Sequence record: MH051917
Source: Enterobacteria phage vB_EcoM_IME341
Length of the DNA stretch: 64,000 bases
Direction: 5' to 3' (one strand)
Shown piece after piece: positions 1-64,000 of the stretch. The notes beneath the pieces are model-generated. The model had not been told where the DNA came from. It did no database searches and worked only from the letters and a program-made list of their open reading frames with translations. Both the position numbers and the translations under genes were made by a program. The stretch's first letter is position 1. The number at the start of each line of letters is the position of its first letter.

Positions 1-204
1 ATGACAAACTTTAAAGTGAATATTGATTTGTTCGATAAAGCAGTCCATAAAGAATTCCGGCTAATCCAGCGTTTTTTTGATATCAATGCAGCTGAGGATT
101 TTAAAGAACGCTTTAAAGAAATCAGATATAAAATACTCAACGACATCGCTACTAAGGACGAGCTCCTTGAAGTGGCAGATATTTTTAAACGTAACCTGAA
201 TTGA
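1..204 (+). CDS. small protein at rIIA.1 position (may be truncated at window start)
   Basis: ORF ending 8 nt upstream of rIIA; synteny only. Confidence 0.3.
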   Translation: MTNFKVNIDLFDKAVHKEFRLIQRFFDINAAEDFKERFKEIRYKILNDIATKDELLEVADIFKRNLN

Positions 205-211
205 GAAAAAT

Positions 212-2422
212 ATGATTATTGAAACCGAAAAAGAACAAATCATTGGTAATGGCGCTAAGTCCACAGGCTTTACTATCCAGGCATCGCCTAAGGTCTTTAA
301 AATTCTGTCATCAGACCTTTATAGTAATAAAGTACGTGCTGTAGTACGTGAACTAATTACTAACATGATTGATGCCCACATGCTGAATGGTAATACCGAA
401 CGCTGGAAAGTACAGGTTCCTGGTAAACTGGACCCACGTTTCGTATGCCGTGATTTCGGACCGGGTATGAGTGATTTCCAGATTCGTGGTAATGATGAAG
501 AACCGGGTCTGTATAATTCTTATTTTGCTTCTTCTAAAACCTCTTCTAACGATTTCATCGGTGGATTTGGACTTGGTTCAAAATCTCCATTCAGTTATAC
601 GGAAACGTTTAATATCACGTCATGGCATAACGGTGAAGTTCGTGGTTATGTAGCTTATATGGACGGTGATGGCCCGCAGATTAAACCTACATTTGTAGAG
701 CCTATGGGCCCTGATGATAAAACAGGCATTGAAATCACAGTTCCTGTAGATGAGTCAGATTTCCGTAAGTTTGAAACCGAAATTCGTTATATCATGCGCC
801 CATTTGTTGGTCTTGGCGATGTTGACGGTGTTGAAGTTGATTATTTCCCTGAATTCGAAGACTACTACCCGGTAACTGATACAGGTTACGGCGATTTCGA
901 ACGTTCAGGTCTTTATGCTGTTTATGGTGGCATCGTCTATCCATTAGATTCAGCTTATAATAAAGGCACATGGATGCGTACTCGTCACGACGTAGTTTAT
1001 ATTAAGTTCCCTATGGGTTCACTGGATATTGCTCCGTCTCGTGAAGTGCTGTCTCTTGATAAACGCACGATGGAAAATATTGCAACCCGTATCGAAGCAC
1101 TGGATTCTGTAGTCTTTAAAAATGATACGAAGGAATGGGTTGAATCCGATAATCCACGTCATGTTTATCGTGACCTCTCTAACCTTGGTTATAGCGCTCG
1201 TGATTATCTTTCTAAAAGAGGCGTTACTAAACAGTTCACAACTGAAAAATTAACATACGAGAAATTATACCAGCGTTATACACTTCAAAACGACCTTCTT
1301 AATTTAGGTGTGGTTTACGAAGTTTGTATGGACCCGCGTTTGAAACGAATTAAGTCAAGTGGTAATACTTCTTCAGTAGCAGGACTTAGTAGTTTATTAG
1401 GCATTAATAAGAAAGAAATCCATGTTGTTTATGATGATGAAAAGGGTCGTGTGCCATTAGTTCGAGGACTTTGGGCGCTGGCAATGGACAACAGTGCTTC
1501 AGCCAAGAATATTGTTAAAGAGCACAATATTCCTAAATACGGAACAGACCTTATTTTTGTCAACCCTAATTCAATGTTGCAAATGCAGCAGCTTGAAAAG
1601 GTTAAAGAACTTTTTAAAGGTGACACAATTCATTTTTATAAAGTCTCTGAACTGAATAAAATTGTTAAGCCATGGATTCCGGTTACTGTTCGTTCATCAG
1701 AACCTCGTCCTAAAACACCAAGTGCTTATCGTTGGTTCATTAAAGATGGGCGTTGGCAAACAGAGACCATGTATTTGACCGCCGCAGAAGCAGAAGAAAT
1801 TACAGGTTATGTGCTGTTTGGCAGTCGTTCTGATATTATGGGAATGGACGAAGCTTATGGTATCTTTGACATCAATACCACTACCATGTGTCGTATGGCT
1901 AATTTGATTGGTGCAACAGAATTCCATATCATTCGCCCTCAGATTGCCAAAAAGATTAAAAAGTTAGGCCAGTGTGAATGCTTGATGGAAGCTACATTAG
2001 AAGCCTATGCCGAAGCCCTAGATGCGGTAGATGTTGATGATTACCTTGGTAGTAATACCCGTGCTCGTTATTACCTTGAAATCATTGCCAAGTTCCCTGA
2101 GCTCGGTTTCATGACCAAGTATTTTAGCGATAAGCCAGTGACTGAAGCATATACTCGTCTGAGTAATTTCTATGATATATTCCGTTATATGAATTTCCAT
2201 GGTTATATCACTGATGACAAGCTTTCCGTTATCAAGAAAATTTGTAACACCACGTTTAATACGTTAACCAATAATGCTTCAAGCAACAATGATAAAATGA
2301 CTGTACAGTTTGAATCTGATTACCATTTAGTTTCGGACTACATGTATCGTCGTGGAACATCCATTACCGAGGCTTCTGTAGCTCAAATCGTTAAATTCAT
2401 GAAAGCCGTGGAAGCGGCTTAA
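212..2422 (+). CDS. rIIA: rIIA membrane-associated protein (lysis inhibition / rex exclusion target)
   Basis: 736 aa; N-terminal GHKL-like ATPase region; size and position match T4 rIIA immediately upstream of rIIB. Confidence 0.9.
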   Translation: MIIETEKEQIIGNGAKSTGFTIQASPKVFKILSSDLYSNKVRAVVRELITNMIDAHMLNGNTERWKVQVPGKLDPRFVCRDFGPGMSDFQIRGNDEEPGLYNSYFASSKTSSNDFIGGFGLGSKSPFSYTETFNITSWHNGEVRGYVAYMDGDGPQIKPTFVEPMGPDDKTGIEITVPVDESDFRKFETEIRYIMRPFVGLGDVDGVEVDYFPEFEDYYPVTDTGYGDFERSGLYAVYGGIVYPLDSAYNKGTWMRTRHDVVYIKFPMGSLDIAPSREVLSLDKRTMENIATRIEALDSVVFKNDTKEWVESDNPRHVYRDLSNLGYSARDYLSKRGVTKQFTTEKLTYEKLYQRYTLQNDLLNLGVVYEVCMDPRLKRIKSSGNTSSVAGLSSLLGINKKEIHVVYDDEKGRVPLVRGLWALAMDNSASAKNIVKEHNIPKYGTDLIFVNPNSMLQMQQLEKVKELFKGDTIHFYKVSELNKIVKPWIPVTVRSSEPRPKTPSAYRWFIKDGRWQTETMYLTAAEAEEITGYVLFGSRSDIMGMDEAYGIFDINTTTMCRMANLIGATEFHIIRPQIAKKIKKLGQCECLMEATLEAYAEALDAVDVDDYLGSNTRARYYLEIIAKFPELGFMTKYFSDKPVTEAYTRLSNFYDIFRYMNFHGYITDDKLSVIKKICNTTFNTLTNNASSNNDKMTVQFESDYHLVSDYMYRRGTSITEASVAQIVKFMKAVEAA

Positions 2423-2436
2423 TCTAAGGAAATATT

Positions 2437-3402
2437 ATGTACAATATTAAGTGTCTGGCTAAATCTGAACAAGAGAAAGTAGTTTCCCTCTATAAATCTG
2501 GTAACTATACTCAGCAAGAATTAGCTGACTGGTATAGTGTTTCGGTTGATACCATTCGTAAAGTCCTGAAAAATGCTAATGGAGCTGGACAGGCCCAGGT
2601 AGTTATTACCGGAAATATCAAAGTAACAGTTCCTAACGAGCCTCGTGTAGTTCCTGTTGATGTTACTATCGGTGGTTCTCGTCCAGAAATTATCTGGAAC
2701 GCTAGTTCTAAATTCGTGTCCATCACCGAAGGTCGTACAGTATGGAACACCACTAATAAGAACAAACATTTTGATGCCATCGTACAGGCTCTTAAAGAAT
2801 CTCGTTTTGACGACGCGATTAAACTGATTTCTATTAAAGAAGCTGTTAAGGCCTTCGTCAAAGGCAACGTTCGTATTGAAGGTGGACGTCTGGTTTACCA
2901 AGGCGTTGAATTGCGTTCAGGGTTGATTGACCGTATTATTGCTTCAATGGAAAATGGCGAAGACTTCGAATTCTACCTGCCTTTCCTTGAAAACCTGTTA
3001 GAAAACCCAAGCGAAAAAGCTGTACAACGTTTGTTCGACTTCCTGGTTGCAAACGATATCAAAATTACTGAAGATGGTCACTTTATTACGTGGAAGGTGG
3101 TTAACTCTGATTACACCGACTGCCGTACCGGCACGTTTGATAACTCACCAGGCAAGCCGGTTAAAATGCCTCGTTCACGTGTAAATGACGACGACACAGT
3201 AACTTGTTCAAGCGGTCTGCATGTTTGCTCTCGTAGCTATATCGGCGCATTTGGTAACTCAAACAACCGTGTAGTTTCATGTAAAGTTAACCCACGTGAT
3301 GTTGTTAGTATTCCTGTTGATTATGGTGATGCTAAAATGCGCGTATGTTATTATGAAGTTCTGGAAGACGTTACCGAACAGTTTAAATCAGATTTACGTT
3401 AA
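2437..3402 (+). CDS. rIIB: rIIB protein
   Basis: 321 aa; N-terminus MYNIKCL..SGNYTQQELADW..VSVDTIRKVLKNA matches recalled T4 rIIB. Confidence 0.9.
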   Translation: MYNIKCLAKSEQEKVVSLYKSGNYTQQELADWYSVSVDTIRKVLKNANGAGQAQVVITGNIKVTVPNEPRVVPVDVTIGGSRPEIIWNASSKFVSITEGRTVWNTTNKNKHFDAIVQALKESRFDDAIKLISIKEAVKAFVKGNVRIEGGRLVYQGVELRSGLIDRIIASMENGEDFEFYLPFLENLLENPSEKAVQRLFDFLVANDIKITEDGHFITWKVVNSDYTDCRTGTFDNSPGKPVKMPRSRVNDDDTVTCSSGLHVCSRSYIGAFGNSNNRVVSCKVNPRDVVSIPVDYGDAKMRVCYYEVLEDVTEQFKSDLR

Positions 3403-3410
3403 AACTAAAC

Positions 3411-3426
3411 GGAGGCTTCGGCCTCC
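3411..3426 (+). other. UUCG-tetraloop hairpin GGAGGC-TTCG-GCCTCC immediately 5' of Shine-Dalgarno (no T-run)
   Basis: perfect 6-bp GC-rich stem, ttcg loop, followed by taagaggaaattATG. Confidence 0.6.
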
Positions 3427-3438
3427 TAAGAGGAAATT

Positions 3439-3636
3439 ATGTTAGGTTACCAAGCACGTGTAGTTGAAGAATATGACCAATTGGTTCTTAAAATTAATGC
3501 ACTAGAAACCTTTATTAAAGGCGGTGTTTTTGAAACTCTTGATATCCGTCAACAAGGGTTACTGATTGCCCAACTGGACGCGATGGGTGCATACGCTCAT
3601 TGTTTAGAGGTTCGTATTTCTTATTTCGGTGAGTAA
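3439..3636 (+). CDS. hypothetical protein
   Basis: 65-aa ORF with strong SD (gaggaaattATG). Confidence 0.4.
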   Translation: MLGYQARVVEEYDQLVLKINALETFIKGGVFETLDIRQQGLLIAQLDAMGAYAHCLEVRISYFGE

Positions 3637-3637
3637 A

Positions 3638-3937
3638 ATGATTAATTACCTGAATGTCGGTGAACGTGATATCAAGATTTCTAATTTGCGTGGGTTCCAT
3701 AAAGCGGGTACTGTTTATTGTGCTAAGCTCGTTAAGCATCCTGGCGATGTTCATTACGCTTTTTTAGAATGCGATGAGGTGGTCGAAGGTGAATTTCCTT
3801 TAGCGGATTCTGATACTTTAGAACCCGACGACCGAATTTATTACGGTGAACTTCATATTCGAGGCATTTATGGTGAAGACGAACCCGGGACTACTCCGAT
3901 TGGCAGCGATGCCGACATTTACCCTGAAGACATCTGA
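3638..3937 (+). CDS. hypothetical protein
   Basis: ATG at 3638 right after previous stop; track ORF starts at GTG 3629. Confidence 0.4.
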   Translation: MINYLNVGERDIKISNLRGFHKAGTVYCAKLVKHPGDVHYAFLECDEVVEGEFPLADSDTLEPDDRIYYGELHIRGIYGEDEPGTTPIGSDADIYPEDI

Positions 3938-3950
3938 TTTAACAGGTGAA

Positions 3951-4427
3951 ATGAAGGTCAAGATTAAGGATACCGTATTGTATTCCTTAAGCCAAGACCC
4001 GTCCCAAGATAAGAAAGAAGTATTAACTCGGTGTGTCATTGCAACGTATGCCGAGTACATGGTTGCTGATTGGTTGAAAGGATACGTTAACAGTGGTCTG
4101 GAAGACCATGACGACCCTTATACCTATGCATGGGATGTTTTAGCTCATCCTATGTATTGTGGACTACGTGTAGAGGTCAAGACCCATCAGTCGGATTCTA
4201 AGTGGATTTCCTGTACTACAGGATACTCTGGTGACTTCCCTTATGGAACAGGGATTAACCTGGGTCCGCTCTTGAATCATAAAGTTGCAGACTGTATAAT
4301 CATATTCGACACTTCAGTAAATGGGGCAGGCGACGTCCTGTTCACTCCTAAGTTCTCTGGCGACAGAGAAGCCATCAAAAAGCTGGTCCGTAAGAGCAAT
4401 TACAACGGCTGGTATCTCGCCTTATAA
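3951..4427 (+). CDS. hypothetical protein (occupies denB region of T4 map but no nuclease motif recognised)
   Basis: ATG 3951 with SD aggtga; alternative in-frame ATG at 3909. Confidence 0.4.
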   Translation: MKVKIKDTVLYSLSQDPSQDKKEVLTRCVIATYAEYMVADWLKGYVNSGLEDHDDPYTYAWDVLAHPMYCGLRVEVKTHQSDSKWISCTTGYSGDFPYGTGINLGPLLNHKVADCIIIFDTSVNGAGDVLFTPKFSGDREAIKKLVRKSNYNGWYLAL

Positions 4428-4439
4428 TTTAAAATAAGT

Positions 4440-4469
4440 GTTTACATACACCATGGATGGTGTTACTAT
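4440..4469 (+). promoter_or_regulatory. T4-type early promoter (GTTTAC -35, TACTAT -10)
   Basis: GTTTAC 4440-4445, TACTAT 4464-4469, spacer 18. Confidence 0.55.
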
Positions 4470-4497
4470 CTTCCTATCAACTAATGAGGAGAACAAA

Positions 4498-4764
4498 ATG
4501 GATATCAAATTGTATTACGCTAAACACAAAGTTACAGGTATGGTTGTTGCCGCTATGTATGATGCATCGGGTGAAGGTGATGATGTTACTACAGAGTTAT
4601 CTCTTTCTGAATGTAAATTTCTCCGTCCTTTGGTTGCATCAAAGGAAGATTTACAAAAACTTATCGACGGTAAACTAGATAATGTTGACGGCATAGATAT
4701 TCTTTATGACCTCCGCACTGCATTGTACAGGGGATTGATTGAGATAAAAGAGGTGGTGTTTTGA
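4498..4764 (+). CDS. hypothetical protein
   Basis: ATG 4498 after SD aatgaggag; 88 aa. Confidence 0.45.
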   Translation: MDIKLYYAKHKVTGMVVAAMYDASGEGDDVTTELSLSECKFLRPLVASKEDLQKLIDGKLDNVDGIDILYDLRTALYRGLIEIKEVVF

Positions 4765-4854
4765 GTAGCAAAACGTGGTGCCTTATTTGGATGGCCTGTA
4801 TCCCAGTGATTTGCGTATGTTTTAGTTTATTGTTGTGGAAATTGGCATAAATCA

Positions 4855-4906
4855 GTATACATCTCCATTAGACATGATATTATAGACCTATCAACTAATG
4901 GAGATG
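4855..4906 (+). promoter_or_regulatory. early promoter embedded in stem-loop (PeSL-type)
   Basis: GTATAC 4855-4860, TATTAT 4878-4883; perfect 11-bp inverted repeat catctccatta (4860-4870) / taatggagatg (4896-4906). Confidence 0.55.
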
Positions 4907-4909
4907 ATT

Positions 4910-5020
4910 ATGAAAAATTTACTTAAAGCAATTTGGAACATGTTTGTGTTGTTAATGGTATTGAGCATTTTCCCAATCGTTTTTATGATTGACCATGTAC
5001 GTGTATTCTTTAACTTCTGA
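4910..5020 (+). CDS. small hydrophobic peptide (36 aa)
   Basis: short ORF MKNLLKAIWNMFVLLMVLSIFPIVFMIDHVRVFFNF downstream of promoter; below track length cutoff. Confidence 0.25.
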   Translation: MKNLLKAIWNMFVLLMVLSIFPIVFMIDHVRVFFNF

Positions 5021-5030
5021 GGAAAATATT

Positions 5031-5243
5031 ATGAAACTTTTTAAAGATGTTGCAGTTGGTGAGAGCTTTGTATTACATAATGGTCAACAACTGATTCGCA
5101 TTTCTCCTTTGCAAGTCGGGACCGAATTACAACCTGTTAATGCTACAGACCTTTACGATTCAACTAAGCGCTTTTGTGTAGGCCCCAGTGTACAGTGCCT
5201 TACCGTTGATGAACTGATGGCTATTTCTGTTGACGCTGAATAA
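5031..5243 (+). CDS. hypothetical protein
   Basis: ATG 5031 after SD tgaggaaaa; track ORF begins at TTG 4989. Confidence 0.4.
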   Translation: MKLFKDVAVGESFVLHNGQQLIRISPLQVGTELQPVNATDLYDSTKRFCVGPSVQCLTVDELMAISVDAE

Positions 5244-5253
5244 GGAAATTATC

Positions 5254-5598
5254 ATGTCTAAAATCTTTTTTGGTAATGCTAAGGTAATGTTCTTTAAACA
5301 ACTCAGCCTTCAGGATGCATCGGTGGCATTCAATCAAAGTATGATTCCTGGCGTAGATTCAAAAATTATGACGAGTGCTGATTTCGTTTTTGTTCAAGAC
5401 CCGGAAACGGGCTTTTATCGGTTCATTAAATTTCGTATGAGTATGGACCCGTATTATCATAGCGGCTATTATGTGAGTTATGAAAATGTTATCAAAGAAC
5501 TACATGATACTTACGGACAGGCTTTGAACCCACTGAACAAGGTTTATAATGCTACCTTTTATACAAGCGGATTTATTTTAGAACAGCTACAAAAATAG
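5254..5598 (+). CDS. hypothetical protein
   Basis: ATG 5254 after SD aaggaaa; 114 aa. Confidence 0.45.
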   Translation: MSKIFFGNAKVMFFKQLSLQDASVAFNQSMIPGVDSKIMTSADFVFVQDPETGFYRFIKFRMSMDPYYHSGYYVSYENVIKELHDTYGQALNPLNKVYNATFYTSGFILEQLQK

Positions 5599-5634
5599 TT
5601 TACAACCTCGAGAATCATGTTATAATGGTTCTCG
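5598..5634 (+). promoter_or_regulatory. early promoter with -10 inside short hairpin
   Basis: GTTTAC 5598-5603, TATAAT 5621-5626, spacer 17; stem cgagaa (5609-5614) / ttctcg (5629-5634). Confidence 0.6.
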
Positions 5635-5675
5635 TTGACTGGATAACAAAACATTAATCTACTGAGGAAATTGAT

Positions 5676-6125
5676 ATGAATACTTATATGACTCGCCGTA
5701 ACGTTCTGTCTGCTGGTGCTACTACTGTTGCTTATGTTAAGAATGGTGAATACCAAAATGGTAAACCTTCTAAAGAAATCTCTGCTCAGCCAGGCTTCTA
5801 CTTCTTTGTTAAAGGTGGAGCTGATTCTCGTGTCGTAGCGGCTCGTTTTTATGTCGGTAATCAACGTTCTGCTCAAGGTCTTGATGGAATCGTGGCTAAC
5901 ATTCGTAAGAAACGTTCTCAATCAGCTCGCACTATGGCAGTGAACGGTGTGGTGTATGAAGTTCTTTATGTACCGGCTTCTAAAATGAAACCTCTGACTA
6001 CCGGTTTTGGTAAGGGTCAAATTGCAATGGCTTTCACTCGCAATCATAGTTCCGATCTCCAGACACTGGAAGAAATGAACCGCATGTTGGCTGATAACTT
6101 TAAATTCATTCTGCAGGCTTACTAA
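5676..6125 (+). CDS. ndd: Ndd nucleoid disruption protein
   Basis: 149 aa; [45 protein letters not shown] matches recalled T4 Ndd. Confidence 0.85.
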
Positions 6126-6298
6126 TGAAAGCTCTATTTGTAATGGGTTACCTATTAGTTTTAGCCTTATTCACAGTGACCGGAGCCTTTATGGCTTTAG
6201 GTCTACCTCTTAATGATAATGTGGCTGTCGTTATGTGTGTAGGTGGTGGATTTATTTGTTTTGAACGTTTATGCAAAATGTGTGGTGTGTATGAGTAA
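6125..6298 (+). CDS. small membrane protein (57 aa)
   Basis: hydrophobic ORF, ATG overlaps ndd stop (TAATG); below track cutoff. Confidence 0.35.
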
Positions 6299-6368
6299 TT
6301 TCCATAATGAACATGTGATGCAGTTCTATCGTAACAATCTTAAAACCAAAGGCGTCTTCGGACGCTAA
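6291..6368 (+). CDS. stp: Stp peptide (activator of host PrrC anticodon nuclease / anti-restriction peptide)
   Basis: 25-codon ORF translating [25 protein letters not shown], matching recalled T4 Stp. Confidence 0.7.
6352..6365 (+). other. UUCG hairpin GCGTC-TTCG-GACGC overlapping stp 3' end, immediately 5' of next SD
   Basis: 5-bp stem, ttcg loop, followed by taatgaggaaaatATG. Confidence 0.5.
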
Positions 6369-6378
6369 TGAGGAAAAT

Positions 6379-6540
6379 ATGATTATCCTAGTTTTTATTG
6401 AACTTATTATGGCTATTGTCTGTTCAGTTTGCTTCTTTTTAGGCGTGTGGACCCCTGGTCCGATATTCTTAAGTTTTCTGTTTATTGGCTGGATTCTTTC
6501 TACTTCTGTCGGTTTACTTAAGATGATTAAAAATGATTAA
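6379..6540 (+). CDS. small membrane protein (53 aa; ac-like position)
   Basis: hydrophobic ORF with SD aatgaggaaaa; T4 ac maps between stp and 52. Confidence 0.35.
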   Translation: MIILVFIELIMAIVCSVCFFLGVWTPGPIFLSFLFIGWILSTSVGLLKMIKND

Positions 6541-6673
6541 GAAAATCTTGGGCTACTTGTTAGCCCTTGCTGCTTTATTAGTAGCACTGTATTATGGAGT
6601 AATGTTCGGACTTATCCAAGTTGTGCTTTTTATTTCCGATGTTATTATGGCTATTCATTCACTAGTATGGTAA
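6533..6673 (+). CDS. small membrane protein (46 aa)
   Basis: hydrophobic ORF overlapping previous stop. Confidence 0.3.
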   Translation: MIKKILGYLLALAALLVALYYGVMFGLIQVVLFISDVIMAIHSLVW

Positions 6674-6677
6674 AATT

Positions 6678-8006
6678 ATGGAATTAACATCTCGTGGTTT
6701 AAAAAGTATTATCGACAACGAAGCATTGGCTTATGCAATGTATACTGTCGAAAACCGAGCCATTCCAAATATGATTGATGGCTTTAAACCTGTACAACGT
6801 TTTGTAGTTGCTCGTTGTCTTGATATGGCTCGTGGTAATAAAGAAAAATTCCACAAACTGGCTTCTATTGCTGGTGGCGTGGCCGACCTTGGATATCACC
6901 ACGGTGAAGGTTCTGCTCAGGAAGCAGGGGCTTTGATGGCTAACACATGGAACAACAACTATCCATTGTTAGACGGTCAAGGTAACTTCGGTTCTCGATT
7001 GGTTCAAAAGGCTGCAGCCTCTCGTTATATCTTTGCACGTATTGGAAGTAACTTTGCAAAAGTTTATAAGGACACAGAATATGCTCCGGTTCATGCGGAT
7101 GTCGAACATAAGCCACCGGCTTTTTATCTGCCTATTATTCCTACTGTTCTTCTTAATGGCGTTTCCGGTATTGCAACTGGTTATGCAACTAATATTCTTC
7201 CTCATAGTTTTGATTCTGTTAAGAAAGCTGTATTGCAAGTTCTTCAGGAAAAACGCGTAACCAAACCCAAAGTGGCTTATCCTGAATTCCGCGGTGAAGT
7301 TGTTGAAATTGAACCAGGTAGTTATGAGATTCGTGGAACGTATAAGTTCACATCCCGAACCCAAATGCATATCACGGAAATTCCTTATAAGTACGACCGT
7401 GAAACGTATGTGGCTAAGATATTGGACCCTCTGGAAGACAAAGGGTATATCACATATGACGATGACTGTGACGAGAACGGTTTCGGCTTCAAGGTTAAGA
7501 TTCGTAAAGAATACGAATTGCCTACTGATGAAGATAAGAAACACGAAAAACTCATGAAGGACTTCGGGTTAATCGAACGTCGTTCACAAAACCTGACTGT
7601 CATTAATGAGAAAGGTAAACTTAAGGTTTACGAAGATGCAGTTGAACTGATTCGTGATTTCGTTGAGGTCCGTAAGACCTTTGTACAGAAACGTATTGAT
7701 GGTAAAATCATCGAAACTGAAGAAGCTTTCAAACTGGCATTGGCTAAAGCCACATTTATCAAAGATGTTATTGATGGTGTAGTGGTTATCCAAGGTAAGA
7801 CTCGCAAGGTTTTAACCGAAGAATTGGCTAGTAATAAAGTCTATGGCGAATACGCTGATAAACTAGTGGCCATGAACATTTTCCATATCACATCCGATGA
7901 AGCCAAGAAACTGGCCCTCGAAGCCAAAGCTAAGAAAGAAGAGCACCAATACTGGAAAACCACTGATGTGGTAACTGAGTATGTTAAAGATTTGGAGGCT
8001 CTATGA
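6678..8006 (+). CDS. 52: DNA topoisomerase II medium subunit gp52 (GyrA-like)
   Basis: 442 aa, same length as T4 gp52; N-terminal GyrA-like motifs (AYAMYTVENRAIPNMIDGFKPVQRF). Confidence 0.9.
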   Translation: MELTSRGLKSIIDNEALAYAMYTVENRAIPNMIDGFKPVQRFVVARCLDMARGNKEKFHKLASIAGGVADLGYHHGEGSAQEAGALMANTWNNNYPLLDGQGNFGSRLVQKAAASRYIFARIGSNFAKVYKDTEYAPVHADVEHKPPAFYLPIIPTVLLNGVSGIATGYATNILPHSFDSVKKAVLQVLQEKRVTKPKVAYPEFRGEVVEIEPGSYEIRGTYKFTSRTQMHITEIPYKYDRETYVAKILDPLEDKGYITYDDDCDENGFGFKVKIRKEYELPTDEDKKHEKLMKDFGLIERRSQNLTVINEKGKLKVYEDAVELIRDFVEVRKTFVQKRIDGKIIETEEAFKLALAKATFIKDVIDGVVVIQGKTRKVLTEELASNKVYGEYADKLVAMNIFHITSDEAKKLALEAKAKKEEHQYWKTTDVVTEYVKDLEAL

Positions 8007-8107
8007 GCCTTGGAGTCGAGTTCTTGTTACTCTGTATCTTTGCTGTTATTCTAGGCCTGGCAACAGGCTTAGCTATAGGTTTAATAGCAGCCCACTTTAA
8101 AAAGTAA
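8003..8107 (+). CDS. small membrane peptide (34 aa)
   Basis: MSLGVEFLLLCIFAVILGLATGLAIGLIAAHFKK; ATG overlaps gp52 stop. Confidence 0.3.
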   Translation: MSLGVEFLLLCIFAVILGLATGLAIGLIAAHFKK

Positions 8108-8129
8108 GGAACCTTCGGGTTCCTTTTTT
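8108..8129 (+). terminator. rho-independent terminator
   Basis: ggaacc-ttcg-ggttcc hairpin followed by T6. Confidence 0.7.
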
Positions 8130-8147
8130 GGGTTTAGTGAAAAAAGT

Positions 8148-8176
8148 GTTTACTTCTGCTTTAAACATGATACTAT
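8148..8176 (+). promoter_or_regulatory. T4-type early promoter
   Basis: GTTTAC 8148-8153, TACTAT 8171-8176, spacer 17; followed by conserved tatagacctatcaa. Confidence 0.6.
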
Positions 8177-8214
8177 AGACCTATCAAAACAACAGAGTGA
8201 AATGGAGATACAAA

Positions 8215-8436
8215 ATGAAAACCTTAAATATTAATTCTTTTTTCTACAATGCTAATACCGATCATGCAATGTTCTTTGATTGTGATTTAGATACTTATAT
8301 CCATGTATGGGGTGTTAAGTCAGATAAAGTGGTTGTTAAGAAAAATTTAAAAACCGGTAATGGTCGTGGTCAAGCTAAAATTTCTTCCAAGAAAGTTGTT
8401 GAAGCTTATGTTGATTATGTTAAAAGCGCAATTTAA
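8215..8436 (+). CDS. hypothetical protein
   Basis: ATG 8215 after SD ggagata; track ORF starts at GTG 8197. Confidence 0.4.
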   Translation: MKTLNINSFFYNANTDHAMFFDCDLDTYIHVWGVKSDKVVVKKNLKTGNGRGQAKISSKKVVEAYVDYVKSAI

Positions 8437-8447
8437 TTAAAAAATTA

Positions 8448-8482
8448 TATACAAAGGTCTATGATAATGTTATTATAGACCT
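8448..8482 (+). promoter_or_regulatory. early promoter in stem-loop (weak -35)
   Basis: TATTAT -10 at 8471-8476; inverted repeat aggtctat (8455-8462) / atagacct (8475-8482). Confidence 0.45.
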
Positions 8483-8511
8483 ATCAAATAAATGGTTATC
8501 GGAGATACAAA

Positions 8512-9144
8512 ATGTCTAAAATTACTTATATCATCAAAGCTTCTGAAGACGTCCTGAATGAAAAAACTGCTTCGATCTTAGTACATATCATCAAGCATAA
8601 CTTCATCACTTCAGGCGAAGTCCGTGAAGCCCTGAGTGAGCATTTTAGTGCTGCGGTAGTTAACTCTAACATCGGTGTATTGATTAAGAAAGGGTTCATC
8701 GAAAAATCTGGTGATGGTTTAGTGGCTACAGGTGAAGCAATGGACTTGGTTCAAAAAGCTGCTGACCTGTTCGCTTCTGAAAATGCTCCAGAGATGTTGG
8801 AAAAACGTAAAACACGCAGTTCACGTGGTGTTACTCCTGAAATGGTAACACTGGCTGATGAAGTTAAAGCTTTATTAGAAGACCGCATCGAGATTCGTGA
8901 AATTGCTGAAAACCGTAGCAACCTTGAAGTTCGATTCGCCAAACGTACCAATGGTATTCGTCAAATTGAAGTCCGTCGTGATGGCATGATGCGCATCTTC
9001 GGTTATAATATGACTGATAAAGAAAAACAAGTGTTTACTTCCTTGAATCTTGATGTTAAGATTAAGACTGGTGGTAAGAATACTTATATCGACTTCCAAA
9101 ACGTATCATCTGAAGTTATCAAAACCGTAACCAATGCAATTTAA
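8512..9144 (+). CDS. motA: MotA middle-transcription activator
   Basis: 210 aa; MSKITYIIKAS.DVLNEKTA..VVNSNIGVLIKKG..EKSGDGL matches recalled T4 MotA. Confidence 0.85.
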   Translation: MSKITYIIKASEDVLNEKTASILVHIIKHNFITSGEVREALSEHFSAAVVNSNIGVLIKKGFIEKSGDGLVATGEAMDLVQKAADLFASENAPEMLEKRKTRSSRGVTPEMVTLADEVKALLEDRIEIREIAENRSNLEVRFAKRTNGIRQIEVRRDGMMRIFGYNMTDKEKQVFTSLNLDVKIKTGGKNTYIDFQNVSSEVIKTVTNAI

Positions 9145-9162
9145 CTGACTGAGGAAATTATT

Positions 9163-9492
9163 ATGAACAAGCTGAATATTGTTAATGAACTTCGTCGTTG
9201 TGCAGAACCTACTCAAGAAGGTTGGGACATTTGGTACCACGGTGCTTATCTCGGCACTATTGTTAAGATTAAAGCAGGTAAATACTTAATCATCCGTGGT
9301 GGTTCTGAAGCTTCTATGGGAATCCGCAAGAACTTTATGGCAGCAATCAGCACCTTTGTTCCAGCCGCTTATGAAGTCTATAAAGCCGACTATAAAGAAT
9401 ACCAGGAATCACAACCAGTTATTCGTTCGATTGGTGTTAATAAAGCTCAACAGAAAACTTTATGGCAGCGTGTTAAAGGATGGTTCAAATGA
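9163..9492 (+). CDS. hypothetical protein
   Basis: 109-aa ORF with SD gaggaaatt. Confidence 0.45.
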   Translation: MNKLNIVNELRRCAEPTQEGWDIWYHGAYLGTIVKIKAGKYLIIRGGSEASMGIRKNFMAAISTFVPAAYEVYKADYKEYQESQPVIRSIGVNKAQQKTLWQRVKGWFK

Positions 9493-9827
9493 TTCCTATG
9501 GAACTTAACTGGGACGGCGAAGGCCATTCTCTTAAATTGATTGAAGAACAACGTAATGATTGGGATGAACGCGTAGCTCTGGTAAATGGTATTAAGAAAA
9601 TTTATCAACTTAATCTCCAGATTGATAACGTTCATCTTGAATTTGGTATGCAGTTATTGCGATTTCTTGAGATTATTTTTATAGAAAAAGTAAATATAAC
9701 TTCGTATGGCGAAGGCCAAACAGTTTATATTAAATTATCGTCCTATTATAAAGGTGATTTAATTGAAACCACCACTAAAATTCAAGAATTTGCTAAAGAT
9801 AACGGTCATAAGGTGATTTTCAAATGA
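9489..9827 (+). CDS. hypothetical protein
   Basis: ATG 9489 overlapping previous stop (ATGA). Confidence 0.4.
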
Positions 9828-10312
9828 ATCCATTAAAAGGTAAAGAATTATCCTTTAAAGACCGAATGGCTTTATTAGATAAAGCTCTTTCTCGTGAGAC
9901 GCCCGAAAGTCTAGCGGCTAAATTACAGGCCTATGGCGATTACACTGAATATACGGAAGAGGATGTTTTAGAAGAGGTTCCTGAAATCTGTTGGCAGATT
10001 GCTCATTGGAACAATAATGAAAAATATCAACGTCGAATTGTGTGTGCAGCCAACCGCTTTAAGTTAAAAGATGGTGGGACTCTGGTTATTCCTGGCGCTC
10101 GTCATTATTCTAAAGATATGGCAGAAGTTCTTGACCAGGTAAGTGATAAACTTGTGTCAGACCATGTTTGTGGTGATGACCAAGGATTTATTGACCAATA
10201 TTCAAACTATTGGACTCGCGAAGAAGCAATGATTATTGCGACTTATGCTGGACAAGTTCGTATTGAACGTGGTGGTAGTGAAAAAGAACTTTACTCTGAG
10301 GACCTTTACTAA
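9824..10312 (+). CDS. hypothetical protein
   Basis: 162-aa ORF, SD aaggtga. Confidence 0.45.
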
Positions 10313-10593
10313 TGAATCTTAAACAACTCCAGATTGATGCAATCGAAGCCCATATCAACCATATTAAACGTCTGAACGTTATGCTGGAAGACAACTGGGG
10401 AACTTATGTCAACCAACCCGCGTGGGATGCATTGGACCATGAATATATAAAGAATATTAGTTCTAAGACAATCCATGGGAATATGGAAGGGTTGAAGCCA
10501 TTCCTACGTGATATGTATATCGCAACTAATAAAGAAATTATTAGCTCTCTTGAATATCAATTAAGGAAATTACGTGAACAATCTGGTAGCTAA
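10312..10593 (+). CDS. hypothetical protein
   Basis: 93-aa ORF overlapping previous stop. Confidence 0.45.
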   Translation: MNLKQLQIDAIEAHINHIKRLNVMLEDNWGTYVNQPAWDALDHEYIKNISSKTIHGNMEGLKPFLRDMYIATNKEIISSLEYQLRKLREQSGS

Positions 10594-10682
10594 GCACGAT
10601 TTCAATAAGGCGGCTGTCCATAAGGATAAGAAGAAAAACTTTAAAGAATCTAATCGCAAACAGAAACATAAGGGTAAAGGCT

Positions 10683-10964
10683 ATGATTACTAAACTCCAA
10701 ACATGCGAAGCAACTGAACTGGTTATTCTCATTGACGAGCTTTTTAAAATTCATGCTGCTGTTGGTGACGAAATCTATGCAGAAATTCTTTGTGATTTGG
10801 ATAGCTGTTTTGGTTATATCCAACCGGAATATACAATTCGATTCTCTTGTGAACGCCCAGGTTATGCCAAGGTAGTTTTTGGCTCCGGCCTAGATGAAGA
10901 ACAAGTATTAAGAGAAATCCAAGAAGAAATTGATGATTTCGGTTTAGAAGATTATATTGATTGA
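10683..10964 (+). CDS. acidic protein, possibly Arn-like DNA mimic (anti-McrBC)
   Basis: 93 aa with strongly acidic C-terminus; position between motA and asiA where T4 arn lies; no sequence-level confirmation. Confidence 0.3.
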   Translation: MITKLQTCEATELVILIDELFKIHAAVGDEIYAEILCDLDSCFGYIQPEYTIRFSCERPGYAKVVFGSGLDEEQVLREIQEEIDDFGLEDYID

Positions 10965-10974
10965 GGAGCAATCT

Positions 10975-11133
10975 ATGAGTCATAACTTAGAGAATACCGT
11001 AACAGGCATGCGTACGCGTGAGCAGGAGTGCTTTGAGGAATTCCTGGGAGCTGATTTTAAGTTCCAGGAACCAATAGAAGAGATGTATCAGGAATATGTT
11101 AAAAAGAACGAAGGACATGTTTACAATCCCTAA
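10975..11133 (+). CDS. small hypothetical protein (52 aa)
   Basis: ATG 10975 after SD gaggagc; below track cutoff. Confidence 0.25.
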   Translation: MSHNLENTVTGMRTREQECFEEFLGADFKFQEPIEEMYQEYVKKNEGHVYNP

Positions 11134-11147
11134 GGATATGTTAGTAT
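11119..11147 (+). promoter_or_regulatory. T4-type early promoter upstream of asiA
   Basis: GTTTAC 11119-11124, TAGTAT 11142-11147, spacer 17. Confidence 0.55.
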
Positions 11148-11188
11148 AGCCTTATCAGATAATGACGTACTGAATTGAAGAGAATATT

Positions 11189-11464
11189 ATGACTAAAATT
11201 GAAATCGTTTCCGAAATTGCCACTATTGTTTCCATTTTGATTAAAACGGATTGTGAAGACATCATGCAACGTCGTGATGAGTTTATTGCCTTTTTGAATG
11301 AGTTGGGTATTCGTAATGAACATGGAAAGGAACTTAATGGACTATCTTTTAATAAACTCTTTAAGTCTTTAACTGAAGATGAACGTGATACTCTTATCGA
11401 GCAATTTAATGAAGGGTATGAAGATATACACCGTTACCTAATGATGTATACCTCCAATTTTTAA
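11189..11464 (+). CDS. asiA: AsiA anti-sigma70 factor
   Basis: 91 aa; IVSEIATIVSILIK..FIAFLNE..LTEDERDTLIEQFNEGYEDIHRYLMMYT matches recalled T4 AsiA. Confidence 0.85.
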   Translation: MTKIEIVSEIATIVSILIKTDCEDIMQRRDEFIAFLNELGIRNEHGKELNGLSFNKLFKSLTEDERDTLIEQFNEGYEDIHRYLMMYTSNF

Positions 11465-12114
11465 CGAGTTCGACCTAATGTCCTTCCGGCTTGACCGCAC
11501 ATAGACGAAAGTCTAGGAAATCCTAAATCCGGTTTGATATCATACCAGTACAACGATATCGAGCCGGCATAGATGTTATCCAAATTAAAAAACGGGCATG
11601 AAAACATATACGTGAATTGTGTTTTCTTCTTTGTAGGAAGGAATACAGTTTCGGTACTTGATTCAAAATAGTTCCCGTTAACTCCCGCCATATATTCTAC
11701 TGACGTTTTGTCAATTGGAAACCCTCCCGTATTTTTTGCGTCTACCGTTTCCGGTAATTTACCCTCGTAAGCCACCATATCCACAAAATAATTCATGTTG
11801 GTTGGTCTAAAAGAATATATTGCTGTGAAGTCTGCGCCTGAAGAAGAATGCACTATTCGGAGCTGCTCGATAGCCGCAATTTTAAATCTATTGTCCTGGT
11901 CTTGTCTAATCATTTCAGTATAAGAGGCATAAGTTGTCTCTTTGTAAAAGTTTAGAATATACTCGCCTTTATACCAAACCAGTGCCATAAAGAACAATAA
12001 TACCACGACTAGGACCCGGGAAAAAACTACTTTCCCGGAAGAAGTATCTTTAAAAATTCTATCAAGAAGTCCAAAAAGTAGGTCTGATAATGAAAATCCT
12101 ACTTTTGGTTCCAT
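11461..12114 (-). CDS. t: holin T
   Basis: 217 aa; LFGLLDRIFKD..GKV..SRV..VVLLFFMA..W and C-terminal NLDNIYAG..LYWY match recalled T4 holin. Confidence 0.9.
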   Translation of the reverse strand: MEPKVGFSLSDLLFGLLDRIFKDTSSGKVVFSRVLVVVLLFFMALVWYKGEYILNFYKETTYASYTEMIRQDQDNRFKIAAIEQLRIVHSSSGADFTAIYSFRPTNMNYFVDMVAYEGKLPETVDAKNTGGFPIDKTSVEYMAGVNGNYFESSTETVFLPTKKKTQFTYMFSCPFFNLDNIYAGSISLYWYDIKPDLGFPRLSSMCGQAGRTLGRTR

Positions 12115-12132
12115 ACTTTTCTCCTTTAAAGA

Positions 12133-12140
12133 TATTTATA
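12133..12140 (-). promoter_or_regulatory. late promoter TATAAATA upstream of t
   Basis: plus-strand tatttata = TATAAATA on minus strand, about 20 nt upstream of holin ATG. Confidence 0.6.
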
Positions 12141-12151
12141 ATACAGAAGTA

Positions 12152-12940
12152 TTACACACGGCTTCCGTAGATGGTTCCTACGTTCTGCCAAGAAGGAGCA
12201 TTGCCTGTAACGGCTGCACCAGCTGAACCGCCTGCAGAGGTATAAACGTTTTTGCCCCATCCTCGTCCACCGCCAGCACCAACATTACCGCCGTTACCTG
12301 CGCCGTATTGGACCGTGGTACCACCTGAGCCAGCGGCAGTTAGAGATGCGTTTGCACCGGACAATATGGCATCAGACCCTATTTTCCCACCGACGCCGAA
12401 TGGTCTACCACCACCGCCGCCACAGGTACCGTTAGTCGGATAGCTGTTCTGTAACGATACAGCACCGCCACCGCCGCCACCGCCAGCGATAGCACCATTG
12501 TTTCGAATACGCAATTTGGTTCCAGCGGCGTTATGGATTGCTGTACCACCTGCTTGGCCTGCAGAACCATTAGTAGAACCATTACCTCCTCGACCATAAA
12601 CAGTTACGCCACTATTAATGGTAAGTTGAATATACGCATTAGGAAGATTACTAGGAAATTCCAGACACGGGTTTCCGCGGCTATTTGATACTATGTTGCC
12701 GGTAATTGTGATAACGACAGGCGCACTGCCTTGGGCTCTCATCCAATTAATTAGCGTATTTCTGTCATAAGAGTTATTAGCCCCTATAGATAAGTAAATT
12801 TCTTTTGATTGGTTAGCCATCGAACCCATCCAACCCGGAACAGCTACACGAACATCTCGCATTGCTGCATCCATCCAACGTTGACCTGTTTCGTCAACTG
12901 CAGATTGTCCGACCCAACCAGGTAATCCTACGATTGCCAT
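12152..12940 (-). CDS. 38: gp38 tail-fibre adhesin (T2-type, glycine-rich motifs)
   Basis: 262 aa; N-terminus MAIVGLPGWVG; multiple poly-Gly runs (GGGGGGG, GGGGG) alternating with variable segments. Confidence 0.8.
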   Translation of the reverse strand: MAIVGLPGWVGQSAVDETGQRWMDAAMRDVRVAVPGWMGSMANQSKEIYLSIGANNSYDRNTLINWMRAQGSAPVVITITGNIVSNSRGNPCLEFPSNLPNAYIQLTINSGVTVYGRGGNGSTNGSAGQAGGTAIHNAAGTKLRIRNNGAIAGGGGGGGAVSLQNSYPTNGTCGGGGGRPFGVGGKIGSDAILSGANASLTAAGSGGTTVQYGAGNGGNVGAGGGRGWGKNVYTSAGGSAGAAVTGNAPSWQNVGTIYGSRV

Positions 12941-12952
12941 AATAAATCCTTA

Positions 12953-12966
12953 GGGCCCGAAGGCCC
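12953..12966 (-). other. UUCG hairpin between gp37 stop and gp38 SD
   Basis: minus-strand gggcc-ttcg-ggccc followed by taaggatttattATG of gp38. Confidence 0.5.
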
Positions 12967-12971
12967 TTTTC

Positions 12972-15900
12972 TTAATTTAATTTAGCTTCAAGTTCTCTAA
13001 CTTTAGCCGACAGGGTTTTAACCGCTTCAATTAACAGAGCAACTTGTGCCTGAGTCGAAACTGTTAGAACCGTATTTTCCTGTGAATCTAAAGACTCATG
13101 CACCGCTTCAGGTAATACTTCTTTAAGATTCTGAGCAATAACACCTGCTTCAGTTTGAACCGCTTCACCACCGATATATTCAGCTTTATCATAGATTAAA
13201 CCATCGAGTTGTTCAACCTTTTCAAGAGCATTTTCAATAGGCTTGAAGTTAGATTTTAAACGAATATCAGAACGAATATAAACGTTAGGAGCATTTATAT
13301 TTTTATATGAATACAAATCACCGTTTTGGAAACGGAAAGTCTGTACGCCATTCGCATATATGTCTAATAATCCATCGCCATTTTGCTTAATACCGGTATC
13401 ACTATCGCCAAATGTTATACTACTTCCACCGAGTGAGTTAGTTGTATTAACACCAAAGGCACTTGTTTGTGGCATCTGTACTTTACCAGGGCAATCTAAA
13501 AGACCGTCCATTGTAAAGCGCCATCTTGCTTGTTGGCCGGTAGCGTTGTCGCCACGTATACGAATAATGCCATCGCGCCAACCAGCTGTGGTACCAGTGC
13601 CGACCCATCCAAATTCAAAGGTTTGACGATAACCCGCTGAACCATAGTTACTCCACGCACCGACAATAGGATAATAACTACCCGAATTGGATAAATCACC
13701 ATGGTCTGCCATAAAGGTGATTTTAGATTTCGTGGAATCTGAGTTATCAGCCCAACCGCCCGGCGCGCGTGCAGATGAAACCACTCGCGAAGTAATATTG
13801 CCAAGGTTAGTATTACCACCGGTAACGTTTAATCCGCCACCAGTAATATTTAACCCGTGGTTCATGCCAACACGGCCATCGGCCATGTTGATAGAGAAAG
13901 GTCTTAAGCCATTCCACAGCCCGTCAGTTGCATTTGGGTTTTCTGCCGTGTTTTTATCTGTAACTAAAATATAAAAACTTCCACCGTCGTTTCTAATCAA
14001 AGCAGCATTAGAACCTATATCATTACCACTGGATTTGATACGCATACCTTTTTGATTATTGGTAACGTATTCACCACGTGTAACAATATCCGATTCGCCA
14101 GCAGCAAACATTCCGTCAATGTTGTTCAGCATTCTTACAGATTTACCTACAACATGACCTTCAGGTAATGTTTCTACCAAAGGCTGGACATCGCTATTAA
14201 TACCCACTACGGTTACTTTACTATTGCTACTGCATGCATATTCTACTACCAAAGAATTAGAATACCCACCTAAGTAAACGTAAATATCATAGATATCATC
14301 GCTTGTGTTAACCGAAGCAATCTGGGAAATAGCTTCAGAAGTTCTATTCCACAACGTAGCATTAAGGCCTTTAGGATTATTATTGCCGGTTCTAAGGACT
14401 ATTTCGGCTATTGAAGCCTGACCATAACTTTTAAAATTAAATCCAGACCCACCTGATATTTTAAAGGATGCTGTACCCGCACCTTGTGGAATTTCTACAG
14501 TAGCAAATTTATACCAACCTGTAGCAGCGCCGCCTTGCCAACCGCCTGTGTTAACTTTACGGTCTAACGTTGTGTTCAGGTTTTTAAAGTTTTCTAATGC
14601 AGTGCTGCCTGTAATATTACCGTCAGGACCAATACGAACATCGGAACCAATTTTAAGTGCCTTGGTTATATCAACAGTATCAGAGTTTAATGCAATACCA
14701 TGGGAGTATGTATAGTTATGTAAACGAACAACGTTACCACCATCGCCAATACCTAAATACCATTTTGTAACATCGGCTTTACGTCCTTGGATAAAGTTAG
14801 ATGCCGCCTGGGATGAAGCATTTACCACAATGGCGTCGGAATCCATATTAACACGCAGTCTACAGTCGGTCTGAACAAATTTACTTACGTTGTCTACTGT
14901 AAAAAGTGGACCACCTGTAGAAGTTTTATTACCCATTATAACCGTGCCATTAGCCAAATTAATGGAAAGCGGGCGAAGGTCGCTTATTCCACCGTTTTCA
15001 CCAGCGTTCTGGAGAGTAGGAATAAGATGGAATGAAGCAGAAGAACCTGTTTCTGAACGACGGAAAATCATACCGTATTCGGCATTCCAAATTCTTAATG
15101 CGTCAGCGGTACCGCCCATTTTAACTTGCCCGTTAATTGAAGCACCACCTTGGACAAACAGGCCATTAGTCATGGTAACATTGCCACCAAAAGAACCTGT
15201 ACCAGAGGCACTTATATTACCAAGGCCTATGATATGGCCTGTTTCAACAGTTCCGTTAAACTTAAAATTAACAGGTCCCACACCACCAGCAACAGCTGGA
15301 TTGGTTCGTTGGGCATAAAAATAATAACCTTGTGAATCTGAAACTTCCCAAACAGTTTCTCTATTACCTTTTTCAGCATTAAATGAGTTACCCCATGCTT
15401 TAAGTATAACAGTGTTTTTGTTCTGACCTGCGCGAGTACCTGAATCCCAATTAAGGGTTTTTGTCCCGTCAACGGCTGTAGGAGCAGTGAAAGCTAAGGC
15501 TGAAGTGTTATTATTAGAATTAAGAACAAGGCCATTATTAATTTGCAGACGTTGGGTCGAGGAAACTGTGCCATCGGCTCTAAGATTCAGTTCATTAACC
15601 CCGGTTTTAATATTCAAAATACCTGGTTCAATAATCATGCCTTCTGCCATAGAAATGGCTACACGACCTGTACCACGGAAATAATGATAAAGTTTACCAT
15701 TAGAATTATAACCTAAATGGGTTTGACCATCCCCAGAGTTATTACCGTCTATTTCGGTTCTAATAGAAACCATAGAAGAGTTCTGGCCAGGCAGAAGCCA
15801 AGTAAGACCTTGGTCATTACTACGGCCAAATATGGTTTTACTAGTCCCACGGAAGCCGTCGGAAGTAACAGAAGCGACAGAATAACCTCCACCTACTAAA

Positions 15901-16841
15901 TCAAAATTACCTTGTTTAATATATTTCAGACCAGTTACAGTGTCACCTAGAACAAGATACTTATCGCCCATTACACCGACGTTACCATAATCACTAGACG
16001 GGAAATCTGTAGTGAATGTACCTAATGCAAGGCTATTACGGCCTGCCATTCGTCCGTCATTACGAATGCCATATTGTTTAGATGACGGAGTATTACCTGT
16101 CCACCAAGACAGTTCATCAGCTTGACCTAATTGGGCGGTGCAAAGCTCGTGCCACATTGTGCCGCCGGATTTAGCACGAACTTTACGAAGATAGTTTACA
16201 CCATTCGTTTCACCGGTGCCTGGATAAACATACTGAACTAATGATTGTGAATCGTATTGTCCAAAGGCTTTAGAATCATGATTAATTAAATTAACACTAA
16301 TAGTTGGTGTACTAATAGAAGTTAAAGCAGTTAATTTGCGTGCCTGGAAGATGCCGCCATCTGTAGAAATAAAATGAAACTCTGAGTTCTGTGCGCCGGC
16401 AGCAGTACCTTGACGAACTCGCATTGTTGCTACGCCTTCATTTTCAGATTGGGGCTTAGCATATAATACAGCGCGTTCAGAACCGTTGGTATTTTCAAAC
16501 CACAAATGAGCATTAGAAGTATCATTAGATGCTCTAGCATAAAATGAACCATTACGAGCTCGGAAAACTGGGGCAGTAATACTACCTTCAGTTCTCATAC
16601 CCGCGGTACTAGTTTGAACAAGTTCGCCATCTAAAGTCAAACGGCCGTTAATAGTTACATCACCATCAACCTGACCGCCCTTTGCAAAACCTAAATCAAT
16701 AATCTGTCCCTGGTCTGACTTAGTAAAAATAGTGCGGTCACGCAAGTTAATAGCCAGTTCACCTTCATCTAACTGGGCTGCAGTAGGCTTGGCTCCTGCT
16801 ATTTTACTTCTTTTAAATTGTATCGATTTTAAAGTAGCCAT
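12972..16841 (-). CDS. 37: gp37 distal long tail fibre subunit with C-terminal intramolecular chaperone domain
   Basis: 1289 aa; N-terminus MATLKSIQFKRSKIAG matches T4 gp37; C-terminal ~100 aa carry SDIRLK motif and coiled coil; position between 36 and 38. Confidence 0.8.
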   Translation of the reverse strand: MATLKSIQFKRSKIAGAKPTAAQLDEGELAINLRDRTIFTKSDQGQIIDLGFAKGGQVDGDVTINGRLTLDGELVQTSTAGMRTEGSITAPVFRARNGSFYARASNDTSNAHLWFENTNGSERAVLYAKPQSENEGVATMRVRQGTAAGAQNSEFHFISTDGGIFQARKLTALTSISTPTISVNLINHDSKAFGQYDSQSLVQYVYPGTGETNGVNYLRKVRAKSGGTMWHELCTAQLGQADELSWWTGNTPSSKQYGIRNDGRMAGRNSLALGTFTTDFPSSDYGNVGVMGDKYLVLGDTVTGLKYIKQGNFDLVGGGYSVASVTSDGFRGTSKTIFGRSNDQGLTWLLPGQNSSMVSIRTEIDGNNSGDGQTHLGYNSNGKLYHYFRGTGRVAISMAEGMIIEPGILNIKTGVNELNLRADGTVSSTQRLQINNGLVLNSNNNTSALAFTAPTAVDGTKTLNWDSGTRAGQNKNTVILKAWGNSFNAEKGNRETVWEVSDSQGYYFYAQRTNPAVAGGVGPVNFKFNGTVETGHIIGLGNISASGTGSFGGNVTMTNGLFVQGGASINGQVKMGGTADALRIWNAEYGMIFRRSETGSSASFHLIPTLQNAGENGGISDLRPLSINLANGTVIMGNKTSTGGPLFTVDNVSKFVQTDCRLRVNMDSDAIVVNASSQAASNFIQGRKADVTKWYLGIGDGGNVVRLHNYTYSHGIALNSDTVDITKALKIGSDVRIGPDGNITGSTALENFKNLNTTLDRKVNTGGWQGGAATGWYKFATVEIPQGAGTASFKISGGSGFNFKSYGQASIAEIVLRTGNNNPKGLNATLWNRTSEAISQIASVNTSDDIYDIYVYLGGYSNSLVVEYACSSNSKVTVVGINSDVQPLVETLPEGHVVGKSVRMLNNIDGMFAAGESDIVTRGEYVTNNQKGMRIKSSGNDIGSNAALIRNDGGSFYILVTDKNTAENPNATDGLWNGLRPFSINMADGRVGMNHGLNITGGGLNVTGGNTNLGNITSRVVSSARAPGGWADNSDSTKSKITFMADHGDLSNSGSYYPIVGAWSNYGSAGYRQTFEFGWVGTGTTAGWRDGIIRIRGDNATGQQARWRFTMDGLLDCPGKVQMPQTSAFGVNTTNSLGGSSITFGDSDTGIKQNGDGLLDIYANGVQTFRFQNGDLYSYKNINAPNVYIRSDIRLKSNFKPIENALEKVEQLDGLIYDKAEYIGGEAVQTEAGVIAQNLKEVLPEAVHESLDSQENTVLTVSTQAQVALLIEAVKTLSAKVRELEAKLN

Positions 16842-16849
16842 AATGCCTC

Positions 16850-17497
16850 TTAATAATATCCAAAATCTTCAGATGTACCTCTAAGAACAACCTGGTCAAT
16901 ACGAGGAACGTGTTCGTTCAATGTTCCTGGGTTCCTAGATATGAAATTCGGGGCTGAAAGAACACCAGCCATAGATTGTATGTTACTATTATTTATTTGG
17001 ACCTGTTTTGCGTTATCTACATCACTTAATCCAACTTGGGCTTTTGTCGGAGTATTCCCTGGAGAAAACACTCTTCCGGATTCGTCTTTAATTTGACGAC
17101 CTAGGATATCACCCATTACAGTAAGACGGTTAGCTCCTACTGTAGTGGTAGGGTCAAAGATTATAAACGGGGTTCCTGTTTCAGTTTCAAGGCCAAAAGA
17201 CCCTTTAATCTTAAATGAAGCGGTAAAAGGTTGTCCACCTTCTCTGGAGCCCAATTTAATAGCATACCCAGCAGAATCATTAAAAGTTATACCTTTTTCA
17301 AAATTAACAATACCTTTATATGTGCCTCCAGCGGCTTTAGAAACAAAGTCGTTATCTGCGGCTTGAGGCTTATTAAATTCAGTATAGATTTTGTAGGTCT
17401 TATATAAAATATCATTTGATACCGGCGTCAGCGGAAAATTGCCTTGGTGCCATATAACGGAACCTCCAGCGGTTGAGCCTAATTTTAAATCAGCCAT
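16850..17497 (-). CDS. 36: gp36 tail fibre hinge connector
   Basis: 215 aa between 35 and 37 (T4 gp36 about 221 aa); synteny. Confidence 0.7.
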   Translation of the reverse strand: MADLKLGSTAGGSVIWHQGNFPLTPVSNDILYKTYKIYTEFNKPQAADNDFVSKAAGGTYKGIVNFEKGITFNDSAGYAIKLGSREGGQPFTASFKIKGSFGLETETGTPFIIFDPTTTVGANRLTVMGDILGRQIKDESGRVFSPGNTPTKAQVGLSDVDNAKQVQINNSNIQSMAGVLSAPNFISRNPGTLNEHVPRIDQVVLRGTSEDFGYY

Positions 17498-17522
17498 AGT
17501 TATTCCTCTTTATTAGATAGTG

Positions 17523-17530
17523 TATTTATA
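17523..17530 (-). promoter_or_regulatory. late promoter TATAAATA upstream of gene 36
   Basis: plus tatttata at 17523-17530. Confidence 0.55.
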
Positions 17531-17553
17531 GCAAAAAGGGACCATAAGGTCCC
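17531..17553 (-). terminator. rho-independent terminator after gene 35
   Basis: minus-strand gggacc-ttat-ggtccc hairpin followed by T5, directly after gp35 stop. Confidence 0.6.
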
Positions 17554-18678
17554 TTAATATTTTTCTTTAAATTCTTGAACAAATACTTTACCTGCATTAC
17601 CAGATGATTTGTCATTCAATTGTGCAATAACATTACCCATTGAACGGGTTTCAGTACCATAGCTCATACGAATACCATTAACACCAATTTCAGCGGATTT
17701 AGGAGTATCTTCAGGTCTAGCTATTTCACCAAACATAACATTCCTAACACCTCCTACTCCGCCTGAGACAGTTTTTCTACAATATAATGTAAAACCAATA
17801 GCATTCGGCGGAACTTCTATTACGCGCTCAAAAGACATCCATGCACCTGCCGGTGGAGAGCCCGCTCCTACAGGAATATTGATATCAGTGGACTGAATCA
17901 TTTCCTGGCCATTAAAAAATCGTATGGACATCTGGGTCGTTCCTAAATCTTTTAAAGCCTGGTCGTAGGTCATTTGAAATTTGAGATAAAAGAAATCTCC
18001 AGGAACCATATTATAACCGGCACAAGGAGTTATAGTGGATTCGGTAGGAAACCTTTTAATTTCTTGAGTAGCTCCACTATAGTAAGTGTTTTCATCTTCA
18101 ATGACTCTAACAGGGAACCCAGTTCCTCCTACATCATTAAAGTTGTCATAAACGACTTCTAATGGGGTGGAAACGTCTTCTACCAAAACGCCGTCGTTAT
18201 AAAGCACGTGTTCCATTACTATAGCATTCCTTCCTGAAACATAAAAAGCTGAATAAGAAGTATCCACTTTATCAATGAGCCACTTATCCGGGAACGCTGT
18301 AGAACCAGAAGCTCTAAACCAATCAATTAATACCTGTGAGGCGTTTAATTTGCCGGAAGAAATAAAGCAAACAATTCTCCCGGCAGGTATAGAAGAAATA
18401 TAAGTTATAAACGCTTGGGAAATAACATCATGGTCTTTGGTAAAGGCATATGATTTTGAAGACACTATTGTGTTATTGGTCGGGTCTATTTCAACCAAAT
18501 TTAGACCAGATTGGAAATTCTGAGGACCGAAGTCCTCATCTTGAAATTTGATATAAGCCTTTTTAGTGGACTTAGTACAGCTCCCTGCTATACTAAGTTT
18601 ATAACTAACGGCATTATTTTCAGATAGTACAGGAATTTGAACGTAATCTTGTCCAAATTCGGCCATAAATCTTTCCAT
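17554..18678 (-). CDS. 35: gp35 tail fibre hinge protein
   Basis: 374 aa between 34 and 36 (T4 gp35 about 372 aa); synteny. Confidence 0.7.
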   Translation of the reverse strand: MERFMAEFGQDYVQIPVLSENNAVSYKLSIAGSCTKSTKKAYIKFQDEDFGPQNFQSGLNLVEIDPTNNTIVSSKSYAFTKDHDVISQAFITYISSIPAGRIVCFISSGKLNASQVLIDWFRASGSTAFPDKWLIDKVDTSYSAFYVSGRNAIVMEHVLYNDGVLVEDVSTPLEVVYDNFNDVGGTGFPVRVIEDENTYYSGATQEIKRFPTESTITPCAGYNMVPGDFFYLKFQMTYDQALKDLGTTQMSIRFFNGQEMIQSTDINIPVGAGSPPAGAWMSFERVIEVPPNAIGFTLYCRKTVSGGVGGVRNVMFGEIARPEDTPKSAEIGVNGIRMSYGTETRSMGNVIAQLNDKSSGNAGKVFVQEFKEKY

Positions 18679-18686
18679 ATTACCTC

Positions 18687-21600
18687 TTATGGTGTATCAA
18701 TCCATTCGAATTTAACAGAACGAGTTACCGGGTCAGGAACTATACGAACGTTACCAATACGTAACCAGTCACGAATGGTCAAGTTACTCATTGAAGCGTT
18801 GTCTGAAGGCAGAGCACCGATATCAGACGGTTGTGGTGGGTTACCGCCATCAAATACCTGAACAAATCCAGACCAAGCATTTTTATTTTGCTGCCAAGTA
18901 CGAGTCCAACGAGTAGTGCTTCCGTCTGCAGTATTTGGATAGGTAATCCAATCTTGGTAAAGTGAGTTCAGAGTATTACCAAACTGAGTTAACGTACCAG
19001 GCGATTTAACTTCTTCACCGCGGACCAGATACGGCAGTCCGGTTACTTCGTTGGTCTTTTCAACCATTTTAAAATAACCTGGGAACTGATTATATGTGGC
19101 TGAATCATTAACGTCAACAGACCAGAAGCCTGTATTATCTGCATCAGGTTTTCTCGAATAAAGGTCAGCAGGTTTAGTACCCTGTGAACGAATTCTAGAA
19201 TTAACAGTTAAACCACCTGAGTTTATAGTAGCACCTTTAGCAATAACAAGCCCTTCGGCAATTGTAACCTGGCCGGATGTATTATTAATAGCTAAAGGAC
19301 GCAATCCACTAAATCCGCCAGTCTGGCCTCCTGGATGGGTTAGCAAAAAATAGGTATTAGTGCCATCATTGCGAATAAGGAATCCGTAATCACCACTAAT
19401 TGCTCTAAATGCATTTGCAGACTTGCTAATGAATTCACCATTGGCTGTAACTGAACTACCAAATGTTGCAACGCCGTTAGCGTTCAAAGAACCTGAAGCG
19501 TTAACATTTATCGGCATCACAGTACCATTGATACTAAACGTTATATTCCCAGCTTTATTACGTTGAGAATAAAAGTGATTAGACGTTTCATCACCAACTT
19601 CAAATACAGTAGAACGTGTTGTATCTGAACCGCCACCATACTGGTTACCCCATACACGGATGCTCATTGACTGTGCTGGGTTAGTTCCTGTTTGAGGACC
19701 CTTTTCAAATACTATACGAGTAGCCACCCCTGTATTACGGAGGGTAAATGTACTATTAGCAGCTAAAGAACCGCCAAATTCACCGGTACCGCCTGTAGCC
19801 AACTGGCCATCCACTCTGATGTTTTTACGAAGGGTTAATGTTCCTTCAACTATTTGGTCGATATCTCTCCTGACGAACTGAGAGCTATCCAGGTTGTCCA
19901 ATTTATCGGAATCAAAAGCCTTACCTTTAATAGGAAGATAATGAGTTAACGCGGTGTTCATTTGAAGAGGAGAAATGGCAAAGCCAGCATCTTCAAAATT
20001 ATCCAGGTTAGCAACAGAACCGCTAGTATCATCACCTTCCCAAGTGGCTGTACCTGTGGTTAATTTAACATATCCTCTACGAGCAGAAGTAGCTTCCCAG
20101 GATTTTTCCTGTTGGACGATATATTTGTAATGCTTAGGACTAAACGCTTTATTACTTATCGTACCATCAATAACTTCGGCCTGAGTAGCGAGTTGGATAA
20201 TGCCTTCAGCGTTTTCGGTAGCCTTTTTAGCTTGAAGCTTAAGTGGGGTGATGATTGTTTTGTCATCGGTGCCAGTATTAACTTCAGTTTGGGTAGCCAA
20301 ACGAGCCGTACCACGTTGAGTATTACTTGCTTCTCGGATATCTAGTGTATAATGGTTCCATAAGGTTCCTGATTCAACCAAACCGCTGGCTGCTGAGACA
20401 GAAGTTCTAGCAGTATTATTAAAACGTGTTTTAATTTTCAACGGAGTTGAAATAACATTATCTAATACACCTGCATCAAATTCTACTTGAGTACCAATAC
20501 GAGCAATACCAGTTAAAGTCTCTGTAGCCTTTCTATCATTTAACGTCTTAGGCGTTACCGCACGAGTATAATCAGTTCCAGTATTAGTCTCTACTTGCGT
20601 AGCAATTTCAATTAAACCGTGATTAGTATCAGTAGCACGACGAGCACCTAATGTTTCAGGTGTGACAACCGAGTTACTAAAACCTTGGTTAGTAGCACCA
20701 GCATCAACTTCGGCTTGCGTAGCAAGATATACAGTGCCTTGGTTATTTTGGTCAGCTTTATATTGGTCCAAAGCTTTAGGAGAAATAACTAAAGTAGTTG
20801 TGTTCTTATTATAAACGTTGGTACCTACAGTTGCTCTGGAGTCCGCAGGAGTGGTTCCTGTGGTGGATACATATTTTACTATACCGGACAGGGTTTCAGT
20901 TCCCTGGCGCGTCTGTAGCTTCTTAGGAGTAATAATGGTTGTATCATCAACACCTGCATCAGTTTCCTGTTGCGTAGCAATTTCAGCTACACCACGACGA
21001 GTTTCGGTAGCAGTACGTTCGTTTAATTTCTTAGGAGAAATAATCAAATCGTCCTGGAATGCAAATCCAGTATTCTGGTTTACCTGAGCAGTTGTAGCAA
21101 TACGAGCAATACCACGACGTGATTCAGTCGCTACACGATTAGCTAAAGTCTGTGGAGTAATAGCCAGTTCTTTTTCAGGATTATTTTCATGGTCTACGTT
21201 TGCTTGGGTCTGTGACGCCAGAGCAATAACACCGAGACGAGCACGGGTTAAATCGTCCTTAGAATCCACACGTTCTACAGTAGGAACGTTCTGGGCAACA
21301 ACCCAATATTTAGCATCTGTAGCAGTGTCTTCTATATAACTCAGTTCAATAACCGGGGTATAACTCAAGTTACCATTGAAGGTCAGCACATCATTCAGAA
21401 CCCATTCAGTATCTGGTGGATATTCAGAACGTTTAGGGAACTGGAGCAATTGAACCGAAGAAGCTATTTTATCTCCTACAGCGGCCTTAATATTTACTGT
21501 CTGGGCTTTACGAAGATAGTTCAACGCTATTTTAATTGTATCGCCCTGCGCTACGTTAGTAGGTAAAGTGATATTAATAGTTTGTGGAGTCGTGTTATTA

Positions 21601-22586
21601 GGGCCAAAAACAATAACGCTTTCGTTAGCTAAGAGCTCAACATCGTCACGAATTACACGTAAACGAGTTTGACGGTCCCCGTCCCAAACATACCATAATT
21701 TTTCAACAGAGTTATAAACAAAGAATCCATCACCAGAGGTACGGAATTCCATGCTATGCTGGCCAGGCTTACCTAATGAAGACGAGGCATCAAACGTTTC
21801 GACGATTAAATGGAACTTACTTCCTAAACCATCGATATCAACGGTTTTAATCATATCACCCTGGTTTGCATACTTAGGAAGAGTAAATTTAATTACTGCA
21901 CCTGAAGTATAACGACGTAAAACATTATCGCCTGCTTGTGATTGGAACTGGGCCATGTTCGGTTCTACACGGATACCACGTTCTTCATTACCCGCTTCCC
22001 AGAAATGCCAAAGACGGTTAGCAAAGATAAGCATGTTATAAGAAAAAGGCTTAGTTATCAGGGTTTCAGAGAACTGATTACCAAAACGAACAATTTTCTG
22101 GTTACCACCGCCAGGAGCAGAACTAGATTGGACCTTGATTTCATTATAACCTACTCGTCCGCCGATATCCTTGATTACGATGGTATCACCATCAGTAGGG
22201 TTTGGAGGCAGGGTAAATGTAGTAAAGCTAGCAGCGGAATCCACCGCAATATATTCACCGGAAGCCAGCTGGCGTGTAGGAGACGCTACAGTAATCCATT
22301 TAGGGTCAGTACGGGTAGCAGTCCAATAGCCAGGAGTAAAAGTTCCTGCAGGAGCATCGATATCACGTTGAGCAACCCAGATACGTTGGTCATGGATTAC
22401 TGCAAACCCTTTCTTATATCCGCGCGTCTCGTCGTACGCCTGGATGGTGTTCTCATCTATAAAGAATTCAACGTTGACGCCATCATCTAATACATTGTAA
22501 TCGGCTTTGGCAACATTGATAACTTTCTCGCCCGCAGCATCGAGTCCGGATGTAGCACGGAATGCAGGTTTTAAAATATCAGCCAT
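18687..22586 (-). CDS. 34: gp34 proximal long tail fibre subunit
   Basis: 1299 aa; N-terminus and repeat region (RRGIARIATTAQVNQNT, RRGVAEIATQQET) and C-terminus ALPSDNA.M.NLTIRD..RIGNVRIVPDPV match recalled T4 gp34. Confidence 0.9.
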   Translation of the reverse strand: MADILKPAFRATSGLDAAGEKVINVAKADYNVLDDGVNVEFFIDENTIQAYDETRGYKKGFAVIHDQRIWVAQRDIDAPAGTFTPGYWTATRTDPKWITVASPTRQLASGEYIAVDSAASFTTFTLPPNPTDGDTIVIKDIGGRVGYNEIKVQSSSAPGGGNQKIVRFGNQFSETLITKPFSYNMLIFANRLWHFWEAGNEERGIRVEPNMAQFQSQAGDNVLRRYTSGAVIKFTLPKYANQGDMIKTVDIDGLGSKFHLIVETFDASSSLGKPGQHSMEFRTSGDGFFVYNSVEKLWYVWDGDRQTRLRVIRDDVELLANESVIVFGPNNTTPQTINITLPTNVAQGDTIKIALNYLRKAQTVNIKAAVGDKIASSVQLLQFPKRSEYPPDTEWVLNDVLTFNGNLSYTPVIELSYIEDTATDAKYWVVAQNVPTVERVDSKDDLTRARLGVIALASQTQANVDHENNPEKELAITPQTLANRVATESRRGIARIATTAQVNQNTGFAFQDDLIISPKKLNERTATETRRGVAEIATQQETDAGVDDTTIITPKKLQTRQGTETLSGIVKYVSTTGTTPADSRATVGTNVYNKNTTTLVISPKALDQYKADQNNQGTVYLATQAEVDAGATNQGFSNSVVTPETLGARRATDTNHGLIEIATQVETNTGTDYTRAVTPKTLNDRKATETLTGIARIGTQVEFDAGVLDNVISTPLKIKTRFNNTARTSVSAASGLVESGTLWNHYTLDIREASNTQRGTARLATQTEVNTGTDDKTIITPLKLQAKKATENAEGIIQLATQAEVIDGTISNKAFSPKHYKYIVQQEKSWEATSARRGYVKLTTGTATWEGDDTSGSVANLDNFEDAGFAISPLQMNTALTHYLPIKGKAFDSDKLDNLDSSQFVRRDIDQIVEGTLTLRKNIRVDGQLATGGTGEFGGSLAANSTFTLRNTGVATRIVFEKGPQTGTNPAQSMSIRVWGNQYGGGSDTTRSTVFEVGDETSNHFYSQRNKAGNITFSINGTVMPINVNASGSLNANGVATFGSSVTANGEFISKSANAFRAISGDYGFLIRNDGTNTYFLLTHPGGQTGGFSGLRPLAINNTSGQVTIAEGLVIAKGATINSGGLTVNSRIRSQGTKPADLYSRKPDADNTGFWSVDVNDSATYNQFPGYFKMVEKTNEVTGLPYLVRGEEVKSPGTLTQFGNTLNSLYQDWITYPNTADGSTTRWTRTWQQNKNAWSGFVQVFDGGNPPQPSDIGALPSDNASMSNLTIRDWLRIGNVRIVPDPVTRSVKFEWIDTP

Positions 22587-22618
22587 TTTATTTCCTTTTC
22601 GTTTTCAGGGTATAGAAC

Positions 22619-22626
22619 TATTTATA
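22619..22626 (-). promoter_or_regulatory. late promoter TATAAATA upstream of gene 34
   Basis: plus tatttata 22619-22626, about 33 nt upstream of gp34 ATG. Confidence 0.6.
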
Positions 22627-22633
22627 GCAAAGT

Positions 22634-22691
22634 GTTTACTTCTTCTAGGGTCATGATATAATGAACCTCTACACTAATTGGACAGAGGTTC
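22634..22691 (+). promoter_or_regulatory. early promoter plus 5' UTR hairpin upstream of rnh
   Basis: GTTTAC 22634-22639, TATAAT 22657-22662, spacer 17; stem gaacctct (22663-22670) / agaggttc (22684-22691). Confidence 0.6.
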
Positions 22692-22693
22692 AT

Positions 22694-23641
22694 ATGAACG
22701 ATTTAGATTTTTTACTTCCTGAAGAAGAACGTCAAAAAGATGGATTCTTGTTGTTAGACTTTAGCCAAATCATTATGGCTGCGGCATTCCAAGAATTTGG
22801 TGAAAATGCTGGATTTCCTAAAGTAACTACAGCAATGCTTCGACACCTCGTGTTGAATTCAATTAAGAAAAACATTAAAGACTTTAAAAAACAAGGTTAC
22901 AACCAACTGGTTATTTGTGTTGACAACTCTAAATCAGGTTATTGGCGACGTCGCTATTCACCTTATTATAAGAAAAACCGTGCCAAGGCTCGTGAAGAAT
23001 CATTATTTGATTGGGAAGGTTTATTTACGGCAATGCATTTGATTATTGATGAGCTTGAACATAACATGCCTTATATTGTTATGAACATCGATACTGTCGA
23101 GGCCGATGACCATATTGCTGTTTTGACTCGTATCCTTACGGCTTTAGGCCATCCGGTAATGATTGGTTCTTCGGACGGTGACTTTACTCAACTCCATAAA
23201 TTCCCTGGCGTTAAGCAATGGTCTCCAATGCAGAAAAAATTCGTTAAAACAAAAACCGGTGACTCATTACTGGATTGTGTAACTAAAGTGGTTAAAGGTG
23301 ACCGTAAAGATAACGTCGCGAGTATTAAAGTTCGTGGTGATTACTGGTTAACAATGGTTGAAGGCGAACGTACTCCTAGCACTCGTGCCAAGGAACTTGA
23401 AGCAATTGCTCTTAATTATTATGACCATGATATAATTAAAACACTTCTTACTGAAGAACAATATGAACGTTTCTGTGAAAACCAAATCTTAATTGATATG
23501 GACTTTATTCCAGATGATATTGTTGCTTTAATTACTGAAAGATATAATAACTACGTCAAACCTTCGAAATCTAAAGTTTATCCTTATTTCGTTAAATCAG
23601 GTTTGTCTAAATTAACCGCTACAGTAGCTGATTTCTATTAA
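22694..23641 (+). CDS. rnh: RNase H (FEN-1 family 5'-3' exonuclease)
   Basis: LLDFSQI..RHLVLNSIK..VICVDN.KSGYWRR..YYKKNR.KAREES.WDWEG match recalled T4 RNase H; start moved to ATG 22694 because track start lies in the promoter -10. Confidence 0.9.
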   Translation: MNDLDFLLPEEERQKDGFLLLDFSQIIMAAAFQEFGENAGFPKVTTAMLRHLVLNSIKKNIKDFKKQGYNQLVICVDNSKSGYWRRRYSPYYKKNRAKAREESLFDWEGLFTAMHLIIDELEHNMPYIVMNIDTVEADDHIAVLTRILTALGHPVMIGSSDGDFTQLHKFPGVKQWSPMQKKFVKTKTGDSLLDCVTKVVKGDRKDNVASIKVRGDYWLTMVEGERTPSTRAKELEAIALNYYDHDIIKTLLTEEQYERFCENQILIDMDFIPDDIVALITERYNNYVKPSKSKVYPYFVKSGLSKLTATVADFY

Positions 23642-23651
23642 GGTGAATATA

Positions 23652-23921
23652 ATGGCTAAAGAAAAAGTGAAAGTTGAATTCAATCAAGAAGAACATGGCA
23701 ATACCCTTGCTCAGTTGATTAAAACCGCTTCCGATACTAAATTGAAAATGGAAGCTTATGGCGACGAAATTAAAGATATCAAAGATCGTGCTAAGACTGA
23801 ACTTGGTGTAGACGGTAAAATGTTTAACCAACTGTTCTCCCTGTATCATAAAGGCACTCGTGAACGTTTCGAAGACGAAAAAACTGAAGTGGTAGAACTG
23901 TATGACACAATCTTTGAATGA
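23652..23921 (+). CDS. dsbA: DsbA dsDNA-binding late transcription enhancer
   Basis: 89 aa (same as T4 DsbA) between rnh and 33; SD aggtga. Confidence 0.55.
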   Translation: MAKEKVKVEFNQEEHGNTLAQLIKTASDTKLKMEAYGDEIKDIKDRAKTELGVDGKMFNQLFSLYHKGTRERFEDEKTEVVELYDTIFE

Positions 23922-24204
23922 TTTTGATGGAGCGGTTAATACCGCTTCCGAACCTGTCCATGTATTGGTAAACAAACAACAGAATGGCCTTGATATTGAG
24001 GCCTTTGTTGAGGCTGAAGGTTGTAGTTACCTCGAAGCGGCTACCGCATGGTTGGAAGAGAACAGCATCCCTGAAGGTAACTTTGCTCGTTATTTGCCTG
24101 CAGGAATTATTGATAAAATTATGAACGAAGCTATTGATGATAACTTGCTTCGACCTTCAATGGCTCGAACGCAAAAGACTAATACCCTGGATTTCTTGTT
24201 ATGA
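23902..24204 (+). CDS. 33: gp33 late transcription co-activator
   Basis: C-terminal SYLEA..A.LEENSIPE..FA...P.GII.KI..EAID.NLLRPS..R..KTNTLDFLL matches recalled T4 gp33. Confidence 0.85.
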   Translation: MTQSLNDFDGAVNTASEPVHVLVNKQQNGLDIEAFVEAEGCSYLEAATAWLEENSIPEGNFARYLPAGIIDKIMNEAIDDNLLRPSMARTQKTNTLDFLL

Positions 24205-24854
24205 TTAAGATTCGCATGCCACCAAACAATAACCGTATGGTGAATGGTAAGAGCGTATATTCACTATACTTAATGCTCAAACATCACTTCAATGCCAAAT
24301 ACGACGTTATAAAATATAACTGGGTCATGCGAATCTCTGATACGGCTTATCAAAAACGTCGTGACAAATATTTCTTTGAGAAATTGAGTGATAAATACAC
24401 TTTGAAAGAGCTTGCTCTTATCTTCATGAGTAACTTGGTGGCTAACCAAGACGCATGGATTGGCGACATCAGTGATGCTGACGCCTTAGTCTTTTACCGA
24501 GAATATATCGGTAGACTTAAAAGAATAAAACAAGTTTTTGAGGATGATATCAAAAACATTTATTATTTTAGTAAGAAAGTGGAAGTTCAAGCGCTTTCTG
24601 AAATTTTTGATTATAATAAAAAAGTTAACTCGAGCTATATTTTTAAGCTCCTTCAATCGAATGTGATTTCATTCGAAACGTTTATTTTGCTTGATTCATT
24701 TATGGACATAATAAATAAACATGATGAACAGACCAATGATTTAGTGTGGTCTAAGTATTCGACTAAATTAAATGCTTATAAGAAAATTCTTATAATCGAT
24801 AATTTAGAAGCTCGTAAATTGTTCATTGAAACTATCAAATCTTGTAAGTTTTAA
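24201..24854 (+). CDS. 59: gp59 helicase loader
   Basis: 217 aa; GKSVY.LYLM.K.H.N.KYDVIKYNW.MR.SD.AYQKRRDKYFF matches recalled T4 gp59. Confidence 0.9.
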   Translation: MIKIRMPPNNNRMVNGKSVYSLYLMLKHHFNAKYDVIKYNWVMRISDTAYQKRRDKYFFEKLSDKYTLKELALIFMSNLVANQDAWIGDISDADALVFYREYIGRLKRIKQVFEDDIKNIYYFSKKVEVQALSEIFDYNKKVNSSYIFKLLQSNVISFETFILLDSFMDIINKHDEQTNDLVWSKYSTKLNAYKKILIIDNLEARKLFIETIKSCKF

Positions 24855-24879
24855 TGCTTCAAACCAACTGTGTTAATAT
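24853..24879 (+). promoter_or_regulatory. MotA-dependent middle promoter for gene 32
   Basis: MotA box aaTGCTTcA (24853-24861), 12-nt gap, -10 TAATAT (24874-24879). Confidence 0.5.
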
Positions 24880-24943
24880 ACTAACTCAATCTGTTAAAAA
24901 CTGTTAATAAAATACAACTGCTAAATCTGCTAAGGTAAATAAA
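24880..24943 (+). promoter_or_regulatory. gene 32 translational operator (autoregulatory leader)
   Basis: A/U-rich leader with repeated ctgttaa / ctgctaa elements upstream of gp32 ATG, as in the T4 gp32 leader. Confidence 0.5.
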
Positions 24944-25849
24944 ATGTTTAAACGTAAAGACCCTTCCCAACTGGCTGCTCAACTGTCTGCAATGAAAGGT
25001 GGTTCTTCTTTCTCTTCCGATGATAAAGCTGAATGGAAATTGAAAGATGACAACGGTGTCGGTACTGCGGTAATTCGTTTCCTACCTTCGAAAAACGAAG
25101 AAAATCCATCTCCATTCATTAAGCTCGTTAACCACGGCTTCAAGAAAAATGGTCAATGGTACATTGAGAACTGTACGTCTACTCACGGTGATTTCGATTC
25201 ATGTCCTGTATGTAAATACATGAACCAGAATGATACCTTTAATACTAATAATGCCGAATACAAACTGATGAAACGTAAAACTTCCTTCTGGGCTAACATC
25301 CTTGTTATTAAGGATAGTGCAGTGCCTGCTAACGAAGGTAAAGTGTTTAAATTCCGTTTCGGTCAGAAAATTATGGATAAAATCAACCAGATGGTTGAAG
25401 TTGATACCGATATTGGTGAAGTGCCAGTTGACGTAACATGTCCGTTTGATGGTGCGAACTTCGTACTGAAATCTAAGAAAGTTGGCGACTTCAAGAACTA
25501 CGACGATTCCAAATTCATGGGTCAGTCTGAAATTCCTAACATCAATGATGAAGCTTACCAAGCTAAATTGATGGAAGAAATGCACGACCTTTCTAAACTG
25601 CTCGATTTCAAATCATTCGAAACTAACGAAGCTAAGTTTAAGAAAGTTGTTGGTACAGCTGCTCTTGGTGGTGCTGCCGCTAAAGCTTCTGCAGCCGCTG
25701 ATAAGATTGGTGATGACCTGGACGCATTCAGTGCAGACCTTGATGCATATGATTCCAAACCGTCTACACCAACTCGTTCCACTACTCCTGAGCCGTCAGT
25801 AAGTCCTTCTGATGACGATGGTTTGGACGACCTGTTAGCTGGTCTATAA
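24944..25849 (+). CDS. 32: gp32 single-stranded DNA-binding protein
   Basis: 301 aa as in T4; [38 protein letters not shown] zinc-binding core and acidic C-terminus. Confidence 0.95.
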
Positions 25850-25865
25850 GTTATTGATTTATAAT

Positions 25866-25891
25866 GGGAAGACTTCGGTCTTCCCTTTTTG
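25866..25891 (+). terminator. rho-independent terminator after gene 32
   Basis: gggaagac-ttcg-gtcttccc hairpin followed by T5. Confidence 0.75.
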
Positions 25892-25901
25892 GCATTTAAT
25901 G

Positions 25902-25930
25902 GTTTACAACTCCTTTAAACATGATACTAT
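25902..25930 (+). promoter_or_regulatory. T4-type early promoter
   Basis: GTTTAC 25902-25907, TACTAT 25925-25930, spacer 17. Confidence 0.6.
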
Positions 25931-25959
25931 AGACCTATCAACTACATGAGGAAATAAAA

Positions 25960-26340
25960 ATGGAAATCGGTAAAAAATACGAACTTCGCCCTGAGCGTAT
26001 CAAAGCTTTTATTAATATTAGCCCTATCAATAATAACGATATGGTGGACATTATCCAAAACAATGGCGGTTGGTTTGAAGTGAAGGATACGATGACCTCG
26101 GATGGGGATAAATTTGTAACTAAAATCAAATGTGCAAATGGCGAGATTTTTAGTGATGATGGGTTACTAGAGAAATATTTTGAATTGCACGAAGATGAGT
26201 TCTATTGCTTCCGTGAATATTCTGAACAAGACGAAGTTGAACCTGTTACTAAGGCGGGCGTGACTCAAATCCATTGCATTGTCACCGAACAGAACGTTGA
26301 TCAAATCATTGAACTTTTGCAAAAAACTTTTAAGGCCTAA
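25960..26340 (+). CDS. hypothetical protein (paralog A of 26951..27325)
   Basis: 126 aa; shares EYFEL.E.EF..F.E and C-terminal pattern with the ORF at 26951. Confidence 0.5.
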   Translation: MEIGKKYELRPERIKAFINISPINNNDMVDIIQNNGGWFEVKDTMTSDGDKFVTKIKCANGEIFSDDGLLEKYFELHEDEFYCFREYSEQDEVEPVTKAGVTQIHCIVTEQNVDQIIELLQKTFKA

Positions 26341-26341
26341 T

Positions 26342-26602
26342 ATGACTAAAGATGATTTCCTGGATGCAGTAGAAAAAGCCAGTGAGAAATTTGAAGTGAT
26401 GGGTGTACGAGTTCATAAAGATAGAAATTATGGGCTTGATGTCCAAACGTATTCGTTATGGCTTGTAGGTGAACATAGTCTTGTAACCACTTTAGTTATG
26501 GGTGTTGATGCACAACCTTTACTAGTTAAATTCAGAAGTATGGAAAAAGCTACCAAAGAAATGATTAAACTTGGTAAATGGCTTGATAAAATTAAAAAAT
26601 AG
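26342..26602 (+). CDS. hypothetical protein
   Basis: ATG 26342 right after previous stop. Confidence 0.4.
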   Translation: MTKDDFLDAVEKASEKFEVMGVRVHKDRNYGLDVQTYSLWLVGEHSLVTTLVMGVDAQPLLVKFRSMEKATKEMIKLGKWLDKIKK

Positions 26603-26603
26603 T

Positions 26604-26638
26604 GTTTACAAGGTCTGTAGATATGATACTATAGACCT
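26604..26638 (+). promoter_or_regulatory. early promoter in stem-loop
   Basis: GTTTAC 26604-26609, TACTAT 26627-26632; stem aggtct (26611-26616) / agacct (26633-26638). Confidence 0.6.
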
Positions 26639-26664
26639 ATCAACTAATGAGTGAGGAAAATAAA

Positions 26665-26892
26665 ATGGCTAAGGTTAATATTGATATCGTTGATTTTGAA
26701 TACACTTATGAAGTTATCCGTAACCGTTATCCTTCTTTGAGTATGGCTTACATTAAAGATACTCAATTCTTTAGTATTCAAATTGAAGTCCAGGGTCCTC
26801 TTGAAGACCTTACCCGCTTTATGGCTGATGAGTATTGTGACGGTATGCATGCTGAAGACGCTGAATTTTATATGGGCTTAATTCGAGCGTAG
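26665..26892 (+). CDS. hypothetical protein
   Basis: ATG 26665 after SD gagtgaggaaaa. Confidence 0.4.
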
Positions 26893-26927
26893 TATACAAA
26901 CCAACGGGAACATGATAATATGTTCCC
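26892..26927 (+). promoter_or_regulatory. early promoter with -10 in hairpin loop
   Basis: GTATAC 26892-26897; perfect 8-bp stem gggaacat (26906-26913) / atgttccc (26920-26927) around a 6-nt loop gataat (26914-26919). Confidence 0.5.
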
Positions 26928-26950
26928 TCAACAAAAATGAGGAAATTAAA

Positions 26951-27325
26951 ATGGAAACTGGTAAATTTTACGTATTAGACCCTGCTGCTAAAAAACAATT
27001 CATAGCTGGTAGTCCTGATGATAATTATAATTCATGCATGGTCAAGTTGATGGAACAACACGGCAATTCCTTCAAAGTCCTGGATATGAGTTATATTGAA
27101 GGTGATTATTTTGTTGAAAAAGTTGAAATGAAAGATGGCACTATCCTGAATAGTATGGGTGGGCCTGATGAGTACTTTGAACTCGCTGAATGGGAATTCT
27201 GTCACTTCCTGGAAGTTGATGGCGATGCCCCTGATATTGATACCCAAACCATTCATGTACAAGTCAATCACAAAAATGCCGCTGAAGTCATTGCCCTGAT
27301 TAAAGCAACTTTTGATATTCAGTAA
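26951..27325 (+). CDS. hypothetical protein (paralog B of 25960..26340)
   Basis: ATG 26951 after SD aatgaggaaatt; 124 aa. Confidence 0.5.
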   Translation: METGKFYVLDPAAKKQFIAGSPDDNYNSCMVKLMEQHGNSFKVLDMSYIEGDYFVEKVEMKDGTILNSMGGPDEYFELAEWEFCHFLEVDGDAPDIDTQTIHVQVNHKNAAEVIALIKATFDIQ

Positions 27326-27331
27326 AAAGTA

Positions 27332-27361
27332 GTGTACACCCAAATGGGGCTATGATATAAT
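27332..27361 (+). promoter_or_regulatory. T4-type early promoter
   Basis: GTGTAC 27332-27337, TATAAT 27356-27361, spacer 18. Confidence 0.55.
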
Positions 27362-27403
27362 GGTCCCATACTGAGTTAACAACTAAAACAAGCGGAGAAT
27401 AAA

Positions 27404-27652
27404 ATGAAATTACAACGTGAATCAATCAAAGATTCTGAAGTTAAAGGCAAATGGTACTTCACAATCCAAGGTAACAATCCGGAAGCTCTGGAAAAAGCTG
27501 AACAAGCTTTGTGTGAAATGGGTTGGAAAGATGAGTGTGACGGTTGTCCTCTTTATGAAGATGGTAGCTCATCTGGTTTCTGGATTCACCACTCTGATGT
27601 TGACCAATTTAAAGCTGACTGGAAAGTCGTTAAGGCAAATAAAAATGCATGA
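27404..27652 (+). CDS. hypothetical protein
   Basis: 82-aa ORF, SD gcggagaat. Confidence 0.45.
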   Translation: MKLQRESIKDSEVKGKWYFTIQGNNPEALEKAEQALCEMGWKDECDGCPLYEDGSSSGFWIHHSDVDQFKADWKVVKANKNA

Positions 27653-27835
27653 TTTATTTTTCCGCTTTTTAAGAACATGTCTTTCTGAAACAGAAAAGGA
27701 ACAGTATTCATTCCTTTCCTCTGGATGTTCCGCGGTGCGTTTGAATGAGTGTCCTAAACGTCAGATTTGGGTAATTGATTCCAAAATGTTTGAATTTCAA
27801 TATTATATGGTTAAAAAATATTTGAGGAAAATATA

Positions 27836-27836
<1 letters not shown>
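27645..27836 (+). CDS. hypothetical protein
   Basis: ATG 27645 overlapping previous stop; 63 aa. Confidence 0.3.
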
Positions 27837-28945
<1,109 letters not shown>

Positions 28946-28958
<13 letters not shown>

Positions 28959-29818
28959 TGAAACAATACCAAAATTTGATTAAAGATATCCTGGAAAATG
29001 GCTACGAAACTGACGACCGTACCGGCACCGGTACAATTGCACTGTTCGGTACTAAATTACGTTTTGATTTAACTAAAGGCTTCCCAGCGGTAACAACTAA
29101 AAAATTAGCATGGAAAGCCTGTATTGCTGAGCTCCTTTGGTTCTTGTCAGGTTCGACTAATGTTAATGACCTCAGAGAACGTACTCATGGCTCGCGTACT
29201 GAAGGTAAAACTATTTGGGACGAAAACTATGAAAATCAGGCAATTTCTCTGGGATATTCTGATGGCGAACTGGGTCCTGTGTACGGGAAACAATGGCGAG
29301 ATTTTGGTGGTGTCGACCAGGTTGTAGAAATTATTGACCGTATTAAAAAGATGCCTAATGACCGTCGTCAAATCGTATCAGCATGGAACCCGGCCGAAAT
29401 CGACCAGATGGCTCTTCCACCGTGCCACTGTTTTTACCAGTTCAACGTTCGTAATGGTCATTTAGACCTCCAATGGTATCAGCGTTCTGTTGACGTGTTC
29501 TTAGGATTGCCATTTAATATCGCCTCTTACGCCGCTCTTGTGCATATCGTAGCTAAGATGTGTAATCTTATTCCAGGTGATTTAGTGTTCTCAGGCGGCA
29601 ATACGCACATCTATTCTAACCATGTTGAACAATGCCAGGAAGTTCTTCGTCGCGAACCTAAAGAACTGTGTGAACTGGAAATTAATTGGCCTGAAGGATT
29701 CGCAAACTGGTCTACCACGTTACAACTTTATTGGGTTACAGAACGAATGAGCCACGAAGATTTTAAACTCATTGGTTACGAATCACACCCTACTATTAAG
29801 GCTAAAATGGCTGTATGA
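28946..29818 (+). CDS. td: thymidylate synthase (uninterrupted, no intron)
   Basis: 290 aa continuous ORF with conserved TS motifs (DRTGTGT, active-site region ALPPCH). Confidence 0.95.
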
Positions 29819-29859
29819 AAATTCAAATAATCTGTACTCTGTTTTTGGTTATTATGGTC

Positions 29860-29916
29860 GGACTGAATTTCATTCTATAAATATCAGTCCATGCTTAACA
29901 GGTTCTATGATAGAAT
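29860..29916 (+). promoter_or_regulatory. promoter region upstream of nrdA: hairpin with TATAAATA in loop plus MotA-box-like middle promoter
   Basis: stem ggactga (29860-29866) / tcagtcc (29884-29890); TATAAATA 29876-29883; TGCTTaA box 29892-29898, 12-nt gap, TAGAAT 29911-29916. Confidence 0.35.
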
Positions 29917-29946
29917 AATTGTAGAACCTAACATATTGAGGAAATT

Positions 29947-32202
29947 ATGCAAGTACAAAAAAGTAGCGGTGTATCCCAAGATTTTGACGCACAAAAAATT
30001 ATTAAAGTTCTGACTTGGGGCTGTGAAGGAACCCAAATCGACCCCTATGAATTATACGAAGAAATCAAATCTCATCTTCGTGATGGTATGACTACCAAAG
30101 ATATCCAGAATCTGACTGTTAAGGTCGCAGCCAACCTTATTTCGGTTGAAGAGCCTGATTACCAATATGTTGCTGCAAAGCAATTGATGTTTGCACTGCG
30201 TAAAGAAGTTTATGGCCAATTCGAACCACGTAGTTTTATCGACCATATTTCCTATTGTGTTAACGAAGGTAAATATGACCCTGAATTGCTGTCTCGATAT
30301 TCTGCAGAAGAAATTACTTTCTTAGAATCTCATATCAAGCATGAACGTGACTTTGAATTGACCTATGCCGGCGCAATGCAGCTTAAAGAGAAATATCTGG
30401 TTAAAGATAAAACAACCGGTAAAATCTACGAGACCCCTCAGTTCGCTATCATGTGTATTGGTATGGCCTTACACCAAGAAGAGCCAGGTAATCGTTTAGC
30501 ACATATTATTCGTTTTTATGATGCTGTAAGTACTCGTCAGGTTTCGTTGCCTACCCCTATTATGGCTGGAGCGCGTACACCGACTCGCCAATTTAGTTCT
30601 TGTGTGGTTATTGAAGCAGGCGACTCGCTGAAATCTATTAACAAAACTGCTAACTCGATAATTGAATACATTTCTAAACGTGCAGGTATTGGTATCAACG
30701 TTGGTATGATTCGTGCTGAAGGTTCTCGTATTGGCATGGGTGAAGTCAAACATACTGGTGTTATTCCATTCTGGAAACATTTCCAGACTGCTGTTAAATC
30801 ATGTTCACAAGGTGGAATCCGTGGCGGCGCTGCTACTGCTTATTATCCTATTTGGCATTTGGAAGTTGAAAATCTGCTCGTTCTGAAAAACAACAAGGGT
30901 GTCGATGAGAACCGTATTCGACATATGGACTACGGAATCCAGTTGAACGACCTGATGATGGAACGTTTCGGTAAGAATGATTACATTACCCTGTTTAGTC
31001 CTCATGAAATGAGTGGTGAGCTTTACCATTCTTATTTCGAAGACCAAGACCGTTTCCGTGAATTGTATGAAGCGGCTGAAAAAGACCCTAGTATTCGTAA
31101 GAAACGTATTAAAGCACGTGACCTTTTTGAATTGTTCATGACTGAACGTTCGGGAACTGCACGAATTTATCCACAGTTCGTTGACAACACTAACAACTTC
31201 ACACCATTTATTCGTGAGAAAGCTCCTATTCGTCAGAGTAACTTGTGTTGTGAAATTGCTATCCCAACTACTGATGTGAATAGTCCGGATGCCGAAATTG
31301 GCTTGTGTACGTTGTCTGCATTTGTGCTGGATAACTTTGATTGGCAAGACCAAGACAAAATCAACGAGCTGGCTGAAGTACAAGTACGTGCACTAGATAA
31401 CCTGTTGGACTACCAAGATTATCCTGTTCCTGAAGCTCTTAAGGCTAAGAAACGTCGTAACCTCGGTGTGGGTGTTACGAACTACGCCGCTTGGTTGGCA
31501 AGCAACTTTGCTTCTTATGAAGACGCTAACGATTTAACTCACGAACTGTTTGAGAGATTACAATATGGACTTATCCGAGCATCAATCAAGTTGGCCGAAG
31601 AAAAAGGACCTTGCGAGTATTATTCAGACACTAAATGGTCTCGAGGCGAATTACCTATCGACTGGTACAATAAAAAGATTGACCAAATCGCAGCTCCAAA
31701 ATACGTTTGTGACTGGACGTCGTTGCGGGAAGACTTGGCTAAACATGGCATCCGTAATAGCACATTATCAGCACTTATGCCATGCGAATCAAGCAGCCAG
31801 GTTTCCAACTCTACAAACGGTATCGAACCTCCGCGCGGCCCAGTAAGTATTAAAGAATCTAAAGAAGGTAACTTCCGTCAGGTAGTTCCTAATGTAGAAC
31901 ATAACCAAGGGCTCTACGATTACGCTTGGACCCTCGCTAAGAAAGGTAATAAACCTTATCTTACCCAAGTGGCGATTATGTTGAAATGGGTATGCCAATC
32001 TGCATCAGCTAACACGTATTATGACCCACAGATTTTTCCAAAAGGAAAAGTTCCGATGTCTGTAATGCTTGATGACCTGCTATATTTCTGGTATTATGGC
32101 GGAAAAAATCTCTATTATCACAATACCCGTGATGGTTCTGGTACTGACGATTACGAAATCGAAACTCCTAAAGCCGACGATTGTGCAGCATGTAAGCTTT
32201 AA
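29947..32202 (+). CDS. nrdA: ribonucleotide reductase large subunit
   Basis: 751 aa; class Ia RNR alpha motifs including C-terminal CxxC. Confidence 0.95.
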   Translation: MQVQKSSGVSQDFDAQKIIKVLTWGCEGTQIDPYELYEEIKSHLRDGMTTKDIQNLTVKVAANLISVEEPDYQYVAAKQLMFALRKEVYGQFEPRSFIDHISYCVNEGKYDPELLSRYSAEEITFLESHIKHERDFELTYAGAMQLKEKYLVKDKTTGKIYETPQFAIMCIGMALHQEEPGNRLAHIIRFYDAVSTRQVSLPTPIMAGARTPTRQFSSCVVIEAGDSLKSINKTANSIIEYISKRAGIGINVGMIRAEGSRIGMGEVKHTGVIPFWKHFQTAVKSCSQGGIRGGAATAYYPIWHLEVENLLVLKNNKGVDENRIRHMDYGIQLNDLMMERFGKNDYITLFSPHEMSGELYHSYFEDQDRFRELYEAAEKDPSIRKKRIKARDLFELFMTERSGTARIYPQFVDNTNNFTPFIREKAPIRQSNLCCEIAIPTTDVNSPDAEIGLCTLSAFVLDNFDWQDQDKINELAEVQVRALDNLLDYQDYPVPEALKAKKRRNLGVGVTNYAAWLASNFASYEDANDLTHELFERLQYGLIRASIKLAEEKGPCEYYSDTKWSRGELPIDWYNKKIDQIAAPKYVCDWTSLREDLAKHGIRNSTLSALMPCESSSQVSNSTNGIEPPRGPVSIKESKEGNFRQVVPNVEHNQGLYDYAWTLAKKGNKPYLTQVAIMLKWVCQSASANTYYDPQIFPKGKVPMSVMLDDLLYFWYYGGKNLYYHNTRDGSGTDDYEIETPKADDCAACKL

Positions 32203-32237
32203 TAAAATCTGATTATAATTGACTCATGGATGAGTCA
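32193..32237 (+). promoter_or_regulatory. putative middle promoter plus 18-bp palindrome upstream of nrdB
   Basis: aGCTTtA box 32195-32201, 12-nt gap, TATAAT 32214-32219; palindrome tgactcat-gg-atgagtca 32220-32237. Confidence 0.35.
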
Positions 32238-32255
32238 CTAACAAATGAGAATAAT

Positions 32256-33395
32256 ATGTCTACAGTTTTTAATACCACCCCAGTTGATGTTTTAGTCGAA
32301 CCGATGTTCTTTGGTTCAGGATTGGGTATTGCTCGTTATGATATCCAACGTCATAAAGTATTCGAAGAGCTTTGTGAAAAGCAGTTGAGTTTTTTCTGGC
32401 GTCCAGAAGAAGTCAACTTGATGATGGATGCTGCTCAATTTAATAAGCTTCCACAGTTCCAACAAAATATTTTTACAAATAACCTGAAGTATCAATCACT
32501 TCTGGATAGTATCCAAGGACGTGCTCCTTCTGCTGCACTCCAAGCCTTGATTTCAGACCCTAGCCTTGATACTTGGGTGGCAACATGGACCTTTAGTGAA
32601 ACCATTCACTCTCGTTCATATACCCATATCATGCGTAACCTCTATACAGACCCATCTAAGGTATTTGATGAAATTCTGTTAGATGACGCTATCATGAAAC
32701 GGGCTGAATCTATTGGTCGTTATTATGATGATGTCATTGAGAAAACTCGCCTTTATCAGAATGCTTTAGAAGAATATCATGAGTTTAGCGAAGGCGTAAA
32801 ACAGGCCAAATACGAACTAATGCGTTCTCTTTATCTTTGCCTGCATGTAATCAACGCCCTAGAAGCTATTCGTTTTTATGTATCTTTTGCATGTACCTTT
32901 AACTTCCATAAAAACATGGAAATCATGGAAGGTAATGCTAAGATTATGAAGTTCATTGCACGTGATGAACAGCTCCACCTTAAAGGCACCCAGTACATTA
33001 TTCGTCAGCTTCAACTTGGTACTGATGGCGACGAATGGGTTAAAATTGCTCAAGAGTGTGAACAGGAAGCGGTTGATATTTTCATGGAAGTTAACCGTCA
33101 AGAAAAAGAATGGGCCGCCCACCTGTTCAAAGATGGTACTTGCCCTGGATTAAATACTCAGAACATGGGTGCTTTTGTCGATTACCTGACAGTTTCTCGT
33201 ATGAAGCAATGTGGCTTACCGTGTCCTATTACTGATGCTCCTACTCGCCATCCTTATCCTTGGATTCGCGAATACCTGAACTCTGATGCTGTACAGGCTG
33301 CTCCTCAGGAAGTGGAAATCAGTTCTTACCTTGTAGCACAAATTGATAACGATGTTGATGAAAAAGTAATGGCATCGTACAAGAAATATTTTTAA
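32256..33395 (+). CDS. nrdB: ribonucleotide reductase small subunit (uninterrupted, no intron)
   Basis: MSTVFNT start as in T4 NrdB; continuous ORF; track start 32226 lies inside the palindrome. Confidence 0.9.
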   Translation: MSTVFNTTPVDVLVEPMFFGSGLGIARYDIQRHKVFEELCEKQLSFFWRPEEVNLMMDAAQFNKLPQFQQNIFTNNLKYQSLLDSIQGRAPSAALQALISDPSLDTWVATWTFSETIHSRSYTHIMRNLYTDPSKVFDEILLDDAIMKRAESIGRYYDDVIEKTRLYQNALEEYHEFSEGVKQAKYELMRSLYLCLHVINALEAIRFYVSFACTFNFHKNMEIMEGNAKIMKFIARDEQLHLKGTQYIIRQLQLGTDGDEWVKIAQECEQEAVDIFMEVNRQEKEWAAHLFKDGTCPGLNTQNMGAFVDYLTVSRMKQCGLPCPITDAPTRHPYPWIREYLNSDAVQAAPQEVEISSYLVAQIDNDVDEKVMASYKKYF

Positions 33396-33400
33396 GGAAT

Positions 33401-33414
33401 GGGGCTTCGGCCCC
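33401..33414 (+). other. UUCG hairpin GGGGC-TTCG-GCCCC immediately upstream of denA
   Basis: 5-bp GC stem with ttcg loop between nrdB stop and denA ATG. Confidence 0.5.
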
Positions 33415-33422
33415 TTATTGCT

Positions 33423-33836
33423 ATGAAAGAAATCGCAGACGAATTTAGCTTTATCAAGTACGTCACCCTAGAACTCCAAGATGACGCCACCATAGCTCCA
33501 CTCACAGTACCAAATAAACAAAATGTCATATATGCTATAGCGGTTGATGATATACTAGTCTACATCGGGAAGACTAAAAATCTTCGTAAGCGCATCAACT
33601 ACTACCGAACCGCTATTAATCGTAAGGACCAAACGTCAGATTCGACTAAGTCCATTCTGATTCATGAAGCATTAATGGCAGGTAAAAAGGTAGAGTTCTA
33701 TGCACGGCAGTGCTTTAATCTGTCGATGACTAACGAACTTGGAACTATGTCAGTTGAGACCATGTCTCTTGAAGAGCCAATGTTCATAAAGAAATTTAAT
33801 CCACCTTGGAATACCCAACATAGGATAAAGCAATGA
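33423..33836 (+). CDS. denA: endonuclease II (GIY-YIG family)
   Basis: MKEIADEFSFIKY..NVIYAIAVDDILVYIGKTKNLRKRINYYRTAINRKD closely matches recalled T4 EndoII. Confidence 0.85.
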   Translation: MKEIADEFSFIKYVTLELQDDATIAPLTVPNKQNVIYAIAVDDILVYIGKTKNLRKRINYYRTAINRKDQTSDSTKSILIHEALMAGKKVEFYARQCFNLSMTNELGTMSVETMSLEEPMFIKKFNPPWNTQHRIKQ

Positions 33837-34981
33837 TTGAATTATATGATAACTTGATGGCCCTGGTTAAAAACTCGACTAAATCTAAGTTCTTCTTTAA
33901 AGACTTTCAGAGTGCGCTAGGAGTCAACTATCGCATCTTTAGTTATAACTATGCATCGTACAGTGATTGGTTGGAAGACGGCGCCCTAGAGTGTCGAGGC
34001 ATTATGTTTGAAATGGACGAGAATGGTCCGGTACGTATTGCTGCTCGTCCTATGCAAAAGTTCTTTAACCTCGACGAAAACCCTATGACTATCGGTCTGG
34101 ACTTGTCGCCAGAAAATATCGACCTCGTAATGGCTAAGGAAGATGGTTCTCTGATTTCTACATTCATGGACCGACAGTATCTTTCTGTTAAATCTAAAGG
34201 CTCTATCCATTCGTCAATGGTGCACGATTCTTTACGTTTCCTTCGTCTCCCTGAGAACGAGGCTTTTGCCGCACGTCTAGAAGAAATCACCAAAGCCGGG
34301 TATACCTGCAACCTTGAATATGTCGCACCTACCAACCGTATCGTGCTGGCTTACCAAGAAACGAACCTCATCCTGTTAAACGTTCGTAATAATGAAACAG
34401 GTGAGTATATTCCATATGCTGAACTGTTTAAGGACGGCGCGCTGCGTAAGCATTTGGTTGAAAGTTATGACCTCACCGAAGGTGATTTCGTAGAAAACAT
34501 CCGTAAACAAGAGGGTATTGAAGGTTTTATCTTTGTACTGAAAGATGGTACGTTCTTTAAACTCAAAACTGCATGGTACAGTGCACTGCATCATACCAAA
34601 GATTCCATTAACAATAACGAACGTTTGTTTGAAGTTGTAGTGGCGGGTGGAACTGATGACCTTCGTGGTCTGTTCAGTACAGATTCGTTTGCTATCGAGA
34701 AAATCGATGCCTTCGAACGTATCCATTTAGATTACTTAGAACAATCATTGGCTTTGTTGGAAGCAGCTTACTCTCAACTCAAGGGCCGCGACCGTAAAGA
34801 CTACGCTGTTACTGGACAGCTAATCCTTAAGGACTTCCCAGGGTTGTTCTCTATTCTTATGCAGGCGTACGTAGGCGGTATTAATTATGATACGGTTGTA
34901 GACCAGATTAACTCTGTGTTCTTGAAAAACCATAAAGCCCAAATCCCTGAAAAATATTTGAAAGAAATTGCGGTAGAGTAG
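33833..34981 (+). CDS. rnlA: RNA ligase 1
   Basis: 382 aa; YRIFSYNYASYSDW..ECRGIMFEMD..KEDGSL (adenylation lysine motif) match recalled T4 Rnl1. Confidence 0.9.
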   Translation: MIELYDNLMALVKNSTKSKFFFKDFQSALGVNYRIFSYNYASYSDWLEDGALECRGIMFEMDENGPVRIAARPMQKFFNLDENPMTIGLDLSPENIDLVMAKEDGSLISTFMDRQYLSVKSKGSIHSSMVHDSLRFLRLPENEAFAARLEEITKAGYTCNLEYVAPTNRIVLAYQETNLILLNVRNNETGEYIPYAELFKDGALRKHLVESYDLTEGDFVENIRKQEGIEGFIFVLKDGTFFKLKTAWYSALHHTKDSINNNERLFEVVVAGGTDDLRGLFSTDSFAIEKIDAFERIHLDYLEQSLALLEAAYSQLKGRDRKDYAVTGQLILKDFPGLFSILMQAYVGGINYDTVVDQINSVFLKNHKAQIPEKYLKEIAVE

Positions 34982-35032
34982 TTTACATCTCCTCATGATG
35001 TGTTAGTATAGACTTACCAACTAATGAGGAGA
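34981..35032 (+). promoter_or_regulatory. early promoter in stem-loop (PeSL-type)
   Basis: GTTTAC 34981-34986, TAGTAT 35004-35009, spacer 17; 9-bp stem tctcctcat (34988-34996) / atgaggaga (35024-35032). Confidence 0.6.
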
Positions 35033-35039
35033 AAACAAA

Positions 35040-35540
35040 ATGAATATGCAAATGATTACTAACGAAATGGTTGTTAAGGCTTTTGGTGACTCTACTGACG
35101 GTATCCAAGTTTTTAAAGGTTCTCGTGCAGTAGGTTACCTGACCGATCTTCGTGTTACTTTAGCTAAAAATGCTAAAAAGAAAATCAAGCAAAAAGAATA
35201 CTCTACCCGTTATGCAGAAGAAAAGCGTGAAGCCATGCCTGAAGCTGTTAACTCTATGGTTGAGTTTCTCCAAAACAACCTTTCCAAGTACGATGCCGAG
35301 GTATTCATTAATATTAGCCAACCTAATGTTAAAATCTCAGGCATCACTTTCTATTTGATTTGTGACCCATTAAGCGACAAGTTTAATCGCCTTGGCATTT
35401 CAAGTCCTTACCATACCGCTGAAGAATTATGTTTTATGTTCGAAACGTACAAAATTCAGTGCGAAAATCCTAAAACGGTTCTTATTAATTCCCTGTCACG
35501 TGATGACATCATCGAGATTATTACCAAATGTCTAAATTAA
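35040..35540 (+). CDS. hypothetical protein at alc (unf) position
   Basis: 166 aa between rnlA and the spanins, where T4 alc (167 aa) maps; synteny and size only. Confidence 0.4.
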   Translation: MNMQMITNEMVVKAFGDSTDGIQVFKGSRAVGYLTDLRVTLAKNAKKKIKQKEYSTRYAEEKREAMPEAVNSMVEFLQNNLSKYDAEVFINISQPNVKISGITFYLICDPLSDKFNRLGISSPYHTAEELCFMFETYKIQCENPKTVLINSLSRDDIIEIITKCLN

Positions 35541-35881
35541 GTATTTACCTTTTAGCTGGAGCCATTGCAGTAGGTGCTTACGGTTTTATTTCGTATCAAT
35601 CAAGTCGTATTGATACCCTTACTGAAGAACTGAAAACTACCCAGCAAACGGCCAAACAGAATGCCGAAGCCGTGGATGACCTACGTGGCCAATACTCGGA
35701 TATTGAATTCCGCACTACTGAAATGAATGCCCGATTGGATAAAATTAAGGTAGAAAATGAAAAGCTCCGTAAAGATTCGAAGAAGGCGCACGTGGTGGCA
35801 AGTAAGCCAGGACTGGTCGAAAAACAAATCAACAAGTCCTTCGATTCCTTTACAGAAGACTTCAGGAGCATTACAGAATGA
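35528..35881 (+). CDS. i-spanin (Rz-like)
   Basis: 117 aa; N-terminal TM helix followed by coiled coil; paired with downstream lipoprotein ORF. Confidence 0.7.
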   Translation: MSKLSIYLLAGAIAVGAYGFISYQSSRIDTLTEELKTTQQTAKQNAEAVDDLRGQYSDIEFRTTEMNARLDKIKVENEKLRKDSKKAHVVASKPGLVEKQINKSFDSFTEDFRSITE

Positions 35882-36168
35882 TTAAATTATCTGTAGTAGT
35901 ATTATCTATTGGCATGTTAGTTGGATGTGCCCAGGACATCCCTGTAGTGCCTAAGCAACAACTGCATCCTTCATGGCCACAACCTATTGCCGAACATAAT
36001 GTTAAGTGGCAGGTTAAGGTAATCGACGGTAAGGCCTGGGTTGGAATGCCGTTTGAAGATTCCCAAGAACATCGTATTTGGTTGAATGACGTAAAAAGAT
36101 ATGTACAAGACCAGAAATCTATGTTATGTTATTATCGTTCCGGGTTAAAAGAGGAGAAGTGCAAATGA
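35878..36168 (+). CDS. o-spanin (Rz1-like outer-membrane lipoprotein)
   Basis: 96 aa; signal peptide with lipobox LVGC; overlaps i-spanin stop. Confidence 0.7.
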   Translation: MIKLSVVVLSIGMLVGCAQDIPVVPKQQLHPSWPQPIAEHNVKWQVKVIDGKAWVGMPFEDSQEHRIWLNDVKRYVQDQKSMLCYYRSGLKEEKCK

Positions 36169-36269
36169 TTGAGTGTAGTCTTGGTTGGGATGCCGTTAGA
36201 TTAGCTATCGCATTCTTTTGCTTCGGGATTGCGTTCAGTATGTGTATTGATGGTCTTTTTGGAAAGTAG
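36165..36269 (+). CDS. small membrane peptide (34 aa)
   Basis: MIECSLGWDAVRLAIAFFCFGIAFSMCIDGLFGK; ATG overlaps o-spanin stop. Confidence 0.25.
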   Translation: MIECSLGWDAVRLAIAFFCFGIAFSMCIDGLFGK

Positions 36270-36303
36270 TTTACAAACTCTTGGGAGCAGAGTATAATGC
36301 TCC
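36269..36303 (+). promoter_or_regulatory. early promoter with -10 in hairpin
   Basis: GTTTAC 36269-36274, TATAAT 36293-36298; stem ggagca (36284-36289) / tgctcc (36298-36303). Confidence 0.55.
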
Positions 36304-36333
36304 TACGGATTATAAAAAATTGAGGAAATTATT

Positions 36334-36812
36334 ATGACTTTACGTGATAACAGTTTTGTGGCTAAGCCTGAATACATTTCAGGTGTTAAATCTCCTGCAT
36401 TACAAAAGCTCCTTAAGCTAGGGTCCTGTGCAAGTACACCACTTGAAAAGAAGGCAACTTTCGATTTTGCTTGGGCTATGGTAGACGGTATTGATGTAGT
36501 AAGACAGGTAACTTTTTATGCTCCAGGGTCTATTGAGCCTTCGCAGATTATTAATTTGGATGGAAGTAATTATATTACCATCCAACAATGGTATCGTATG
36601 ATGCGCCCGGTTTGGGAATACCCTGAATTCGTTGAAGAATATAATGAAAAAGAACGTATTCGTGAATTGGTGAAAAGTTTTGAATATGCGGCTAAACGCC
36701 ATGGTCAAATGCAATCCGCAGTAACCCTTGGCGATGTTCCTGAAAGTGTTGCTTACGAATCAGGTAAAACCCTTAAAACTTGCCGTGAAGAACTTTATAA
36801 GGAACTTGGCGT

Positions 36813-36816
<4 letters not shown>
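36334..36816 (+). CDS. hypothetical protein
   Basis: 160-aa ORF, SD tgaggaaatt. Confidence 0.45.
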
Positions 36817-38016
<1,200 letters not shown>

Positions 38017-38017
<1 letters not shown>

Positions 38018-38214
38018 TGAATAATATCGAAAAGATTTTTCGTACAATCGAAGAAATTGAAAAACGTAAATGCTTTTTCTTCGGCGTATGGCCTTTAACT
38101 GATGGACGTATTGGCCTGGATGTTATGGACTATAAAGATGAAGACAAGGTCGATGGTGGTATTTTTAAATCCGCTCCTGAACTCCTTGCCTTCTTGGAAG
38201 AACATTATGTATAA
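38017..38214 (+). CDS. hypothetical protein
   Basis: ATG 38017 overlapping pseT stop (TAATG). Confidence 0.35.
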
Positions 38215-38422
38215 CAAACACCATGAAGTTGAAGAAGAAGCTTATAAAGAGCTTCAGAAACTGGTAGGTCAGAATATGTCTCCTACCCTCATTAACTCAC
38301 TAGCGGCCCTTCGTAATGACCTCAACGAACGTTACAAAGGCGAGTACTATGTTGAGTTTGTTCCTCTGACTGAAGTCGTTGACCGGTTTATTGTTAACGT
38401 GAAGGTCCATACAGTACACTGA
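38207..38422 (+). CDS. hypothetical protein
   Basis: ATG 38207 overlapping previous stop. Confidence 0.35.
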   Translation: MYNKHHEVEEEAYKELQKLVGQNMSPTLINSLAALRNDLNERYKGEYYVEFVPLTEVVDRFIVNVKVHTVH

Positions 38423-38429
38423 GGTAATT

Positions 38430-38708
38430 ATGTTCCCCACTTATTCTCAAATTGTTAAAACCGTTTTTAGTCAGATTGTATCTGATTATCTATACGAAAC
38501 CGTCGACGTGTCGACTGAACTAAAAGTGCACGGACGTTTGTCTGCTATTCTGGAAATCATGTTCCCAGATGCAGTTGATGCAATCACTGTTCAACTCACG
38601 CCTGGTGCAGCATTTGCAATTGTTCCATTTAAAATTGATAACCACATTTTGGCTATTTCATGCAAAATGGACTTCCAGAAACAAACGGTAGTTGTCGAAG
38701 CAATTTAA
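38430..38708 (+). CDS. hypothetical protein
   Basis: 92-aa ORF, SD tgaggtaatt. Confidence 0.4.
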   Translation: MFPTYSQIVKTVFSQIVSDYLYETVDVSTELKVHGRLSAILEIMFPDAVDAITVQLTPGAAFAIVPFKIDNHILAISCKMDFQKQTVVVEAI

Positions 38709-38710
38709 GT

Positions 38711-38740
38711 GTTTACTTTCACCAAGGACGGTGATATGAT
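38711..38740 (+). promoter_or_regulatory. T4-type early promoter
   Basis: GTTTAC 38711-38716, TATGAT 38735-38740, spacer 18. Confidence 0.5.
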
Positions 38741-38770
38741 GACCTTACCGAAACAAATGAGGAAATCGAA

Positions 38771-39325
38771 ATGAGTAAGTTCTTTGAAGAGCGTAAGTTT
38801 TACAAGTTCGTTGGTGAATACACTAAAAACAAATTCACTAATAACGGTGCTTATGGCCTCAATACAGCTTTTGCTAAGTATGTGGGTATGAATCCGTTTG
38901 AAGTTGAAATTGATTACCATAATGGGCGTGAACGTGTAAGCCGAATTCGCGTATATGACGAGATGATGTTTGTCGACCCGAGCAAAATGACAGGTAATCC
39001 TGACGATGCAAATAGTGTTCTTTTTAATTCAGCGGGCTTTTTTAGCCATGAATTCGAATACTTTATCGAAGTGGTAGACCCTAAAGAAGTGCAGTTAGTT
39101 TTCCAGAACCCTGAAATCAAACCTATTAAAACTCCAGCCGATTGGAAAGTGCTTATTGTTAAAAATGGTAAGATTGAAGTTCATTCTCGCCATAACACAA
39201 AGGAACAAGCCGATCGTCAGGCTGAAGAGCTTTTGACCAGTTCGTTCCAACAAGTGTGTTATATTGTTAAAGGCGATGTTACCCAAGCTACCACTACCAA
39301 ACAACTTAAGTTGGAGACAATCTAA
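38771..39325 (+). CDS. hypothetical protein
   Basis: 184-aa ORF, SD aatgaggaaa. Confidence 0.5.
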   Translation: MSKFFEERKFYKFVGEYTKNKFTNNGAYGLNTAFAKYVGMNPFEVEIDYHNGRERVSRIRVYDEMMFVDPSKMTGNPDDANSVLFNSAGFFSHEFEYFIEVVDPKEVQLVFQNPEIKPIKTPADWKVLIVKNGKIEVHSRHNTKEQADRQAEELLTSSFQQVCYIVKGDVTQATTTKQLKLETI

Positions 39326-39561
39326 TGCTGAGCGAAAACCCTATTACTGTAGAGCAGTTCCACGTTAAAGTTAAAGAATTTGCTCAGGCCCTGATTAATA
39401 AGGTTTCTGTACGTTTTCCTGATGCAACTCTGCGAGTAATTCAGGAATCACCGCGTGCGGTATTGGTTATCGTTAATCCTAAAGACGGCGACCAGATTAC
39501 CCAATTGAAACTTGGTTCTGATGGTCTGGTCGAAGCACAGCGGGTTTATATTGATGCTTAA
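39325..39561 (+). CDS. hypothetical protein
   Basis: 78-aa ORF, ATG overlaps previous stop. Confidence 0.4.
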   Translation: MLSENPITVEQFHVKVKEFAQALINKVSVRFPDATLRVIQESPRAVLVIVNPKDGDQITQLKLGSDGLVEAQRVYIDA

Positions 39562-39892
39562 TTTAAAACTAGCAGTTAATGCCACCTTACAATCTGACGA
39601 AGACGGAGACCATCGAGGTCTCTCTGAAAAGGCTACTCAGTACATCAAAGACCTTTTTAAACTGAGTGAAGATTTCCAAAGCATCCATACTTCAACATAT
39701 GATGCTGTGCTGGCTACTGTTCTTCCGGTTGAAATTGGTGATCGAATTCCGGCGGCGGTATTTTTCGATAAACAAAAACGCTTCCCAGACGGTTATGGTA
39801 TATTAACCTCACGTGTGAAATCTATCACTAAACTTCGTACCGATTTATATCGTGTCGAAACCAATAATACAGCTTATCTAGTGGTGATGTAA
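39554..39892 (+). CDS. hypothetical protein
   Basis: ATG 39554 overlapping previous stop (ATGCTTAA). Confidence 0.4.
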   Translation: MLNLKLAVNATLQSDEDGDHRGLSEKATQYIKDLFKLSEDFQSIHTSTYDAVLATVLPVEIGDRIPAAVFFDKQKRFPDGYGILTSRVKSITKLRTDLYRVETNNTAYLVVM

Positions 39893-40437
39893 TGAAAGCA
39901 AGCACATACCTTCAGATTGCATATCTGATTTCTCAAGAATCAAAATGTTGTTCATGGAAAGTGGGTGCGGTTATCGAAAAGAATGGTCGCATTATCTCTA
40001 CAGGCTATAACGGTTCACCGTCTGGTGGTGTTAACTGTTGTGACCACGCTGTAGAACAGGACTGGACTCGTGTTGTGTATGACCCAGCTCGAATGTCGCA
40101 TAAATCCGTTCTTCTTAAAGAACACCGTATGGCTCACGCTGCATGGTCATCTAAAAATGAAATCCATGCTGAACTGAATGCTATTTTGTTTGCAGCTCGT
40201 ACCGGAAGTTCTATTGATGGCGCTACGATGTACGTGACGTTATCTCCGTGCGCTGATTGTGCTAAGTCTATTGCGCAGTCTGGAATTAAAACATTGGTTT
40301 ATGCTGAGCTCTATGACCGAAATCCTGAAGGTTGGGACGATATCCTCCGTGAATCAGGCATCGAAGTTATCCAGTATAATCGTACAGGGCTCCGTTCTTT
40401 GAACTGGGAATCAATTCAAAACTATTGTGGTGAATAA
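39892..40437 (+). CDS. cd: dCMP deaminase
   Basis: 181 aa; CSWKVGAVIEKNGRIISTGYNG, HAE and SPCxDC zinc-binding motifs match recalled T4 Cd. Confidence 0.9.
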   Translation: MKASTYLQIAYLISQESKCCSWKVGAVIEKNGRIISTGYNGSPSGGVNCCDHAVEQDWTRVVYDPARMSHKSVLLKEHRMAHAAWSSKNEIHAELNAILFAARTGSSIDGATMYVTLSPCADCAKSIAQSGIKTLVYAELYDRNPEGWDDILRESGIEVIQYNRTGLRSLNWESIQNYCGE

Positions 40438-40670
40438 TGAAATTTCGTCTAGTTAAGTTTTCAGGTCTGAACTCAAAAGGTGAAAACCTGGTAGCCTATT
40501 CAGTAGAATACAAAAAGTACTTTTTCTCTCGATGGAAATCGTACTATAAATCCGAGTGGGTTTATGCCAACATGAATTACAAAACAGTACCTATTCTTGA
40601 AAATTGCCATAGTCTATTAAGAGCTCTAAAAGAGCGTAATGCAACCACTATTAAAACTATTCTGGAATAA
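40437..40670 (+). CDS. hypothetical protein
   Basis: 77-aa ORF overlapping cd stop. Confidence 0.4.
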   Translation: MKFRLVKFSGLNSKGENLVAYSVEYKKYFFSRWKSYYKSEWVYANMNYKTVPILENCHSLLRALKERNATTIKTILE

Positions 40671-40672
40671 TT

Positions 40673-40972
40673 ATGATTTTAACTGAACAAGAAACAATTC
40701 GTCTCCGTGAAAAAGTCAAGACTATTTTGTCTGTTGGTTTTCACGAAGTCCTGTTTGAAAAAGCCGATGGTAGTGCCCGTCGTATGACTTGCACACGTGA
40801 CTTAGACCTGCTGCCGTATAAAGAAGTCCAGGCCCCTGGGCCAGAAGCCAATAAAGAACCTGTTAATTATATCAGAGTATTTGATACCAAGGCCAATGAT
40901 TGGCGCTCATTCCGTTTCGATAAGCTGATTTCTGTTAACGGCCTTCAGTCCGAAACTCTGCTTGTCCTGTAA
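40673..40972 (+). CDS. hypothetical protein
   Basis: 99-aa ORF. Confidence 0.4.
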   Translation: MILTEQETIRLREKVKTILSVGFHEVLFEKADGSARRMTCTRDLDLLPYKEVQAPGPEANKEPVNYIRVFDTKANDWRSFRFDKLISVNGLQSETLLVL

Positions 40973-40999
40973 TATGCTTTAAGAATAGCGTGTTATTAT
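40973..40999 (+). promoter_or_regulatory. MotA-dependent middle promoter for gene 31
   Basis: perfect MotA box taTGCTTtA (40973-40981), 12-nt gap, TATTAT (40994-40999). Confidence 0.5.
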
Positions 41000-41030
41000 T
41001 AATCTATCAACAAAACAATATGGATTAAAT

Positions 41031-41354
41031 ATGGAACTTCCTATTAAAGCGGTCGGAGAATATGTTATTCTCGTTTCCGAACCAAAACAAGCTGGTGATG
41101 AAGAAACTACTGCATCTGGTATCGTTATTGGTAAACTTCACCAAGGTGAAATCCCTGAACTTTGTGAAATTTATTCTGTAGGACCTGATGTCCCTGAAGG
41201 TTTTTGTGAAGTAGGCGATTTGACTCCACTTCCTGTTGGTAAGATTGCTAACGTGCCTCATCCGTTGGTTGCATTGGGTATTAAGCAGCCTAAAGAAATT
41301 AAACAGAAATTCGTTACCTGCCACTATAAAGCAATTCCTTGCTTGTATAAATAA
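41031..41354 (+). CDS. 31: gp31 co-chaperonin (GroES analogue)
   Basis: 107 aa; [21 protein letters not shown] and C-terminal [23 protein letters not shown] match recalled T4 gp31. Confidence 0.9.
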
Positions 41355-41492
41355 AATTACGAAGAGGTTGATGTCATACAGAACTTCGGTTGGTGTATGG
41401 GGTTAGCCTCTTCCATACGGCGAGATACAACTCAGCTGGAAATACTGAGACGAACGTGCTCGCCAATCTTTATCTCGAATTGAGAAGCTAAA

Positions 41493-41741
41493 ATGAACAA
41501 ACAACTGAATCACGCTCTTGAACTGCAACGCAACGCTTGGAACAACGGTCACGAAAACTACGGCGCATCTATTGATGTTGAAGCCGAAGCACTGGAAATC
41601 CTGCGTTATTTCAAACATCTGAATCCGGCTCAGGCTGCTTTGGCTGCTGAACTGGAAGCTAAAGATGAACTGAAATTTGCTAAGCCTTTGGCTTCAGCAG
41701 CTCGTAAAGCAGTACGTCATTTTATTATTACCCTGAAGTAA
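41493..41741 (+). CDS. rIII: rIII lysis inhibition accessory protein
   Basis: 82 aa (same as T4 rIII) immediately downstream of gene 31. Confidence 0.6.
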   Translation: MNKQLNHALELQRNAWNNGHENYGASIDVEAEALEILRYFKHLNPAQAALAAELEAKDELKFAKPLASAARKAVRHFIITLK

Positions 41742-41751
41742 AATCGAGGAG

Positions 41752-41821
41752 CCGTCGAATTGTCTGATTATCGATTTACGAATCGGTATGTTTTAGAAGT
41801 ACCGCCCCGACAATTTTACGG
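41752..41821 (+). other. long-range imperfect stem-loop immediately 3' of rIII
   Basis: ccgtcgaattgtc (41752-41764) pairs with gacaattttacgg (41809-41821), about 12 of 13 positions paired including one GU; encloses an inner cgatt/aatcg hairpin. Confidence 0.35.
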
Positions 41822-41849
41822 TGTACCTCTTGAATGTATTTTGTACTAT
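41821..41849 (+). promoter_or_regulatory. T4-type early promoter driving a ~155-nt leader
   Basis: GTGTAC 41821-41826, TACTAT 41844-41849, spacer 17. Confidence 0.45.
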
Positions 41850-42004
41850 CACGCGTCAGAAAAAGGTTATCTGTCTAAGCCGTGGTTGGTATGATGACGA
41901 GGTTTATGGTTATCCTGTCGTTAAATATCCGAAACCTATGTTCCCCTTGAGGGCTTGCGCAGGCAACGCCAATAAGTCCTGCATTCTAATTTAAGAGATT
42001 TAAA

Positions 42005-42166
42005 ATGGCTAAGAAAGAAGTTAAAGTAGTTGACGGTACCTCTAAACGCGCTGGTTACAAGCGTGCGTCCAACAAGCGTATCGATCAGGTAGTTGATAAG
42101 CTTCAAGCTCGTGCTCGTGCGGTATTGCGTGCAGATGCTGCTTGCTTTGGTAAGCCTCAGGCATAA
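42005..42166 (+). CDS. small basic protein (53 aa)
   Basis: MAKKEVKVVDGTSKRAGYKRASNKRIDQVVDKLQARARAVLRADAACFGKPQA; lysine/arginine-rich; followed by strong terminator; below track cutoff. Confidence 0.35.
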   Translation: MAKKEVKVVDGTSKRAGYKRASNKRIDQVVDKLQARARAVLRADAACFGKPQA

Positions 42167-42171
42167 GTTAT

Positions 42172-42196
42172 GGGACTCTTCGGAGTCCCATTTTTG
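42172..42196 (+). terminator. rho-independent terminator
   Basis: gggactc-ttcg-gagtccc hairpin followed by T5. Confidence 0.75.
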
Positions 42197-42217
42197 TTTC
42201 TAAATCTTTAAAAAAGG

Positions 42218-42246
42218 GTGTACATCTCCGGTAGGCATGATACTAT
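42218..42246 (+). promoter_or_regulatory. T4-type early promoter (cassette copy 1)
   Basis: GTGTAC 42218-42223, TACTAT 42241-42246, spacer 17. Confidence 0.6.
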
Positions 42247-42292
42247 AGACCTGTACCAAATAATACGAAAACAAACTGGAGAATAAAATGAA
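42244..42292 (+). repeat. 49-nt direct repeat copy 1 (promoter -10 through start codon)
   Basis: tatagacctgtaccaaataatacgaaaacaaactggagaataaaatgaa identical to 42687-42735. Confidence 0.85.
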
Positions 42293-42656
42293 AATCAATC
42301 TTAACTCATATATCAAATGTAAAGACCACGACGGTTACAAAGCAATCGAAACTAAAGAAATGCAATGGCGCTTGTACAAAGAACAATTTGAATTTGTAGG
42401 TTGCATGACTCCGGAAGGTCCTTCTGATGACTTCTCTTGGAAAATTATGGTAACAAACTTTTTTACCGGTGATACCTACGAACTGAAAACTATCGTAATC
42501 GGTAAGATTCGTTGTAAGACCTATGAAGATGAAGAAACCGGTTATTCTGAAGATGTTACATGGTACCAAAACGGTCGCACCACTGCTGATGATTTGATTG
42601 AAAAAATGAAAGCCAAAGGTGAATTAAATTTAGATAATTGGATTAAAGTTGCATAA
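42288..42656 (+). CDS. hypothetical protein
   Basis: 122 aa; contains CMTP motif shared with the next ORF. Confidence 0.5.
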   Translation: MKINLNSYIKCKDHDGYKAIETKEMQWRLYKEQFEFVGCMTPEGPSDDFSWKIMVTNFFTGDTYELKTIVIGKIRCKTYEDEETGYSEDVTWYQNGRTTADDLIEKMKAKGELNLDNWIKVA

Positions 42657-42660
42657 AACA

Positions 42661-42700
42661 GTTTACTTTGGTACAGGTTGTGTTATTATAGACCTGTACC
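42661..42700 (+). promoter_or_regulatory. early promoter in perfect stem-loop (cassette copy 2)
   Basis: GTTTAC 42661-42666, TATTAT 42684-42689, spacer 17; 9-bp stem ggtacaggt (42670-42678) / acctgtacc (42692-42700). Confidence 0.65.
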
Positions 42701-42735
42701 AAATAATACGAAAACAAACTGGAGAATAAAATGAA
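42687..42735 (+). repeat. 49-nt direct repeat copy 2
   Basis: identical to 42244-42292. Confidence 0.85.
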
Positions 42736-43096
42736 CTACAACAACTTCGAACGTAAATATGTTTCTAACGGTATCCCAGGTTCTTCTGAAGTTATTTGCC
42801 TGTGGAAACACAACAACGGCACGGTGTGCGAAATCGAACAGTGCATGACTCCTAACTACGTTTATATGCGCTTTGAAAATGGTATTACGGTTTCAATCAC
42901 AATGGAAGGTTCTACTTTTAAAATCGCTTTAGATGACGATTTCCGTCAACGTGATTTAGGTACCCATCCTTGCTGGAACGGTGTTAATCGTAAGCTTCTG
43001 GTTAAAACCTGGATTCGTCACATCCTGAGCAACCGAGCTAAACCTGAACACCTAGAAGCAATCTTTGATGTAGTTCTGAACGAATTCGATATCTAA
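42731..43096 (+). CDS. hypothetical protein
   Basis: 121 aa; CMTP motif; possible distant paralog of previous ORF. Confidence 0.5.
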   Translation: MNYNNFERKYVSNGIPGSSEVICLWKHNNGTVCEIEQCMTPNYVYMRFENGITVSITMEGSTFKIALDDDFRQRDLGTHPCWNGVNRKLLVKTWIRHILSNRAKPEHLEAIFDVVLNEFDI

Positions 43097-43106
43097 TCTT
43101 AAAAAT

Positions 43107-43122
43107 GGAGGCTTCGGCCTCC
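43107..43122 (+). other. UUCG hairpin GGAGGC-TTCG-GCCTCC, identical to the one at 3411-3426
   Basis: same 16-nt sequence, again immediately 5' of SD tttgaggaaaat. Confidence 0.6.
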
Positions 43123-43137
43123 TTTGAGGAAAATATT

Positions 43138-43425
43138 ATGTTTATGACCACTTATTTTGATACTCGTAAAAATTTCTGTGAAGTTGTTTTCTCTAAAGCA
43201 GGTAAAGATGTTCCTGCCGACAAACAACCTACTCGTGAATCTATTAAGGCTTATGCCGATGTTGTATGCCCGGTAGAATTCCGTACTGTTAATGGTCGTG
43301 ATACCCTAGCAATCACTAAGCTCAACCGTGATATCAATATCGACCCAAGTGTCGCCCGTGAAGTCAATACCTCTGACATCTATGGCGGTAATGTTAAATC
43401 GCACGGCTTTCAGATGAGGTTCTAA
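43138..43425 (+). CDS. hypothetical protein
   Basis: ATG 43138 after the hairpin and SD; track start 43105 lies upstream of the hairpin. Confidence 0.4.
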   Translation: MFMTTYFDTRKNFCEVVFSKAGKDVPADKQPTRESIKAYADVVCPVEFRTVNGRDTLAITKLNRDINIDPSVAREVNTSDIYGGNVKSHGFQMRF

Positions 43426-43619
43426 TGCAATTATTCTTATCACAAACTGTTCAGCTAAAAGGAGTGGGTATTCCTGGAATGATTTCTAAGGTTTTGCCTG
43501 CTTTTAAATTCGGTGGTATTGTAATTAAAGAAGCCTATATGGTCCTATGGGTCGATGGAACTGAAGACGTTCGCATGGGCGGTGAACTGTCTGTAATCAA
43601 ATGTTTAAAGCGAGGATAA
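43425..43619 (+). CDS. hypothetical protein
   Basis: 64-aa ORF overlapping previous stop. Confidence 0.35.
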   Translation: MQLFLSQTVQLKGVGIPGMISKVLPAFKFGGIVIKEAYMVLWVDGTEDVRMGGELSVIKCLKRG

Positions 43620-43620
43620 T

Positions 43621-43836
43621 ATGTTTAAGAAATTGATTCAGAAATTATTAGGTACGGAAATGGTCGAAGTGACTTATCGTGTGACTGATGTTTCTCCTCA
43701 TACGGCAGACCATTTAGAACCTTATATCACGACAATTAAAATGCCGAAATATGACGGTGGGTTATCCATTGAAGACCGTCTGCCGGGTTACGGGCACTGG
43801 GCTGATGTCGAAATTATAAGTGTCAAAGATGTCTGA
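43621..43836 (+). CDS. hypothetical protein
   Basis: 71-aa ORF. Confidence 0.4.
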   Translation: MFKKLIQKLLGTEMVEVTYRVTDVSPHTADHLEPYITTIKMPKYDGGLSIEDRLPGYGHWADVEIISVKDV

Positions 43837-44287
43837 GTTAGAAATCAGAAGTAATTTCCCGTGGCCATCATGCGCATTAAGTAACTTTGCTAAATGGCCT
43901 TTCGTTATGGATGGTATCCAATTTGGTGGACTCGAAGGATTCCTCCAAGGATGTAAGGTGAAAAATCATGAACAGCAAAAACGTATATTCAGAATGTCAG
44001 GCCTGGACGCACAAAAAGCTGGACGAACTTATGCTAGAGCTCAGGACCGTGGGACGCTGTTCTGGCTTGGAACTCCCATTTCAAGATACTCTACAGCATG
44101 GAAAGAGTTGTACGAAAATGCTTATTTTGAAGCAGCGATCCAAAACCCAGGATTTCGCGATGCGTTACAATCCACAAAAGGTAGGGTTTTAAAGCATTCG
44201 ATGGCAAGCCACCTTACAGAATGTGATACAATACTAACTGAAAAAGAGTTTATCGACATCCTAAACAAATTGAGAGATTTATTATGA
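43829..44287 (+). CDS. NADAR-like (YbiA-family) protein, putative ADP-ribose / N-glycoside hydrolase
   Basis: SNFAKWPF..DG..F...EGFLQGCK resembles the YbiA/NADAR signature (FSNFA.WP..DG.....EH.FQA.K); assignment from recalled motif only. Confidence 0.45.
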   Translation: MSELEIRSNFPWPSCALSNFAKWPFVMDGIQFGGLEGFLQGCKVKNHEQQKRIFRMSGLDAQKAGRTYARAQDRGTLFWLGTPISRYSTAWKELYENAYFEAAIQNPGFRDALQSTKGRVLKHSMASHLTECDTILTEKEFIDILNKLRDLL

Positions 44288-44922
44288 AACCAGTTATCTT
44301 AACAGATATCGATGGAGTATGTTTAAGTTGGCAGTCTGGCTTGCCTTATTTCGCACAGAAATATAATTTGCCTTTAGAACATATTTTGAATATGATTCAG
44401 GACGAACGTTTCTTATCTCCTGGTGAGCTGTTTAATTGTGATAATGAATTAGGCGCTCGTTTAATCGAGAAATATAATCAGTCGGATTTTATTCGTTATC
44501 TGTCTCCTTACATGGACGCATTAAAACATATCAACAAGCTCAAAAAAGACTTCGATTTTGTAGCCGTGACTGCGCTAGGCGACTCAATTGATGCACTGCT
44601 GAATAGACAATTCAATTTGAATGCTTTGTTCCCTGGCGCATTCAAGGAGATTCTGATGTGTGGTCATTCAGAATCAAAAGAAGACCTCTTCATAAGAGCT
44701 AAAAATACGTACGGTAAACGTATTAAGTTTTATGTTGATGATTTGGCTCACCACTGTGATGCCGCATCTAATGTTCTCATGGATATCCAAGTTTATTGGT
44801 TAGCTCGTGGTGAACGTGATTTTAAACCTAATTTAGCCGTAAAGGTTAATTCATGGGACGATATCGCAGCAATCGAATCCCTTCGTAATAATGCCGCAGT
44901 TGAATGGATTGCTCGAGGTTAA
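44284..44922 (+). CDS. HAD-superfamily hydrolase (putative nucleotidase/phosphatase)
   Basis: motif I ILTDIDGV (DxDG) near N-terminus and later FYVDDLAHH (motif IV DD). Confidence 0.5.
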   Translation: MKPVILTDIDGVCLSWQSGLPYFAQKYNLPLEHILNMIQDERFLSPGELFNCDNELGARLIEKYNQSDFIRYLSPYMDALKHINKLKKDFDFVAVTALGDSIDALLNRQFNLNALFPGAFKEILMCGHSESKEDLFIRAKNTYGKRIKFYVDDLAHHCDAASNVLMDIQVYWLARGERDFKPNLAVKVNSWDDIAAIESLRNNAAVEWIARG

Positions 44923-44923
44923 T

Positions 44924-45202
44924 ATGTTTGTAGTTCATACAATTTCAGACTATGGTCCTACCACTACAATGGATTATGGTCATGTAAACCAGTTTATTCG
45001 TCATGTGAATCATGATTACTCATTTGATGTAAATCCGGCTAAAGACCATCCTGTTTGGCGCGAATGCGTCGAACAGGGATTCATTTATGTCCATTTTATG
45101 TCCAAGTTCAAATCTGATGGGCGAATGAGATTTGTGTTCTCTTATCATAAGCGATTAGACTTGCTTTTGGCTGATGTGGCTTATAATAGAATCCATGACT
45201 AA
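44924..45202 (+). CDS. hypothetical protein
   Basis: ATG 44924 right after HAD stop; 92 aa. Confidence 0.4.
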   Translation: MFVVHTISDYGPTTTMDYGHVNQFIRHVNHDYSFDVNPAKDHPVWRECVEQGFIYVHFMSKFKSDGRMRFVFSYHKRLDLLLADVAYNRIHD

Positions 45203-45212
45203 TGAGGTGATT

Positions 45213-46718
45213 ATGATTTTAGATATCTTAAACGAAATTGCTGCTATTGATTCTACTAAAGCTAAAGAAGCCATTATTGCTCGTGAAAAGGACAATGAGC
45301 TTCTGAAACGTGTTTATCGTATGGCTTATACCCGTCGTTTGAACTATGGTATTAAAAAGTGGCCAGAACCTGGATTTACGTCTCAATCCTTTGGTATGAT
45401 TACTCTTGAAGACCTTCTTGATTTCGCAGAGTTCACATTAGCCACTCGTAAGATTACGGGTAATGCGGCTATTGAAGAACTGGCTCAAATCATTGCTGAT
45501 GCTAAGGCCCCGGATGCCGAGGTATTACGTCGTGTAATGATGCGTGACCTTGAATGCGGTGCATCGATTTCTATTGCTAACAAGGTTTGGAAAGGTTTAA
45601 TCCCTGAACAACCTCAAATGTTAGCTAGTTCTTATGATGAAGATTTGATTAAGAAAAATATTAAATGGCCAGCATTTGCTCAATTAAAAGCTGACGGTGC
45701 TCGTTGTTTTGCCGAAGTTCGTAACGATGGTGTGACATTCCTTACTCGTGGTGGTAATGAATATCAAGGGCTTAATCTTTTGGCTGCTGAATTAATGGCC
45801 ATGACCGAAGAAGCTCGACAACGCCATCCTAATGGTGTTATGATTGACGGCGAATTAGTTTACCACACTCCTAAAGTAGAACCTAAAGCATCTAATGATT
45901 TGTTTAGTATGTTTGATGAGGAACTTCCTGAATTAAGTAAGGCTAAGGAATTCCAAACTGTCGCCGATCGTTCCACGTCAAACGGCTTGGCTAACAAGGC
46001 TCTTCAAGGGACTATTACTCCAGCCGAAGCCGATGGTATGGTATTACAGGCATGGGACTTTGTTCCACTGGATGAAGTTTATTCTGAAGGCAAAATTAAA
46101 GGCCAAAAATACGATGTTCGTTTAGCGGCATTAGTACAAATGGCTGAAGGCTTTACACGTGTCGAGCCTATCGAAACGCAATGGGTTAATAATCTTGAAG
46201 AAGCTAAAGTCGTTTATAAAAAATATGTCGACCAAGGTCTGGAAGGCATTATCCTTAAGAACATGGACTCCTACTGGGAAAACCGCCGTTCTAAGAATCT
46301 TATCAAGTTCAAAGAAGTAATCGATATCGCTTTAGAAGTGGTAGGTTATTATGAACACTCGAAGGACCCTAACAAACTAGGCGGTGTCGAGTTGGTATCA
46401 CGTTGTCGTCGAATTACAAGTGACTGTGGTTCAGGCTTTAAAGATACTACCCATAAGAAAGATAAATCAGGTAAAAAGGTATTGATTCCATTGGAAGACC
46501 GCCCTGATTTAGACCGTGAACTTCTTATGAAGCAAGCTCGTGAAGGTAAGTTGATTGGACGTATTGCTGACTGTGAATGTAATGGTTGGGTTCATTCTAA
46601 AGGACGTACAGATACTGTAGGTATTTTCCTTCCAATCATTAAAGGTTGGCGTTTCGATAAAACAGAAGCTGATACATTTGAAGATGTATTCGGTGATTGG
46701 TCTCAAACTGGACTATAA
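45213..46718 (+). CDS. 30: ATP-dependent DNA ligase
   Basis: MILDILNEIA start; KADGAR adenylation motif; long collinear identity with recalled T4 ligase; track start 45174 is upstream of the SD. Confidence 0.95.
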   Translation: MILDILNEIAAIDSTKAKEAIIAREKDNELLKRVYRMAYTRRLNYGIKKWPEPGFTSQSFGMITLEDLLDFAEFTLATRKITGNAAIEELAQIIADAKAPDAEVLRRVMMRDLECGASISIANKVWKGLIPEQPQMLASSYDEDLIKKNIKWPAFAQLKADGARCFAEVRNDGVTFLTRGGNEYQGLNLLAAELMAMTEEARQRHPNGVMIDGELVYHTPKVEPKASNDLFSMFDEELPELSKAKEFQTVADRSTSNGLANKALQGTITPAEADGMVLQAWDFVPLDEVYSEGKIKGQKYDVRLAALVQMAEGFTRVEPIETQWVNNLEEAKVVYKKYVDQGLEGIILKNMDSYWENRRSKNLIKFKEVIDIALEVVGYYEHSKDPNKLGGVELVSRCRRITSDCGSGFKDTTHKKDKSGKKVLIPLEDRPDLDRELLMKQAREGKLIGRIADCECNGWVHSKGRTDTVGIFLPIIKGWRFDKTEADTFEDVFGDWSQTGL

Positions 46719-46719
46719 T

Positions 46720-46893
46720 ATGAAAGCTTATTTAGAAACAATTGTAATATCACATACTACGGCTGCCCCAGCCGTTTCTCAAACCATTTTAGAATTCATA
46801 GATGAAGCCGCATATAATAAATTTATTGAGGTCTTTGATGGCTATGAAAAAGGCCCGACATTCGAAGTATACCGTACGTTGCTACCACTTTAA
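46720..46893 (+). CDS. small hypothetical protein (57 aa)
   Basis: ATG overlaps ligase stop; followed by terminator. Confidence 0.35.
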   Translation: MKAYLETIVISHTTAAPAVSQTILEFIDEAAYNKFIEVFDGYEKGPTFEVYRTLLPL

Positions 46894-46909
46894 GGCCTTC
46901 GGGCCTTTT
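46893..46909 (+). terminator. rho-independent terminator
   Basis: aggcc-ttcg-ggcct hairpin followed by TTT. Confidence 0.6.
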
Positions 46910-46913
46910 CTGG

Positions 46914-46921
46914 CATAAATA
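46914..46921 (+). promoter_or_regulatory. near-consensus late promoter CATAAATA upstream of alt
   Basis: cataaata about 22 nt upstream of alt ATG; one mismatch to TATAAATA. Confidence 0.35.
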
Positions 46922-46943
46922 AGGTTATTAAAGAGGAATTATT

Positions 46944-49028
46944 ATGACCGAACAATTAAATGAAGTGTTTGAGTCCGAAGGCACACTGCCTACAGTAAAC
47001 TTGAACCCTAAACTTAAAGTACCACAGATTTGGAAGATTGGAGACGTAGAGTCTCAATTAGTGGCGCGTATTGTGTCCTACGCTTCTGAAGGCGATGCCA
47101 TTAAACAAGTTAAATTGGGTGACAAATATGCCCACGTTATCCTTATGAGCCTTTCGGCTAAAGGTTCTCCTGCTGAACTTAAAGGCGGCTTAGGCCCTAC
47201 TCCTATTGATGCCATTAATACCATTTTCGACGTAGTATTCGAACAAGTTAAAAAGCTTCGTATGGATGCCGTGATGTTCCGTTTCCCTACCAAGAAAATG
47301 AAAGGACAAGGCCCTATTGTCCAGAGAATTATCCAACGTTTAGTAACTCAAAAAACCGGCGGGCGTTTCAAAGTAGTTCCAGCTATGTACCAATTTACGG
47401 GCAAGCATACTTATATCTTAGTAGTTCGTAAACAAGCTGATATCGAAGATATCAAAGGTATGCCAGGAATTAATGCCGAATTATATACTAAGGTAGATTC
47501 TGATGTCGGTGAAGTTTATATTTCTAAAAAAGAAGGCGTGCAGGTTACTAAAGAAACTGCTATTGCCGGCAGTATTGCTAAAGTTGAAGAACGTCGCACT
47601 GATAAAATGGTTATAACTAAGACTAAGATTTCTCGTCGTGCCATTGCAGCAAGTCAATCGTTAGAATCTTATCGTAATGAAAGTGAACTGTTTAAGAAAT
47701 ATGAAGCAAATGCTGTAGATTTTAATAAACCGGCGACAGCTCCATTAATCCCTGAGGCCCAGGAAATGGTCACTAATAACAATTCTCCTGCGGCTAAAAA
47801 TAAGGTTGCTAATATAGTAGCTGAAGGTACTGCCGAAGAGTTGCATTATGATTATAAAATGTTTCCTCTTCACGGTATAGGTGAAATCCAAGAGAAAATT
47901 AAAGAGAAAATCCTGTCAGCCATCAAAAACGAACCTTTGACATCTGTTAAAGCTCTAGAAAAATACGCCTCTGTTATTAATACCGTTTTCGAAGAATACA
48001 AAGGCGAATGGTTGGCCCAGCATAACAAAACTCGTAAAGGCCAACCTGACGACCTCTGGAATGAATTGACCGAGTCCAAGTGGAAAGCAGCCAAGACCAA
48101 ATTCATTAAAAAACGCGTATATAGTTTTGCTGGTGTAGGTGGCGGTATTATGGTCGATATTACTATTGCTCGTGAGGGCTCTAAATATACCCCATCACAA
48201 AAGCGCGGCATCAGAGAATATTGCGGTTCAGGATATACAGATATCAATAATCTTCTTTTAGGACGCTATAATCCTCATAACTATGATGTAATGAACGAAA
48301 AATCTATTGAATCTGCAGTTAATAATTTGGATTCTGCTTTTGAAAATGGTGACCGTATACCGGAAGGCATTACAGTTTATCGTGCACAGAGTATGACTGC
48401 TCCTATATACGAAGCACTAGTTAAAAATAAAGTGTTCTATTTTAGAAATTTTGTATCTACTTCTTTAACTCCTATCATTTTTGGACGATTTGGTGTTACA
48501 CACGCCGGTATCGGTCTTTTAGAACCGGAAGTTCGCGATGAATTGACGGTCGATAAAAATGAAGAAGGAATAACTATTAACCCTAATGAAATAAGAGCGT
48601 ATAAAGAAAATCCTGATTACGTTAAAGTTCAAATAGGATGGGCGATTGACGGTGCTCATAAAGTTAATGTGGTATATCCAGGAAGTCTCGGAATAGCAAC
48701 TGAAGCTGAAGTCATTTTACCTCGTGGGTTAATGGTCAAAGTTAATAAAATAACAGATGCTTCTAATAATGACGGAACAACATCTAATAATACAAAACTC
48801 ATCCAAGCCGAAGTTATGACGACAGATGAGCTTCAAGAATCTGTGGTGTATGATGGTGACGTACTAATGGAAACCGGCGAGTTGGTCGTATATCAAGATG
48901 ATTTCGATACTTCCGAAAGCCCTGTATCTTTTGATTCATTTGTTAAATCTACACGGTTTGATGTACTGCCTCTTTTGGCTTCATGCATAGACCTCTATGA
49001 CATCCCAGAAAAATTCATCCAAGGGTAA
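46944..49028 (+). CDS. alt: Alt ADP-ribosyltransferase (head-packaged, modifies host RNA polymerase), copy 1
   Basis: 694 aa; N-terminal and mid regions (ISRRAIA.SQSLES) match recalled T4 Alt; R-S-E motifs YRAQ, FVSTSLT, EAEVILPRG. Confidence 0.85.
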   Translation: MTEQLNEVFESEGTLPTVNLNPKLKVPQIWKIGDVESQLVARIVSYASEGDAIKQVKLGDKYAHVILMSLSAKGSPAELKGGLGPTPIDAINTIFDVVFEQVKKLRMDAVMFRFPTKKMKGQGPIVQRIIQRLVTQKTGGRFKVVPAMYQFTGKHTYILVVRKQADIEDIKGMPGINAELYTKVDSDVGEVYISKKEGVQVTKETAIAGSIAKVEERRTDKMVITKTKISRRAIAASQSLESYRNESELFKKYEANAVDFNKPATAPLIPEAQEMVTNNNSPAAKNKVANIVAEGTAEELHYDYKMFPLHGIGEIQEKIKEKILSAIKNEPLTSVKALEKYASVINTVFEEYKGEWLAQHNKTRKGQPDDLWNELTESKWKAAKTKFIKKRVYSFAGVGGGIMVDITIAREGSKYTPSQKRGIREYCGSGYTDINNLLLGRYNPHNYDVMNEKSIESAVNNLDSAFENGDRIPEGITVYRAQSMTAPIYEALVKNKVFYFRNFVSTSLTPIIFGRFGVTHAGIGLLEPEVRDELTVDKNEEGITINPNEIRAYKENPDYVKVQIGWAIDGAHKVNVVYPGSLGIATEAEVILPRGLMVKVNKITDASNNDGTTSNNTKLIQAEVMTTDELQESVVYDGDVLMETGELVVYQDDFDTSESPVSFDSFVKSTRFDVLPLLASCIDLYDIPEKFIQG

Positions 49029-49031
49029 ATA

Positions 49032-51155
49032 ATGGAAAATTTAAACGAGGTTTTTGATAGTGATTCCGCTAAAAACTATCCAGTAACAAATCTTAAACCG
49101 GGTTCCGGTATCCCACAGATTTTCTCTATCCATGCACCAGGTAATGATAACCTGGTGGCTCGTATGGTATCTTATGCGTCTCAAGGAGACGCTATTAAAA
49201 TGGTTAAGCCAGGCGACAAATACATTCATGTTATTCTAATGAGTTTGTCAAGCAAGGGTGCTCCGGCTGAACTTAAGGGTGGCCTTGGTTCTGACCCACT
49301 TGGTACACTGAATACCATTTTCGATACTGTATACGAACAAGTAAACAAACTTAAAATGGATGCAGTTTTATTCCGTTTCCCTACCAAGAAAATGAAAGGT
49401 AAGGGTCCTACTGTTCAGCGCGTATTGGCACGTTTGGCGATGGCTCGTACCGGTGGTAAGTTTAAAGTTGTTGACAACATGTTCCAATTCAGTGGAAAAC
49501 ATACCTACGTTCTTTTAGTACGTCGTGGTTCTAATATCGAAGATATCAAAGGCATGCCTGAAATTGATGCTGACCTTTATACCAAAGTCGATTCTAAAGT
49601 CGGCGAAGTGTATGTTTCTAAGAAAACCGGCCAGGCCGTAAGTAAGGTCGAAGCCGTAGCGGCATCTATTGCACAGGTTGAAGAGAAACGTACCGATAAG
49701 GCTGTCATTACTCGTACTAAGATTTCACGACGTATGGCCGCAGCCGCGCAGTATTCTACTGCTGAGCCTGAAACTTTGCCCCCTAAAGAATTGCAGGTTT
49801 ATAACGAATTTGAAGCTTCTGTACCGGTTCACACTGCCGAAGGCCCTGAGAACGAAGGTATTGAACAGATTAGTCAGAACTTTAAAAAAGGTGCTATTAC
49901 CAAAATGCGCCAGGCTTCTCAGTTTAAATCTAAGAGCGAGGACCTTGCCAACTTTAGATACACCATTGCTCTCACACATGCTTTAATGACTGATAGTAAA
50001 TTTAAACTAAATTATGCTAATAGAGATAAACAAGGGTTTGAAATTTACTCTAAAAATATGGCATTTTTTAATACAGAAGTCGATAGACTTTTAAGCGGCC
50101 TTTCGCAAATCAATACAACTAATAGTCTGGATATTATTAAGAGAATTGTTAATAACCTGAGTGCCCGTTTTAATGGTTCCCCTTCAGAGAAAGCATCTCG
50201 AATTGCTTTCGCTATGGAAGCCGTTTATAAACTGATTAACGATTCTATTGGTGATGCATATGCTTATTCAGGCGAACTCATTAAACCTAAGGACCTAACC
50301 AAAGACGAAAGCAATGCTATTATTGAATATTGCGCAGCTGAATATGCTCCTATGAACTTATTCCTTTTAGGTAAACCTGAATCCGAAAACAATACAACGG
50401 CTATTAGATTGATTAAGGATTTAGACTCGGCATTTACTAAGGGTATTAAACTTCCTAAGGGTACTATTTTGTATCGTGGTCAGGATTTGCCATACAAAAT
50501 TCTGCGTCATAATATCGATAACAAAACATTTTACTTTAAGAACTTTGTGTCCGCCTCACTAAAGCCTAACATCTTTGGTGAATTCGGTAAAAATTATATG
50601 GCCCTCGACAACCAAGCCGTTTTTGTTGGTGGTGAAGGTTCTTTATCCTCCGCTGATGAGTTGTTTAAATTGGCTAGTGGTAGTTCATCTGATGTGGGTG
50701 AAGTCGATGACGAAGAGGTAGAATGGGAAGAAGACGAGTTTGGTAATCCAATTGCCCCTGAAGGTCCTGCGGATAGAATTGCTGAAATAGGCATGGTTAT
50801 TCGAGGTGCTGAAGCAGTTAAAGTTATCGCTCCTGGTGACCTTACAGAATACGCTGAAGAAGCAGAAATCATCCTTCCGCGAGGATTATTGATGAAGGTT
50901 GATAAAGTAGCGGCTTTTGCTATGAATGATAGGGTATCTCACAAATATCTTATGGAAGCTACTGTGATGTCTCCTTCAGAGCTCAGTGAATCTGTTTACG
51001 ATGGTGACCATCTAATGGAAACCGGTGAAGTTCGTCCGATGGATGGCTTTAAACAGTTCTTGGTTAGTGAATCTGTTTCTGAAAGCAACGAGGCTATGGA
51101 AATCTTAGCAGCATCTTTGGATATCTCTTCTCTACCAAATAAATTCAAAATGTAG
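49032..51155 (+). CDS. Alt-like ADP-ribosyltransferase paralog, copy 2
   Basis: 707 aa; N-terminal ~230 aa similar to copy 1; YRGQ, FVSASLK (SAS instead of STS), EAEIILPRG; acidic insert before the ExE. Confidence 0.8.
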   Translation: MENLNEVFDSDSAKNYPVTNLKPGSGIPQIFSIHAPGNDNLVARMVSYASQGDAIKMVKPGDKYIHVILMSLSSKGAPAELKGGLGSDPLGTLNTIFDTVYEQVNKLKMDAVLFRFPTKKMKGKGPTVQRVLARLAMARTGGKFKVVDNMFQFSGKHTYVLLVRRGSNIEDIKGMPEIDADLYTKVDSKVGEVYVSKKTGQAVSKVEAVAASIAQVEEKRTDKAVITRTKISRRMAAAAQYSTAEPETLPPKELQVYNEFEASVPVHTAEGPENEGIEQISQNFKKGAITKMRQASQFKSKSEDLANFRYTIALTHALMTDSKFKLNYANRDKQGFEIYSKNMAFFNTEVDRLLSGLSQINTTNSLDIIKRIVNNLSARFNGSPSEKASRIAFAMEAVYKLINDSIGDAYAYSGELIKPKDLTKDESNAIIEYCAAEYAPMNLFLLGKPESENNTTAIRLIKDLDSAFTKGIKLPKGTILYRGQDLPYKILRHNIDNKTFYFKNFVSASLKPNIFGEFGKNYMALDNQAVFVGGEGSLSSADELFKLASGSSSDVGEVDDEEVEWEEDEFGNPIAPEGPADRIAEIGMVIRGAEAVKVIAPGDLTEYAEEAEIILPRGLLMKVDKVAAFAMNDRVSHKYLMEATVMSPSELSESVYDGDHLMETGEVRPMDGFKQFLVSESVSESNEAMEILAASLDISSLPNKFKM

Positions 51156-51184
51156 TTTACAACACCACAAGGATGTGGTACTAT
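51155..51184 (+). promoter_or_regulatory. T4-type early promoter
   Basis: GTTTAC 51155-51160 (starts on last base of alt-2 stop), TACTAT 51179-51184. Confidence 0.5.
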
Positions 51185-51212
51185 TACCTTACACAAACAT
51201 GAGGAGAACATT

Positions 51213-51503
51213 ATGAAATCTGCATTCCGTTTTAATGGTCAAGAACTGGTAGTTGAAAACGTTATTCCTGCTTCCGAAGAGTTTGACAGTGCCATTGGTA
51301 ATGAATTGCGTCGAGTTTTCGGTGAAGATAAGCAATTTGATATCCGTCCTGTTGAGAACTTTTCTCAGCCGGAACAAACTGAAAATATCTTTAATGGTGT
51401 AGTGACTGGTCAGCTTGAATCCGAAGCTCCTATTTCAGTTACGGTATTTGTTAAAAAGCAACCATTAACGACGGCGGCAGGTTTCATTTCGTTCCGTAAG
51501 TAA
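51213..51503 (+). CDS. hypothetical protein
   Basis: 96-aa ORF, SD catgaggaga. Confidence 0.45.
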   Translation: MKSAFRFNGQELVVENVIPASEEFDSAIGNELRRVFGEDKQFDIRPVENFSQPEQTENIFNGVVTGQLESEAPISVTVFVKKQPLTTAAGFISFRK

Positions 51504-51512
51504 ACCCCTAAA

Positions 51513-51536
51513 GGAGAGCGTATGCTCTCCTTTTTT
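51513..51536. terminator. rho-independent terminator between convergent genes
   Basis: ggagagc-gtat-gctctcc hairpin followed by T6 on plus; sits between the 51213 ORF and gp54 (minus). Confidence 0.7.
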
Positions 51537-51537
51537 G

Positions 51538-52491
51538 TTATAACAACCTCGATATTCCATTATTAATAGTACGCCCACCAAATGTATTAACCAATCCGGT
51601 CAATCCACTAGAAGCTCCTGAAAGTCGGCTTAATTTAGCTACTGAAGAACTCAGTGAATTACTCTCACTTAGGCCCGCCACTCCTTTAAGGACTTTATCT
51701 TCCAGCCATTCATAAGCAGCCTGTTTACCGACTGCACCCGTCTGCACACTTCTATAAGCAAATGTAACATCAAACGAAGCAATTTGGTTATCACCGTCAT
51801 AAGATAATTCGGGCGATGAAACACTCACAGGAACACACCCATTAAGCATTACTACTGTATGAGGTAATCCATTACGAGAATGAAGGTTGACTTGAATATC
51901 AGCTTCAACATCCTCAGGTAATGCTCTTAATTGTGTAATAGGGTCTTGAACACTATTGACCCAATCATTAAAAGCACGGTAGTTAGCAGCTTCAGAATCC
52001 ATACGGAAGCTTAATACCAATGGAGAATATTCTCTTCCGGTAATTTTGATATTAGGCGAGTTGTGGTTCAAATCCATTTCATAGTTCAAAGTATTATCCG
52101 GGATTTTAACGGCATGGACTAAAAGACCTGCCGTAGGATAAGCCATATTGAAAAAATCCATTAGATACGTGCCTACTTCAAACTCTCCTAGTAAGCTCTG
52201 CACAACCCTGGATGACATAGCTCCAATCAGATATTTACTTACGCCTGACTTACGAATGAGCTTCTGAGTGCCCGCTGTCACTAATGTCGTAACACCTTGG
52301 GTCAACTCTCCTTGTGTAATACCAAACAAATCGCTATTCAATGGGATATTGTTAAATAAAGCTCCACCGAACTGGTCGAGGAGCGCTTGGGATTTAGAAG
52401 AAGGAACTGTAGCAAATACTACACTAAACAGATTATTCCTCTGTAGGTCAATATTAATTGCCTGGTTCTGAAATTCTTGTAAAGTATACAT
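51538..52491 (-). CDS. 54: gp54 baseplate tail-tube initiator
   Basis: 317 aa (T4 320); position after 48 on minus strand. Confidence 0.8.
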   Translation of the reverse strand: MYTLQEFQNQAINIDLQRNNLFSVVFATVPSSKSQALLDQFGGALFNNIPLNSDLFGITQGELTQGVTTLVTAGTQKLIRKSGVSKYLIGAMSSRVVQSLLGEFEVGTYLMDFFNMAYPTAGLLVHAVKIPDNTLNYEMDLNHNSPNIKITGREYSPLVLSFRMDSEAANYRAFNDWVNSVQDPITQLRALPEDVEADIQVNLHSRNGLPHTVVMLNGCVPVSVSSPELSYDGDNQIASFDVTFAYRSVQTGAVGKQAAYEWLEDKVLKGVAGLSESNSLSSSVAKLSRLSGASSGLTGLVNTFGGRTINNGISRLL

Positions 52492-53579
52492 TAGAATCCT
52501 TCCGTATAAAGTGAGCCACGGTTCAGAGTAATGATTTCACGGAAAGTAACTTCTAAACTAAACGTAGATGGTAAGTTAGGAGCAATAGCCAATCCGTTAA
52601 AATGGCCATCCGGAGTTTTATCAAATCGTATACTCTGGATTTGGCATGGACCAAAAATATCTTCACGACCATCATATGAACTGCTATCGCCAAAGTTTCT
52701 GATATACCAAATGGTCGGGTTACTTACCACAATAACATTAGAAAGGAAGCTTGTAATACTTTCCCCTAATAGCTTACCGTCAAACTTGTCAATAGCTTCT
52801 TTTTTAAACGTAGAACGATACCAGGTATCAATCTTCTCTTTTAATTCACCAGCGAAGGCTGAGTTGCCGGTTTCACCATAAGAATAGTAATTAAAGATTT
52901 CGTATATTTTAATAATCTGGATAAGGTCTTGGGCGTTTCGTGGGGTCATTTCCCAAGTAAATACCTTAGTACGGTTATCCGGACCTGCGTACATACTACG
53001 GGCGGTAGTGTATATCTGCTCACCTGAATCGGCCATTACGCCATTAGTCACGGATTCCAACGCACCAAATACAGCAGTACTGGCAACGTTACTTAAAATA
53101 CCCGTAGCAGTACCACCACCTTTAGTAATTAATGATTCACCGACATCATTAAATTTATGGGTGACCGAATCTACGTCAGATTTAGAACGTGGGAGTAAAA
53201 TATTTGCCAAAGCTTGGTTGTCAAATTTAACTCCCTTGGAGTTATTACTAAACAAGTTTTTAACTGCACTGAATCCTCCGGTATTACCGGTAAGTTTACC
53301 AGTAGCCTTTGAAAACTTTTTAGTCATTTGACTTGAACGGTCGTTACGCAAATCAGGTGATACACGAGAGCTAAAATTATATGCCGTAAAAAGTAAGCCA
53401 TTTTTATATAAATCGCTTAACACCATATCTGTAGAGGTGTCATTACCGGAGGCCCTTTCTGCCGGGTATTGGGCCGTTACTGTAGTTTGTATCGGTTTAG
53501 CTTTAGACTGGCCGGCGGAGGTCTTTGAACCTCCTTTAAACAAGGAGGCTACATCAAAGTCAAGTTCTTTTACTTTCAT
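52491..53579 (-). CDS. 48: gp48 baseplate tail-tube cap
   Basis: 362 aa (T4 364); synteny 29-48-54. Confidence 0.8.
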   Translation of the reverse strand: MKVKELDFDVASLFKGGSKTSAGQSKAKPIQTTVTAQYPAERASGNDTSTDMVLSDLYKNGLLFTAYNFSSRVSPDLRNDRSSQMTKKFSKATGKLTGNTGGFSAVKNLFSNNSKGVKFDNQALANILLPRSKSDVDSVTHKFNDVGESLITKGGGTATGILSNVASTAVFGALESVTNGVMADSGEQIYTTARSMYAGPDNRTKVFTWEMTPRNAQDLIQIIKIYEIFNYYSYGETGNSAFAGELKEKIDTWYRSTFKKEAIDKFDGKLLGESITSFLSNVIVVSNPTIWYIRNFGDSSSYDGREDIFGPCQIQSIRFDKTPDGHFNGLAIAPNLPSTFSLEVTFREIITLNRGSLYTEGF

Positions 53580-53587
53580 TATTAATC

Positions 53588-55324
53588 CTAATTAACTTTA
53601 GTAGCTTGACGCATACCAGGAGCCGGAGTAGAGGACTGTGGAGGTAAATTATAACTGGTCTTACTCGTTTTCTTGATATTCGTTTGCTGATTTATTTGAG
53701 TTGGAGCTTGCTGACTATATTTAGCATTTTCCTTTGCTCTCATTTGTTCGTCAACCTTTTTAACCTGAGTATTTTCAGGGGATTCCGCTACAGAGGCAGG
53801 TTTAGGCTTTTCGGCTTCGTTAAATTTCTCTAAAGATTTATTCATCTTATCAAGTAATTGCTGGATATTAAGGTCCTTCGGTGCTCCACCTTTAGCCATA
53901 ATAGGGTCAGCCAATTGTTTCTCGATATCAGCTTTATATGCTTTAGCATTTTCGATATCTTTAGAATCAGGCTTCATTATATTATCAGCAGTTTGAGTCA
54001 AACGAATAATATCGGCCTGGGCTTTATCACGTTTCTTGAAATACTCCAAACGTTCTTCTTCAGGGAGGTCACGGAAGCTTGTGTCAATTCCACCTGCGCG
54101 TAATTGGTCAGCTTGTTCTTTAGTAAGATTACCGTATTTCTCTGCCTGGTTTATAAGCTCAGGTTTATTCTTATACTTCTTATTCATTTTCTCGGCTGTT
54201 TCTAAAGCCTCAGCAGAACGTCTATCATGGTACTTGGCTACTTTAGTTTGGTCTTCGTCATCTAAAGTGGCTCCAGTATTTTGCTGATATGACATTAAAG
54301 CGGAAGCCTCTACGTTTTCAGCCAACTCACCCATACCAGGTATTTTGCTTAAAATAGCAGAAATCAACTTAGAAATACCGACCATTAAAAGCTGAGCCAT
54401 ATTTTTAGTAAGATTAACCATACCGCGAATAATAGCTTCGGCCAGGCCTAACCAGTTCCCTTCACTAAACATAGCCTCGGCATTCTTGGCCCATGTCATT
54501 AGCCCTTCAAGTAACGGGCCCCACTCTTTAAACTTATCGTTAAATTCTTTCCACCCTGCCTCAAATTGGTCCATGAAATATTGGAAGTAAACACGAATAG
54601 CATCTATACCAAATATTAAAAGAACTAAACCTGCAGCGAGTTTAGCAGCTTCAGCGGCGGCAGTAATGGTATACTTAAAAAGCATACCTGAAATTCTATC
54701 AGCAACGCCTACAGAAGCTTTAAATCCCTTTTCAGTTATTTTAGTAAGGGCTTCAATTTTCTCGGAAAGAGGAGACTTAGCGCCTTCTTTACCTTCATCT
54801 GAATTTTTAGGAGGCTCGGGAACAAATTCAGCGTCAGGTTTATTGTCTTCCGGTGGAAGAATATCTTCAACAACAGCAGGAACTTTAGGAGTTTCGGCCT
54901 TAGGTTCTTCCGGAATAGAGTCTTCAATAACCTTTAATGAGCTCCCTTCAGGTGGAATAGAAATACCAGAAAATTTAGCCTCCAACATATTAGAAAGCTT
55001 ATTAATCTTTTCGTTTAATGCGTCCGAAAGAGCTTTAGATTGTTGGGTTTGTTCTGATATAGCTTCAGCTGTTAATTCTGTTCCAGCGACAACATCTTGG
55101 ACGCTTTTATCTACTCGGTCTACAGAACTAATAATCTGATTAGACTTTGTCTCAACCACTTCAGAGAGCAATTCAGACGCCGCCTGGGAATCGGATAAAA
55201 CATCTGATATATTTCCTAATTCGTCGTTCTGAGTTTGGGCTAGCGCCTCAGCACGACGCTGAGGAGCCATTTCTTCAATCAGTTTATTGCGACGAAAACT
55301 ATTCTGATTAGATTCGTTCTTCAT
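53588..55324 (-). CDS. 29: gp29 baseplate hub / tail length determinator
   Basis: 578 aa (T4 590); long coiled-coil-rich protein; synteny. Confidence 0.8.
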   Translation of the reverse strand: MKNESNQNSFRRNKLIEEMAPQRRAEALAQTQNDELGNISDVLSDSQAASELLSEVVETKSNQIISSVDRVDKSVQDVVAGTELTAEAISEQTQQSKALSDALNEKINKLSNMLEAKFSGISIPPEGSSLKVIEDSIPEEPKAETPKVPAVVEDILPPEDNKPDAEFVPEPPKNSDEGKEGAKSPLSEKIEALTKITEKGFKASVGVADRISGMLFKYTITAAAEAAKLAAGLVLLIFGIDAIRVYFQYFMDQFEAGWKEFNDKFKEWGPLLEGLMTWAKNAEAMFSEGNWLGLAEAIIRGMVNLTKNMAQLLMVGISKLISAILSKIPGMGELAENVEASALMSYQQNTGATLDDEDQTKVAKYHDRRSAEALETAEKMNKKYKNKPELINQAEKYGNLTKEQADQLRAGGIDTSFRDLPEEERLEYFKKRDKAQADIIRLTQTADNIMKPDSKDIENAKAYKADIEKQLADPIMAKGGAPKDLNIQQLLDKMNKSLEKFNEAEKPKPASVAESPENTQVKKVDEQMRAKENAKYSQQAPTQINQQTNIKKTSKTSYNLPPQSSTPAPGMRQATKVN

Positions 55325-55835
55325 TTAAGATATCCATGATTTTAAGCAATCCTTTGATAGGACCATTAGGACCAGGGATAGCTACAGTAGAAGTTATATC
55401 GTCGGCCCATGTAGCAACAAAGGCAGGCATATCCAGAAAATCTGGTACATCATCACCAAGGTAAAGAGATTGTAATACACTATCAACAGGACCAAATGTT
55501 TGGAATGGTTCGTGTGATTTAAATTTAAACGTTTTACCTTGGAACTGGAATTCAAGTCGCTGGCAGATATAAAGGTCATTTAAGTTATAAGTAAATCCGT
55601 CTTTAGTTACTTTACTTTTTAATCTTCCATTGAATTCTAAAAGGTGGAGAGCGGCAAAATCGGTCTCTGCCGCAGATAAACCTTTATAAATGGAATTCAT
55701 TAATATGTGAAGAGCCTTGTAAGGGTCCTTTTCATCTTTAACCAATTTCTGGTGTTTAAGACCCAATTTAGGAATAGAAATCTCTTTATCACCCAGCGTT
55801 ATTTTCTTGATCGGGAGTATCAGTTTTAAGTTCAT
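55308..55835 (-). CDS. 28: gp28 baseplate hub distal subunit
   Basis: start set at internal ATG ([17 protein letters not shown]) giving 175 aa, close to T4 gp28 (177 aa); synteny. Confidence 0.6.
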
Positions 55836-56958
55836 TTTTAACCTTCGGTGGTTCTTCAATCTTAATAGGCTTACCATTAGTAAACATATAAAGGTTTGTA
55901 ATTGATGTATTGTTACTCACTTCGTGAATAACTTCGTCTACATAAAAATCGTATTGGAACTGGTTTTTAGGGTCATAGAAATTAATCTTATCACCTGGGG
56001 TTAATTCAAAGTTCCCATATACTTTGCAATGAGCATAACCATCGTATTGGGCCATAGTAACCAATCTATCAGCTTCTTCAAATCCGTTTCGGTAGGTATA
56101 ATCAGAATATCCACCTGAACGAGAAACTAATATACTGTTTTGCCCATCACCAAAAGTAATTCGTGTGGCGTTTTTATCCAAGAAGGAATGGGCATATACT
56201 GTAGCATTTTCGTACGGCTTTCTGGTATGCTGGTTAGCTTTAGTTAGCCATTCAAAATCAAATGCGATAGGAGTGTCCATATCTTGGACATATTGGCCTA
56301 TTAAACGAGGCTCACCGACCACAAAATTAATTGGCTCTTGATTAACCATAAATTCGTAGTCCATGATAGAAATACCATCTATATCTTCCCAGACAAATAC
56401 AAATTTATCAGATTCAACGGCCATACCTACTTCTCGTACAAATTCCATATAACGGTCCATTGAATCACACCAAGGAACATTAGGAACGTAAACGTTTATT
56501 CCGTTCAACGGAGGTGCAAGAAGTGGACGGTCTTGGTAAATAACACCAATCATTTCTGTTAATGTTTCTTGAACACTAGGGAAGAACATACGTCCGAATT
56601 TAAGATTTTCTAAAAAGTGGATAGGGGCGAGTTGTATTGTTATGATATTGTCGCCCTTCGAATCCACTCCTACGGCAAAGTGTTTACTTCCATAAATTCT
56701 TGATTGGGTACGTTCTGAGTTAGCGTTCTTAACGGAAACTTGGATAATCTGCTCGCCATCCATTTTAGTATGAAGGTTTTTTGCATCATAAAACTGGAGT
56801 AATCCTTCATTACTACCGTAAAGTCCATCCCTCATTGTTAGGGTAGTAAATGTTGCACCTAGTTCAACAAAACGATGCTCTAACCAGGCGTCATAATCTT
56901 CGTAAAGGCGTATACTAATATTAGGAAAGCCTTCACGCTGCATAGTTTTTGAACTCAT
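55789..56958 (-). CDS. 27: gp27 baseplate hub subunit
   Basis: 389 aa (T4 391); N-terminus similar to recalled T4 gp27. Confidence 0.85.
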
Positions 56959-57707
56959 TTCTTAAGGTCCTTTTCAACCAAAGACAAAGCAATACCGCGT
57001 TCGATTGGAATCATCTGCATAATGCTTTCTAATGAATAATTGTTCTTTACCAGTAAATGGTTTATTTGGTAAAATAAAAATATCTCATCCGGATTGACTA
57101 TAAGCTTAAACACCTCTAAAATATCGGTATACGTAATTGTTCTACGATTACAGCACCCATATTTAAGCTCAAAGTGGATAGGGCTGGTTTGTTTGACTAT
57201 ATCCTCTAAAGTGGATAAGTCTATAGCATCTATTACCGCTAATTGGTCTTCTTCAGAAAGGTCAGTCCAATTATATTTCCCGTTTTCATCTTCTACGGTT
57301 TGGAGGGTGTTCAAAATCAATTCAGATTTGTCGAGATATTCTATTTCCGGAAATTTGAATGTTAGTTTCAAGCCGGCCACTTCAATTGTAGGGTTATCCA
57401 ACTTGGTCTGTTTCAAATTAAATAAAACTTGTCTATCTTTTTCGCACTTACTGCAAGTGTATCGGATAGGAATTTTAGTCTTGCCGAGTGATGACGTATA
57501 CAATTCAATAAACATGTATGGACGCCATGACATAGGGTACTCGCCGAAGTATTCTTCCAGTAACTCATCTAAAATTTGTTTTTGCTCTTCAGGCGATTTA
57601 TTATTCATGTCATTTCGAATCAAAATAAAATCACGATAATCAGCTACTGTAAAAGGTTTAAATCGGTGGACTCCATCGGGCATTTCACAACGTACTATAT
57701 TAGCCAT
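56955..57707 (-). CDS. 51: gp51 baseplate hub assembly catalyst
   Basis: 250 aa (T4 249); synteny 51-27-28-29. Confidence 0.75.
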
Positions 57708-57728
57708 AAGGGTATCCTCTTATTGATG

Positions 57729-57736
57729 TATTTATA
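57729..57736 (-). promoter_or_regulatory. late promoter TATAAATA for the 51-27-28-29-48-54 operon
   Basis: plus tatttata 57729-57736, about 22 nt upstream of gp51 ATG. Confidence 0.6.
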
Positions 57737-57740
57737 AATA
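57733..57740 (+). promoter_or_regulatory. late promoter TATAAATA for genes 26-25 (overlaps the divergent one)
   Basis: tataaata 57733-57740, about 19 nt upstream of gp26 ATG. Confidence 0.6.
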
Positions 57741-57758
57741 AGCTTAAAGGAGAAGACA

Positions 57759-58382
57759 ATGAATTATACTTTTGACGTAAAAATTAAAAACAAAACCATA
57801 AAATGCAGAGCATTTACCCTCAGAGAGTATAAGGACTTGCTCCAAGCTAAATTAGAAGGCAGAATAGAGTCCTTTATCAATGAACTCATTTCGAATTGCA
57901 CAGATGCTCGTGATTTAAACAAGCAAGAATCTGAGCTCCTGGTGATAAACCTGTGGGCCCATTCATTAGCTGAAGTGAATATAGAACGTGAGTGGGTTTG
58001 TAGTTGTGGGCGCTCACAGGTTGTCCCTATGACACTAACTCGCGCAACATTAGGTAAAGAGCCTGATGTTATTAAAGACTTTGGCAACTTTAAAATTGTT
58101 TTCAGATACCCTAAACTCTTTGAAGATAAAAATAGGGCTATGATGGTCGCAGGATGTATCGATTATATTTTAACTTCTACAGGCGAAAAGCTTTTTCTTT
58201 CAGATTTAAGCGATGCGGAACTTGATGACCTTTATTCTGTGATAACAGAAAAAGATATAAAAGAAGTTTATGATGCACTAGTTGCCCCTAAGCCTATTTT
58301 GGCCATACCTATTTCTTGTGAATGTGGTGAACATACTGTCCACGTTATTGAGGGACTTAAAGAGTTCTTTAAGGTGATGTAA
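57759..58382 (+). CDS. 26: gp26 baseplate hub subunit
   Basis: 207 aa (T4 208); synteny. Confidence 0.75.
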   Translation: MNYTFDVKIKNKTIKCRAFTLREYKDLLQAKLEGRIESFINELISNCTDARDLNKQESELLVINLWAHSLAEVNIEREWVCSCGRSQVVPMTLTRATLGKEPDVIKDFGNFKIVFRYPKLFEDKNRAMMVAGCIDYILTSTGEKLFLSDLSDAELDDLYSVITEKDIKEVYDALVAPKPILAIPISCECGEHTVHVIEGLKEFFKVM

Positions 58383-58771
58383 TGAATATCAATAAAATGT
58401 ATTCGGATTTAGACCCTGAAATGAGGACGTCTTGGAATAGAGACGTTGCTAAAGCTATAGGGGCCCGTGCAGTAAAAAATAGCTTGTTAGGCATTATTAC
58501 TACTCGCAAAGGTTCACGCCCTTTTATGCCTGAATTTGGTTGTGACATCAGCAACCAATTGTTTGAGAATATTACTCCATTAATCACAGACACCATTAAG
58601 CGTAATATAGTTTCCGCTGTGCGGAACTTCGAACCCAGAATTTCTGCCCTGGCTGTAGGCGTTACACCTGTGTATGATGACAACTCTATTATAGTGACGG
58701 TCCAGTTTAGTATCGTTGATGACCCGGATACATTAGAGCAAATTAGAATTCAGCTCTCCCAGAGTGGTTAA
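58382..58771 (+). CDS. 25: gp25 baseplate wedge subunit
   Basis: 129 aa (T4 132); synteny. Confidence 0.75.
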   Translation: MNINKMYSDLDPEMRTSWNRDVAKAIGARAVKNSLLGIITTRKGSRPFMPEFGCDISNQLFENITPLITDTIKRNIVSAVRNFEPRISALAVGVTPVYDDNSIIVTVQFSIVDDPDTLEQIRIQLSQSG

Positions 58772-58798
58772 TTGCTGTTCAAATGAATAGTGTATAAT
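58771..58798 (+). promoter_or_regulatory. promoter upstream of uvsY (MotA-box-like plus TATAAT)
   Basis: aTTGCTgTT box 58771-58779, 13-nt gap, TATAAT 58793-58798; box has two mismatches. Confidence 0.35.
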
Positions 58799-58829
58799 GG
58801 TCCTATGGTTATTACACAGGAAACATGCG

Positions 58830-59267
58830 ATGAGTAAAGAGATTGAATATAAATTAGAGTCATTCCAAGATGCTTTGGATGAAGATTTGAAGATTGATGG
58901 GACTCGTTTACAGTATGAAGTACAGAACAACGTTTTGCTGCACAGCAAATGGCTAAGACTGTATACGAATTGTAAGAAAGAAATAATGAGATTAGAAATC
59001 CAGAAAAAGACCTCACTTAAGAAGCGATTAGATTTCTACACGGGACGTGGAGAGCCTGGTGATGAGGTTTGTATGGACCAATATGAGAAGTCTGAATTAA
59101 AGACCGTAATGGCTGCAGATTCTAGTGTAATTAAAATCGATACGTCAATCCAGTATTGGGCTTTATTACAGGACTTCTGTAGTTCGGCTTTAGACGCAGT
59201 CAAAGCCAGAGGTTTCTCATTAAAGAATATGTTGGAGCTCAGGAAATTTGAAGCAGGTGAAAAATAA
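58830..59267 (+). CDS. uvsY: UvsY recombination mediator
   Basis: LQYE..NNV.L.SKWL; RLD.Y.GRG; M..YEKSE.KTV..AD..V.K.DTS.QYW..L.DFCS.ALDA.K.RGF match recalled T4 UvsY; start moved to ATG 58830. Confidence 0.85.
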   Translation: MSKEIEYKLESFQDALDEDLKIDGTRLQYEVQNNVLLHSKWLRLYTNCKKEIMRLEIQKKTSLKKRLDFYTGRGEPGDEVCMDQYEKSELKTVMAADSSVIKIDTSIQYWALLQDFCSSALDAVKARGFSLKNMLELRKFEAGEK

Positions 59268-59946
59268 AAAGTACCATATGTGCTACCAAACTTTAGTATA
59301 CTCGCCTAACGGAACTAGGCGATATTTTGGTAAGCATTCTTCTGATAAAATATCTGACAAGTATGTAGGGTCTGGTAATTACATCTATTATGCAAAAAGA
59401 TTAAAATACCGAATTGAAATAGTCGATAGGACTTTTTTCGATACCGAACAACTTGCTTATGAATTCGAAGAGCTTTTGATAGAAGAGGCTTGGGATAAGT
59501 TTGGTAAAGGTATTCGCTGTATGAATATGAAACCTGGTGGTGAAGGAGGTAGTTGTACTACTCGTTCTCCTGAATCTATTGAAAAGAGTGCGTCGAAAAT
59601 ACGAGGTATTCCAAGGTCTGAATCCACCAAACAAGCCATAAGTGCGGGTCATAAAAGAAATCCATATTCTCATACAGAAGAAGCTAAAAAAGCTATGTCA
59701 TTAGCCAAATTAGGTAAGAAACGTACCAAAGAGGCTAATGAGGCCCATATAGGTAAACATTCACAGCCTAAGCTTTCTATGAGAAGTAAATTATGGGAAT
59801 TTGAAAAGGAAATCCGTGAACTTTGGATAAAGGAAGGAATGCCTAAAAGAAGGAAATTTCAACGCATAATAGTTGAGAATGGATTTCCTGATTTAGATGT
59901 AGGTTATATGGTTAAAACATTTGAAAAGAATTTGGCTAATAAATAG
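59268..59946 (+). mobile_element. free-standing homing-endonuclease gene inserted between uvsY and uvsW
   Basis: Seg-like ORF in an intergenic slot that carries no such gene in the T4 order as recalled. Confidence 0.4.
59278..59946 (+). CDS. Seg-like GIY-YIG homing endonuclease with NUMOD3-type DNA-binding repeats
   Basis: N-terminal CYQTLVYSPNGTRRYFGKH..KYVGSG (GIY-YIG-like); repeated RSESTKQAIS / HTEEAKKAMS elements; start uncertain (track starts at TTG 59248). Confidence 0.5.
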   Translation: MCYQTLVYSPNGTRRYFGKHSSDKISDKYVGSGNYIYYAKRLKYRIEIVDRTFFDTEQLAYEFEELLIEEAWDKFGKGIRCMNMKPGGEGGSCTTRSPESIEKSASKIRGIPRSESTKQAISAGHKRNPYSHTEEAKKAMSLAKLGKKRTKEANEAHIGKHSQPKLSMRSKLWEFEKEIRELWIKEGMPKRRKFQRIIVENGFPDLDVGYMVKTFEKNLANK

Positions 59947-59974
59947 ATATGTAAGTTAAACTAAGGAGACAATC

Positions 59975-60142
59975 ATGTCAGATAAGATTTGCGTTGTCTG
60001 TAAAACTCCAATCGATGCTGCATTGGTTGTTGAAACAGAAAAAGGTCCGGTTCACCCGGGTCCATGCTATAATTACGTTCAAAGCTTGCCGGTTACGGAA
60101 AACACTGAAGAACAGCTGAACGAAACCCAATTATTAATTTAG
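59975..60142 (+). CDS. small Cys-containing protein (55 aa)
   Basis: strong SD taaggagac; CVVCK...GPCYNY suggests a zinc-ribbon-like pair; below track cutoff. Confidence 0.35.
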   Translation: MSDKICVVCKTPIDAALVVETEKGPVHPGPCYNYVQSLPVTENTEEQLNETQLLI

Positions 60143-60172
60143 TCTAGTGTGTATAGCCATTTTATGGTTATT

Positions 60173-60200
60173 GGCCCTTCCGAAAGGTTGGGCCTTTTTT
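60173..60200 (+). terminator. rho-independent terminator between convergent genes
   Basis: ggccc...gggcc hairpin with GAAA inner loop followed by T6. Confidence 0.65.
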
Positions 60201-60202
60201 GT

Positions 60203-60430
60203 TTAGAAATCTTCCTCTTCCTCGTCGTCCATCGACTCCAATTCAGCTCTCTTACCAGCCAATGCATCGCGTACGCTGATATCATCCGAATCACGAAGTT
60301 CGGCTTCCTTACTACGAGTTTTGTAATACTTCTCTAATTCCTCCAGACCTTCCATGGTCTGACACGAACTAATTTTAGACATGAAGCTTTCAATAGATGC
60401 TTCCTGAATAACTTCTTTAAAGGTTTTCAT
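60203..60430 (-). CDS. uvsW.1: UvsW.1 (C-terminal accessory protein of UvsW helicase)
   Basis: 75 aa acidic protein immediately downstream of uvsW (T4 UvsW.1 about 76 aa). Confidence 0.7.
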   Translation of the reverse strand: MKTFKEVIQEASIESFMSKISSCQTMEGLEELEKYYKTRSKEAELRDSDDISVRDALAGKRAELESMDDEEEEDF

Positions 60431-61923
60431 AAATCCACCTGTTTCATTACGTAATTAAATTTCTCATCAGCATAACGTTGAATACGTTCTAAAGCGTGTT
60501 TGAGGGCGTAGTTCAAATGAACATATTTCTTTTTAGCCGTAGCTGATTTAGGCTTAACACCCATGTCGTCGATGATATCCCATACTTGTGCTGTTGATTT
60601 AGAAGCATGTTTACGGAGCACACGACCGATTGTCTGGAGTACAATGATTTTGGATTTTACTGGGTGAGCAAATACAACGTGGTGAAGGTTCTTAACGGAA
60701 ATACCAGTAGAGAACACACCATAACTTGCCACAACAATAATACCCTTACCATTTTCCGCCATTACTTTCAGAGCATTACGCGTTTCGGTATTAACTTCAC
60801 CTGATACGTAATAAACTTCTTTATGTTGCTCTTTAACCATTTCAAAAAGAGTTTTACCGTGTTCGATGTTTTTAAACATCAGGAATACGTTCTCTTCTTT
60901 CTTAGCGAGTTTAACAGCTAAATTAGCAACCCATTTATTACGACGAGTAGCCTTAGTAATGACTTTAATTTCTGATTGGTAATCTTTACCTTTCATCTTA
61001 ACAGTGAATTCGTCTGGGTATCGAAGGAAAATACTGTTGATTTTAAGGTCTGTAACCTGTCCTTCTTCCATTAACTGTGAGGTGGATACCGGCTTAAACA
61101 CATCACCAAACAAACCCATATATTGCATTAAATTAGCTTTACCATCTTTTAAAGAACCAGACAAACCAAATTTAAACATACAGTTGGTTAGGCCTTCGAT
61201 GATAGTAGAAATTGATTTACCTGTAGCCAAATGGCATTCATCGTTCATAAACATACCAAACTGAGCAAACCATTCTTTAGGTTGCTTGATAGCTGTTTGG
61301 TAAGTTGAAACATAAATCATTGCATCCGAATCACGGGCAGTACCTGAACGAATTCCAAGCATTGCGGCTTTAGGGAACAACCGATAATCGATGAAGTCAT
61401 TAATCATCTGGTCAACGAGTGCAGTAGTAGGAACTAAGATAAGAATTTTACCTTCATAGTTCTCAACGTAATATCGACTCAGGAGCGCCTGGATTAATGA
61501 TTTACCTGCGGATGTAGGTAAATTCAGAATTGCGCGACGTTTTGTCAGACCGTTGTATACGGCTTCATTCTGATACCAATGGGGCTCAATCTTGGTAGAC
61601 CCTGAATAAATTTCTTGAGAAGCCACCCATGAATCAAAATCTTCACGTGAAATATCTTCCTGTTCAAGAATACGTGGGTCAATCCACAGAGAGTATTCAA
61701 ATTGTTCAGCGAATTTTTTAATCTGCGGAACCAATCCATAAGGAAGTTTACGGTTATAATCCAGAAGACGAATACGACCATCCCATTGCCCATAACGAAA
61801 TTTAGGGTTGAATTTATATCCATCAGCTTCAAAGCTAAAATAGTCTCTGAGTTCGTAGAATGTGGATTCATCACACTCAATACGAACATGACTAAAATTA
61901 TCGAAATGTACTTGAATTTGCAT
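60427..61923 (-). CDS. uvsW: UvsW DNA/RNA helicase
   Basis: 498 aa; VHF..FSHVRI.C.ESTF.ELRD.FSFEADGY.FNP.FRYG.WDGRIRLLDYNR and helicase motifs (NLPTSAGKS, DECH) match recalled T4 UvsW. Confidence 0.95.
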   Translation of the reverse strand: MQIQVHFDNFSHVRIECDESTFYELRDYFSFEADGYKFNPKFRYGQWDGRIRLLDYNRKLPYGLVPQIKKFAEQFEYSLWIDPRILEQEDISREDFDSWVASQEIYSGSTKIEPHWYQNEAVYNGLTKRRAILNLPTSAGKSLIQALLSRYYVENYEGKILILVPTTALVDQMINDFIDYRLFPKAAMLGIRSGTARDSDAMIYVSTYQTAIKQPKEWFAQFGMFMNDECHLATGKSISTIIEGLTNCMFKFGLSGSLKDGKANLMQYMGLFGDVFKPVSTSQLMEEGQVTDLKINSIFLRYPDEFTVKMKGKDYQSEIKVITKATRRNKWVANLAVKLAKKEENVFLMFKNIEHGKTLFEMVKEQHKEVYYVSGEVNTETRNALKVMAENGKGIIVVASYGVFSTGISVKNLHHVVFAHPVKSKIIVLQTIGRVLRKHASKSTAQVWDIIDDMGVKPKSATAKKKYVHLNYALKHALERIQRYADEKFNYVMKQVDL

Positions 61924-61937
61924 AAGTAATTCTCAGT

Positions 61938-61945
61938 TATAAATA
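61938..61945 (+). promoter_or_regulatory. late promoter TATAAATA upstream of inh
   Basis: tataaata 61938-61945, about 29 nt upstream of ATG 61974. Confidence 0.55.
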
Positions 61946-61951
61946 TAGTTA

Positions 61952-61959
61952 TATTTATA
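61952..61959 (-). promoter_or_regulatory. late promoter TATAAATA upstream of uvsW
   Basis: plus tatttata 61952-61959, about 29 nt upstream of uvsW ATG. Confidence 0.55.
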
Positions 61960-61973
61960 CACTAGAAAAGAGA

Positions 61974-62651
61974 ATGATTATGGACCACCAATATATTGAA
62001 GAGCTTCGTGCACTCGAAGATAAAAAAGAAGCTAAAGCTAAGTTAATCGAATACGGCGAACAGTTCGGTTTAAAACTTAAGAAAACCCGTTCGTTTGATA
62101 ATTTGATTATCGATATCACTGAAGGTCTTAAAGCCCTGGCCGACGAACCACTTCCAGAAACCGAAGGTTTGTCCATTTCTGATTTGATTGATGCTGCTGA
62201 CGAACTTACAGGTTCTAATGAATTTATTGATGGAGCCGAACCTGCTAAAGAAGAAGCAACCCTGTTGTTCGATGCCCCTGAGGCTGTAGTTGAAGTCGTT
62301 GAGGTAGTCGAACTTCCTAAGGTAGAGGTTATTGAAGAGGATGTTCCGTTTGACGAAGAGAAATTCAAAGAGGCTGTAGACAAGGTTGTTGAATTGGAAA
62401 AACCTGTATTCTCTTTACCTGAAAACTTCAGCCCTAATCTTTTGCTTATTGGTAAAAACCCTGGTTACTGTACTGTTCCTTGGTGGATTTATCAATGGAT
62501 TTCTGAGACTCCGGATTGGAAAGAACGTCCGACTGCTTTCCAACATCCTACTGCACACCAAACACTATTCAGCTTGATTTATTACATCAATCGTAATGGG
62601 TCTGTTCTAATACGAGAAACTCGTAACTCATCTTTTGTCACTTTAAAATAA
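61974..62651 (+). CDS. inh: putative Inh (inhibitor of prohead protease)
   Basis: 225 aa between uvsW and hoc, as T4 inh (226 aa); synteny and size only. Confidence 0.45.
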   Translation: MIMDHQYIEELRALEDKKEAKAKLIEYGEQFGLKLKKTRSFDNLIIDITEGLKALADEPLPETEGLSISDLIDAADELTGSNEFIDGAEPAKEEATLLFDAPEAVVEVVEVVELPKVEVIEEDVPFDEEKFKEAVDKVVELEKPVFSLPENFSPNLLLIGKNPGYCTVPWWIYQWISETPDWKERPTAFQHPTAHQTLFSLIYYINRNGSVLIRETRNSSFVTLK

Positions 62652-62660
62652 GGGTTTATT

Positions 62661-64000
62661 ATGGCTTATACCGTAGCTATTGCTCCTTTGGCGGCTACGG
62701 CCGTTATTGGAGCAACAACCAATTTCACTGCAACCGGCTCTGGCGCTGCAGCTGAAGGTGTTGAATCATTTGTATGGACTGTTGATGGCGTTCCACAATC
62801 TTCTGTGACTGCAGCAATGGCTTATGTCGCTGTTGGTCCGGCAGGCAGTAAGACTATTAAAGTTGTTGCAACCACCACTCCGGCAGACGGTGAACCGGAA
62901 ACTGCTGAGGCTGAGACAACTTTAACTGTCCAGAATAAACCAATGCCTGCTATTACATTGACTTTGGACCCTACTTCGGTTTCTAAAGAAGTTGGCCAAT
63001 CTCAAGTTGTTACTGCTAACGTGACGGGCGCGCCTGCCGGTGCAACAATTGCTTATGTTTGGAAACGTAACACTAGTGTAATCTCTGGACAAACTGGTAA
63101 AACTATTACCGTAACCGAAGCGGCAGCAGCAAATTACACTTTAAACTGTGAAGTCACCGTTACTGCACCTGATTATACTTCAGCTACCGCTACTAAAGGT
63201 GCTGCGGTAACTTTTGTTAAGAAAACTATATCAGGTGTTTCTGTTACTTTAACGCCCGCCTCAATTAGTACAGAGAAAGACTCACCTGCACAGTTTAAAG
63301 CGGATGTAGTCGGCGCCCCTTCCGGTGTAAATGCAACTTATTCTTGGAAGAAAAACGGTTCTATTATTCCAGGCGAAAGCAGTAATATTCTTGCTGTTGA
63401 TACGTCTACAATAGGTTCTTACTCTATTGAAGTTTCGGTAGTCCTAACAGGTACGGATTATAATGATTTAACTGTTACCAAAACAGGAAGTGTAACAATT
63501 ACTAAAAAGACTATGGCGGGTGTTTCCGTTAATTTAACGCCTGCTTCTATTACTGTCTCTGAAGGAACCCCAGCTTCTTTTAAAGCCACAGTAGCCGGTG
63601 CGCCTAGTGGTGCTACTTTTGCCTATTCTTGGAAGAAAGACGGTTCACCTGTTGTGGGTACTACAGATACATTAGTAATTGACACAAGCGCCGAAGGTTC
63701 ACAGGTTATTGAAGTTTCTGCTGTTGTTTCGGCGACCGATTATAATCCAGTGACAGTCAAAAAAACAGGTAATGTAACAATTACGGCTAAAGTAGCTCCT
63801 GAACCAGAGGGCGAACTACCTTACGTTCATCCGCTACCAGTTCGTAATTCAGCTTATATTTGGTGTGGTTGGTGGGTTATGGATGAAATCCAGAAAATGA
63901 CTCTTGAAGGCAAAGACTGGAAAACTGACGAACCTGATAGTGAATATTATCTCCATCGTTATACCCTTCAAAAAATGGTAGCCGATTATCCTGAGGTTGA
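62661..64000 (+). CDS. hoc: Hoc outer capsid decoration protein with tandem Ig-like domains (3' end outside window)
   Basis: repeated ~90-aa Ig-like modules (GAPSG.TF.YSWKK.GS...G); capsid-binding region KVAPEPEGELPYVHPLP..SAYIWCGWWVMDEIQKMT.EGKDWKTD matches recalled T4 Hoc; no stop codon before window end. Confidence 0.9.
   Translation, partial: MAYTVAIAPLAATAVIGATTNFTATGSGAAAEGVESFVWTVDGVPQSSVTAAMAYVAVGPAGSKTIKVVATTTPADGEPETAEAETTLTVQNKPMPAITLTLDPTSVSKEVGQSQVVTANVTGAPAGATIAYVWKRNTSVISGQTGKTITVTEAAAANYTLNCEVTVTAPDYTSATATKGAAVTFVKKTISGVSVTLTPASISTEKDSPAQFKADVVGAPSGVNATYSWKKNGSIIPGESSNILAVDTSTIGSYSIEVSVVLTGTDYNDLTVTKTGSVTITKKTMAGVSVNLTPASITVSEGTPASFKATVAGAPSGATFAYSWKKDGSPVVGTTDTLVIDTSAEGSQVIEVSAVVSATDYNPVTVKKTGNVTITAKVAPEPEGELPYVHPLPVRNSAYIWCGWWVMDEIQKMTLEGKDWKTDEPDSEYYLHRYTLQKMVADYPEV

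Follow-up and report, generated by a model that had tools for sequence, protein, structure and literature searches.

Two distant intergenic junctions of one phage genome carry the same hairpin letter for letter, which raises the question of whether the exact sequence matters or only the structure that it forms. The window, that is, the whole stretch of 64,000 nt analysed here (Enterobacteria phage vB_EcoM_IME341, record MH051917), belongs to a Dhakavirus, a JS98/IME08-like T4-type phage. Its plus strand carries exact copies of the 16-mer GGAGGCTTCGGCCTCC at 3411-3426 and 43107-43122, with an expectation of 0 in shuffles; this identity, and the position of the first copy after rIIB, are as the initial annotation gave them. 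That annotation joined the two copies with three similar hairpins in a single family set by its place 5' of ribosome-binding sites, and proposed that they are mRNA processing or stability elements which set the 5' ends of the cistrons that follow, or else devices that couple or uncouple translation.

The cap is far more common than these five sites suggest. C(TTCG)G hairpins with stems of at least 5 bp were found 11 times in the window against 0.39 expected (300 dinucleotide shuffles), comprising ten strong C(UUCG)G hairpins and one weak antisense match. Among window hairpins with a dG of -7 or lower the TTCG loop was seen ten times in sense and never in antisense orientation, no other loop occurred more than twice, and all ten strong hairpins lie on the transcribed strand:

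S1, 3411..3426, plus strand: GGAGGC-UUCG-GCCUCC at the rIIB/denB.1 junction, dG -10.8.
S2, 6351..6366, plus strand: GGCGUC-UUCG-GACGCU, encoding the end of the 25-aa stp ORF (6291-6368).
S3, 8106..8125, plus strand: AAGGAACC-UUCG-GGUUCCUU with U-tract, 3' of gene 52.
S4, 25866..25885, plus strand: GGGAAGAC-UUCG-GUCUUCCC followed by UUUUU, 3' of gene 32 (stop 25847-25849).
S5, 33401..33414, plus strand: GGGGC-UUCG-GCCCC at the nrdB/denA junction, between an SD-like AAGGA and the ATG.
S6, 42170..42191, plus strand: 9-bp CUUCGG hairpin followed by UUUUGUUU, 3' of rIII.
S7, 43107..43122, plus strand: 16-mer hairpin identical to S1, at the 30.7/30.6 junction.
S8, 46892..46907, plus strand: AAGGCC-UUCG-GGCCUU, then UUCU, overlapping the alt.1 stop codon.
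S9, 12952..12967, minus strand: AGGGCC-UUCG-GGCCCU at the gene 37/gene 38 junction.
S10, 18521..18538, minus strand: UGAGGAC-UUCG-GUCCUCA, 140 nt inside gene 35 (17554-18678).

The GC-clamped hairpins listed earlier besides the two copies (6351-6366, 33401-33414 and 12967-12952 on the minus strand) are real, and the other half of the family had been missed (8106-8125, 25866-25885, 42170-42191, 46892-46907 and 18538-18521). Nor is it one family by position, as the same cap is also found in terminators, between an SD and its AUG, and in a coding region. S3, S4, S6 and S8, each a hairpin with a U-tract, are Rho-independent terminators as judged from their sequence, and an early promoter comes next at three of them: an early-promoter-like GTTTAC-N17-GATACTAT begins 23 nt 3' of S3 and 17 nt 3' of S4 (z -2.86), and the -10 motif shared with these two lies at 42238-42252 past S6 (z -4.65). 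S3 is terminator-like on both strands in a terminator scan. T4 carries homologues of S6 (130360-130339) and of S8 (125564-125541, 3' of alt.1).

In S1, S2, S7 and S9 the order is stop codon, hairpin, SD and AUG, with the SD (GAGG or AAGGA) 0-3 nt past the stem and the start codon 11-15 nt past it. The S1 hairpin begins 8 nt past the rIIB stop (3400-3402) and precedes GAGG (3430-3433) and the ATG of denB.1 (3439); S7 begins 10 nt past the stop of the 30.7 homologue (43094-43096) and precedes GAGG (43126-43129) and the ATG of 30.6 (43138), between genes for proteins that are 91% (30.7) and 84% (30.6) identical to those of T4. S2 consists of the final stp codons (GVFGR) and the stop, ahead of GAGG at 6370-6373 and an ATG at 6379, while S9 begins 4 nt past the gene 37 stop (12972-12974), with AAGGA directly 3' and the gene 38 ATG at 12940. 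The proximity to ribosome-binding sites is largely explained by very short intergenic spacers (36 nt between rIIB and denB.1). S5 stands alone in its layout: its AAGGA (33394-33398) overlaps the nrdB stop (33393-33395) upstream of the hairpin, no SD is present 3' of it, and a U-rich spacer (TTATTGCT in the DNA, UUAUUGCU in the transcript; T in 5 of 8) leads to the denA ATG at 33423. The earlier statement that an SD and start codon follow shortly therefore holds at 3411, 6351, 43107 and 12967 but not at 33401; likewise the absence of a T-run stands at 3411, 6351 and 12967, fails at 33401, and at 43107 is qualified by a stretch of just TTT.

Comparison with relatives indicates that structure is retained while sequence drifts. 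At the S1 junction 10 orthologous IMG/VR loci, and T4 as well, keep a hairpin whose stem shows compensatory changes, and S1 and S7 taken together are 95.6% paired, with double changes in five of six pairs (0/500 shuffles). In relatives GGAGG/CCUCC becomes GGGGC/GCCCC, GGGGAC/GUCCCC or GGGAGC/GCUCCC; at the S7 junction GGGAGC, GGGGC-UUCG, GGGGC-GAAA and GGGGC-UUUG are found, with GGGGC-UUCA in T4, and loops at orthologous junctions interchange among the stable tetraloops UUCG, UCCG, CUUG, GAAA, GCAA and GUAA. In T4, hairpins stand at the junctions of S1, S2, S5, S7 and S9 in addition to S6 and S8, with different loops at 30.7/30.6 (UUCA) and nrdB/denA (GCAA). The S5 layout, TAA(A)GG-hairpin-U-rich-ATG, recurs in 33 loci and T4 (94% paired, double changes in 4/6 pairs, matched by none of 500 shuffles), and the S9 stem reads AGAGGGC/GCCCUCU in relatives. 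S2 is found wherever stp is, and in T4 at 165525-165510, one locus (L193) lacking both; its conservation is confounded with that of the Stp protein sequence encoded there. The five hairpins first listed are not canonical intrinsic terminators, as the initial annotation had it; their sense-only occurrence, compensatory stem changes and exchange of stable tetraloops mark them as conserved elements at the RNA level.

S10 encodes D-E-D-F-G-P-Q and has no U-tract. Its stem takes four variants in the Dhakavirus clade, 100% paired with double changes in 3 of 7 pairs (1/500 shuffles), part of which alter amino acids. That a hairpin which is neither followed by a U-tract nor a ribosome-binding-site device has been kept despite such changes argues for an RNA-barrier role across the family.

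The exact identity of S1 and S7, which is kept in five related genomes, could instead mark a specific site, either for a protein or RNase binding GGAGGCUUCGGCCUCC sequence-specifically or for PeSL-like recombination. In a second subclade, too, the stems at the two junctions resemble each other, so that a stem common to both in two subclades could hint at conversion or recognition, and recombination inside PeSL-cassette stem-loops is documented for RB49 and phi1 (PMC2839356). A search of other genomes, however, turned up the 16-mer in at least 120 unrelated viral contigs (IMG/VR) in varied contexts, with a T-run next in 64 of 125 occurrences in other phages and an SD without T-run in 16, which deprives the identity of the weight first placed on it. 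The loops differ between the two sites (UUCG vs GAAA) in genomes 2706795394 and 2706795401, UCCG is found at S1 in another (L008), the flanks have nothing in common beyond an A-rich tract and the usual GAGGAAA SD, and with 39.7 kb between the direct repeats, recombination across them would remove essential genes. The S5 14-mer GGGGCTTCGGCCCC serves at S1 and S7 in relatives. We rejected a shared recognition site given the independent origin of the 16-mer in many unrelated phages; a specific site is largely refuted on this comparison and barely credible. By the same sequence comparison, the identity is convergence within a tiny sequence space (G-rich arm, CUUCGG, C-rich arm).

A translational role, through insulation of the SD, stacking on the SD/anti-SD helix, or coupling to or uncoupling from the upstream cistron, would draw on the proximity of the SD, which begins 0-5 nt past the stem in the window and close relatives and 6-8 nt past it in T4 and a more distant group; this fairly narrow spacing leaves room for such a role. 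Within the 16-mer, moreover, GGAGG makes a perfect SD and CCUCC, which could toggle, mimics an anti-SD; alternative pairing with the true SD is possible (CCUC-CUAA-GAGG at S1, CCUC-CUUU-GAGG at S7), and in the predicted fold part of the S7 SD is paired with an A-tract/UUU extension of that hairpin. That a translation initiation region can include such a hairpin is shown by S5 and by the hairpins of T4 genes 38 and 25 (PMC3014915). Yet in a simple model the accessibility predicted for initiation regions shifts in no uniform direction between wild type and 3'-arm mutant (0.64/0.65, 0.49/0.46, 0.46/0.30, 0.39/0.56, 0.43/0.45). A specific role in coupling, or in setting downstream 5' ends, is not supported. 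The GGAGG/CCUCC stem is swapped for others in relatives, among which stop-codon and SD distances also differ; S10 lies within an ORF, promoters rather than ribosome-binding sites follow S3, S4 and S6, and at the junction preceding ac no hairpin is present where stp is absent (L193). We consider this reading distinctly unlikely.

Hairpins without a U-tract might also be weak intrinsic terminators, attenuators or pause sites that act on RNA polymerase and lower downstream transcription. The clear terminators S3, S4 and S6 bear the same cap, S1 is followed by TTTCTTAT in more distant relatives (L011-13), UUU follows S7 and UUAUUGCU follows S5, and a T-run accompanies half of the 16-mer occurrences elsewhere. 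RB49 intergenic polyG/polyC stem-loops cut reporter expression like a strong terminator (PMC2839356), suggesting that attenuation may count for more than we assume, and 30-50% of transcripts are terminated at one T4 hairpin whose U-tract is short (PMC2790892). Against this, the 3' flanks of S1 (UAAGAGG), S2 (AAUGAGG), S9 (AAGGAUU) and S10 (GAAUUUC) are not U-tracts, and their absence is conserved among close relatives. E. coli RNA polymerase terminates poorly at hairpins that lack a U-tract. As a general account this is unlikely, if less so than a translational one.

Could the hairpins rather act on the opposite strand, as one-way terminators of antisense transcription whose U-tract is the complement of the upstream A-rich tract? 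The terminator scan flags the antisense of S1 (GGAGGCCGAAGCCTCC GTTTAGTTTT), S2 and S9, ATTTTTAA comes next on the S7 antisense, and Belin and colleagues are said to have described antisense transcription of T4 early regions in 1987. The stable loops (UUCG, GAAA, GCAA) nevertheless lie without exception on the sense strand, and nothing stands out in their complements; upstream A-richness is about what intergenic sense strands show in general, and no T-run accompanies the T4 gene 38 hairpin in antisense. We find this very improbable.

The explanation we prefer, in which we place about even confidence, is that these are ordinary T4-type C(UUCG)G hairpins, of which those without U-tract serve as mRNA punctuation, the identity of the 16-mers being convergent. 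They act in mRNA and not in DNA, selection favouring a short GC-rich stem with an unusually stable tetraloop and leaving the exact stem sequence free. At S1, S2, S7 and S9 the hairpin would punctuate polycistronic mRNA by stalling 3'-to-5' exonucleases or capping the end left by an endonucleolytic cut, so that the upstream segment might outlive or outnumber the downstream one, perhaps with slight transcriptional attenuation added. S5 most likely shrinks a 24-nt SD-AUG distance to approximately 10 nt, comparable to the T4 gene 38/25 hairpins, and also looks like a leaky terminator.

Segmental mRNA stability conferred by intercistronic stem-loops is familiar from the E. coli malE-malF REP and the Rhodobacter puf operon, and 5'-terminal stabilising stem-loops (ompA) were reportedly described by Emory and colleagues in 1992. 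Shared with these is a stable hairpin between cistrons of one transcript without a U-tract, and by analogy protection of adjacent mRNA from exonucleases or 5'-end-dependent RNase E would be expected; unlike REP elements the stems here are much shorter and depend on tetraloop stability, in a role that is putative.

In T4-type intergenic cassettes, polyG-loop-polyC stem-loops act as terminators or attenuators (PMC2839356). S3, S4 and S6 resemble the PeSL terminator/promoter cassettes (Arbiol et al., 2010, PMC2839356; Comeau et al., 2014, PMC4122927) in their G-rich/C-rich stem-loop and U-tract, with GTTTAC-N17-GATACTAT 17-23 nt past S3 and S4 and the -10 motif alone past S6, whereas S1, S2, S7 and S9 lack the U-tract and, with only 11-15 nt from stem to start, leave no space for a promoter. 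For T4 genes 38 and 25, section 29 of PMC3014915 describes hairpins that serve as split-SD devices; S5 is alike in having the SD 5' and the AUG 3' of a stable hairpin. The gene 38 hairpin, also CUUCGG, sits at the same junction as S9, although at S1, S2, S7 and S9 the SD lies 3' of the hairpin at normal spacing and no hairpin is needed to join it to the AUG. In T4, intergenic GGAG locked in UUCG-capped stem-loops is RegB-resistant, and by its sequence the 16-mer, with GGAG in a UUCG-capped early intergenic stem, would resemble this class (16 structured sites; Durand et al., 2006, PMC1702504), with GGGG in place of GGAG in this phage's relatives.

The family, more broadly UNCG/GNRA-capped, is long known and not new. 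CUUCGG hairpins of varied function are abundant in T4 intergenic regions according to the passages on them in PMC8948821 (citing Tuerk et al., 1988, PNAS 85:1364), which give the loop, closing pair and stem range (X)2-8/(Y)2-8 found here; as far as these passages and PMC1702504 go, the mRNA stability or processing role already raised in the initial annotation is the best fit. Intergenic sense-strand placement is likewise shared, with hairpins at orthologous T4 junctions, and nothing essential differs: UUCG is found at more junctions in this region (10 sense-strand UUCG hairpins against 8 in T4 95-169 kb in the same scan), and this phage also carries a clade-specific copy inside gene 35.

The window is 93-97% identical to the Dhakavirus genomes C6, AnYang, IME08 and Bp7, JS98-like members of the T4 family, and its plus strand is the early-gene strand, with the gene order rIIB, denB.1, denB, ndd, stp, ac, 52, motA onward. 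Scanning both strands of the window for TTCG-centred stems resulted in ten strong C(UUCG)G hairpins with stems of 5-9 bp, numbered here S1 to S10.

C(UUCG)G hairpins of the window
3411, plus strand: S1, rIIB/denB.1 junction
6351, plus strand: S2, 3′ end of stp
8106, plus strand: S3, hairpin with U-tract
25866, plus strand: S4, hairpin with U-tract
33401, plus strand: S5, nrdB/denA junction
42170, plus strand: S6, hairpin with U-tract
43107, plus strand: S7, 30.7/30.6 junction
46892, plus strand: S8, hairpin with U-tract
12967-12952, minus strand: S9, gene 37/38 junction
18538-18521, minus strand: S10, inside gene 35

All ten read C-TTCG-G on the sense strand, nine are intergenic or at the 3′ end of an ORF, and nearest-neighbour predictions of dG range from -8.3 to -14.7 kcal/mol. 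C(UUCG)G hairpins were observed 11 times as opposed to 0.39 times in dinucleotide shuffles, the eleventh match being weak, antisense and with a G-U pair (46033). Among perfect-stem hairpins with dG <= -7 kcal/mol, no loop other than TTCG occurs more than twice; TTCG was found ten times, always on the transcribed strand and not once on the antisense strand. Taken together, census, shuffles and strand bias indicate that the hairpin family proposed in the initial annotation is real and RNA-strand-specific, and that the list given there was incomplete. The entries on that list were confirmed: the 16-mer GGAGGCTTCGGCCTCC occurs exactly at 3411-3426 and 43107-43122, both on the plus strand, as its only two copies with none expected in shuffles, and the three other hairpins are present at 6351-6366 (plus), 33401-33414 (plus) and 12967-12952 (minus). 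Rfam covariance models gave no match at gathering score across the whole window.

Four of the ten hairpins have the full anatomy of intrinsic terminators, with the U-tracts TTTTGGG (S3), TTTTTGG (S4), TTTTGTTT (S6) and TTTTCT (S8, including two Ts of the stem); a GC-rich hairpin with at least five U in eight, as defines a Rho-independent terminator, is found at S3, S4 and S6. The sequence GTTTAC-N17-GATACTAT lies 23 nt downstream of S3 and 17 nt downstream of S4; S6 shares this -10 motif, TGATACTATAGACCT, which lies downstream of it and is preceded by GTGTAC. S3, S4 and S6 each belong to a PeSL-type cassette of terminator and early promoter (PMC2839356, PMC4122927). In early promoters (GTTTAC-N17-GATACTAT) the motif TGATACTATAGACCT makes up the -10/start region; it has 12 matches at up to three mismatches against 1.8 expected, all on the plus strand.

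Copies of the -10/start motif
8168-8182, plus strand: exact copy
25922-25936, plus strand: exact copy
26624-26638, plus strand: exact copy
42238-42252, plus strand: exact copy
4875, 8468, 42681 and others, plus strand: near copies

Several copies sit in inverted repeats with the -10 box in the loop (5609-5634, 8455-8482, 26611-26638, 27344-27369, 29900-29929, 36282-36305), and these look like PeSL-type cassettes. Elsewhere, the minus-strand segment 17523-17555 is a late-gene terminator/promoter cassette, in which the late promoter box TATAAATA, upstream of gene 36, comes directly after a terminator-like hairpin, AAGGGACC-UUAU-GGUCCCUU plus UUUGC. A perfect 10-bp palindromic hairpin at 51510-51533, AAAGGAGAGC-GUAU-GCUCUCCUUU, lies between convergent genes, is T-rich on the plus side, and is probably a bidirectional terminator.

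A different arrangement is evident at S1, S2, S7 and S9, and it is only for these four that the earlier statement that each hairpin lacks a T-run and precedes a Shine-Dalgarno (SD) sequence holds; it fails in the other contexts. Their layout is stop codon, 0-10 nt, hairpin, 0-3 nt, SD (GAGG or AAGGA), ATG, and no U-tract is present in UAAGAGGA (S1), AAUGAGGA (S2), UUUGAGGA (S7) or AAGGAUUU (S9). Their nearness to the ribosome-binding site is largely due to very short spacers, that between rIIB and denB.1 measuring 36 nt in total. No PeSL early promoter was found at any of the four, where just 11-15 nt separate stem from ATG, and a terminator scan of positions 1-20000 left S1, S2 and S9 unflagged on the sense strand (S7 lies beyond this region). 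We consider a leaky terminator or attenuator at these sites unlikely. In T4, a hairpin whose U-tract is short was measured to terminate 30-50% of transcripts (Wilson and Edgell, 2009; PMC2790892). In the antisense orientation the scan did flag S1, S2 and S9, owing to upstream A-tracts, but because it is invariably the sense strand that carries the stable loops, a terminator acting only on antisense transcripts is just a weak rival and very improbable.

Orthologous junctions were taken from IMG/VR relatives and T4. At the S1 junction, where the hairpin begins 8 nt past the rIIB stop codon and ahead of denB.1, the 16-mer occurs in five genomes including the window, GGAGGC-UCCG-GCCUCC in one, GGGGC-UUCG-GCCCC in two, GGGGA-CUUG-UCCCC in one, GGGGAC-UUCG-GUCCCC with a trailing UUUCUU in two phages that are more distant, and a weaker AAGGC-UUCG-GCC(C)UU in T4. 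At the S7 junction, between homologues of T4 30.7 and 30.6 (protein identity 91% and 84%), six genomes including the window carry the 16-mer, other relatives have GGGAGC-UUCG-GCUCCC, GGGGC-UUCG-GCCCC, GGGGC-GAAA-GCCCC or GGGGC-UUUG-GCCCC, and T4 has GGGGC-UUCA-GCCCC. When the distinct S1 and S7 sequences are aligned on the loop, 95.6% of cells pair and both-sided changes are seen in five of six pairs, which none of 500 shuffles match.

The significance attached to the repeated 16-mer did not survive a search across genomes. An exact-match scan of IMG/VR returned it from at least 120 contigs that differ widely in size and origin; among the matches listed it is followed by a T-run in 64 of 125, as a terminator core, and by an SD without a T-run in 16 of 125. 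The S5 sequence GGGGCTTCGGCCCC is found at S1 and at S7 of relatives, and in genomes 2706795394 and 2706795401 the S1 and S7 loops differ (UUCG versus GAAA). This spread, reuse and divergence argue that the duplication is convergence in a small sequence space consisting of a G-rich 5′ arm, CUUCGG and a C-rich 3′ arm. An exact repeat of a CUUCGG hairpin carries no special meaning, and a site of specific recognition or recombination, for which identity of the two copies could speak, was rejected as most improbable given the unrelated contigs that contain the 16-mer and the relatives in which S1 and S7 diverge. The S1 stem is identical to the S7 stem within each of two separate subclades (loci L004-L026), both being GGAGGC in the first and GGGGC in the second, which could reflect the small sequence space or conversion.

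S2 forms the last five codons (GVFGR) and the stop of the 25-aa Stp peptide ORF (6291-6368), and the final five codons and stop of T4 stp likewise form a CUUCGG hairpin. Stp in T4 is the activator of the host PrrC anticodon nuclease. Relatives with stp have the hairpin and those without stp lack it; the encoded peptide sequence is a confounder of this conservation. S9 is kept among relatives with compensatory changes (AGGGCC versus AGAGGGC). A CUUCGG hairpin also occupies the T4 gene 37/38 junction, though T4 gene 38 is non-homologous: gene 38 of the window (12152-12940, minus strand, 262 aa), presumably a T2-type adhesin, is unrelated to T4 gp38 (183 aa), and the junction hairpin is present with both types.

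At S5 the order of elements is reversed. Upstream of the hairpin stands AAGGA (33394-33398), which shares bases with the nrdB stop codon and is the sole SD-like sequence of the junction; downstream of the hairpin, the denA ATG (33423) comes after a U-rich spacer.

SD-hairpin-U-rich-ATG arrangement at nrdB/denA
33393-33425, window: SD, hairpin, U-rich spacer and ATG
137925-137960, T4 (NC_000866): the same arrangement

The hairpin would shorten a linear spacing of 24 nt to about 10 nt, so that S5 alone has the predicted effective spacing of a split SD (~5-11 nt); at S1, S2, S7 and S9 the SD is downstream of the hairpin. The order TAA(A)GG, hairpin, 7-9 U-rich nt and ATG is found in 33 loci and in T4, with the loops UUCG, GCAA (T4-likes), GUAA or UUUG and a longer degenerate loop (CUUAGG, CUUGAC) in two loci; pairing extends to 94% of cells, double changes affect four of the six pairs, and 0/500 shuffles match. 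This layout fits a split translation initiation region. S5 scores as terminator-like too, with a borderline U-tract (UUAUUGCU), and a low-output junction ahead of a nuclease gene would make sense. RefSeq places the start of T4 denA (144 aa) at a GTG within the hairpin, and the ORF caller likewise takes ATG 33399 in the window; the true start is more likely the conserved MKE/MKD 24 nt downstream. In-frame starts inside hairpins (ATG 33399, ATG 43105, the T4 denA GTG) are not conserved in frame across relatives and were treated as ORF-calling artefacts.

S10 lies 140 nt into gene 35 (17554-18678). Within the Dhakavirus clade it has four stem variants with 100% pairing and double changes in three of seven pairs, and some of the stem changes alter the protein (E/G, D/A/N, P/S). 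The hairpin was not found in one diverged relative nor in T4-likes, where gene 35 has just a weak CAGGA-UAA-UCCUG stem, broken in several relatives; the element is thus clade-specific.

The sense-strand RNA hairpins are under selection for stable folding as such, and because UNCG, GNRA and CUUG loops interchange, the loop is picked for stability and not for a sequence-specific partner. We suggest that S1, S2, S7 and S9 punctuate polycistronic mRNAs: they would stall 3′-to-5′ exonucleases or cap ends arising from endonucleolytic cuts, possibly with slight attenuation added, and the adjoining upstream mRNA segment would be favoured. The function of the members lacking a U-tract is inferred rather than measured, and no usable Term-seq data or transcript-end maps for T4 turned up in the literature searched. 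The initial annotation had offered mRNA processing or stability elements or, alternatively, devices for translational coupling, an interpretation reasonable in spirit and unproven. Several observations lead us to prefer mRNA punctuation over a role at the ribosome-binding site. S10 has the same build inside an ORF, lacks a U-tract and is kept at the protein's cost; the distances from hairpin to stop codon and to SD vary among relatives; and at gene 37/38 the SD is downstream of the hairpin in the window and upstream of it in T4, so the hairpin is constant and the layout of the ribosome-binding site variable. Partition-function accessibility of SD and AUG at five sites, a simple model, showed no consistent change between wild type and a 3′-arm mutant, which leans against insulation of the ribosome-binding site, and the arms of a GGAGG/CCUCC switch between SD and anti-SD are not conserved as such in relatives. 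A ribosome-binding or coupling device, such a toggle included, therefore seems improbable to us.

Beyond punctuation, the tail-fibre genes allow for a further reading. Three late promoters define the operons g34-g35 and g36-g37-g38.

Late promoters of the tail-fibre region
22626, minus strand: late promoter
17530, minus strand: late promoter
12140, minus strand: late promoter

Each operon has one hairpin without U-tract, just before or inside its last gene. Of the tail-fibre proteins, those needed in few copies are encoded by these last genes (gp35 monomer versus gp34 trimer). The coincidence of hairpin and low-copy last gene is a speculative pattern. It is conceivable, at rather low probability, that CUUCGG hairpins without U-tract are polarity elements that set stoichiometry where less downstream product is needed, through segmental mRNA stability or attenuation, with selection overriding the amino-acid sequence of gp35. 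The pairs concerned would be gp37 trimer and gp38, gp34 trimer and gp35 monomer, NrdB and the nuclease EndoII, and rIIB and the denB.1-denB nuclease unit; in gp35 the compensatory stem changes exchange E/G, D/A/N and P/S.

CUUCGG hairpins were reportedly described from T4 intercistronic regions by Tuerk and colleagues in 1988. All ten hairpins of the window share with that class a C-G-closed UUCG with complementary flanks of 2-8 nt (G-U allowed), and they lie on the mRNA strand of a T4-type phage, mostly between genes. PMC8948821, which summarises Tuerk et al. (1988), gives (X)2-8 CUUCGG (Y)2-8 as common in phage intergenic regions, with T4 especially rich and functions varied. The same scan applied to T4 (95-169 kb) found eight sense-strand CUUCGG hairpins and two weak antisense ones, and the orthologous T4 junctions carry such hairpins too. 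The hairpins reported here are a feature already on record, seen again in a phage closely related to the one from which it was first described, and they add little by way of discovery; they illustrate how a single cap serves in terminators, as punctuation within operons and in a split ribosome-binding site. PolyG-loop-polyC stem-loops of T4-type intergenic cassettes lower downstream reporter expression (Arbiol et al., 2010; PMC2839356). Sixteen intergenic GGAG motifs of T4 are RegB-resistant and lie in stable stem-loops, often UUCG-capped (Durand et al., 2006; PMC1702504). The 16-mer has exactly their configuration, its GGAG being paired in the stem of the predicted fold and not single-stranded and followed by A-rich sequence, as a RegB site would be. 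At T4 genes 38 and 25 a hairpin draws the SD and a far-off AUG together, from 22 to 5 nt and from 27 to 11 nt, respectively (PMC3014915), and that of gene 38 is the CUUCGG hairpin which we located at T4 159625-159644.

What the first reader, a model, noticed from the sequence alone, without database searches (positions are those of the whole stretch)
4438..51184. Family of about 18 early promoters embedded in stem-loops
The element GTTTAC / GTGTAC / GTATAC - N17-18 - TAtAAT-like recurs at 4440, 4855, 5598, 8148, 8448, 11119, 22634, 25902, 26604, 26892, 27332, 34981, 36269, 38711, 41821, 42218, 42661 and 51155. It is usually followed by tatagacctatcaa...aatgaggag and an ATG. In many copies the -10 lies in the loop or 3' arm of a perfect 6-11 bp inverted repeat (for example 4860-4870/4896-4906, 8455-8462/8475-8482, 26906-26913/26920-26927, 34988-34996/35024-35032, 42670-42678/42692-42700). 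This matches the promoter-early-stem-loop cassettes described for T4-type phages, which are proposed to mediate modular shuffling of accessory genes. Here they flank nearly every block of small unknown ORFs.
Basis: partly seen in the sequence, partly recalled or inferred. Interest (0 to 1): 0.5.

Follow-up and report, generated by a model that had tools for sequence, protein, structure and literature searches.

The report
Early promoter–hairpin cassettes (PeSLs)
This stretch of a JS98-like (Dhakavirus) T4-type coliphage carries 17 copies of a strong early-promoter cassette, most with a built-in hairpin or an adjacent terminator; this is the already described "PeSL" element of T4-type phages, so the finding is real but ordinary for this phage group.

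Summary
Seventeen of the 18 cited sites form one tight family: A/T-rich upstream tract, GT(T/A/G)TAC, 17-18 nt, TGn, TAnnAT, a leader, a Shine-Dalgarno (SD) sequence and an ATG. All lie on the early-gene strand. Site 41821 is a chance match, and 8448 is really ATATAC at 8447. All five quoted inverted repeats are perfect at the stated coordinates. The cassettes fold far better than plain gene junctions (mean z -2.0 against -0.4). Spacer arms match their own downstream arms, not those of other copies (p<5e-5).

There are three architectures:
- The -10 lies in the hairpin loop (7 sites).
- The spacer pairs with the cassette's own SD (3 sites).
- A separate UUCG-loop terminator lies 14-16 nt upstream (3 sites).

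The window is a mosaic Dhakavirus genome. T4 has orthologous promoters with orthologous hairpins.

Two relatives carry single chimeric cassettes where the window has two cassettes flanking ORFs, which is the predicted PeSL recombination product. However, breakpoints are no commoner at cassettes than at plain gene junctions (9/17 against 32/58). The embedded hairpins also lack U-tracts.

Verdict: a new member of a known kind (PeSL / T4 early promoters). The only fresh angle is the anti-SD arm inside an early promoter's spacer.

The parts
4440..4500 (+). Cassette P4440. -35 GTTTAC at 4440-4445, -10 TACTAT at 4464-4469. Small hairpin within the spacer, 4448-4454/4457-4463. SD is GAGGAGAACAAAA. 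ATG at 4498 (ORF 4498-4764, function unknown, downstream of denB).
   Evidence: The ribosome-binding site is predicted less open in read-through RNA (6.1 against 1.8 kcal/mol).
4855..4912 (+). Cassette P4855. -35 GTATAC, -10 TATTAT at 4878-4883. Class B: a 12-bp stem, 4860-4871 (spacer) with 4895-4906 (SD GGAG). ATG at 4910 (36-aa ndd.4-like ORF).
   Evidence: Fold z -6.1, -20 kcal/mol. Ribosome-binding-site opening cost 16.7 against 1.9 kcal/mol.
5598..5678 (+). Cassette P5598 (ndd). -10 TATAAT at 5621-5626. Class A: 10-bp stem 5609-5618/5625-5634 (one U.G pair) with the -10 in the loop. The upstream stop codon TAG overlaps the G of the -35. ATG at 5676.
   Evidence: z -3.3
8106..8125 (+). 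Intrinsic terminator AAGGAACC-TTCG-GGTTCCTT followed by TTTT. It lies after gp52 and its hairpin-plus-U-tract structure ends 14 nt upstream of the -35 of P8148.
8148..8217 (+). Cassette P8148. -10 TACTAT at 8171-8176. No embedded hairpin. ATG at 8215 (73-aa ORF, variable between relatives).
8447..8514 (+). Cassette P8447 (motA). -35 ATATAC, -10 TATTAT at 8471-8476. Class A: stem 8455-8462/8475-8482, extending to 12 bp in RNA. ATG at 8512.
   Evidence: z -5.1. Five relatives (IME281, WG01, JS10, EcWhh-1, VR5) have no hairpin here and a spacer of the P8148 type; AnYang keeps the window's version.
11119..11191 (+). Cassette P11119 (asiA). -10 TAGTAT at 11142-11147. Only a weak 5-bp helix, TAAGG/CCTTA. 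The upstream ORF's stop codon lies inside the spacer. ATG at 11189.
   Evidence: The VR5 allele has a 6-bp class A stem, AAGAAT/ATTCTT.
22634..22696 (+). Cassette P22634 (rnh). -10 TATAAT at 22657-22662. Hairpin in the leader, 22663-22670/22684-22691, covering the SD AGAGG. The likely start is ATG 22694; the ATG at 22661 lies inside the -10.
   Evidence: Ribosome-binding-site opening cost 10.3 against 4.2 kcal/mol.
25866..25885 (+). Intrinsic terminator GGGAAGAC-TTCG-GTCTTCCC followed by TTTTT. It lies after gene 32, 16 nt upstream of the -35 of P25902.
25902..25962 (+). Cassette P25902. -10 TACTAT at 25925-25930. No embedded hairpin. ATG at 25960 (frd.2b).
26604..26667 (+). Cassette P26604 (frd.3). 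-10 TACTAT at 26627-26632. Class A: 10-bp stem 26611-26620/26629-26638 (one G.U pair). ATG at 26665.
   Evidence: z -4.1. IME281 and EcWhh-1 have a perfect 10-bp version. WG01 and VR5 have none.
26892..26953 (+). Cassette P26892 (frd.2a-like ORF). -35 GTATAC, -10 TAATAT at 26916-26921. Class A: stem 26906-26913/26920-26927. The upstream TAG overlaps the -35. ATG at 26951.
   Evidence: z -4.1. In six relatives this ORF sits at another position.
27332..27406 (+). Cassette P27332 (frd.1). -35 GTGTAC, -10 TATAAT at 27356-27361. Class A: stem 27344-27350/27363-27369 (one G.U pair). SD is GGAGAATAAAA. ATG at 27404.
   Evidence: z -2.2. Relatives have an unrelated promoter allele here with its own stem, (A)AGGCTAT/ATAGCCT(T).
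34981..35042 (+). Cassette P34981 (alc). -10 TAGTAT at 35004-35009. Class B: 9-bp stem, 34988-34996 (spacer) with 35024-35032 (SD GAGGAG). The rnlA stop codon TAG overlaps the -35. ATG at 35040.
   Evidence: z -3.8. Ribosome-binding-site opening cost 8.8 against 1.0 kcal/mol. Kept in all relatives, and a bulged 8-bp equivalent exists in T4.
36269..36336 (+). Cassette P36269. -10 TATAAT at 36293-36298. Class A: stem 36282-36289/36298-36305. The upstream TAG overlaps the -35. ATG at 36334 (ORF variable between relatives).
   Evidence: z -3.3. A paralogous cassette in IME281 is 88% identical and carries a compensatory G-C to C-G change.
38711..38773 (+). Cassette P38711 (after cd.3). -10 TATGAT at 38735-38740. 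Only a 4-bp spacer hairpin, 38720-38723/38730-38733. ATG at 38771.
   Evidence: Aligns with the T4 early promoter Pe133295. WG01, JS10, EcWhh-1 and VR5 have a perfect 9-10-bp class A stem in their alleles, and T4 a 9-pair stem with one G.U.
42170..42191 (+). Intrinsic terminator ATGGGACTC-TTCG-GAGTCCCAT followed by TTTT. It lies after 30.9, and its extended predicted hairpin ends 16 nt upstream of the -35 of P42218.
42218..42290 (+). Cassette P42218 (30.8). -35 GTGTAC, -10 TACTAT at 42241-42246. Weak class B helix 42225-42232/42275-42282 (one G.U pair). SD is GGAGAATAAAA. ATG at 42288.
   Evidence: In AnYang and JS10 this promoter is fused directly to the 30.6 homologue.
42661..42733 (+). Cassette P42661 (30.7). 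-10 TATTAT at 42684-42689. Class A: 12-bp stem 42667-42678/42692-42703. ATG at 42731.
   Evidence: z -5.0. The T4 30.7 promoter has GGTACAGG/CCTGTACC at the same place.
51155..51215 (+). Cassette P51155 (alt.-3). -10 TACTAT at 51179-51184. 5-bp spacer hairpin 51165-51169/51174-51178. The alt stop codon TAG overlaps the -35. ATG at 51213.
41821..41849 (+). GTGTAC-N17-TACTAT, but no A/T tract, no TGn, and no SD+ATG behind it.
   Evidence: The matrix score is below 10 bits. Sequence.

Best explanation
These are T4-type early promoters. The host sigma-70 RNA polymerase recognises four elements at once: an A/T-rich UP tract, a -35 of GTTTAC, TGn, and a -10 of TAnnAT. Each promoter is packaged with a short leader, an SD and the start codon of the next early gene. 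This is the composite 'PeSL' cassette already described in RB49/phi1, T4/PST and nt-1/KVP40. Here it occurs in a mosaic JS98-like Dhakavirus.

The stem-loops are selected structures. Their 5' arm lies inside the -35/-10 spacer, so they can form only in RNA that reads through from an upstream promoter. Transcripts started at the cassette's own promoter begin about 7 nt after the -10 and lack the 5' arm. Three designs coexist.

(A) The 3' arm lies just after the -10, so the -10 sits in the loop. This design occurs only where the upstream stop codon is 10 nt or less from the -35, or overlaps it. There the promoter spacer is the only free room for an intercistronic hairpin. I infer that this hairpin marks or stabilises the 3' end of the upstream cistron, or attenuates read-through.

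(B) The spacer is an anti-SD. In read-through RNA it pairs with the cassette's own SD, so the ORF should be translated only from transcripts of its own early promoter. This is the logic of T4 e, soc, 49 and I-TevI applied to early promoters.

(T) Where 50 nt or more of intergenic space exists, a separate UUCG-tetraloop intrinsic terminator with a U-run sits 14-16 nt upstream of the -35.

The cassettes share 20-60 bp of identity across the -10, leader and SD. They are therefore occasional substrates for ordinary homologous recombination that deletes, swaps or moves the ORFs between them. Most gene gains and losses in this region, however, occur at plain gene junctions through microhomology.

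Shown here: family membership, excess structure, geometry, conservation in relatives and in T4, chimeric cassettes, and the lack of breakpoint enrichment. Inferred: promoter activity, and what the hairpins do in RNA.
For: Promoter family. Seventeen sites score 23-36 bits, all on the + strand. The regex gives 13 matches against 0.5 expected. Every site is followed by an SD and an ATG. Relatives have 15-18 such sites per 50-kb locus (11 in the AnYang stretch that is partly late genes) and none on the other strand. T4 has 11 in the syntenic 50 kb, all in the early direction. The T4 record itself notes early promoter Pe133295 between cd.2 and cd.3, which aligns with P38711. The UP/-35/TGn/-10 description of T4 early promoters comes from PMC2988021.

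Identity of the window. It is a Dhakavirus, 87-96% identical to AnYang, IME281, JS10, WG01, EcWhh-1 and VR5.

Structure.
- z -2.0 against -0.4 at plain junctions, p about 3e-5.
- Own-against-other arm permutation p<5e-5, for n=17 and n=53.
- Individual hairpins fold at -12 to -20 kcal/mol with z -2.2 to -6.1.

Selection for structure rather than sequence.
- The frd.1 promoter has unrelated alleles, each with its own stem around the -10.
- In the cd promoter stem, T4 and the WG01-type allele differ by two compensatory pairs and one G.U.
- P36269 and an IME281 paralogue are 88% identical with a G-C to C-G swap in the stem.
- T4 keeps the 30.7 hairpin, and its alc spacer can pair with its SD (8 bp with a bulge, read by eye).

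Class B. The cost of opening the ribosome-binding site is 16.7 against 1.9 kcal/mol at P4855 and 8.8 against 1.0 at P34981, comparing read-through RNA with the promoter's own RNA. Class A sites show no difference. More class B cassettes lie outside the window, including stems of 11-13 bp, in AnYang and IME281. The T4 precedents are in PMC3014915.

Class T..

Recombination. WG01 has a single chimeric cassette, P8148 upstream half plus motA leader. AnYang has a P25902/P26604 chimera. The two alignments overlap by 48-63 bp at these junctions. Deletions at plain junctions overlap by only 3-9 bp. The ORF between P8148 and P8447 exists in at least three alternative versions or is absent. The frd.2a ORF, bounded by P26892 and P27332, sits at another position in six relatives.
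Against: - No transcription or translation data were available, so promoter activity and every hairpin function are inferred.
- The embedded hairpins lack a U-run, so efficient intrinsic termination is unlikely (sequence).
- Some orthologous promoters have lost the hairpin: motA in five relatives (all but AnYang), frd.3 in WG01 and VR5, and the window's own cd promoter allele. The hairpin is therefore dispensable at individual sites.
- P11119, P38711 and P51155 have only 4-5-bp helices.
- Formal covariation on the one orthologous alignment tested was not significant (97 of 500 shuffles did as well).
- The test of G.U against A.C mismatches, meant to separate sense-RNA from DNA structure, was underpowered (3 against 1).
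- Breakpoints are not enriched at cassettes: 9/17 against 32/58 junctions, Fisher p=1.0.
- Cassette-bounded ORFs are not significantly more variable: 3/6 as computed (one of the six, asiA, was counted spuriously, so effectively 3/5) against 16/66, p=0.18.
Confidence: 0.8

Rival explanations
1. The embedded stem-loops are transcription terminators or attenuators, as the PeSL authors proposed. They would insulate each cassette from upstream transcription and stop early transcription spilling into downstream genes.
For: One RB49 PeSL stem-loop lowered lacZ expression as much as the rrnB T1 terminator in a reporter (PMC2839356). Class A hairpins sit exactly at the end of the upstream cistron, with the stop codon 10 nt or less from the -35. 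They are stable, at -12 to -19 kcal/mol.
Against: None of the embedded hairpins is followed by a U-run. The sequence after them is an A-rich leader. The same genome uses canonical UUCG-loop hairpins with U-runs where it has room, which shows what a terminator looks like here. Many genes downstream of class A cassettes belong to long multi-gene blocks that need read-through. Class B stems are interrupted by a 23-27-nt loop that includes the -10.
Confidence: 0.3
2. Class A hairpins are RNA-stability elements. After RegB or RNase E cuts read-through RNA at the downstream GGAG SD or in the A-rich leader, the hairpin becomes the 3' end of the upstream cistron. It then protects that cistron from 3'-5' exonucleases.
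For: Several cassette SDs match the strong RegB site GG*AGRAYARAA exactly: GGAGAACAAAA at P4440, and GGAGAATAAAA at P27332, P42218 and P42661. RegB cuts early intergenic GGAG, and decay from the 3' end involves PNPase (PMC3014915). The hairpin lies 15-40 nt upstream of the SD.
Against: Whether this phage encodes RegB was not checked, as the gene would lie outside the window. There is no decay data. Hairpins have been lost at some orthologous sites.
Confidence: 0.25
3. The inverted repeats act at the DNA level. They would be cruciform or hairpin targets for a recombinase or endonuclease VII that actively mobilises the cassettes, producing mini-circles and site-specific shuffling.
For: The PeSL authors speculated about a protein that binds the stem. 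Mini-circles were detected in RB49/phi1. Cassette-by-cassette deletions exist here.
Against: Both chimeric cassettes have parents without embedded hairpins (P8148, P25902). Their crossovers lie in the longest identical tract (-10 plus leader), as expected for plain homologous recombination. The arms differ completely in sequence between cassettes, so no sequence-specific protein can recognise them. The stems are 6-12 bp, which is short for cruciform extrusion. Several stems rely on G.T pairs that would be A.C mismatches on the other strand. Breakpoints are not enriched at cassettes.
Confidence: 0.05
4. The hairpins are by-products. They could be chance complementarity within repeated, AT-rich, partly self-complementary promoter sequence, or palindromic operators for a dimeric repressor.
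For: The extended -10, aTGaTAnnAT, is partly self-complementary and lengthens some stems. Many copies share the leader AGACCT.
Against: Own-against-other permutations keep composition and still give p<5e-5. The arms have unrelated sequences in different cassettes, which rules out a common operator. There are compensatory differences between paralogues and between T4 and Dhakavirus.
Confidence: 0.03

Closest known systems
PeSLs (promoter-early stem-loops) of T4-type phages: RB49/phi1 (Arbiol et al. 2010, PMC2839356); T4/PST and nt-1/KVP40 (Comeau et al. 2014, PMC4122927)
   Same: Composite of an A/T-rich tract (often holding the upstream stop codon), a sigma-70-type early promoter, a stem-loop, an SD and an ATG. 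The stem is most often between the hexamers or over the -10, as in RB49. G.T pairs occur in the stems. The cassettes sit in plastic early regions upstream of small ORFs. Relatives differ by single chimeric cassettes, with crossovers between the -10 and the ATG.
   Different: The stems are not the G(n)-loop-C(n) of RB49 or the AGNA-loop-TCNT placed upstream of the promoter that was reported for T4/PST. The arms are idiosyncratic. A distinct subclass pairs the spacer with the SD, which those papers do not discuss (one search found no mention of sequestration or translation). The embedded stems lack U-runs. In this window cassettes are not enriched for breakpoints. For this genus, PeSL-like sequences had been mentioned only for the JS98 g43 region.
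Bacteriophage T4 early promoters (Pe): 'uber' UP/-35/TGn/-10 promoters (Hinton 2010, PMC2988021)
   Same: The same consensus (GTTTAC, 17-18 nt, TGn, TAYTAT), the same strand, and the same genomic positions (ndd, motA, asiA, frd region, alc, cd.2/cd.3, 30.7, 30.8, alt.-3). The leader motif CTATCAAC is shared. T4 also has the 30.7, cd and alc hairpins.
   Different: The Dhakavirus copies share a longer, near-identical leader, TATAGACCTATCAACTAATGAGGA. Some positions carry alternative, non-homologous promoter alleles.
T4 e, soc, 49 and I-TevI leaders: the SD or AUG is sequestered in read-through RNA, and a promoter inside the hairpin gives translatable transcripts (reviewed in PMC3014915)
   Same: Class B cassettes (P4855, P34981, weakly P42218; P22634 with a leader hairpin) have the 5' arm upstream of the cassette's own transcription start and the 3' arm over the SD. 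Only promoter-proximal transcripts should be translatable.
   Different: The internal promoter is an early sigma-70 promoter, not a late or middle one. The 5' arm lies in the -35/-10 spacer itself. The switch would restrict translation to the immediate-early window rather than delay it. This has not been tested experimentally.
Morons of lambdoid phages, and integron cassettes
   Same: Small accessory genes that bring or sit behind their own promoter (and terminator) in plastic genome regions.
   Different: There is no integrase and no attC. Exchange relies on homology between repeated regulatory cassettes or on microhomology. The genes are early lytic genes, not lysogenic-conversion genes.

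Membership tests
PeSL (promoter-early stem-loop cassette) | Sigma-70-like early promoter: -35 and -10 hexamers 17+/-1 nt apart, oriented toward the downstream early gene | tested here: met
   Seventeen sites have GT(T/A/G)TAC or ATATAC, a 17-18-nt spacer, and TGn-TAnnAT. All are on the + strand.
PeSL (promoter-early stem-loop cassette) | [quoted passage not shown] | tested here: met
   A-rich tracts lie upstream of most copies. The stop codon is 0-12 nt from the -35 at 11 of 17 sites, and TAG overlaps the -35 at 5598, 26892, 34981, 36269 and 51155.
PeSL (promoter-early stem-loop cassette) | A stable stem-loop within or next to the promoter (between the hexamers, over the -35 or -10, upstream, or just downstream) | tested here: met
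   Ten of 17 have an embedded helix of 6.5-12 bp. Three have an upstream UUCG terminator. One has a leader hairpin. The remaining sites (4440, 11119, 38711, 51155) have only small helices of 4-7 bp in or beside the spacer. The excess over controls is shown.
PeSL (promoter-early stem-loop cassette) | SD and start codon of the downstream gene at the 3' end; conservation among copies over up to about 100 bp | tested here: met
   All 17 have an SD and an ATG 20-43 nt from the predicted start. The leader TATAGACCTATCAA is exact in 5 copies. A paralogous pair is 88% identical over 84 nt.
PeSL (promoter-early stem-loop cassette) | Preferential location in hyperplastic regions, upstream of small ORFs of unknown function | tested here: met
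   Twelve of 17 head ORFs of unknown function in the ndd, frd, pseT-cd and 30.x regions. None lies in the late-gene blocks.
PeSL (promoter-early stem-loop cassette) | Recombination between two cassettes deletes or swaps the ORFs between them, leaving a chimeric cassette | tested here: met
   WG01 chimera. AnYang chimera. Alignment overlap of 48-63 bp at these junctions. Alternative ORFs between P8148 and P8447.
PeSL (promoter-early stem-loop cassette) | Cassettes are preferred sites of insertions, deletions and replacements relative to the rest of the plastic regions | tested here: not met
   Nine of 17 cassette junctions carry a breakpoint, against 32 of 58 plain junctions (Fisher p=1.0). ORF variability is 3/6 against 16/66, p=0.18. 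The sample is small: one window and six relatives.
PeSL (promoter-early stem-loop cassette) | The stem-loop acts as a transcription terminator or attenuator | not testable with these tools
   At the sequence level, only the three upstream UUCG hairpins have a U-run. The embedded stems do not.
PeSL (promoter-early stem-loop cassette) | Strong promoter activity in vivo; formation of mini-circles | not testable with these tools
   Needs reporter assays and inverse PCR on infected cells.
T4-type early promoter (Pe) | UP element, -35 GTTTAC, TGn and -10, all present together | tested here: met
   Alignment. The same matrix finds 11 sites in the syntenic T4 region, all in the early direction. The definition comes from PMC2988021.
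T4-type early promoter (Pe) | Position orthologous to a mapped T4 early promoter | tested here: met
   P38711 aligns with T4 Pe133295, which is noted in the T4 record. The T4 hits upstream of 30.7 and alc align with window cassettes, and those upstream of motA and alt.-3 correspond by the downstream ORF start shown. That those T4 sites are experimentally mapped early promoters is from my own knowledge of the T4 literature, not from a tool.
SD-sequestering leader with an internal promoter (T4 e / soc / 49 / I-TevI type) | SD or AUG base-paired in transcripts from upstream promoters, and free in transcripts from the internal promoter | tested here: met
   In silico only. Opening cost is 16.7 against 1.9 kcal/mol (P4855), 8.8 against 1.0 (P34981) and 10.3 against 4.2 (P22634).
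SD-sequestering leader with an internal promoter (T4 e / soc / 49 / I-TevI type) | The internal promoter is a late (or middle) promoter, so translation is delayed | tested here: not met
   Here the promoter is an early sigma-70 promoter. The cassette therefore works like this family but is not a member of the described set.
SD-sequestering leader with an internal promoter (T4 e / soc / 49 / I-TevI type) | A measured difference in translation between long and short transcripts | not testable with these tools
   Needs reporter fusions or ribosome profiling.

The most novel reading that the evidence does not exclude
A subset of T4-type early promoters (P4855, P34981/alc and weakly P42218 here; further 6-13-bp examples in AnYang and IME281; the alc promoter of T4) carries an anti-Shine-Dalgarno sequence in its own -35/-10 spacer. 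The downstream ORF would then be translated only from RNA started at that promoter and would be silent, and protected from RegB, on read-through RNA. This would be a promoter-origin gate that confines those proteins to the first minutes of infection. It is a function of PeSL stem-loops that the PeSL papers do not consider, and it is distinct from termination or recombination.
Probability: 0.35. Interest if true: 0.5.

Novelty: new member of a known kind. Interest (0 to 1): 0.3.

Why it matters
The cassettes give a ready-made map of immediate-early transcription units for a therapy-relevant group of coliphages (the JS98/Dhakavirus group).

They also show concretely how accessory genes are lost, swapped and moved between close relatives. 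Two clean cassette-by-cassette recombinants document this. The negative enrichment result tempers the idea that PeSLs drive most of the plasticity. In this region plain gene junctions with 3-9 bp of microhomology account for more events.

Splitting the stem-loops into three architectures makes the long-assumed 'terminator' role testable. It also points to a simple experiment on translation gating of early genes such as alc.

Tried and rejected
Rejected as a family member: matrix score below 10 bits, no UP tract, no TGn, no SD.
- Two extra candidates from the scan. Site 9033 (inside motA, 20 bits, conserved in all relatives) and 36101 (15.5 bits) lack the leader and SD and lie in coding sequence, so I left them out of the family.
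- G.U against A.C mismatch counts. These were meant to decide between a sense-RNA and a double-stranded-DNA structure. Only 3 against 1 informative cases were found, so the result is inconclusive.
- Formal covariation on the cd-promoter orthologue alignment. Two compensatory pairs were found, but this is not significant with 7 distinct sequences.
- Breakpoint enrichment at cassettes, and variability of cassette-bounded or cassette-headed ORFs. No significant signal.
- Rfam scan of the whole window. No family reached its gathering score.
- Miller et al. 2003 T4 genome review (PMC150520). Not held in the library, so T4's mapped promoter list could not be checked directly.
- HSP chaining. It mis-joined the duplicated alt genes in AnYang and WG01. 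Those two events were corrected by hand from the HSP list.
- My first automatic start-codon picks for P4440 and P4855 were wrong and were corrected.

Full report
WHAT THE WINDOW IS. Megablast of three parts of the window against GenBank phages finds only T4-type coliphages. The best matches are Dhakavirus genomes (JS98/JS10 group: AnYang, IME281, WG01, EcWhh-1, VR5 and others) at 87-96% identity. The closest relative differs from segment to segment. Annotation of AnYang and IME281 maps the window as follows:
- Early genes on the + strand: rIIA-rIIB-denB-ndd-52-motA-arn-asiA (1-11464).
- Late genes on the - strand: t-38-37-36-35-34 (11461-22586).
- Early genes on the + strand: rnh-dsbA-33-59-32-frd-td-nrdAB-denA-rnlA-alc-pseT-cd-31-rIII-30.x-lig-alt (22661-51503).
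- After that, late baseplate genes.

- A two-block weight matrix scores these 17 sites at 23-36 bits.
- Only two other + strand sites pass 10 bits: 9033 inside motA and 36101.
- Nothing on the - strand exceeds 12.5 bits.
- The matrix was trained on the 17 sites, so I also ran an independent regex. GTTTAC-N17/18-TANNAT occurs 13 times, all on the + strand, against 0.50 expected.
- The leader TATAGACCTATCAA is exact five times.

ARE THE STEM-LOOPS MORE THAN CHANCE? Yes, by three independent tests.
1. Folding from the -35 to the ATG gives a mean z of -2.0 against dinucleotide shuffles. The 65 nt upstream of 58 promoter-less gene starts give -0.40, and 60 random windows give -0.37. Mann-Whitney p is about 3e-5.
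2. Strand folding on nine hairpins gives -12 to -20 kcal/mol and z from -2.2 to -6.1.
3. A permutation test that keeps each region's composition pairs each spacer with its own or another cassette's downstream sequence. It gives p<5e-5 for the 17 sites. It gives the same for 53 non-redundant promoter alleles collected from the window and six relatives: 22 of 53 own pairs reach a helix score of 7 or more, against 9.6% of cross pairs.

ANATOMY: THREE ARCHITECTURES.

Class A (5598, 8447, 26604, 26892, 27332, 36269, 42661).
- The 5' arm lies in the spacer. The 3' arm starts between 4 nt before and 3 nt after the end of the -10.
- The loop is 6-13 nt, so the -10 sits in the loop or in the 3' arm.
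- All class A promoters have the upstream stop codon 10 nt or less from the -35. At 5598, 26892 and 36269 the TAG shares its G with the -35.

Class B (4855, 34981, weakly 42218).
- The spacer is complementary to the cassette's own SD (12, 9 and 8 bp). The ATG lies 4-7 nt after the 3' arm.

Class T (8148, 25902, 42218).
- There is no strong embedded stem. A GC-rich UUCG-tetraloop hairpin with a U-run lies 14-16 nt upstream of the -35.
- These are the cassettes with 50 nt or more of intergenic room.

The rest.
- P22634 has a leader hairpin over its SD.
- P4440, P38711 and P51155 have small hairpins inside the spacer.
- P11119 has only a weak helix.

None of the embedded stems is followed by a U-run.

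CONSEQUENCE OF THE GEOMETRY. A transcript from the cassette's own promoter starts about 7 nt after the -10, so it lacks the 5' arm. The hairpins can therefore exist only in read-through RNA, or in single-stranded DNA. I computed the free-energy cost of opening the ribosome-binding site in a long (read-through) RNA and in a short (own-promoter) RNA.
- P4855: 16.7 against 1.9 kcal/mol.
- P34981 (alc): 8.8 against 1.0.
- P22634: 10.3 against 4.2.
- Class A sites: no difference.

Class B thus resembles the T4 e, soc, 49 and I-TevI leaders. There the SD is sequestered in long transcripts, and a promoter inside the hairpin yields translatable RNA (PMC3014915). The difference is that the internal promoter here is an early one. 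The PeSL papers do not consider this.

EVOLUTIONARY EVIDENCE. The same matrix finds 15-18 sites per 50-kb locus in the relatives (11 in the AnYang stretch that is partly late genes) and none on the opposite strand. It finds 11 in the syntenic 50 kb of T4.

Hairpins persist while sequences change:
- The frd.1 promoter is ATGGGGC/GTCCCAT in the window and an unrelated (A)AGGCTAT/ATAGCCT(T) allele in all six relatives.
- The promoter after cd.3 has a perfect 9-10-bp stem, GGTAGGACT/AGTCCTACC, in WG01, JS10, EcWhh-1 and VR5. T4's Pe133295 has GGTAGAGTT/AGCTCTACC, with two compensatory pairs and one G.U.
- P36269 and a paralogous cassette upstream of 55.2 in IME281 are 88% identical over 84 nt. In the stem they differ by G-C to C-G.
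- T4 keeps the 30.7 hairpin, and its alc spacer can pair with its SD (8 bp with a bulge, read by eye).

Against this:
- Hairpins are missing from motA in five relatives (AnYang keeps it), from frd.3 in WG01 and VR5, and from the window's own cd allele.
- The single formal covariation test is not significant.
- The comparison of G.U with A.C mismatches is underpowered.

Further class A and class B cassettes occur outside the window in AnYang and IME281, including SD-pairing stems of 11-13 bp.

MODULAR SHUFFLING. Blastn blocks of the window against six relatives give 43 distinct structural differences in the early regions.

Four loci show exactly what the PeSL model predicts.
1. Between gp52 and motA the window has P8148-ORF-P8447. 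WG01 has one chimeric cassette, with P8148-type terminator, UP tract, -35 and spacer joined to the motA-type leader. IME281, JS10 and EcWhh-1 carry a different ORF there, and VR5 carries a third.
2. AnYang has a single P25902/P26604 chimera and lacks the two ORFs between those cassettes.
3. The ORF 26951-27325, bounded by P26892 and P27332, sits directly after the gene 32 promoter in six relatives. The window's arrangement recurs in LQ5, LHE83, TH54 and 04086.
4. P42218 is fused to the 30.6 homologue in AnYang and JS10.

At the two chimeras the alignments overlap by 48-63 bp. The crossover lies in the identical tract of -10 plus leader, and neither upstream parent has an embedded hairpin. This is therefore ordinary homologous recombination between repeats, not a stem-directed event.

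However, cassettes are not preferred:
- Nine of 17 cassette junctions carry a breakpoint, against 32 of 58 plain junctions (Fisher p=1.0).
- Cassette-bounded ORFs are variable in 3 of 6 cases as computed (asiA was counted spuriously, so effectively 3 of 5), against 16 of 66 (p=0.18).
- Promoter-headed ORFs are variable in 6 of 16 cases, against 13 of 56 (p=0.34).
- Deletions at plain junctions show only 3-9 bp of overlap.

WHAT IT IS. The elements are T4-type early promoters, the UP/-35/TGn/-10 'uber' promoters described in PMC2988021. They are organised as PeSL cassettes (PMC2839356, PMC4122927). All sequence-level defining features are met. The recombination product is observed. The claimed preference for breakpoints is not seen in this sample. 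Terminator, promoter and mini-circle activities cannot be tested in silico. No Rfam family matches anywhere in the window.

HOW IT MOST LIKELY WORKS. Host sigma-70 RNA polymerase fires these promoters immediately after infection. This is inferred from the consensus and from orthology to T4 promoters.

In RNA arriving from upstream, the three designs would act differently:
- Class T hairpins terminate. This rests on their canonical intrinsic-terminator features.
- Class B stems hide the SD. Those ORFs would then be made only from their own early promoter. The GGAG would also be hidden from RegB, since structure protects against RegB.
- Class A stems provide the intercistronic hairpin at junctions too tight to hold a separate one. 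Whether they attenuate transcription or stabilise the 3' end of the upstream cistron cannot be decided here. Several SDs match the RegB consensus GGAGRAYARAA exactly, which would make such hairpins new 3' ends after cleavage.

Repeated identity across the -10 and leader occasionally lets the phage recombination system delete, swap or move the intervening ORFs.

NOVELTY. The kind is known, and its authors predicted it for 'probably all' T4-like phages. For Dhakavirus it had been mentioned only for the JS98 g43 region. I rate this a new member of a known kind, of modest interest. The anti-SD-in-spacer subclass is the only part that may be new.

Noticed in passing
window 3411-3426, 6352-6365, 33401-33414, 43107-43122, 46892-46907: Five more GC-rich UUCG-tetraloop hairpins on the + strand lie at promoter-less early gene junctions. 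Three of them (3411, 6352, 43107) are followed directly by an SD and an ATG. The hairpins at 3411 and 43107 are the identical 16-mer GGAGGCTTCGGCCTCC. They look like 'stem-loop + SD' half-cassettes. The right end of the AnYang/JS10 deletion (43125) lies next to one of them.
   Followed up: partly
window 4487-4497, 27393-27403, 42277-42287, 42720-42730: The SDs of P4440 (GGAGAACAAAA) and of P27332, P42218 and P42661 (GGAGAATAAAA) match the strong T4 RegB cleavage consensus GG*AGRAYARAA exactly. I did not check whether this phage encodes RegB, as the gene would lie outside the window.
   Followed up: partly
window 9033-9062 (inside motA, 8512-9144): A complete promoter-like site lies inside the motA coding region, about 100 nt before the next gene: an A-rich tract, GTTTAC, N18, TGt and TAAGAT. 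It scores 20 bits and is present in all six relatives. The scan found no counterpart in T4. It has no conserved leader or SD.
   Followed up: partly
window 51510-51533: A strong hairpin, AAAGGAGAGC-GTAT-GCTCTCCTTT, with a T-run on the + strand, lies between the last early ORF (alt.-3) and the convergent late gene 54. It is a likely terminator at the junction of the two convergent transcription units.
   Followed up: no
window 24201-24208 and 24852-24931: Relatives carry insertions that the window lacks: about 670-710 bp in AnYang between genes 33/59 and 59/32, and in VR5 between 59/32. These are annotated as homing endonucleases of the seg type.
   Followed up: partly
window 22657-22696: Relatives annotate the rnh start in two ways. 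The ATG at 22661 lies inside the -10 hexamer of P22634, so it cannot be on that promoter's transcript. The ATG at 22694 has an SD (AGAGG) that sits in the leader hairpin. 22694 is the more plausible start.
   Followed up: partly
whole window: The genome is a mosaic. The closest relative changes by segment. AnYang is about 96% identical over 1-12 kb, ABTNLsp5 about 95% over 33-52 kb, and only about 90% identity (EcWhh-1, dhaeg, JS10) is found over the frd region 25.8-29.8 kb. The long tail-fibre genes 37 and 34 diverge to about 68-72% or do not align.
   Followed up: no
L008 (IME281) 11677 compared with window 36269: Near-identical cassettes (88% over 84 nt, from the upstream tract to the ATG) head unrelated ORFs in two early regions roughly 75 kb apart on the circular genome (55.2 and pseT). 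This indicates cassette duplication or gene conversion across the genome.
   Followed up: partly

Follow-up and report, generated by a model that had tools for sequence, protein, structure and literature searches.

On the sequence evidence, the 25-codon open reading frame (ORF) at positions 6291-6368 of the 64,000-nucleotide stretch of phage vB_EcoM_IME341 that we analyzed (hereafter the window) is a genuine stp gene, an already-known gene correctly recognized in a relative of T4. Taking all lines of evidence together, we consider it very probable that this ORF is a functional orthologue of T4 stp that would be expressed within an early ndd-orf57-stp-orf53-52.1-52 string, would be translated by coupling, and would act much as its T4 counterpart does. 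The features of this interval are as follows.

5599-5626, + strand: promoter-like site of the sigma-70 type upstream of ndd, TTTACA-16-TATAAT preceded by TG, 11/12, a consensus match only.
5676-6125, + strand: ndd, nucleoid disruption protein, 149 aa (PF06591, 230 bits; phrog_1102).
6125-6298, + strand: orf57, 57 aa with two hydrophobic segments (phrog_5941, E = 1.6e-27).
6291-6368, + strand: stp, 25-aa peptide (PF08133; phrog_6763; 25/25 to T4 Stp).
6351-6366, + strand: GGCGUC-UUCG-GACGCU, a hairpin with a C(UUCG)G tetraloop that takes in stp codons 21-25 plus the first nucleotide of the stop.
6379-6540, + strand: orf53, 53 aa with two hydrophobic segments (phrog_9347), in the ac slot and with no homology to Ac.
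6533-6673, + strand: gene 52.1, 46-aa membrane hairpin (PF24129 (DUF7396), 79.5 bits; phrog_3595).
6678-8006, + strand: gene 52, topoisomerase II medium subunit, 442 aa (from the ORF list; annotated as gene 52 in C6, JS98, and T4).

A listing of ORFs of at least 20 aa places four + strand ORFs, of 57, 25, 53, and 46 aa, closely packed inside 6125-6673. By itself, a 25-codon ORF is no evidence of a gene; it is the profile score, the identity to T4, and the gene order that identify this one as stp. In a profile search, the 25-mer matched positions 1-25 of the 26 positions of PF08133, the anticodon nuclease activator family (Nuclease_act), with 72.1 bits (E = 2e-20) against a curated gathering cut-off of 25 bits, and it matched phrog_6763 with E = 1.6e-20. 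The initial annotation had recognized the T4 Stp peptide in this ORF and had proposed alignment with T4 Stp as a check. The recognition is borne out by the profile score, by the T4 gene order, and by the alignment itself, in which all 25 residues of the window peptide are the same as in T4 Stp (NP_049878, 26 aa). Gln26 alone is missing in the window, where codon 26 is TAA compared to CAG in T4. The 25-mer is hydrophilic, with a GRAVY of -0.94.

Loss-of-function mutations in T4 stp concentrate at residues 4-14, and the first 18 residues are almost invariant across T4 relatives (PMC3014915). In the window, residues 1-18, and with them the mutation-sensitive positions 4-14, are unchanged from T4. 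Because the whole functional region is identical, T4-like activity is expected of the window peptide. The loss of Gln26 is very unlikely to matter, given that T4 Stp lacking its eight C-terminal codons is just moderately reduced in both of its activities (PMC3014915). A longer reading of stp from an upstream GTG (6243, 41 aa) was rejected; homology starts at the ATG, and T4, KIT01, and JS10 are without the extension.

The T4 reference order is ndd-stp-ac-52.1-52, compared to ndd-orf57-stp-orf53-52.1-52 in the window, so that in both a peptide of about 26 residues, 25 in the window, lies between ndd and gene 52. Synteny of stp with T4 holds because the large ORFs on either side are Ndd and gp52. 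The 46-aa ORF lies directly upstream of gene 52, and its PF24129 score of 79.5 bits is far above the cut-off of 27 bits.

The sigma-70-type site at 5599-5626 is a candidate early promoter for the whole string. Within the string, the ndd stop and the orf57 start overlap in TAATG, the ATG of stp falls 8 nt within the end of orf57 (ATGAGTAA), and the stop of orf53 and the start of 52.1 overlap as well (ATGATTAA). A GAGG ribosome-binding site upstream of orf53 (6370-6373) matches the site that precedes ac in T4. The sole Shine-Dalgarno-like element before the stp ATG is a weak GGTG, and because this element is weak, translation of stp rests on an assumed coupling to orf57. The location of the stp ATG inside the end of orf57 suggests such translational coupling. 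T4, KIT01, and JS10 instead have the ATG of stp overlapping the stop codon of ndd, and stp appears to be coupled in translation to whichever ORF lies upstream in every arrangement that we compared. After gene 52, at 8106-8125, there is a terminator-like hairpin (AAGGAACC-TTCG-GGTTCCTT, followed by a T-run) that is terminator-like on both strands.

A megablast of positions 5600-6750 against the phage collection assigned this region to the genus Dhakavirus (JS98-like, Straboviridae), with C6 as the closest relative at 98.1%. Two Dhakaviruses, JS10 (ACL78482) and KIT01 (BBI57616), have an identical 25-aa allele under the annotation stp, and the gene is therefore already known in this lineage. The shortening by one residue, with the peptide ending in GR-stop, is common to the window, JS10, and KIT01. 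The synonymous variants AAT at codon 6 and ACC at codon 19 occur in both the window and C6, and ACC is also found in the Tequatrovirus ime09.

The stp interval carries no annotation in C6, nor does it in ime09. A tblastn search matched 819 records, and in a spread sample taken from them, just 4 of the 34 annotated T4-like records that carried a near-identical copy named stp, in keeping with the earlier remark that small genes of this kind are often missed. Stp is thus absent from most of the deposited T4-like annotations that were sampled, and a profile search should rescue it in annotation pipelines. The result is neither surprising nor novel, yet it is useful for annotation; beyond annotation quality its importance is small, as knowledge of the gene, its product, and its mechanism dates from the 1990s.

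The initial annotation also placed pseT and rnlA in the window. Both were found there, with the domains and catalytic motifs of the T4 repair pair.

37109-38017, + strand: pseT, polynucleotide 5'-kinase/3'-phosphatase, 302 aa (PF13671, PF25109; P-loop GCPGSGKS at residues 10-17, DVDGT at residues 166-170).
33833-34981, + strand: rnlA (gene 63), T4-type RNA ligase 1, 382 aa (PF09511, PF20819; KEDG at residue 102).

At the sequence level, the first has both the kinase and the phosphatase of a PNKP, with the P-loop and DxDxT motifs, and the second has the KxDG motif and the C-terminal domain of Rnl1. A search of the window for a tRNA-Lys able to bypass PrrC found no tRNA genes.

T4 Stp inhibits the type Ic enzymes EcoprrI and EcoR124I and leaves the type Ia enzymes EcoKI and EcoBI unaffected (PMC3014915). 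In prr+ cells, PrrC is latent in the EcoprrI complex and is unmasked by Stp, a step that also requires GTP hydrolysis, DNA, and dTTP; PrrC then cuts tRNA-Lys 5' to the wobble base, and T4 polynucleotide kinase/phosphatase and RNA ligase 1 repair the damage (PMC3014915, PMC12707154, PMC12409349). By analogy, stp of the window would probably be transcribed early within its gene string and translated by coupling to the upstream ORF, and the 25-mer would then bind a host type Ic complex such as EcoprrI or EcoR124I via its N-terminal residues, about 18 in number, blocking DNA restriction. Where the type Ic locus includes prrC, this inhibition would unmask latent PrrC, leading to cleavage of tRNA-Lys 5' to the wobble base, and the phage's own PseT and Rnl1 would repair the tRNA by end healing and sealing, respectively. 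It is a reasonable inference that the phage engages the prr axis. The presence of stp, pseT, and rnlA together predicts that this phage, like T4, would survive on prr+ hosts only with its repair genes intact, a dependence that would be relevant if such phages were engineered or used therapeutically. T-even phages usually have hypermodified DNA that already resists type I restriction, and for that reason it is not self-evident what selective benefit Stp would bring to this phage.

Stp-like peptides are found outside the T4-like phages as well. The core N[FW]HNEH[VI]MQ[FW]YR is present in peptides of siphoviruses with genomes of 40-56 kb, most of them unannotated, including the following.

Kagunavirus PDP21P8, locus 2501-2578: Stp-like peptide, 25 aa.
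HelliStehle_Bas95, locus 2501-2578: Stp-like peptide.
Tunavirus Lg3, locus 1201-1281: Stp-like peptide, 26 aa.
Tlsvirus Stevie, locus 151-231: Stp-like peptide.
Skatevirus seszw, locus 151-234: Stp-like peptide.

The Kagunavirus copy has 36% G+C within a locus of 50% G+C, a contrast that suggests import from an AT-rich phage. A search for Stp in T1-like phages found no description in the papers covered, and the annotators of phage Stevie had already noted the similarity. When plasmids (PLSDB) were searched for Stp, there was one match, of 96% identity, at 40360-40434 of CP088689.1. This 44-kb non-mobilizable E. coli replicon, which came from blood, may not be a conventional plasmid but a phage or phage-plasmid.

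One alternative to the T4-like role is that Stp has been selected in this phage for something other than the type Ic/PrrC system, for example for inhibiting or triggering another defence system, possibly together with the membrane micro-proteins encoded around it. The occurrence of Stp-like peptides in siphoviruses of 40-56 kb, phages in which neither pseT nor rnlA would be expected, speaks for such a role, as does the fact that most E. coli are not prr+ hosts. The prr locus has been found in "some hospital strains" (PMC3014915), and the mechanism of inhibition by Stp is still described as unknown (PMC12707154). However, all published Stp activity is on type Ic enzymes, with type Ia enzymes unaffected (PMC3014915), and stp is not obligatorily paired with orf57 or orf53: orf57 is missing beside stp in KIT01, and KpV477 has orf57 but no stp. 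We regard a different selected role as unlikely, and we favor action on type Ic enzymes as in T4.

Comparison of codons points to the peptide as the conserved entity. Over stp codons 1-25, window and T4 DNA are 96% identical, with 3 differences in 75 nt, of which 3 are synonymous and 0 nonsynonymous. The corresponding identities are 65.3% for ndd and 89.1% for 52.1, and orf53 against T4 ac gives 46.6%, which is essentially unaligned. Against the Stp-like ORF of Kagunavirus, an unrelated 43.6-kb phage, window stp has 9 synonymous and 2 nonsynonymous codon differences; against codons 1-16 of the copy in a T1-like Tunavirus, whose tail is unrelated, there are 7 synonymous and 2 nonsynonymous differences. 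This pattern is the signature expected of a translated peptide with a functional N-terminal core, which agrees with T4 genetics, and we conclude from it that the Stp peptide is under purifying selection.

The hairpin at 6351-6366 has a minimum free energy of -10 kcal/mol (z = -3.1), compared to -11.5 kcal/mol (z = -3.3) for the T4 version, and the JS98 variant keeps it with one G-U pair. The Kagunavirus copy lacks the C(UUCG)G hairpin. On the minus strand, the hairpin with its T-rich tail resembles a terminator, and a "terminator" overlapping stp is annotated in at least two deposited genomes. An Rfam scan of both strands of 5000-8300 gave one chance sub-threshold match to a snoRNA and nothing else. 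Conservation of nucleotides at the 3' end of stp could partly stem from the hairpin rather than from the peptide.

It could be argued from this very stable hairpin, kept at codons 21-25 in the window, in T4, and in modified form in JS98, and from a nucleotide identity to T4 far above that of the neighboring genes, that stp is conserved mainly as an RNA element that stabilizes or processes the early transcript, with the peptide incidental. Yet the hairpin spans just 16 of the 78 nt of stp. Outside it lie the N-terminal 16-18 codons, whose amino acid sequence is conserved through many synonymous changes in the hairpin-less copies of Kagunavirus, Tunavirus, and Skatevirus, and T4 genetics places stp function in the peptide (PMC3014915). 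An RNA element would explain the conservation in part at most, and we think it highly improbable as the main explanation.

Equally little weight falls on the idea that window stp is a decaying remnant that has lost expression or activity, as the second JS98 copy without a start has. That copy, with its ATG destroyed and joined to a 52.1 fragment, shows that dead copies arise at this locus, and window stp lacks codon 26 and is preceded by just a weak ribosome-binding site, but its ATG and frame are intact with 0 nonsynonymous changes relative to T4, the 25-aa allele is fixed in many Dhakaviruses, overlapping stop and start signals offer a route to translation, and T4 Stp keeps activity after C-terminal truncations of up to 8 residues (PMC3014915). 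A functional stp remains our preferred reading of the locus.

The ORFs around stp were described at the outset as three tiny hydrophobic ORFs, and their lengths of 57, 53, and 46 aa, GRAVY values of 1.34, 1.73, and 1.85, and two hydrophobic segments each uphold that description. This hydrophobicity suggests that orf57, orf53, and gene 52.1 encode small proteins of the inner-membrane type. Alignments place orf57 on an exact 166-bp insert (6125-6290) between ndd and stp that is missing from T4 and most Dhakaviruses. Homologues of orf57 occur in 218 phage records, mostly T4-like phages of Klebsiella, and among the matches listed they almost always lie directly after ndd. In the Jiaodavirus KpV477, the genes run ndd-orf57-52.1-52, and stp and ac are both missing. 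Because KpV477 has ndd-orf57 without stp and the homologues adjoin ndd, orf57 is linked to ndd rather than to stp. The pattern FVMGY...FER.CK..GVY is conserved in the phrog_5941 family. The orf57 coding sequence of KpV477 is annotated as 35 aa, and the full 57-aa frame is open (locus positions 901-1074).

Homologues of orf53 were found in 75 phage records, mostly from Dhakaviruses and from T4-like phages of Enterobacter, Kosakonia, or Edwardsiella. One of the three membrane ORFs had been thought likely to be ac, and orf53 does occupy the position of ac between stp and 52.1. This assignment did not survive comparison with Ac itself. BLASTP of orf53 against T4-type Ac gave E = 2.7 with the terminal "ND" alone matched and no similarity. 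In PHROG, T4 Ac and its JS98 homologue orf256 belong to phrog_2501, and the three window ORFs belong to phrog_5941 (orf57), phrog_9347 (orf53), and phrog_3595 (the 46-aa ORF). A tblastn search of the 64-kb window with T4 Ac and JS98 orf256 found no match (best E = 0.18-0.75). All three ORFs were compared with Ac by BLASTP, PHROG assignment, and tblastn, and the ac identity was rejected for each. In JS98, an Ac homologue and the 53-aa ORF are neighbors, and since both are present in one genome, position between stp and 52.1 alone is no proof of orthology to Ac. A Dhakavirus ORF in the ac slot should therefore not carry the label ac.

The history of the locus appears to include exchange of DNA with other T4-like phages. 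DNA identity between the window and Tequatrovirus ime09 is 95.2% in orf57 and 98.7% in stp, and falls to 69-80% on both flanks of orf57-stp; the orf57 and stp copies of JS98 are far less close to the window, at 82.5% and 80%. The window retains the Dhakavirus TAA at codon 26 and has orf53 downstream. Unlike the window, ime09, with the order ndd-orf57-stp-ac-52, keeps Gln26 and has a true ac downstream and a Tequatrovirus-type ndd. This distribution indicates a Tequatrovirus-like orf57-stp patch of about 240 bp in a Dhakavirus backbone, with the right crossover in the 3' end of stp.

Two further observations concern rearrangement in this interval. JS98 (NC_010105, approximately 2194-2575) has two stp-derived sequences. 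The first, which is divergent and intact, encodes 26 aa and is followed by the Ac homologue and a frameshifted 52.1 fragment; the fragment is fused via GGAGTAAT to a second, T4-type stp in which the ATG is now ACG. This arrangement looks like a foreign orf57-stp-ac cassette with a 52.1 fragment that was inserted by microhomology and destroyed the native stp start. The RefSeq record of JS98 annotates neither the 57-aa nor the 53-aa ORF. In addition, when window positions 6678-6720 were compared, gene 52 was seen to have two alternative 5' ends in Dhakaviruses: it starts MELTSRGLKS... (442 aa) in the window, JS98, and KIT01, and MADVIDTLFKQALDVYDDSFTRRDLKS... in C6 (459 aa; C6 locus 2579-2640) and JS10. 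As judged from this comparison, the alternative ends are a further recombination breakpoint just after 52.1.

A broader interpretation is that the ndd-to-52 interval is a hotspot for the exchange of micro-genes, in which stp travels as a mobile module of about 80-240 bp and is an anti-type-I peptide found across coliphages, with orf57 and orf53 as possible host-interaction factors. We put this combined view forward tentatively, as conceivable and somewhat doubtful as a whole. If it is true, Stp is no peculiarity of T-even phages but is horizontally mobile across coliphages.

Close counterparts of the window in which stp is already named are JS10 and KIT01. In both, as in the window, orf53, 52.1, and 52 follow stp; unlike in the window, stp directly abuts ndd and orf57 is absent. 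Relative to T4, the differences lie on both sides of the gene: the ATG of T4 stp overlaps the ndd stop and stp is followed by ac, whereas in the window the 166-bp insert with orf57 intervenes after ndd and stp is followed by orf53. The 51-aa Ac of T4 resembles orf53 in its slot, length, hydrophobicity, upstream ribosome-binding site, and C-terminal ND overlapping the 52.1 start, but the two have no detectable sequence similarity and belong to different PHROG families (2501 and 9347). Common to T4 and the window are the location of stp in the ndd-to-gene-52 interval, the C(UUCG)G hairpin at its 3' end, and the GAGG site for the next gene.
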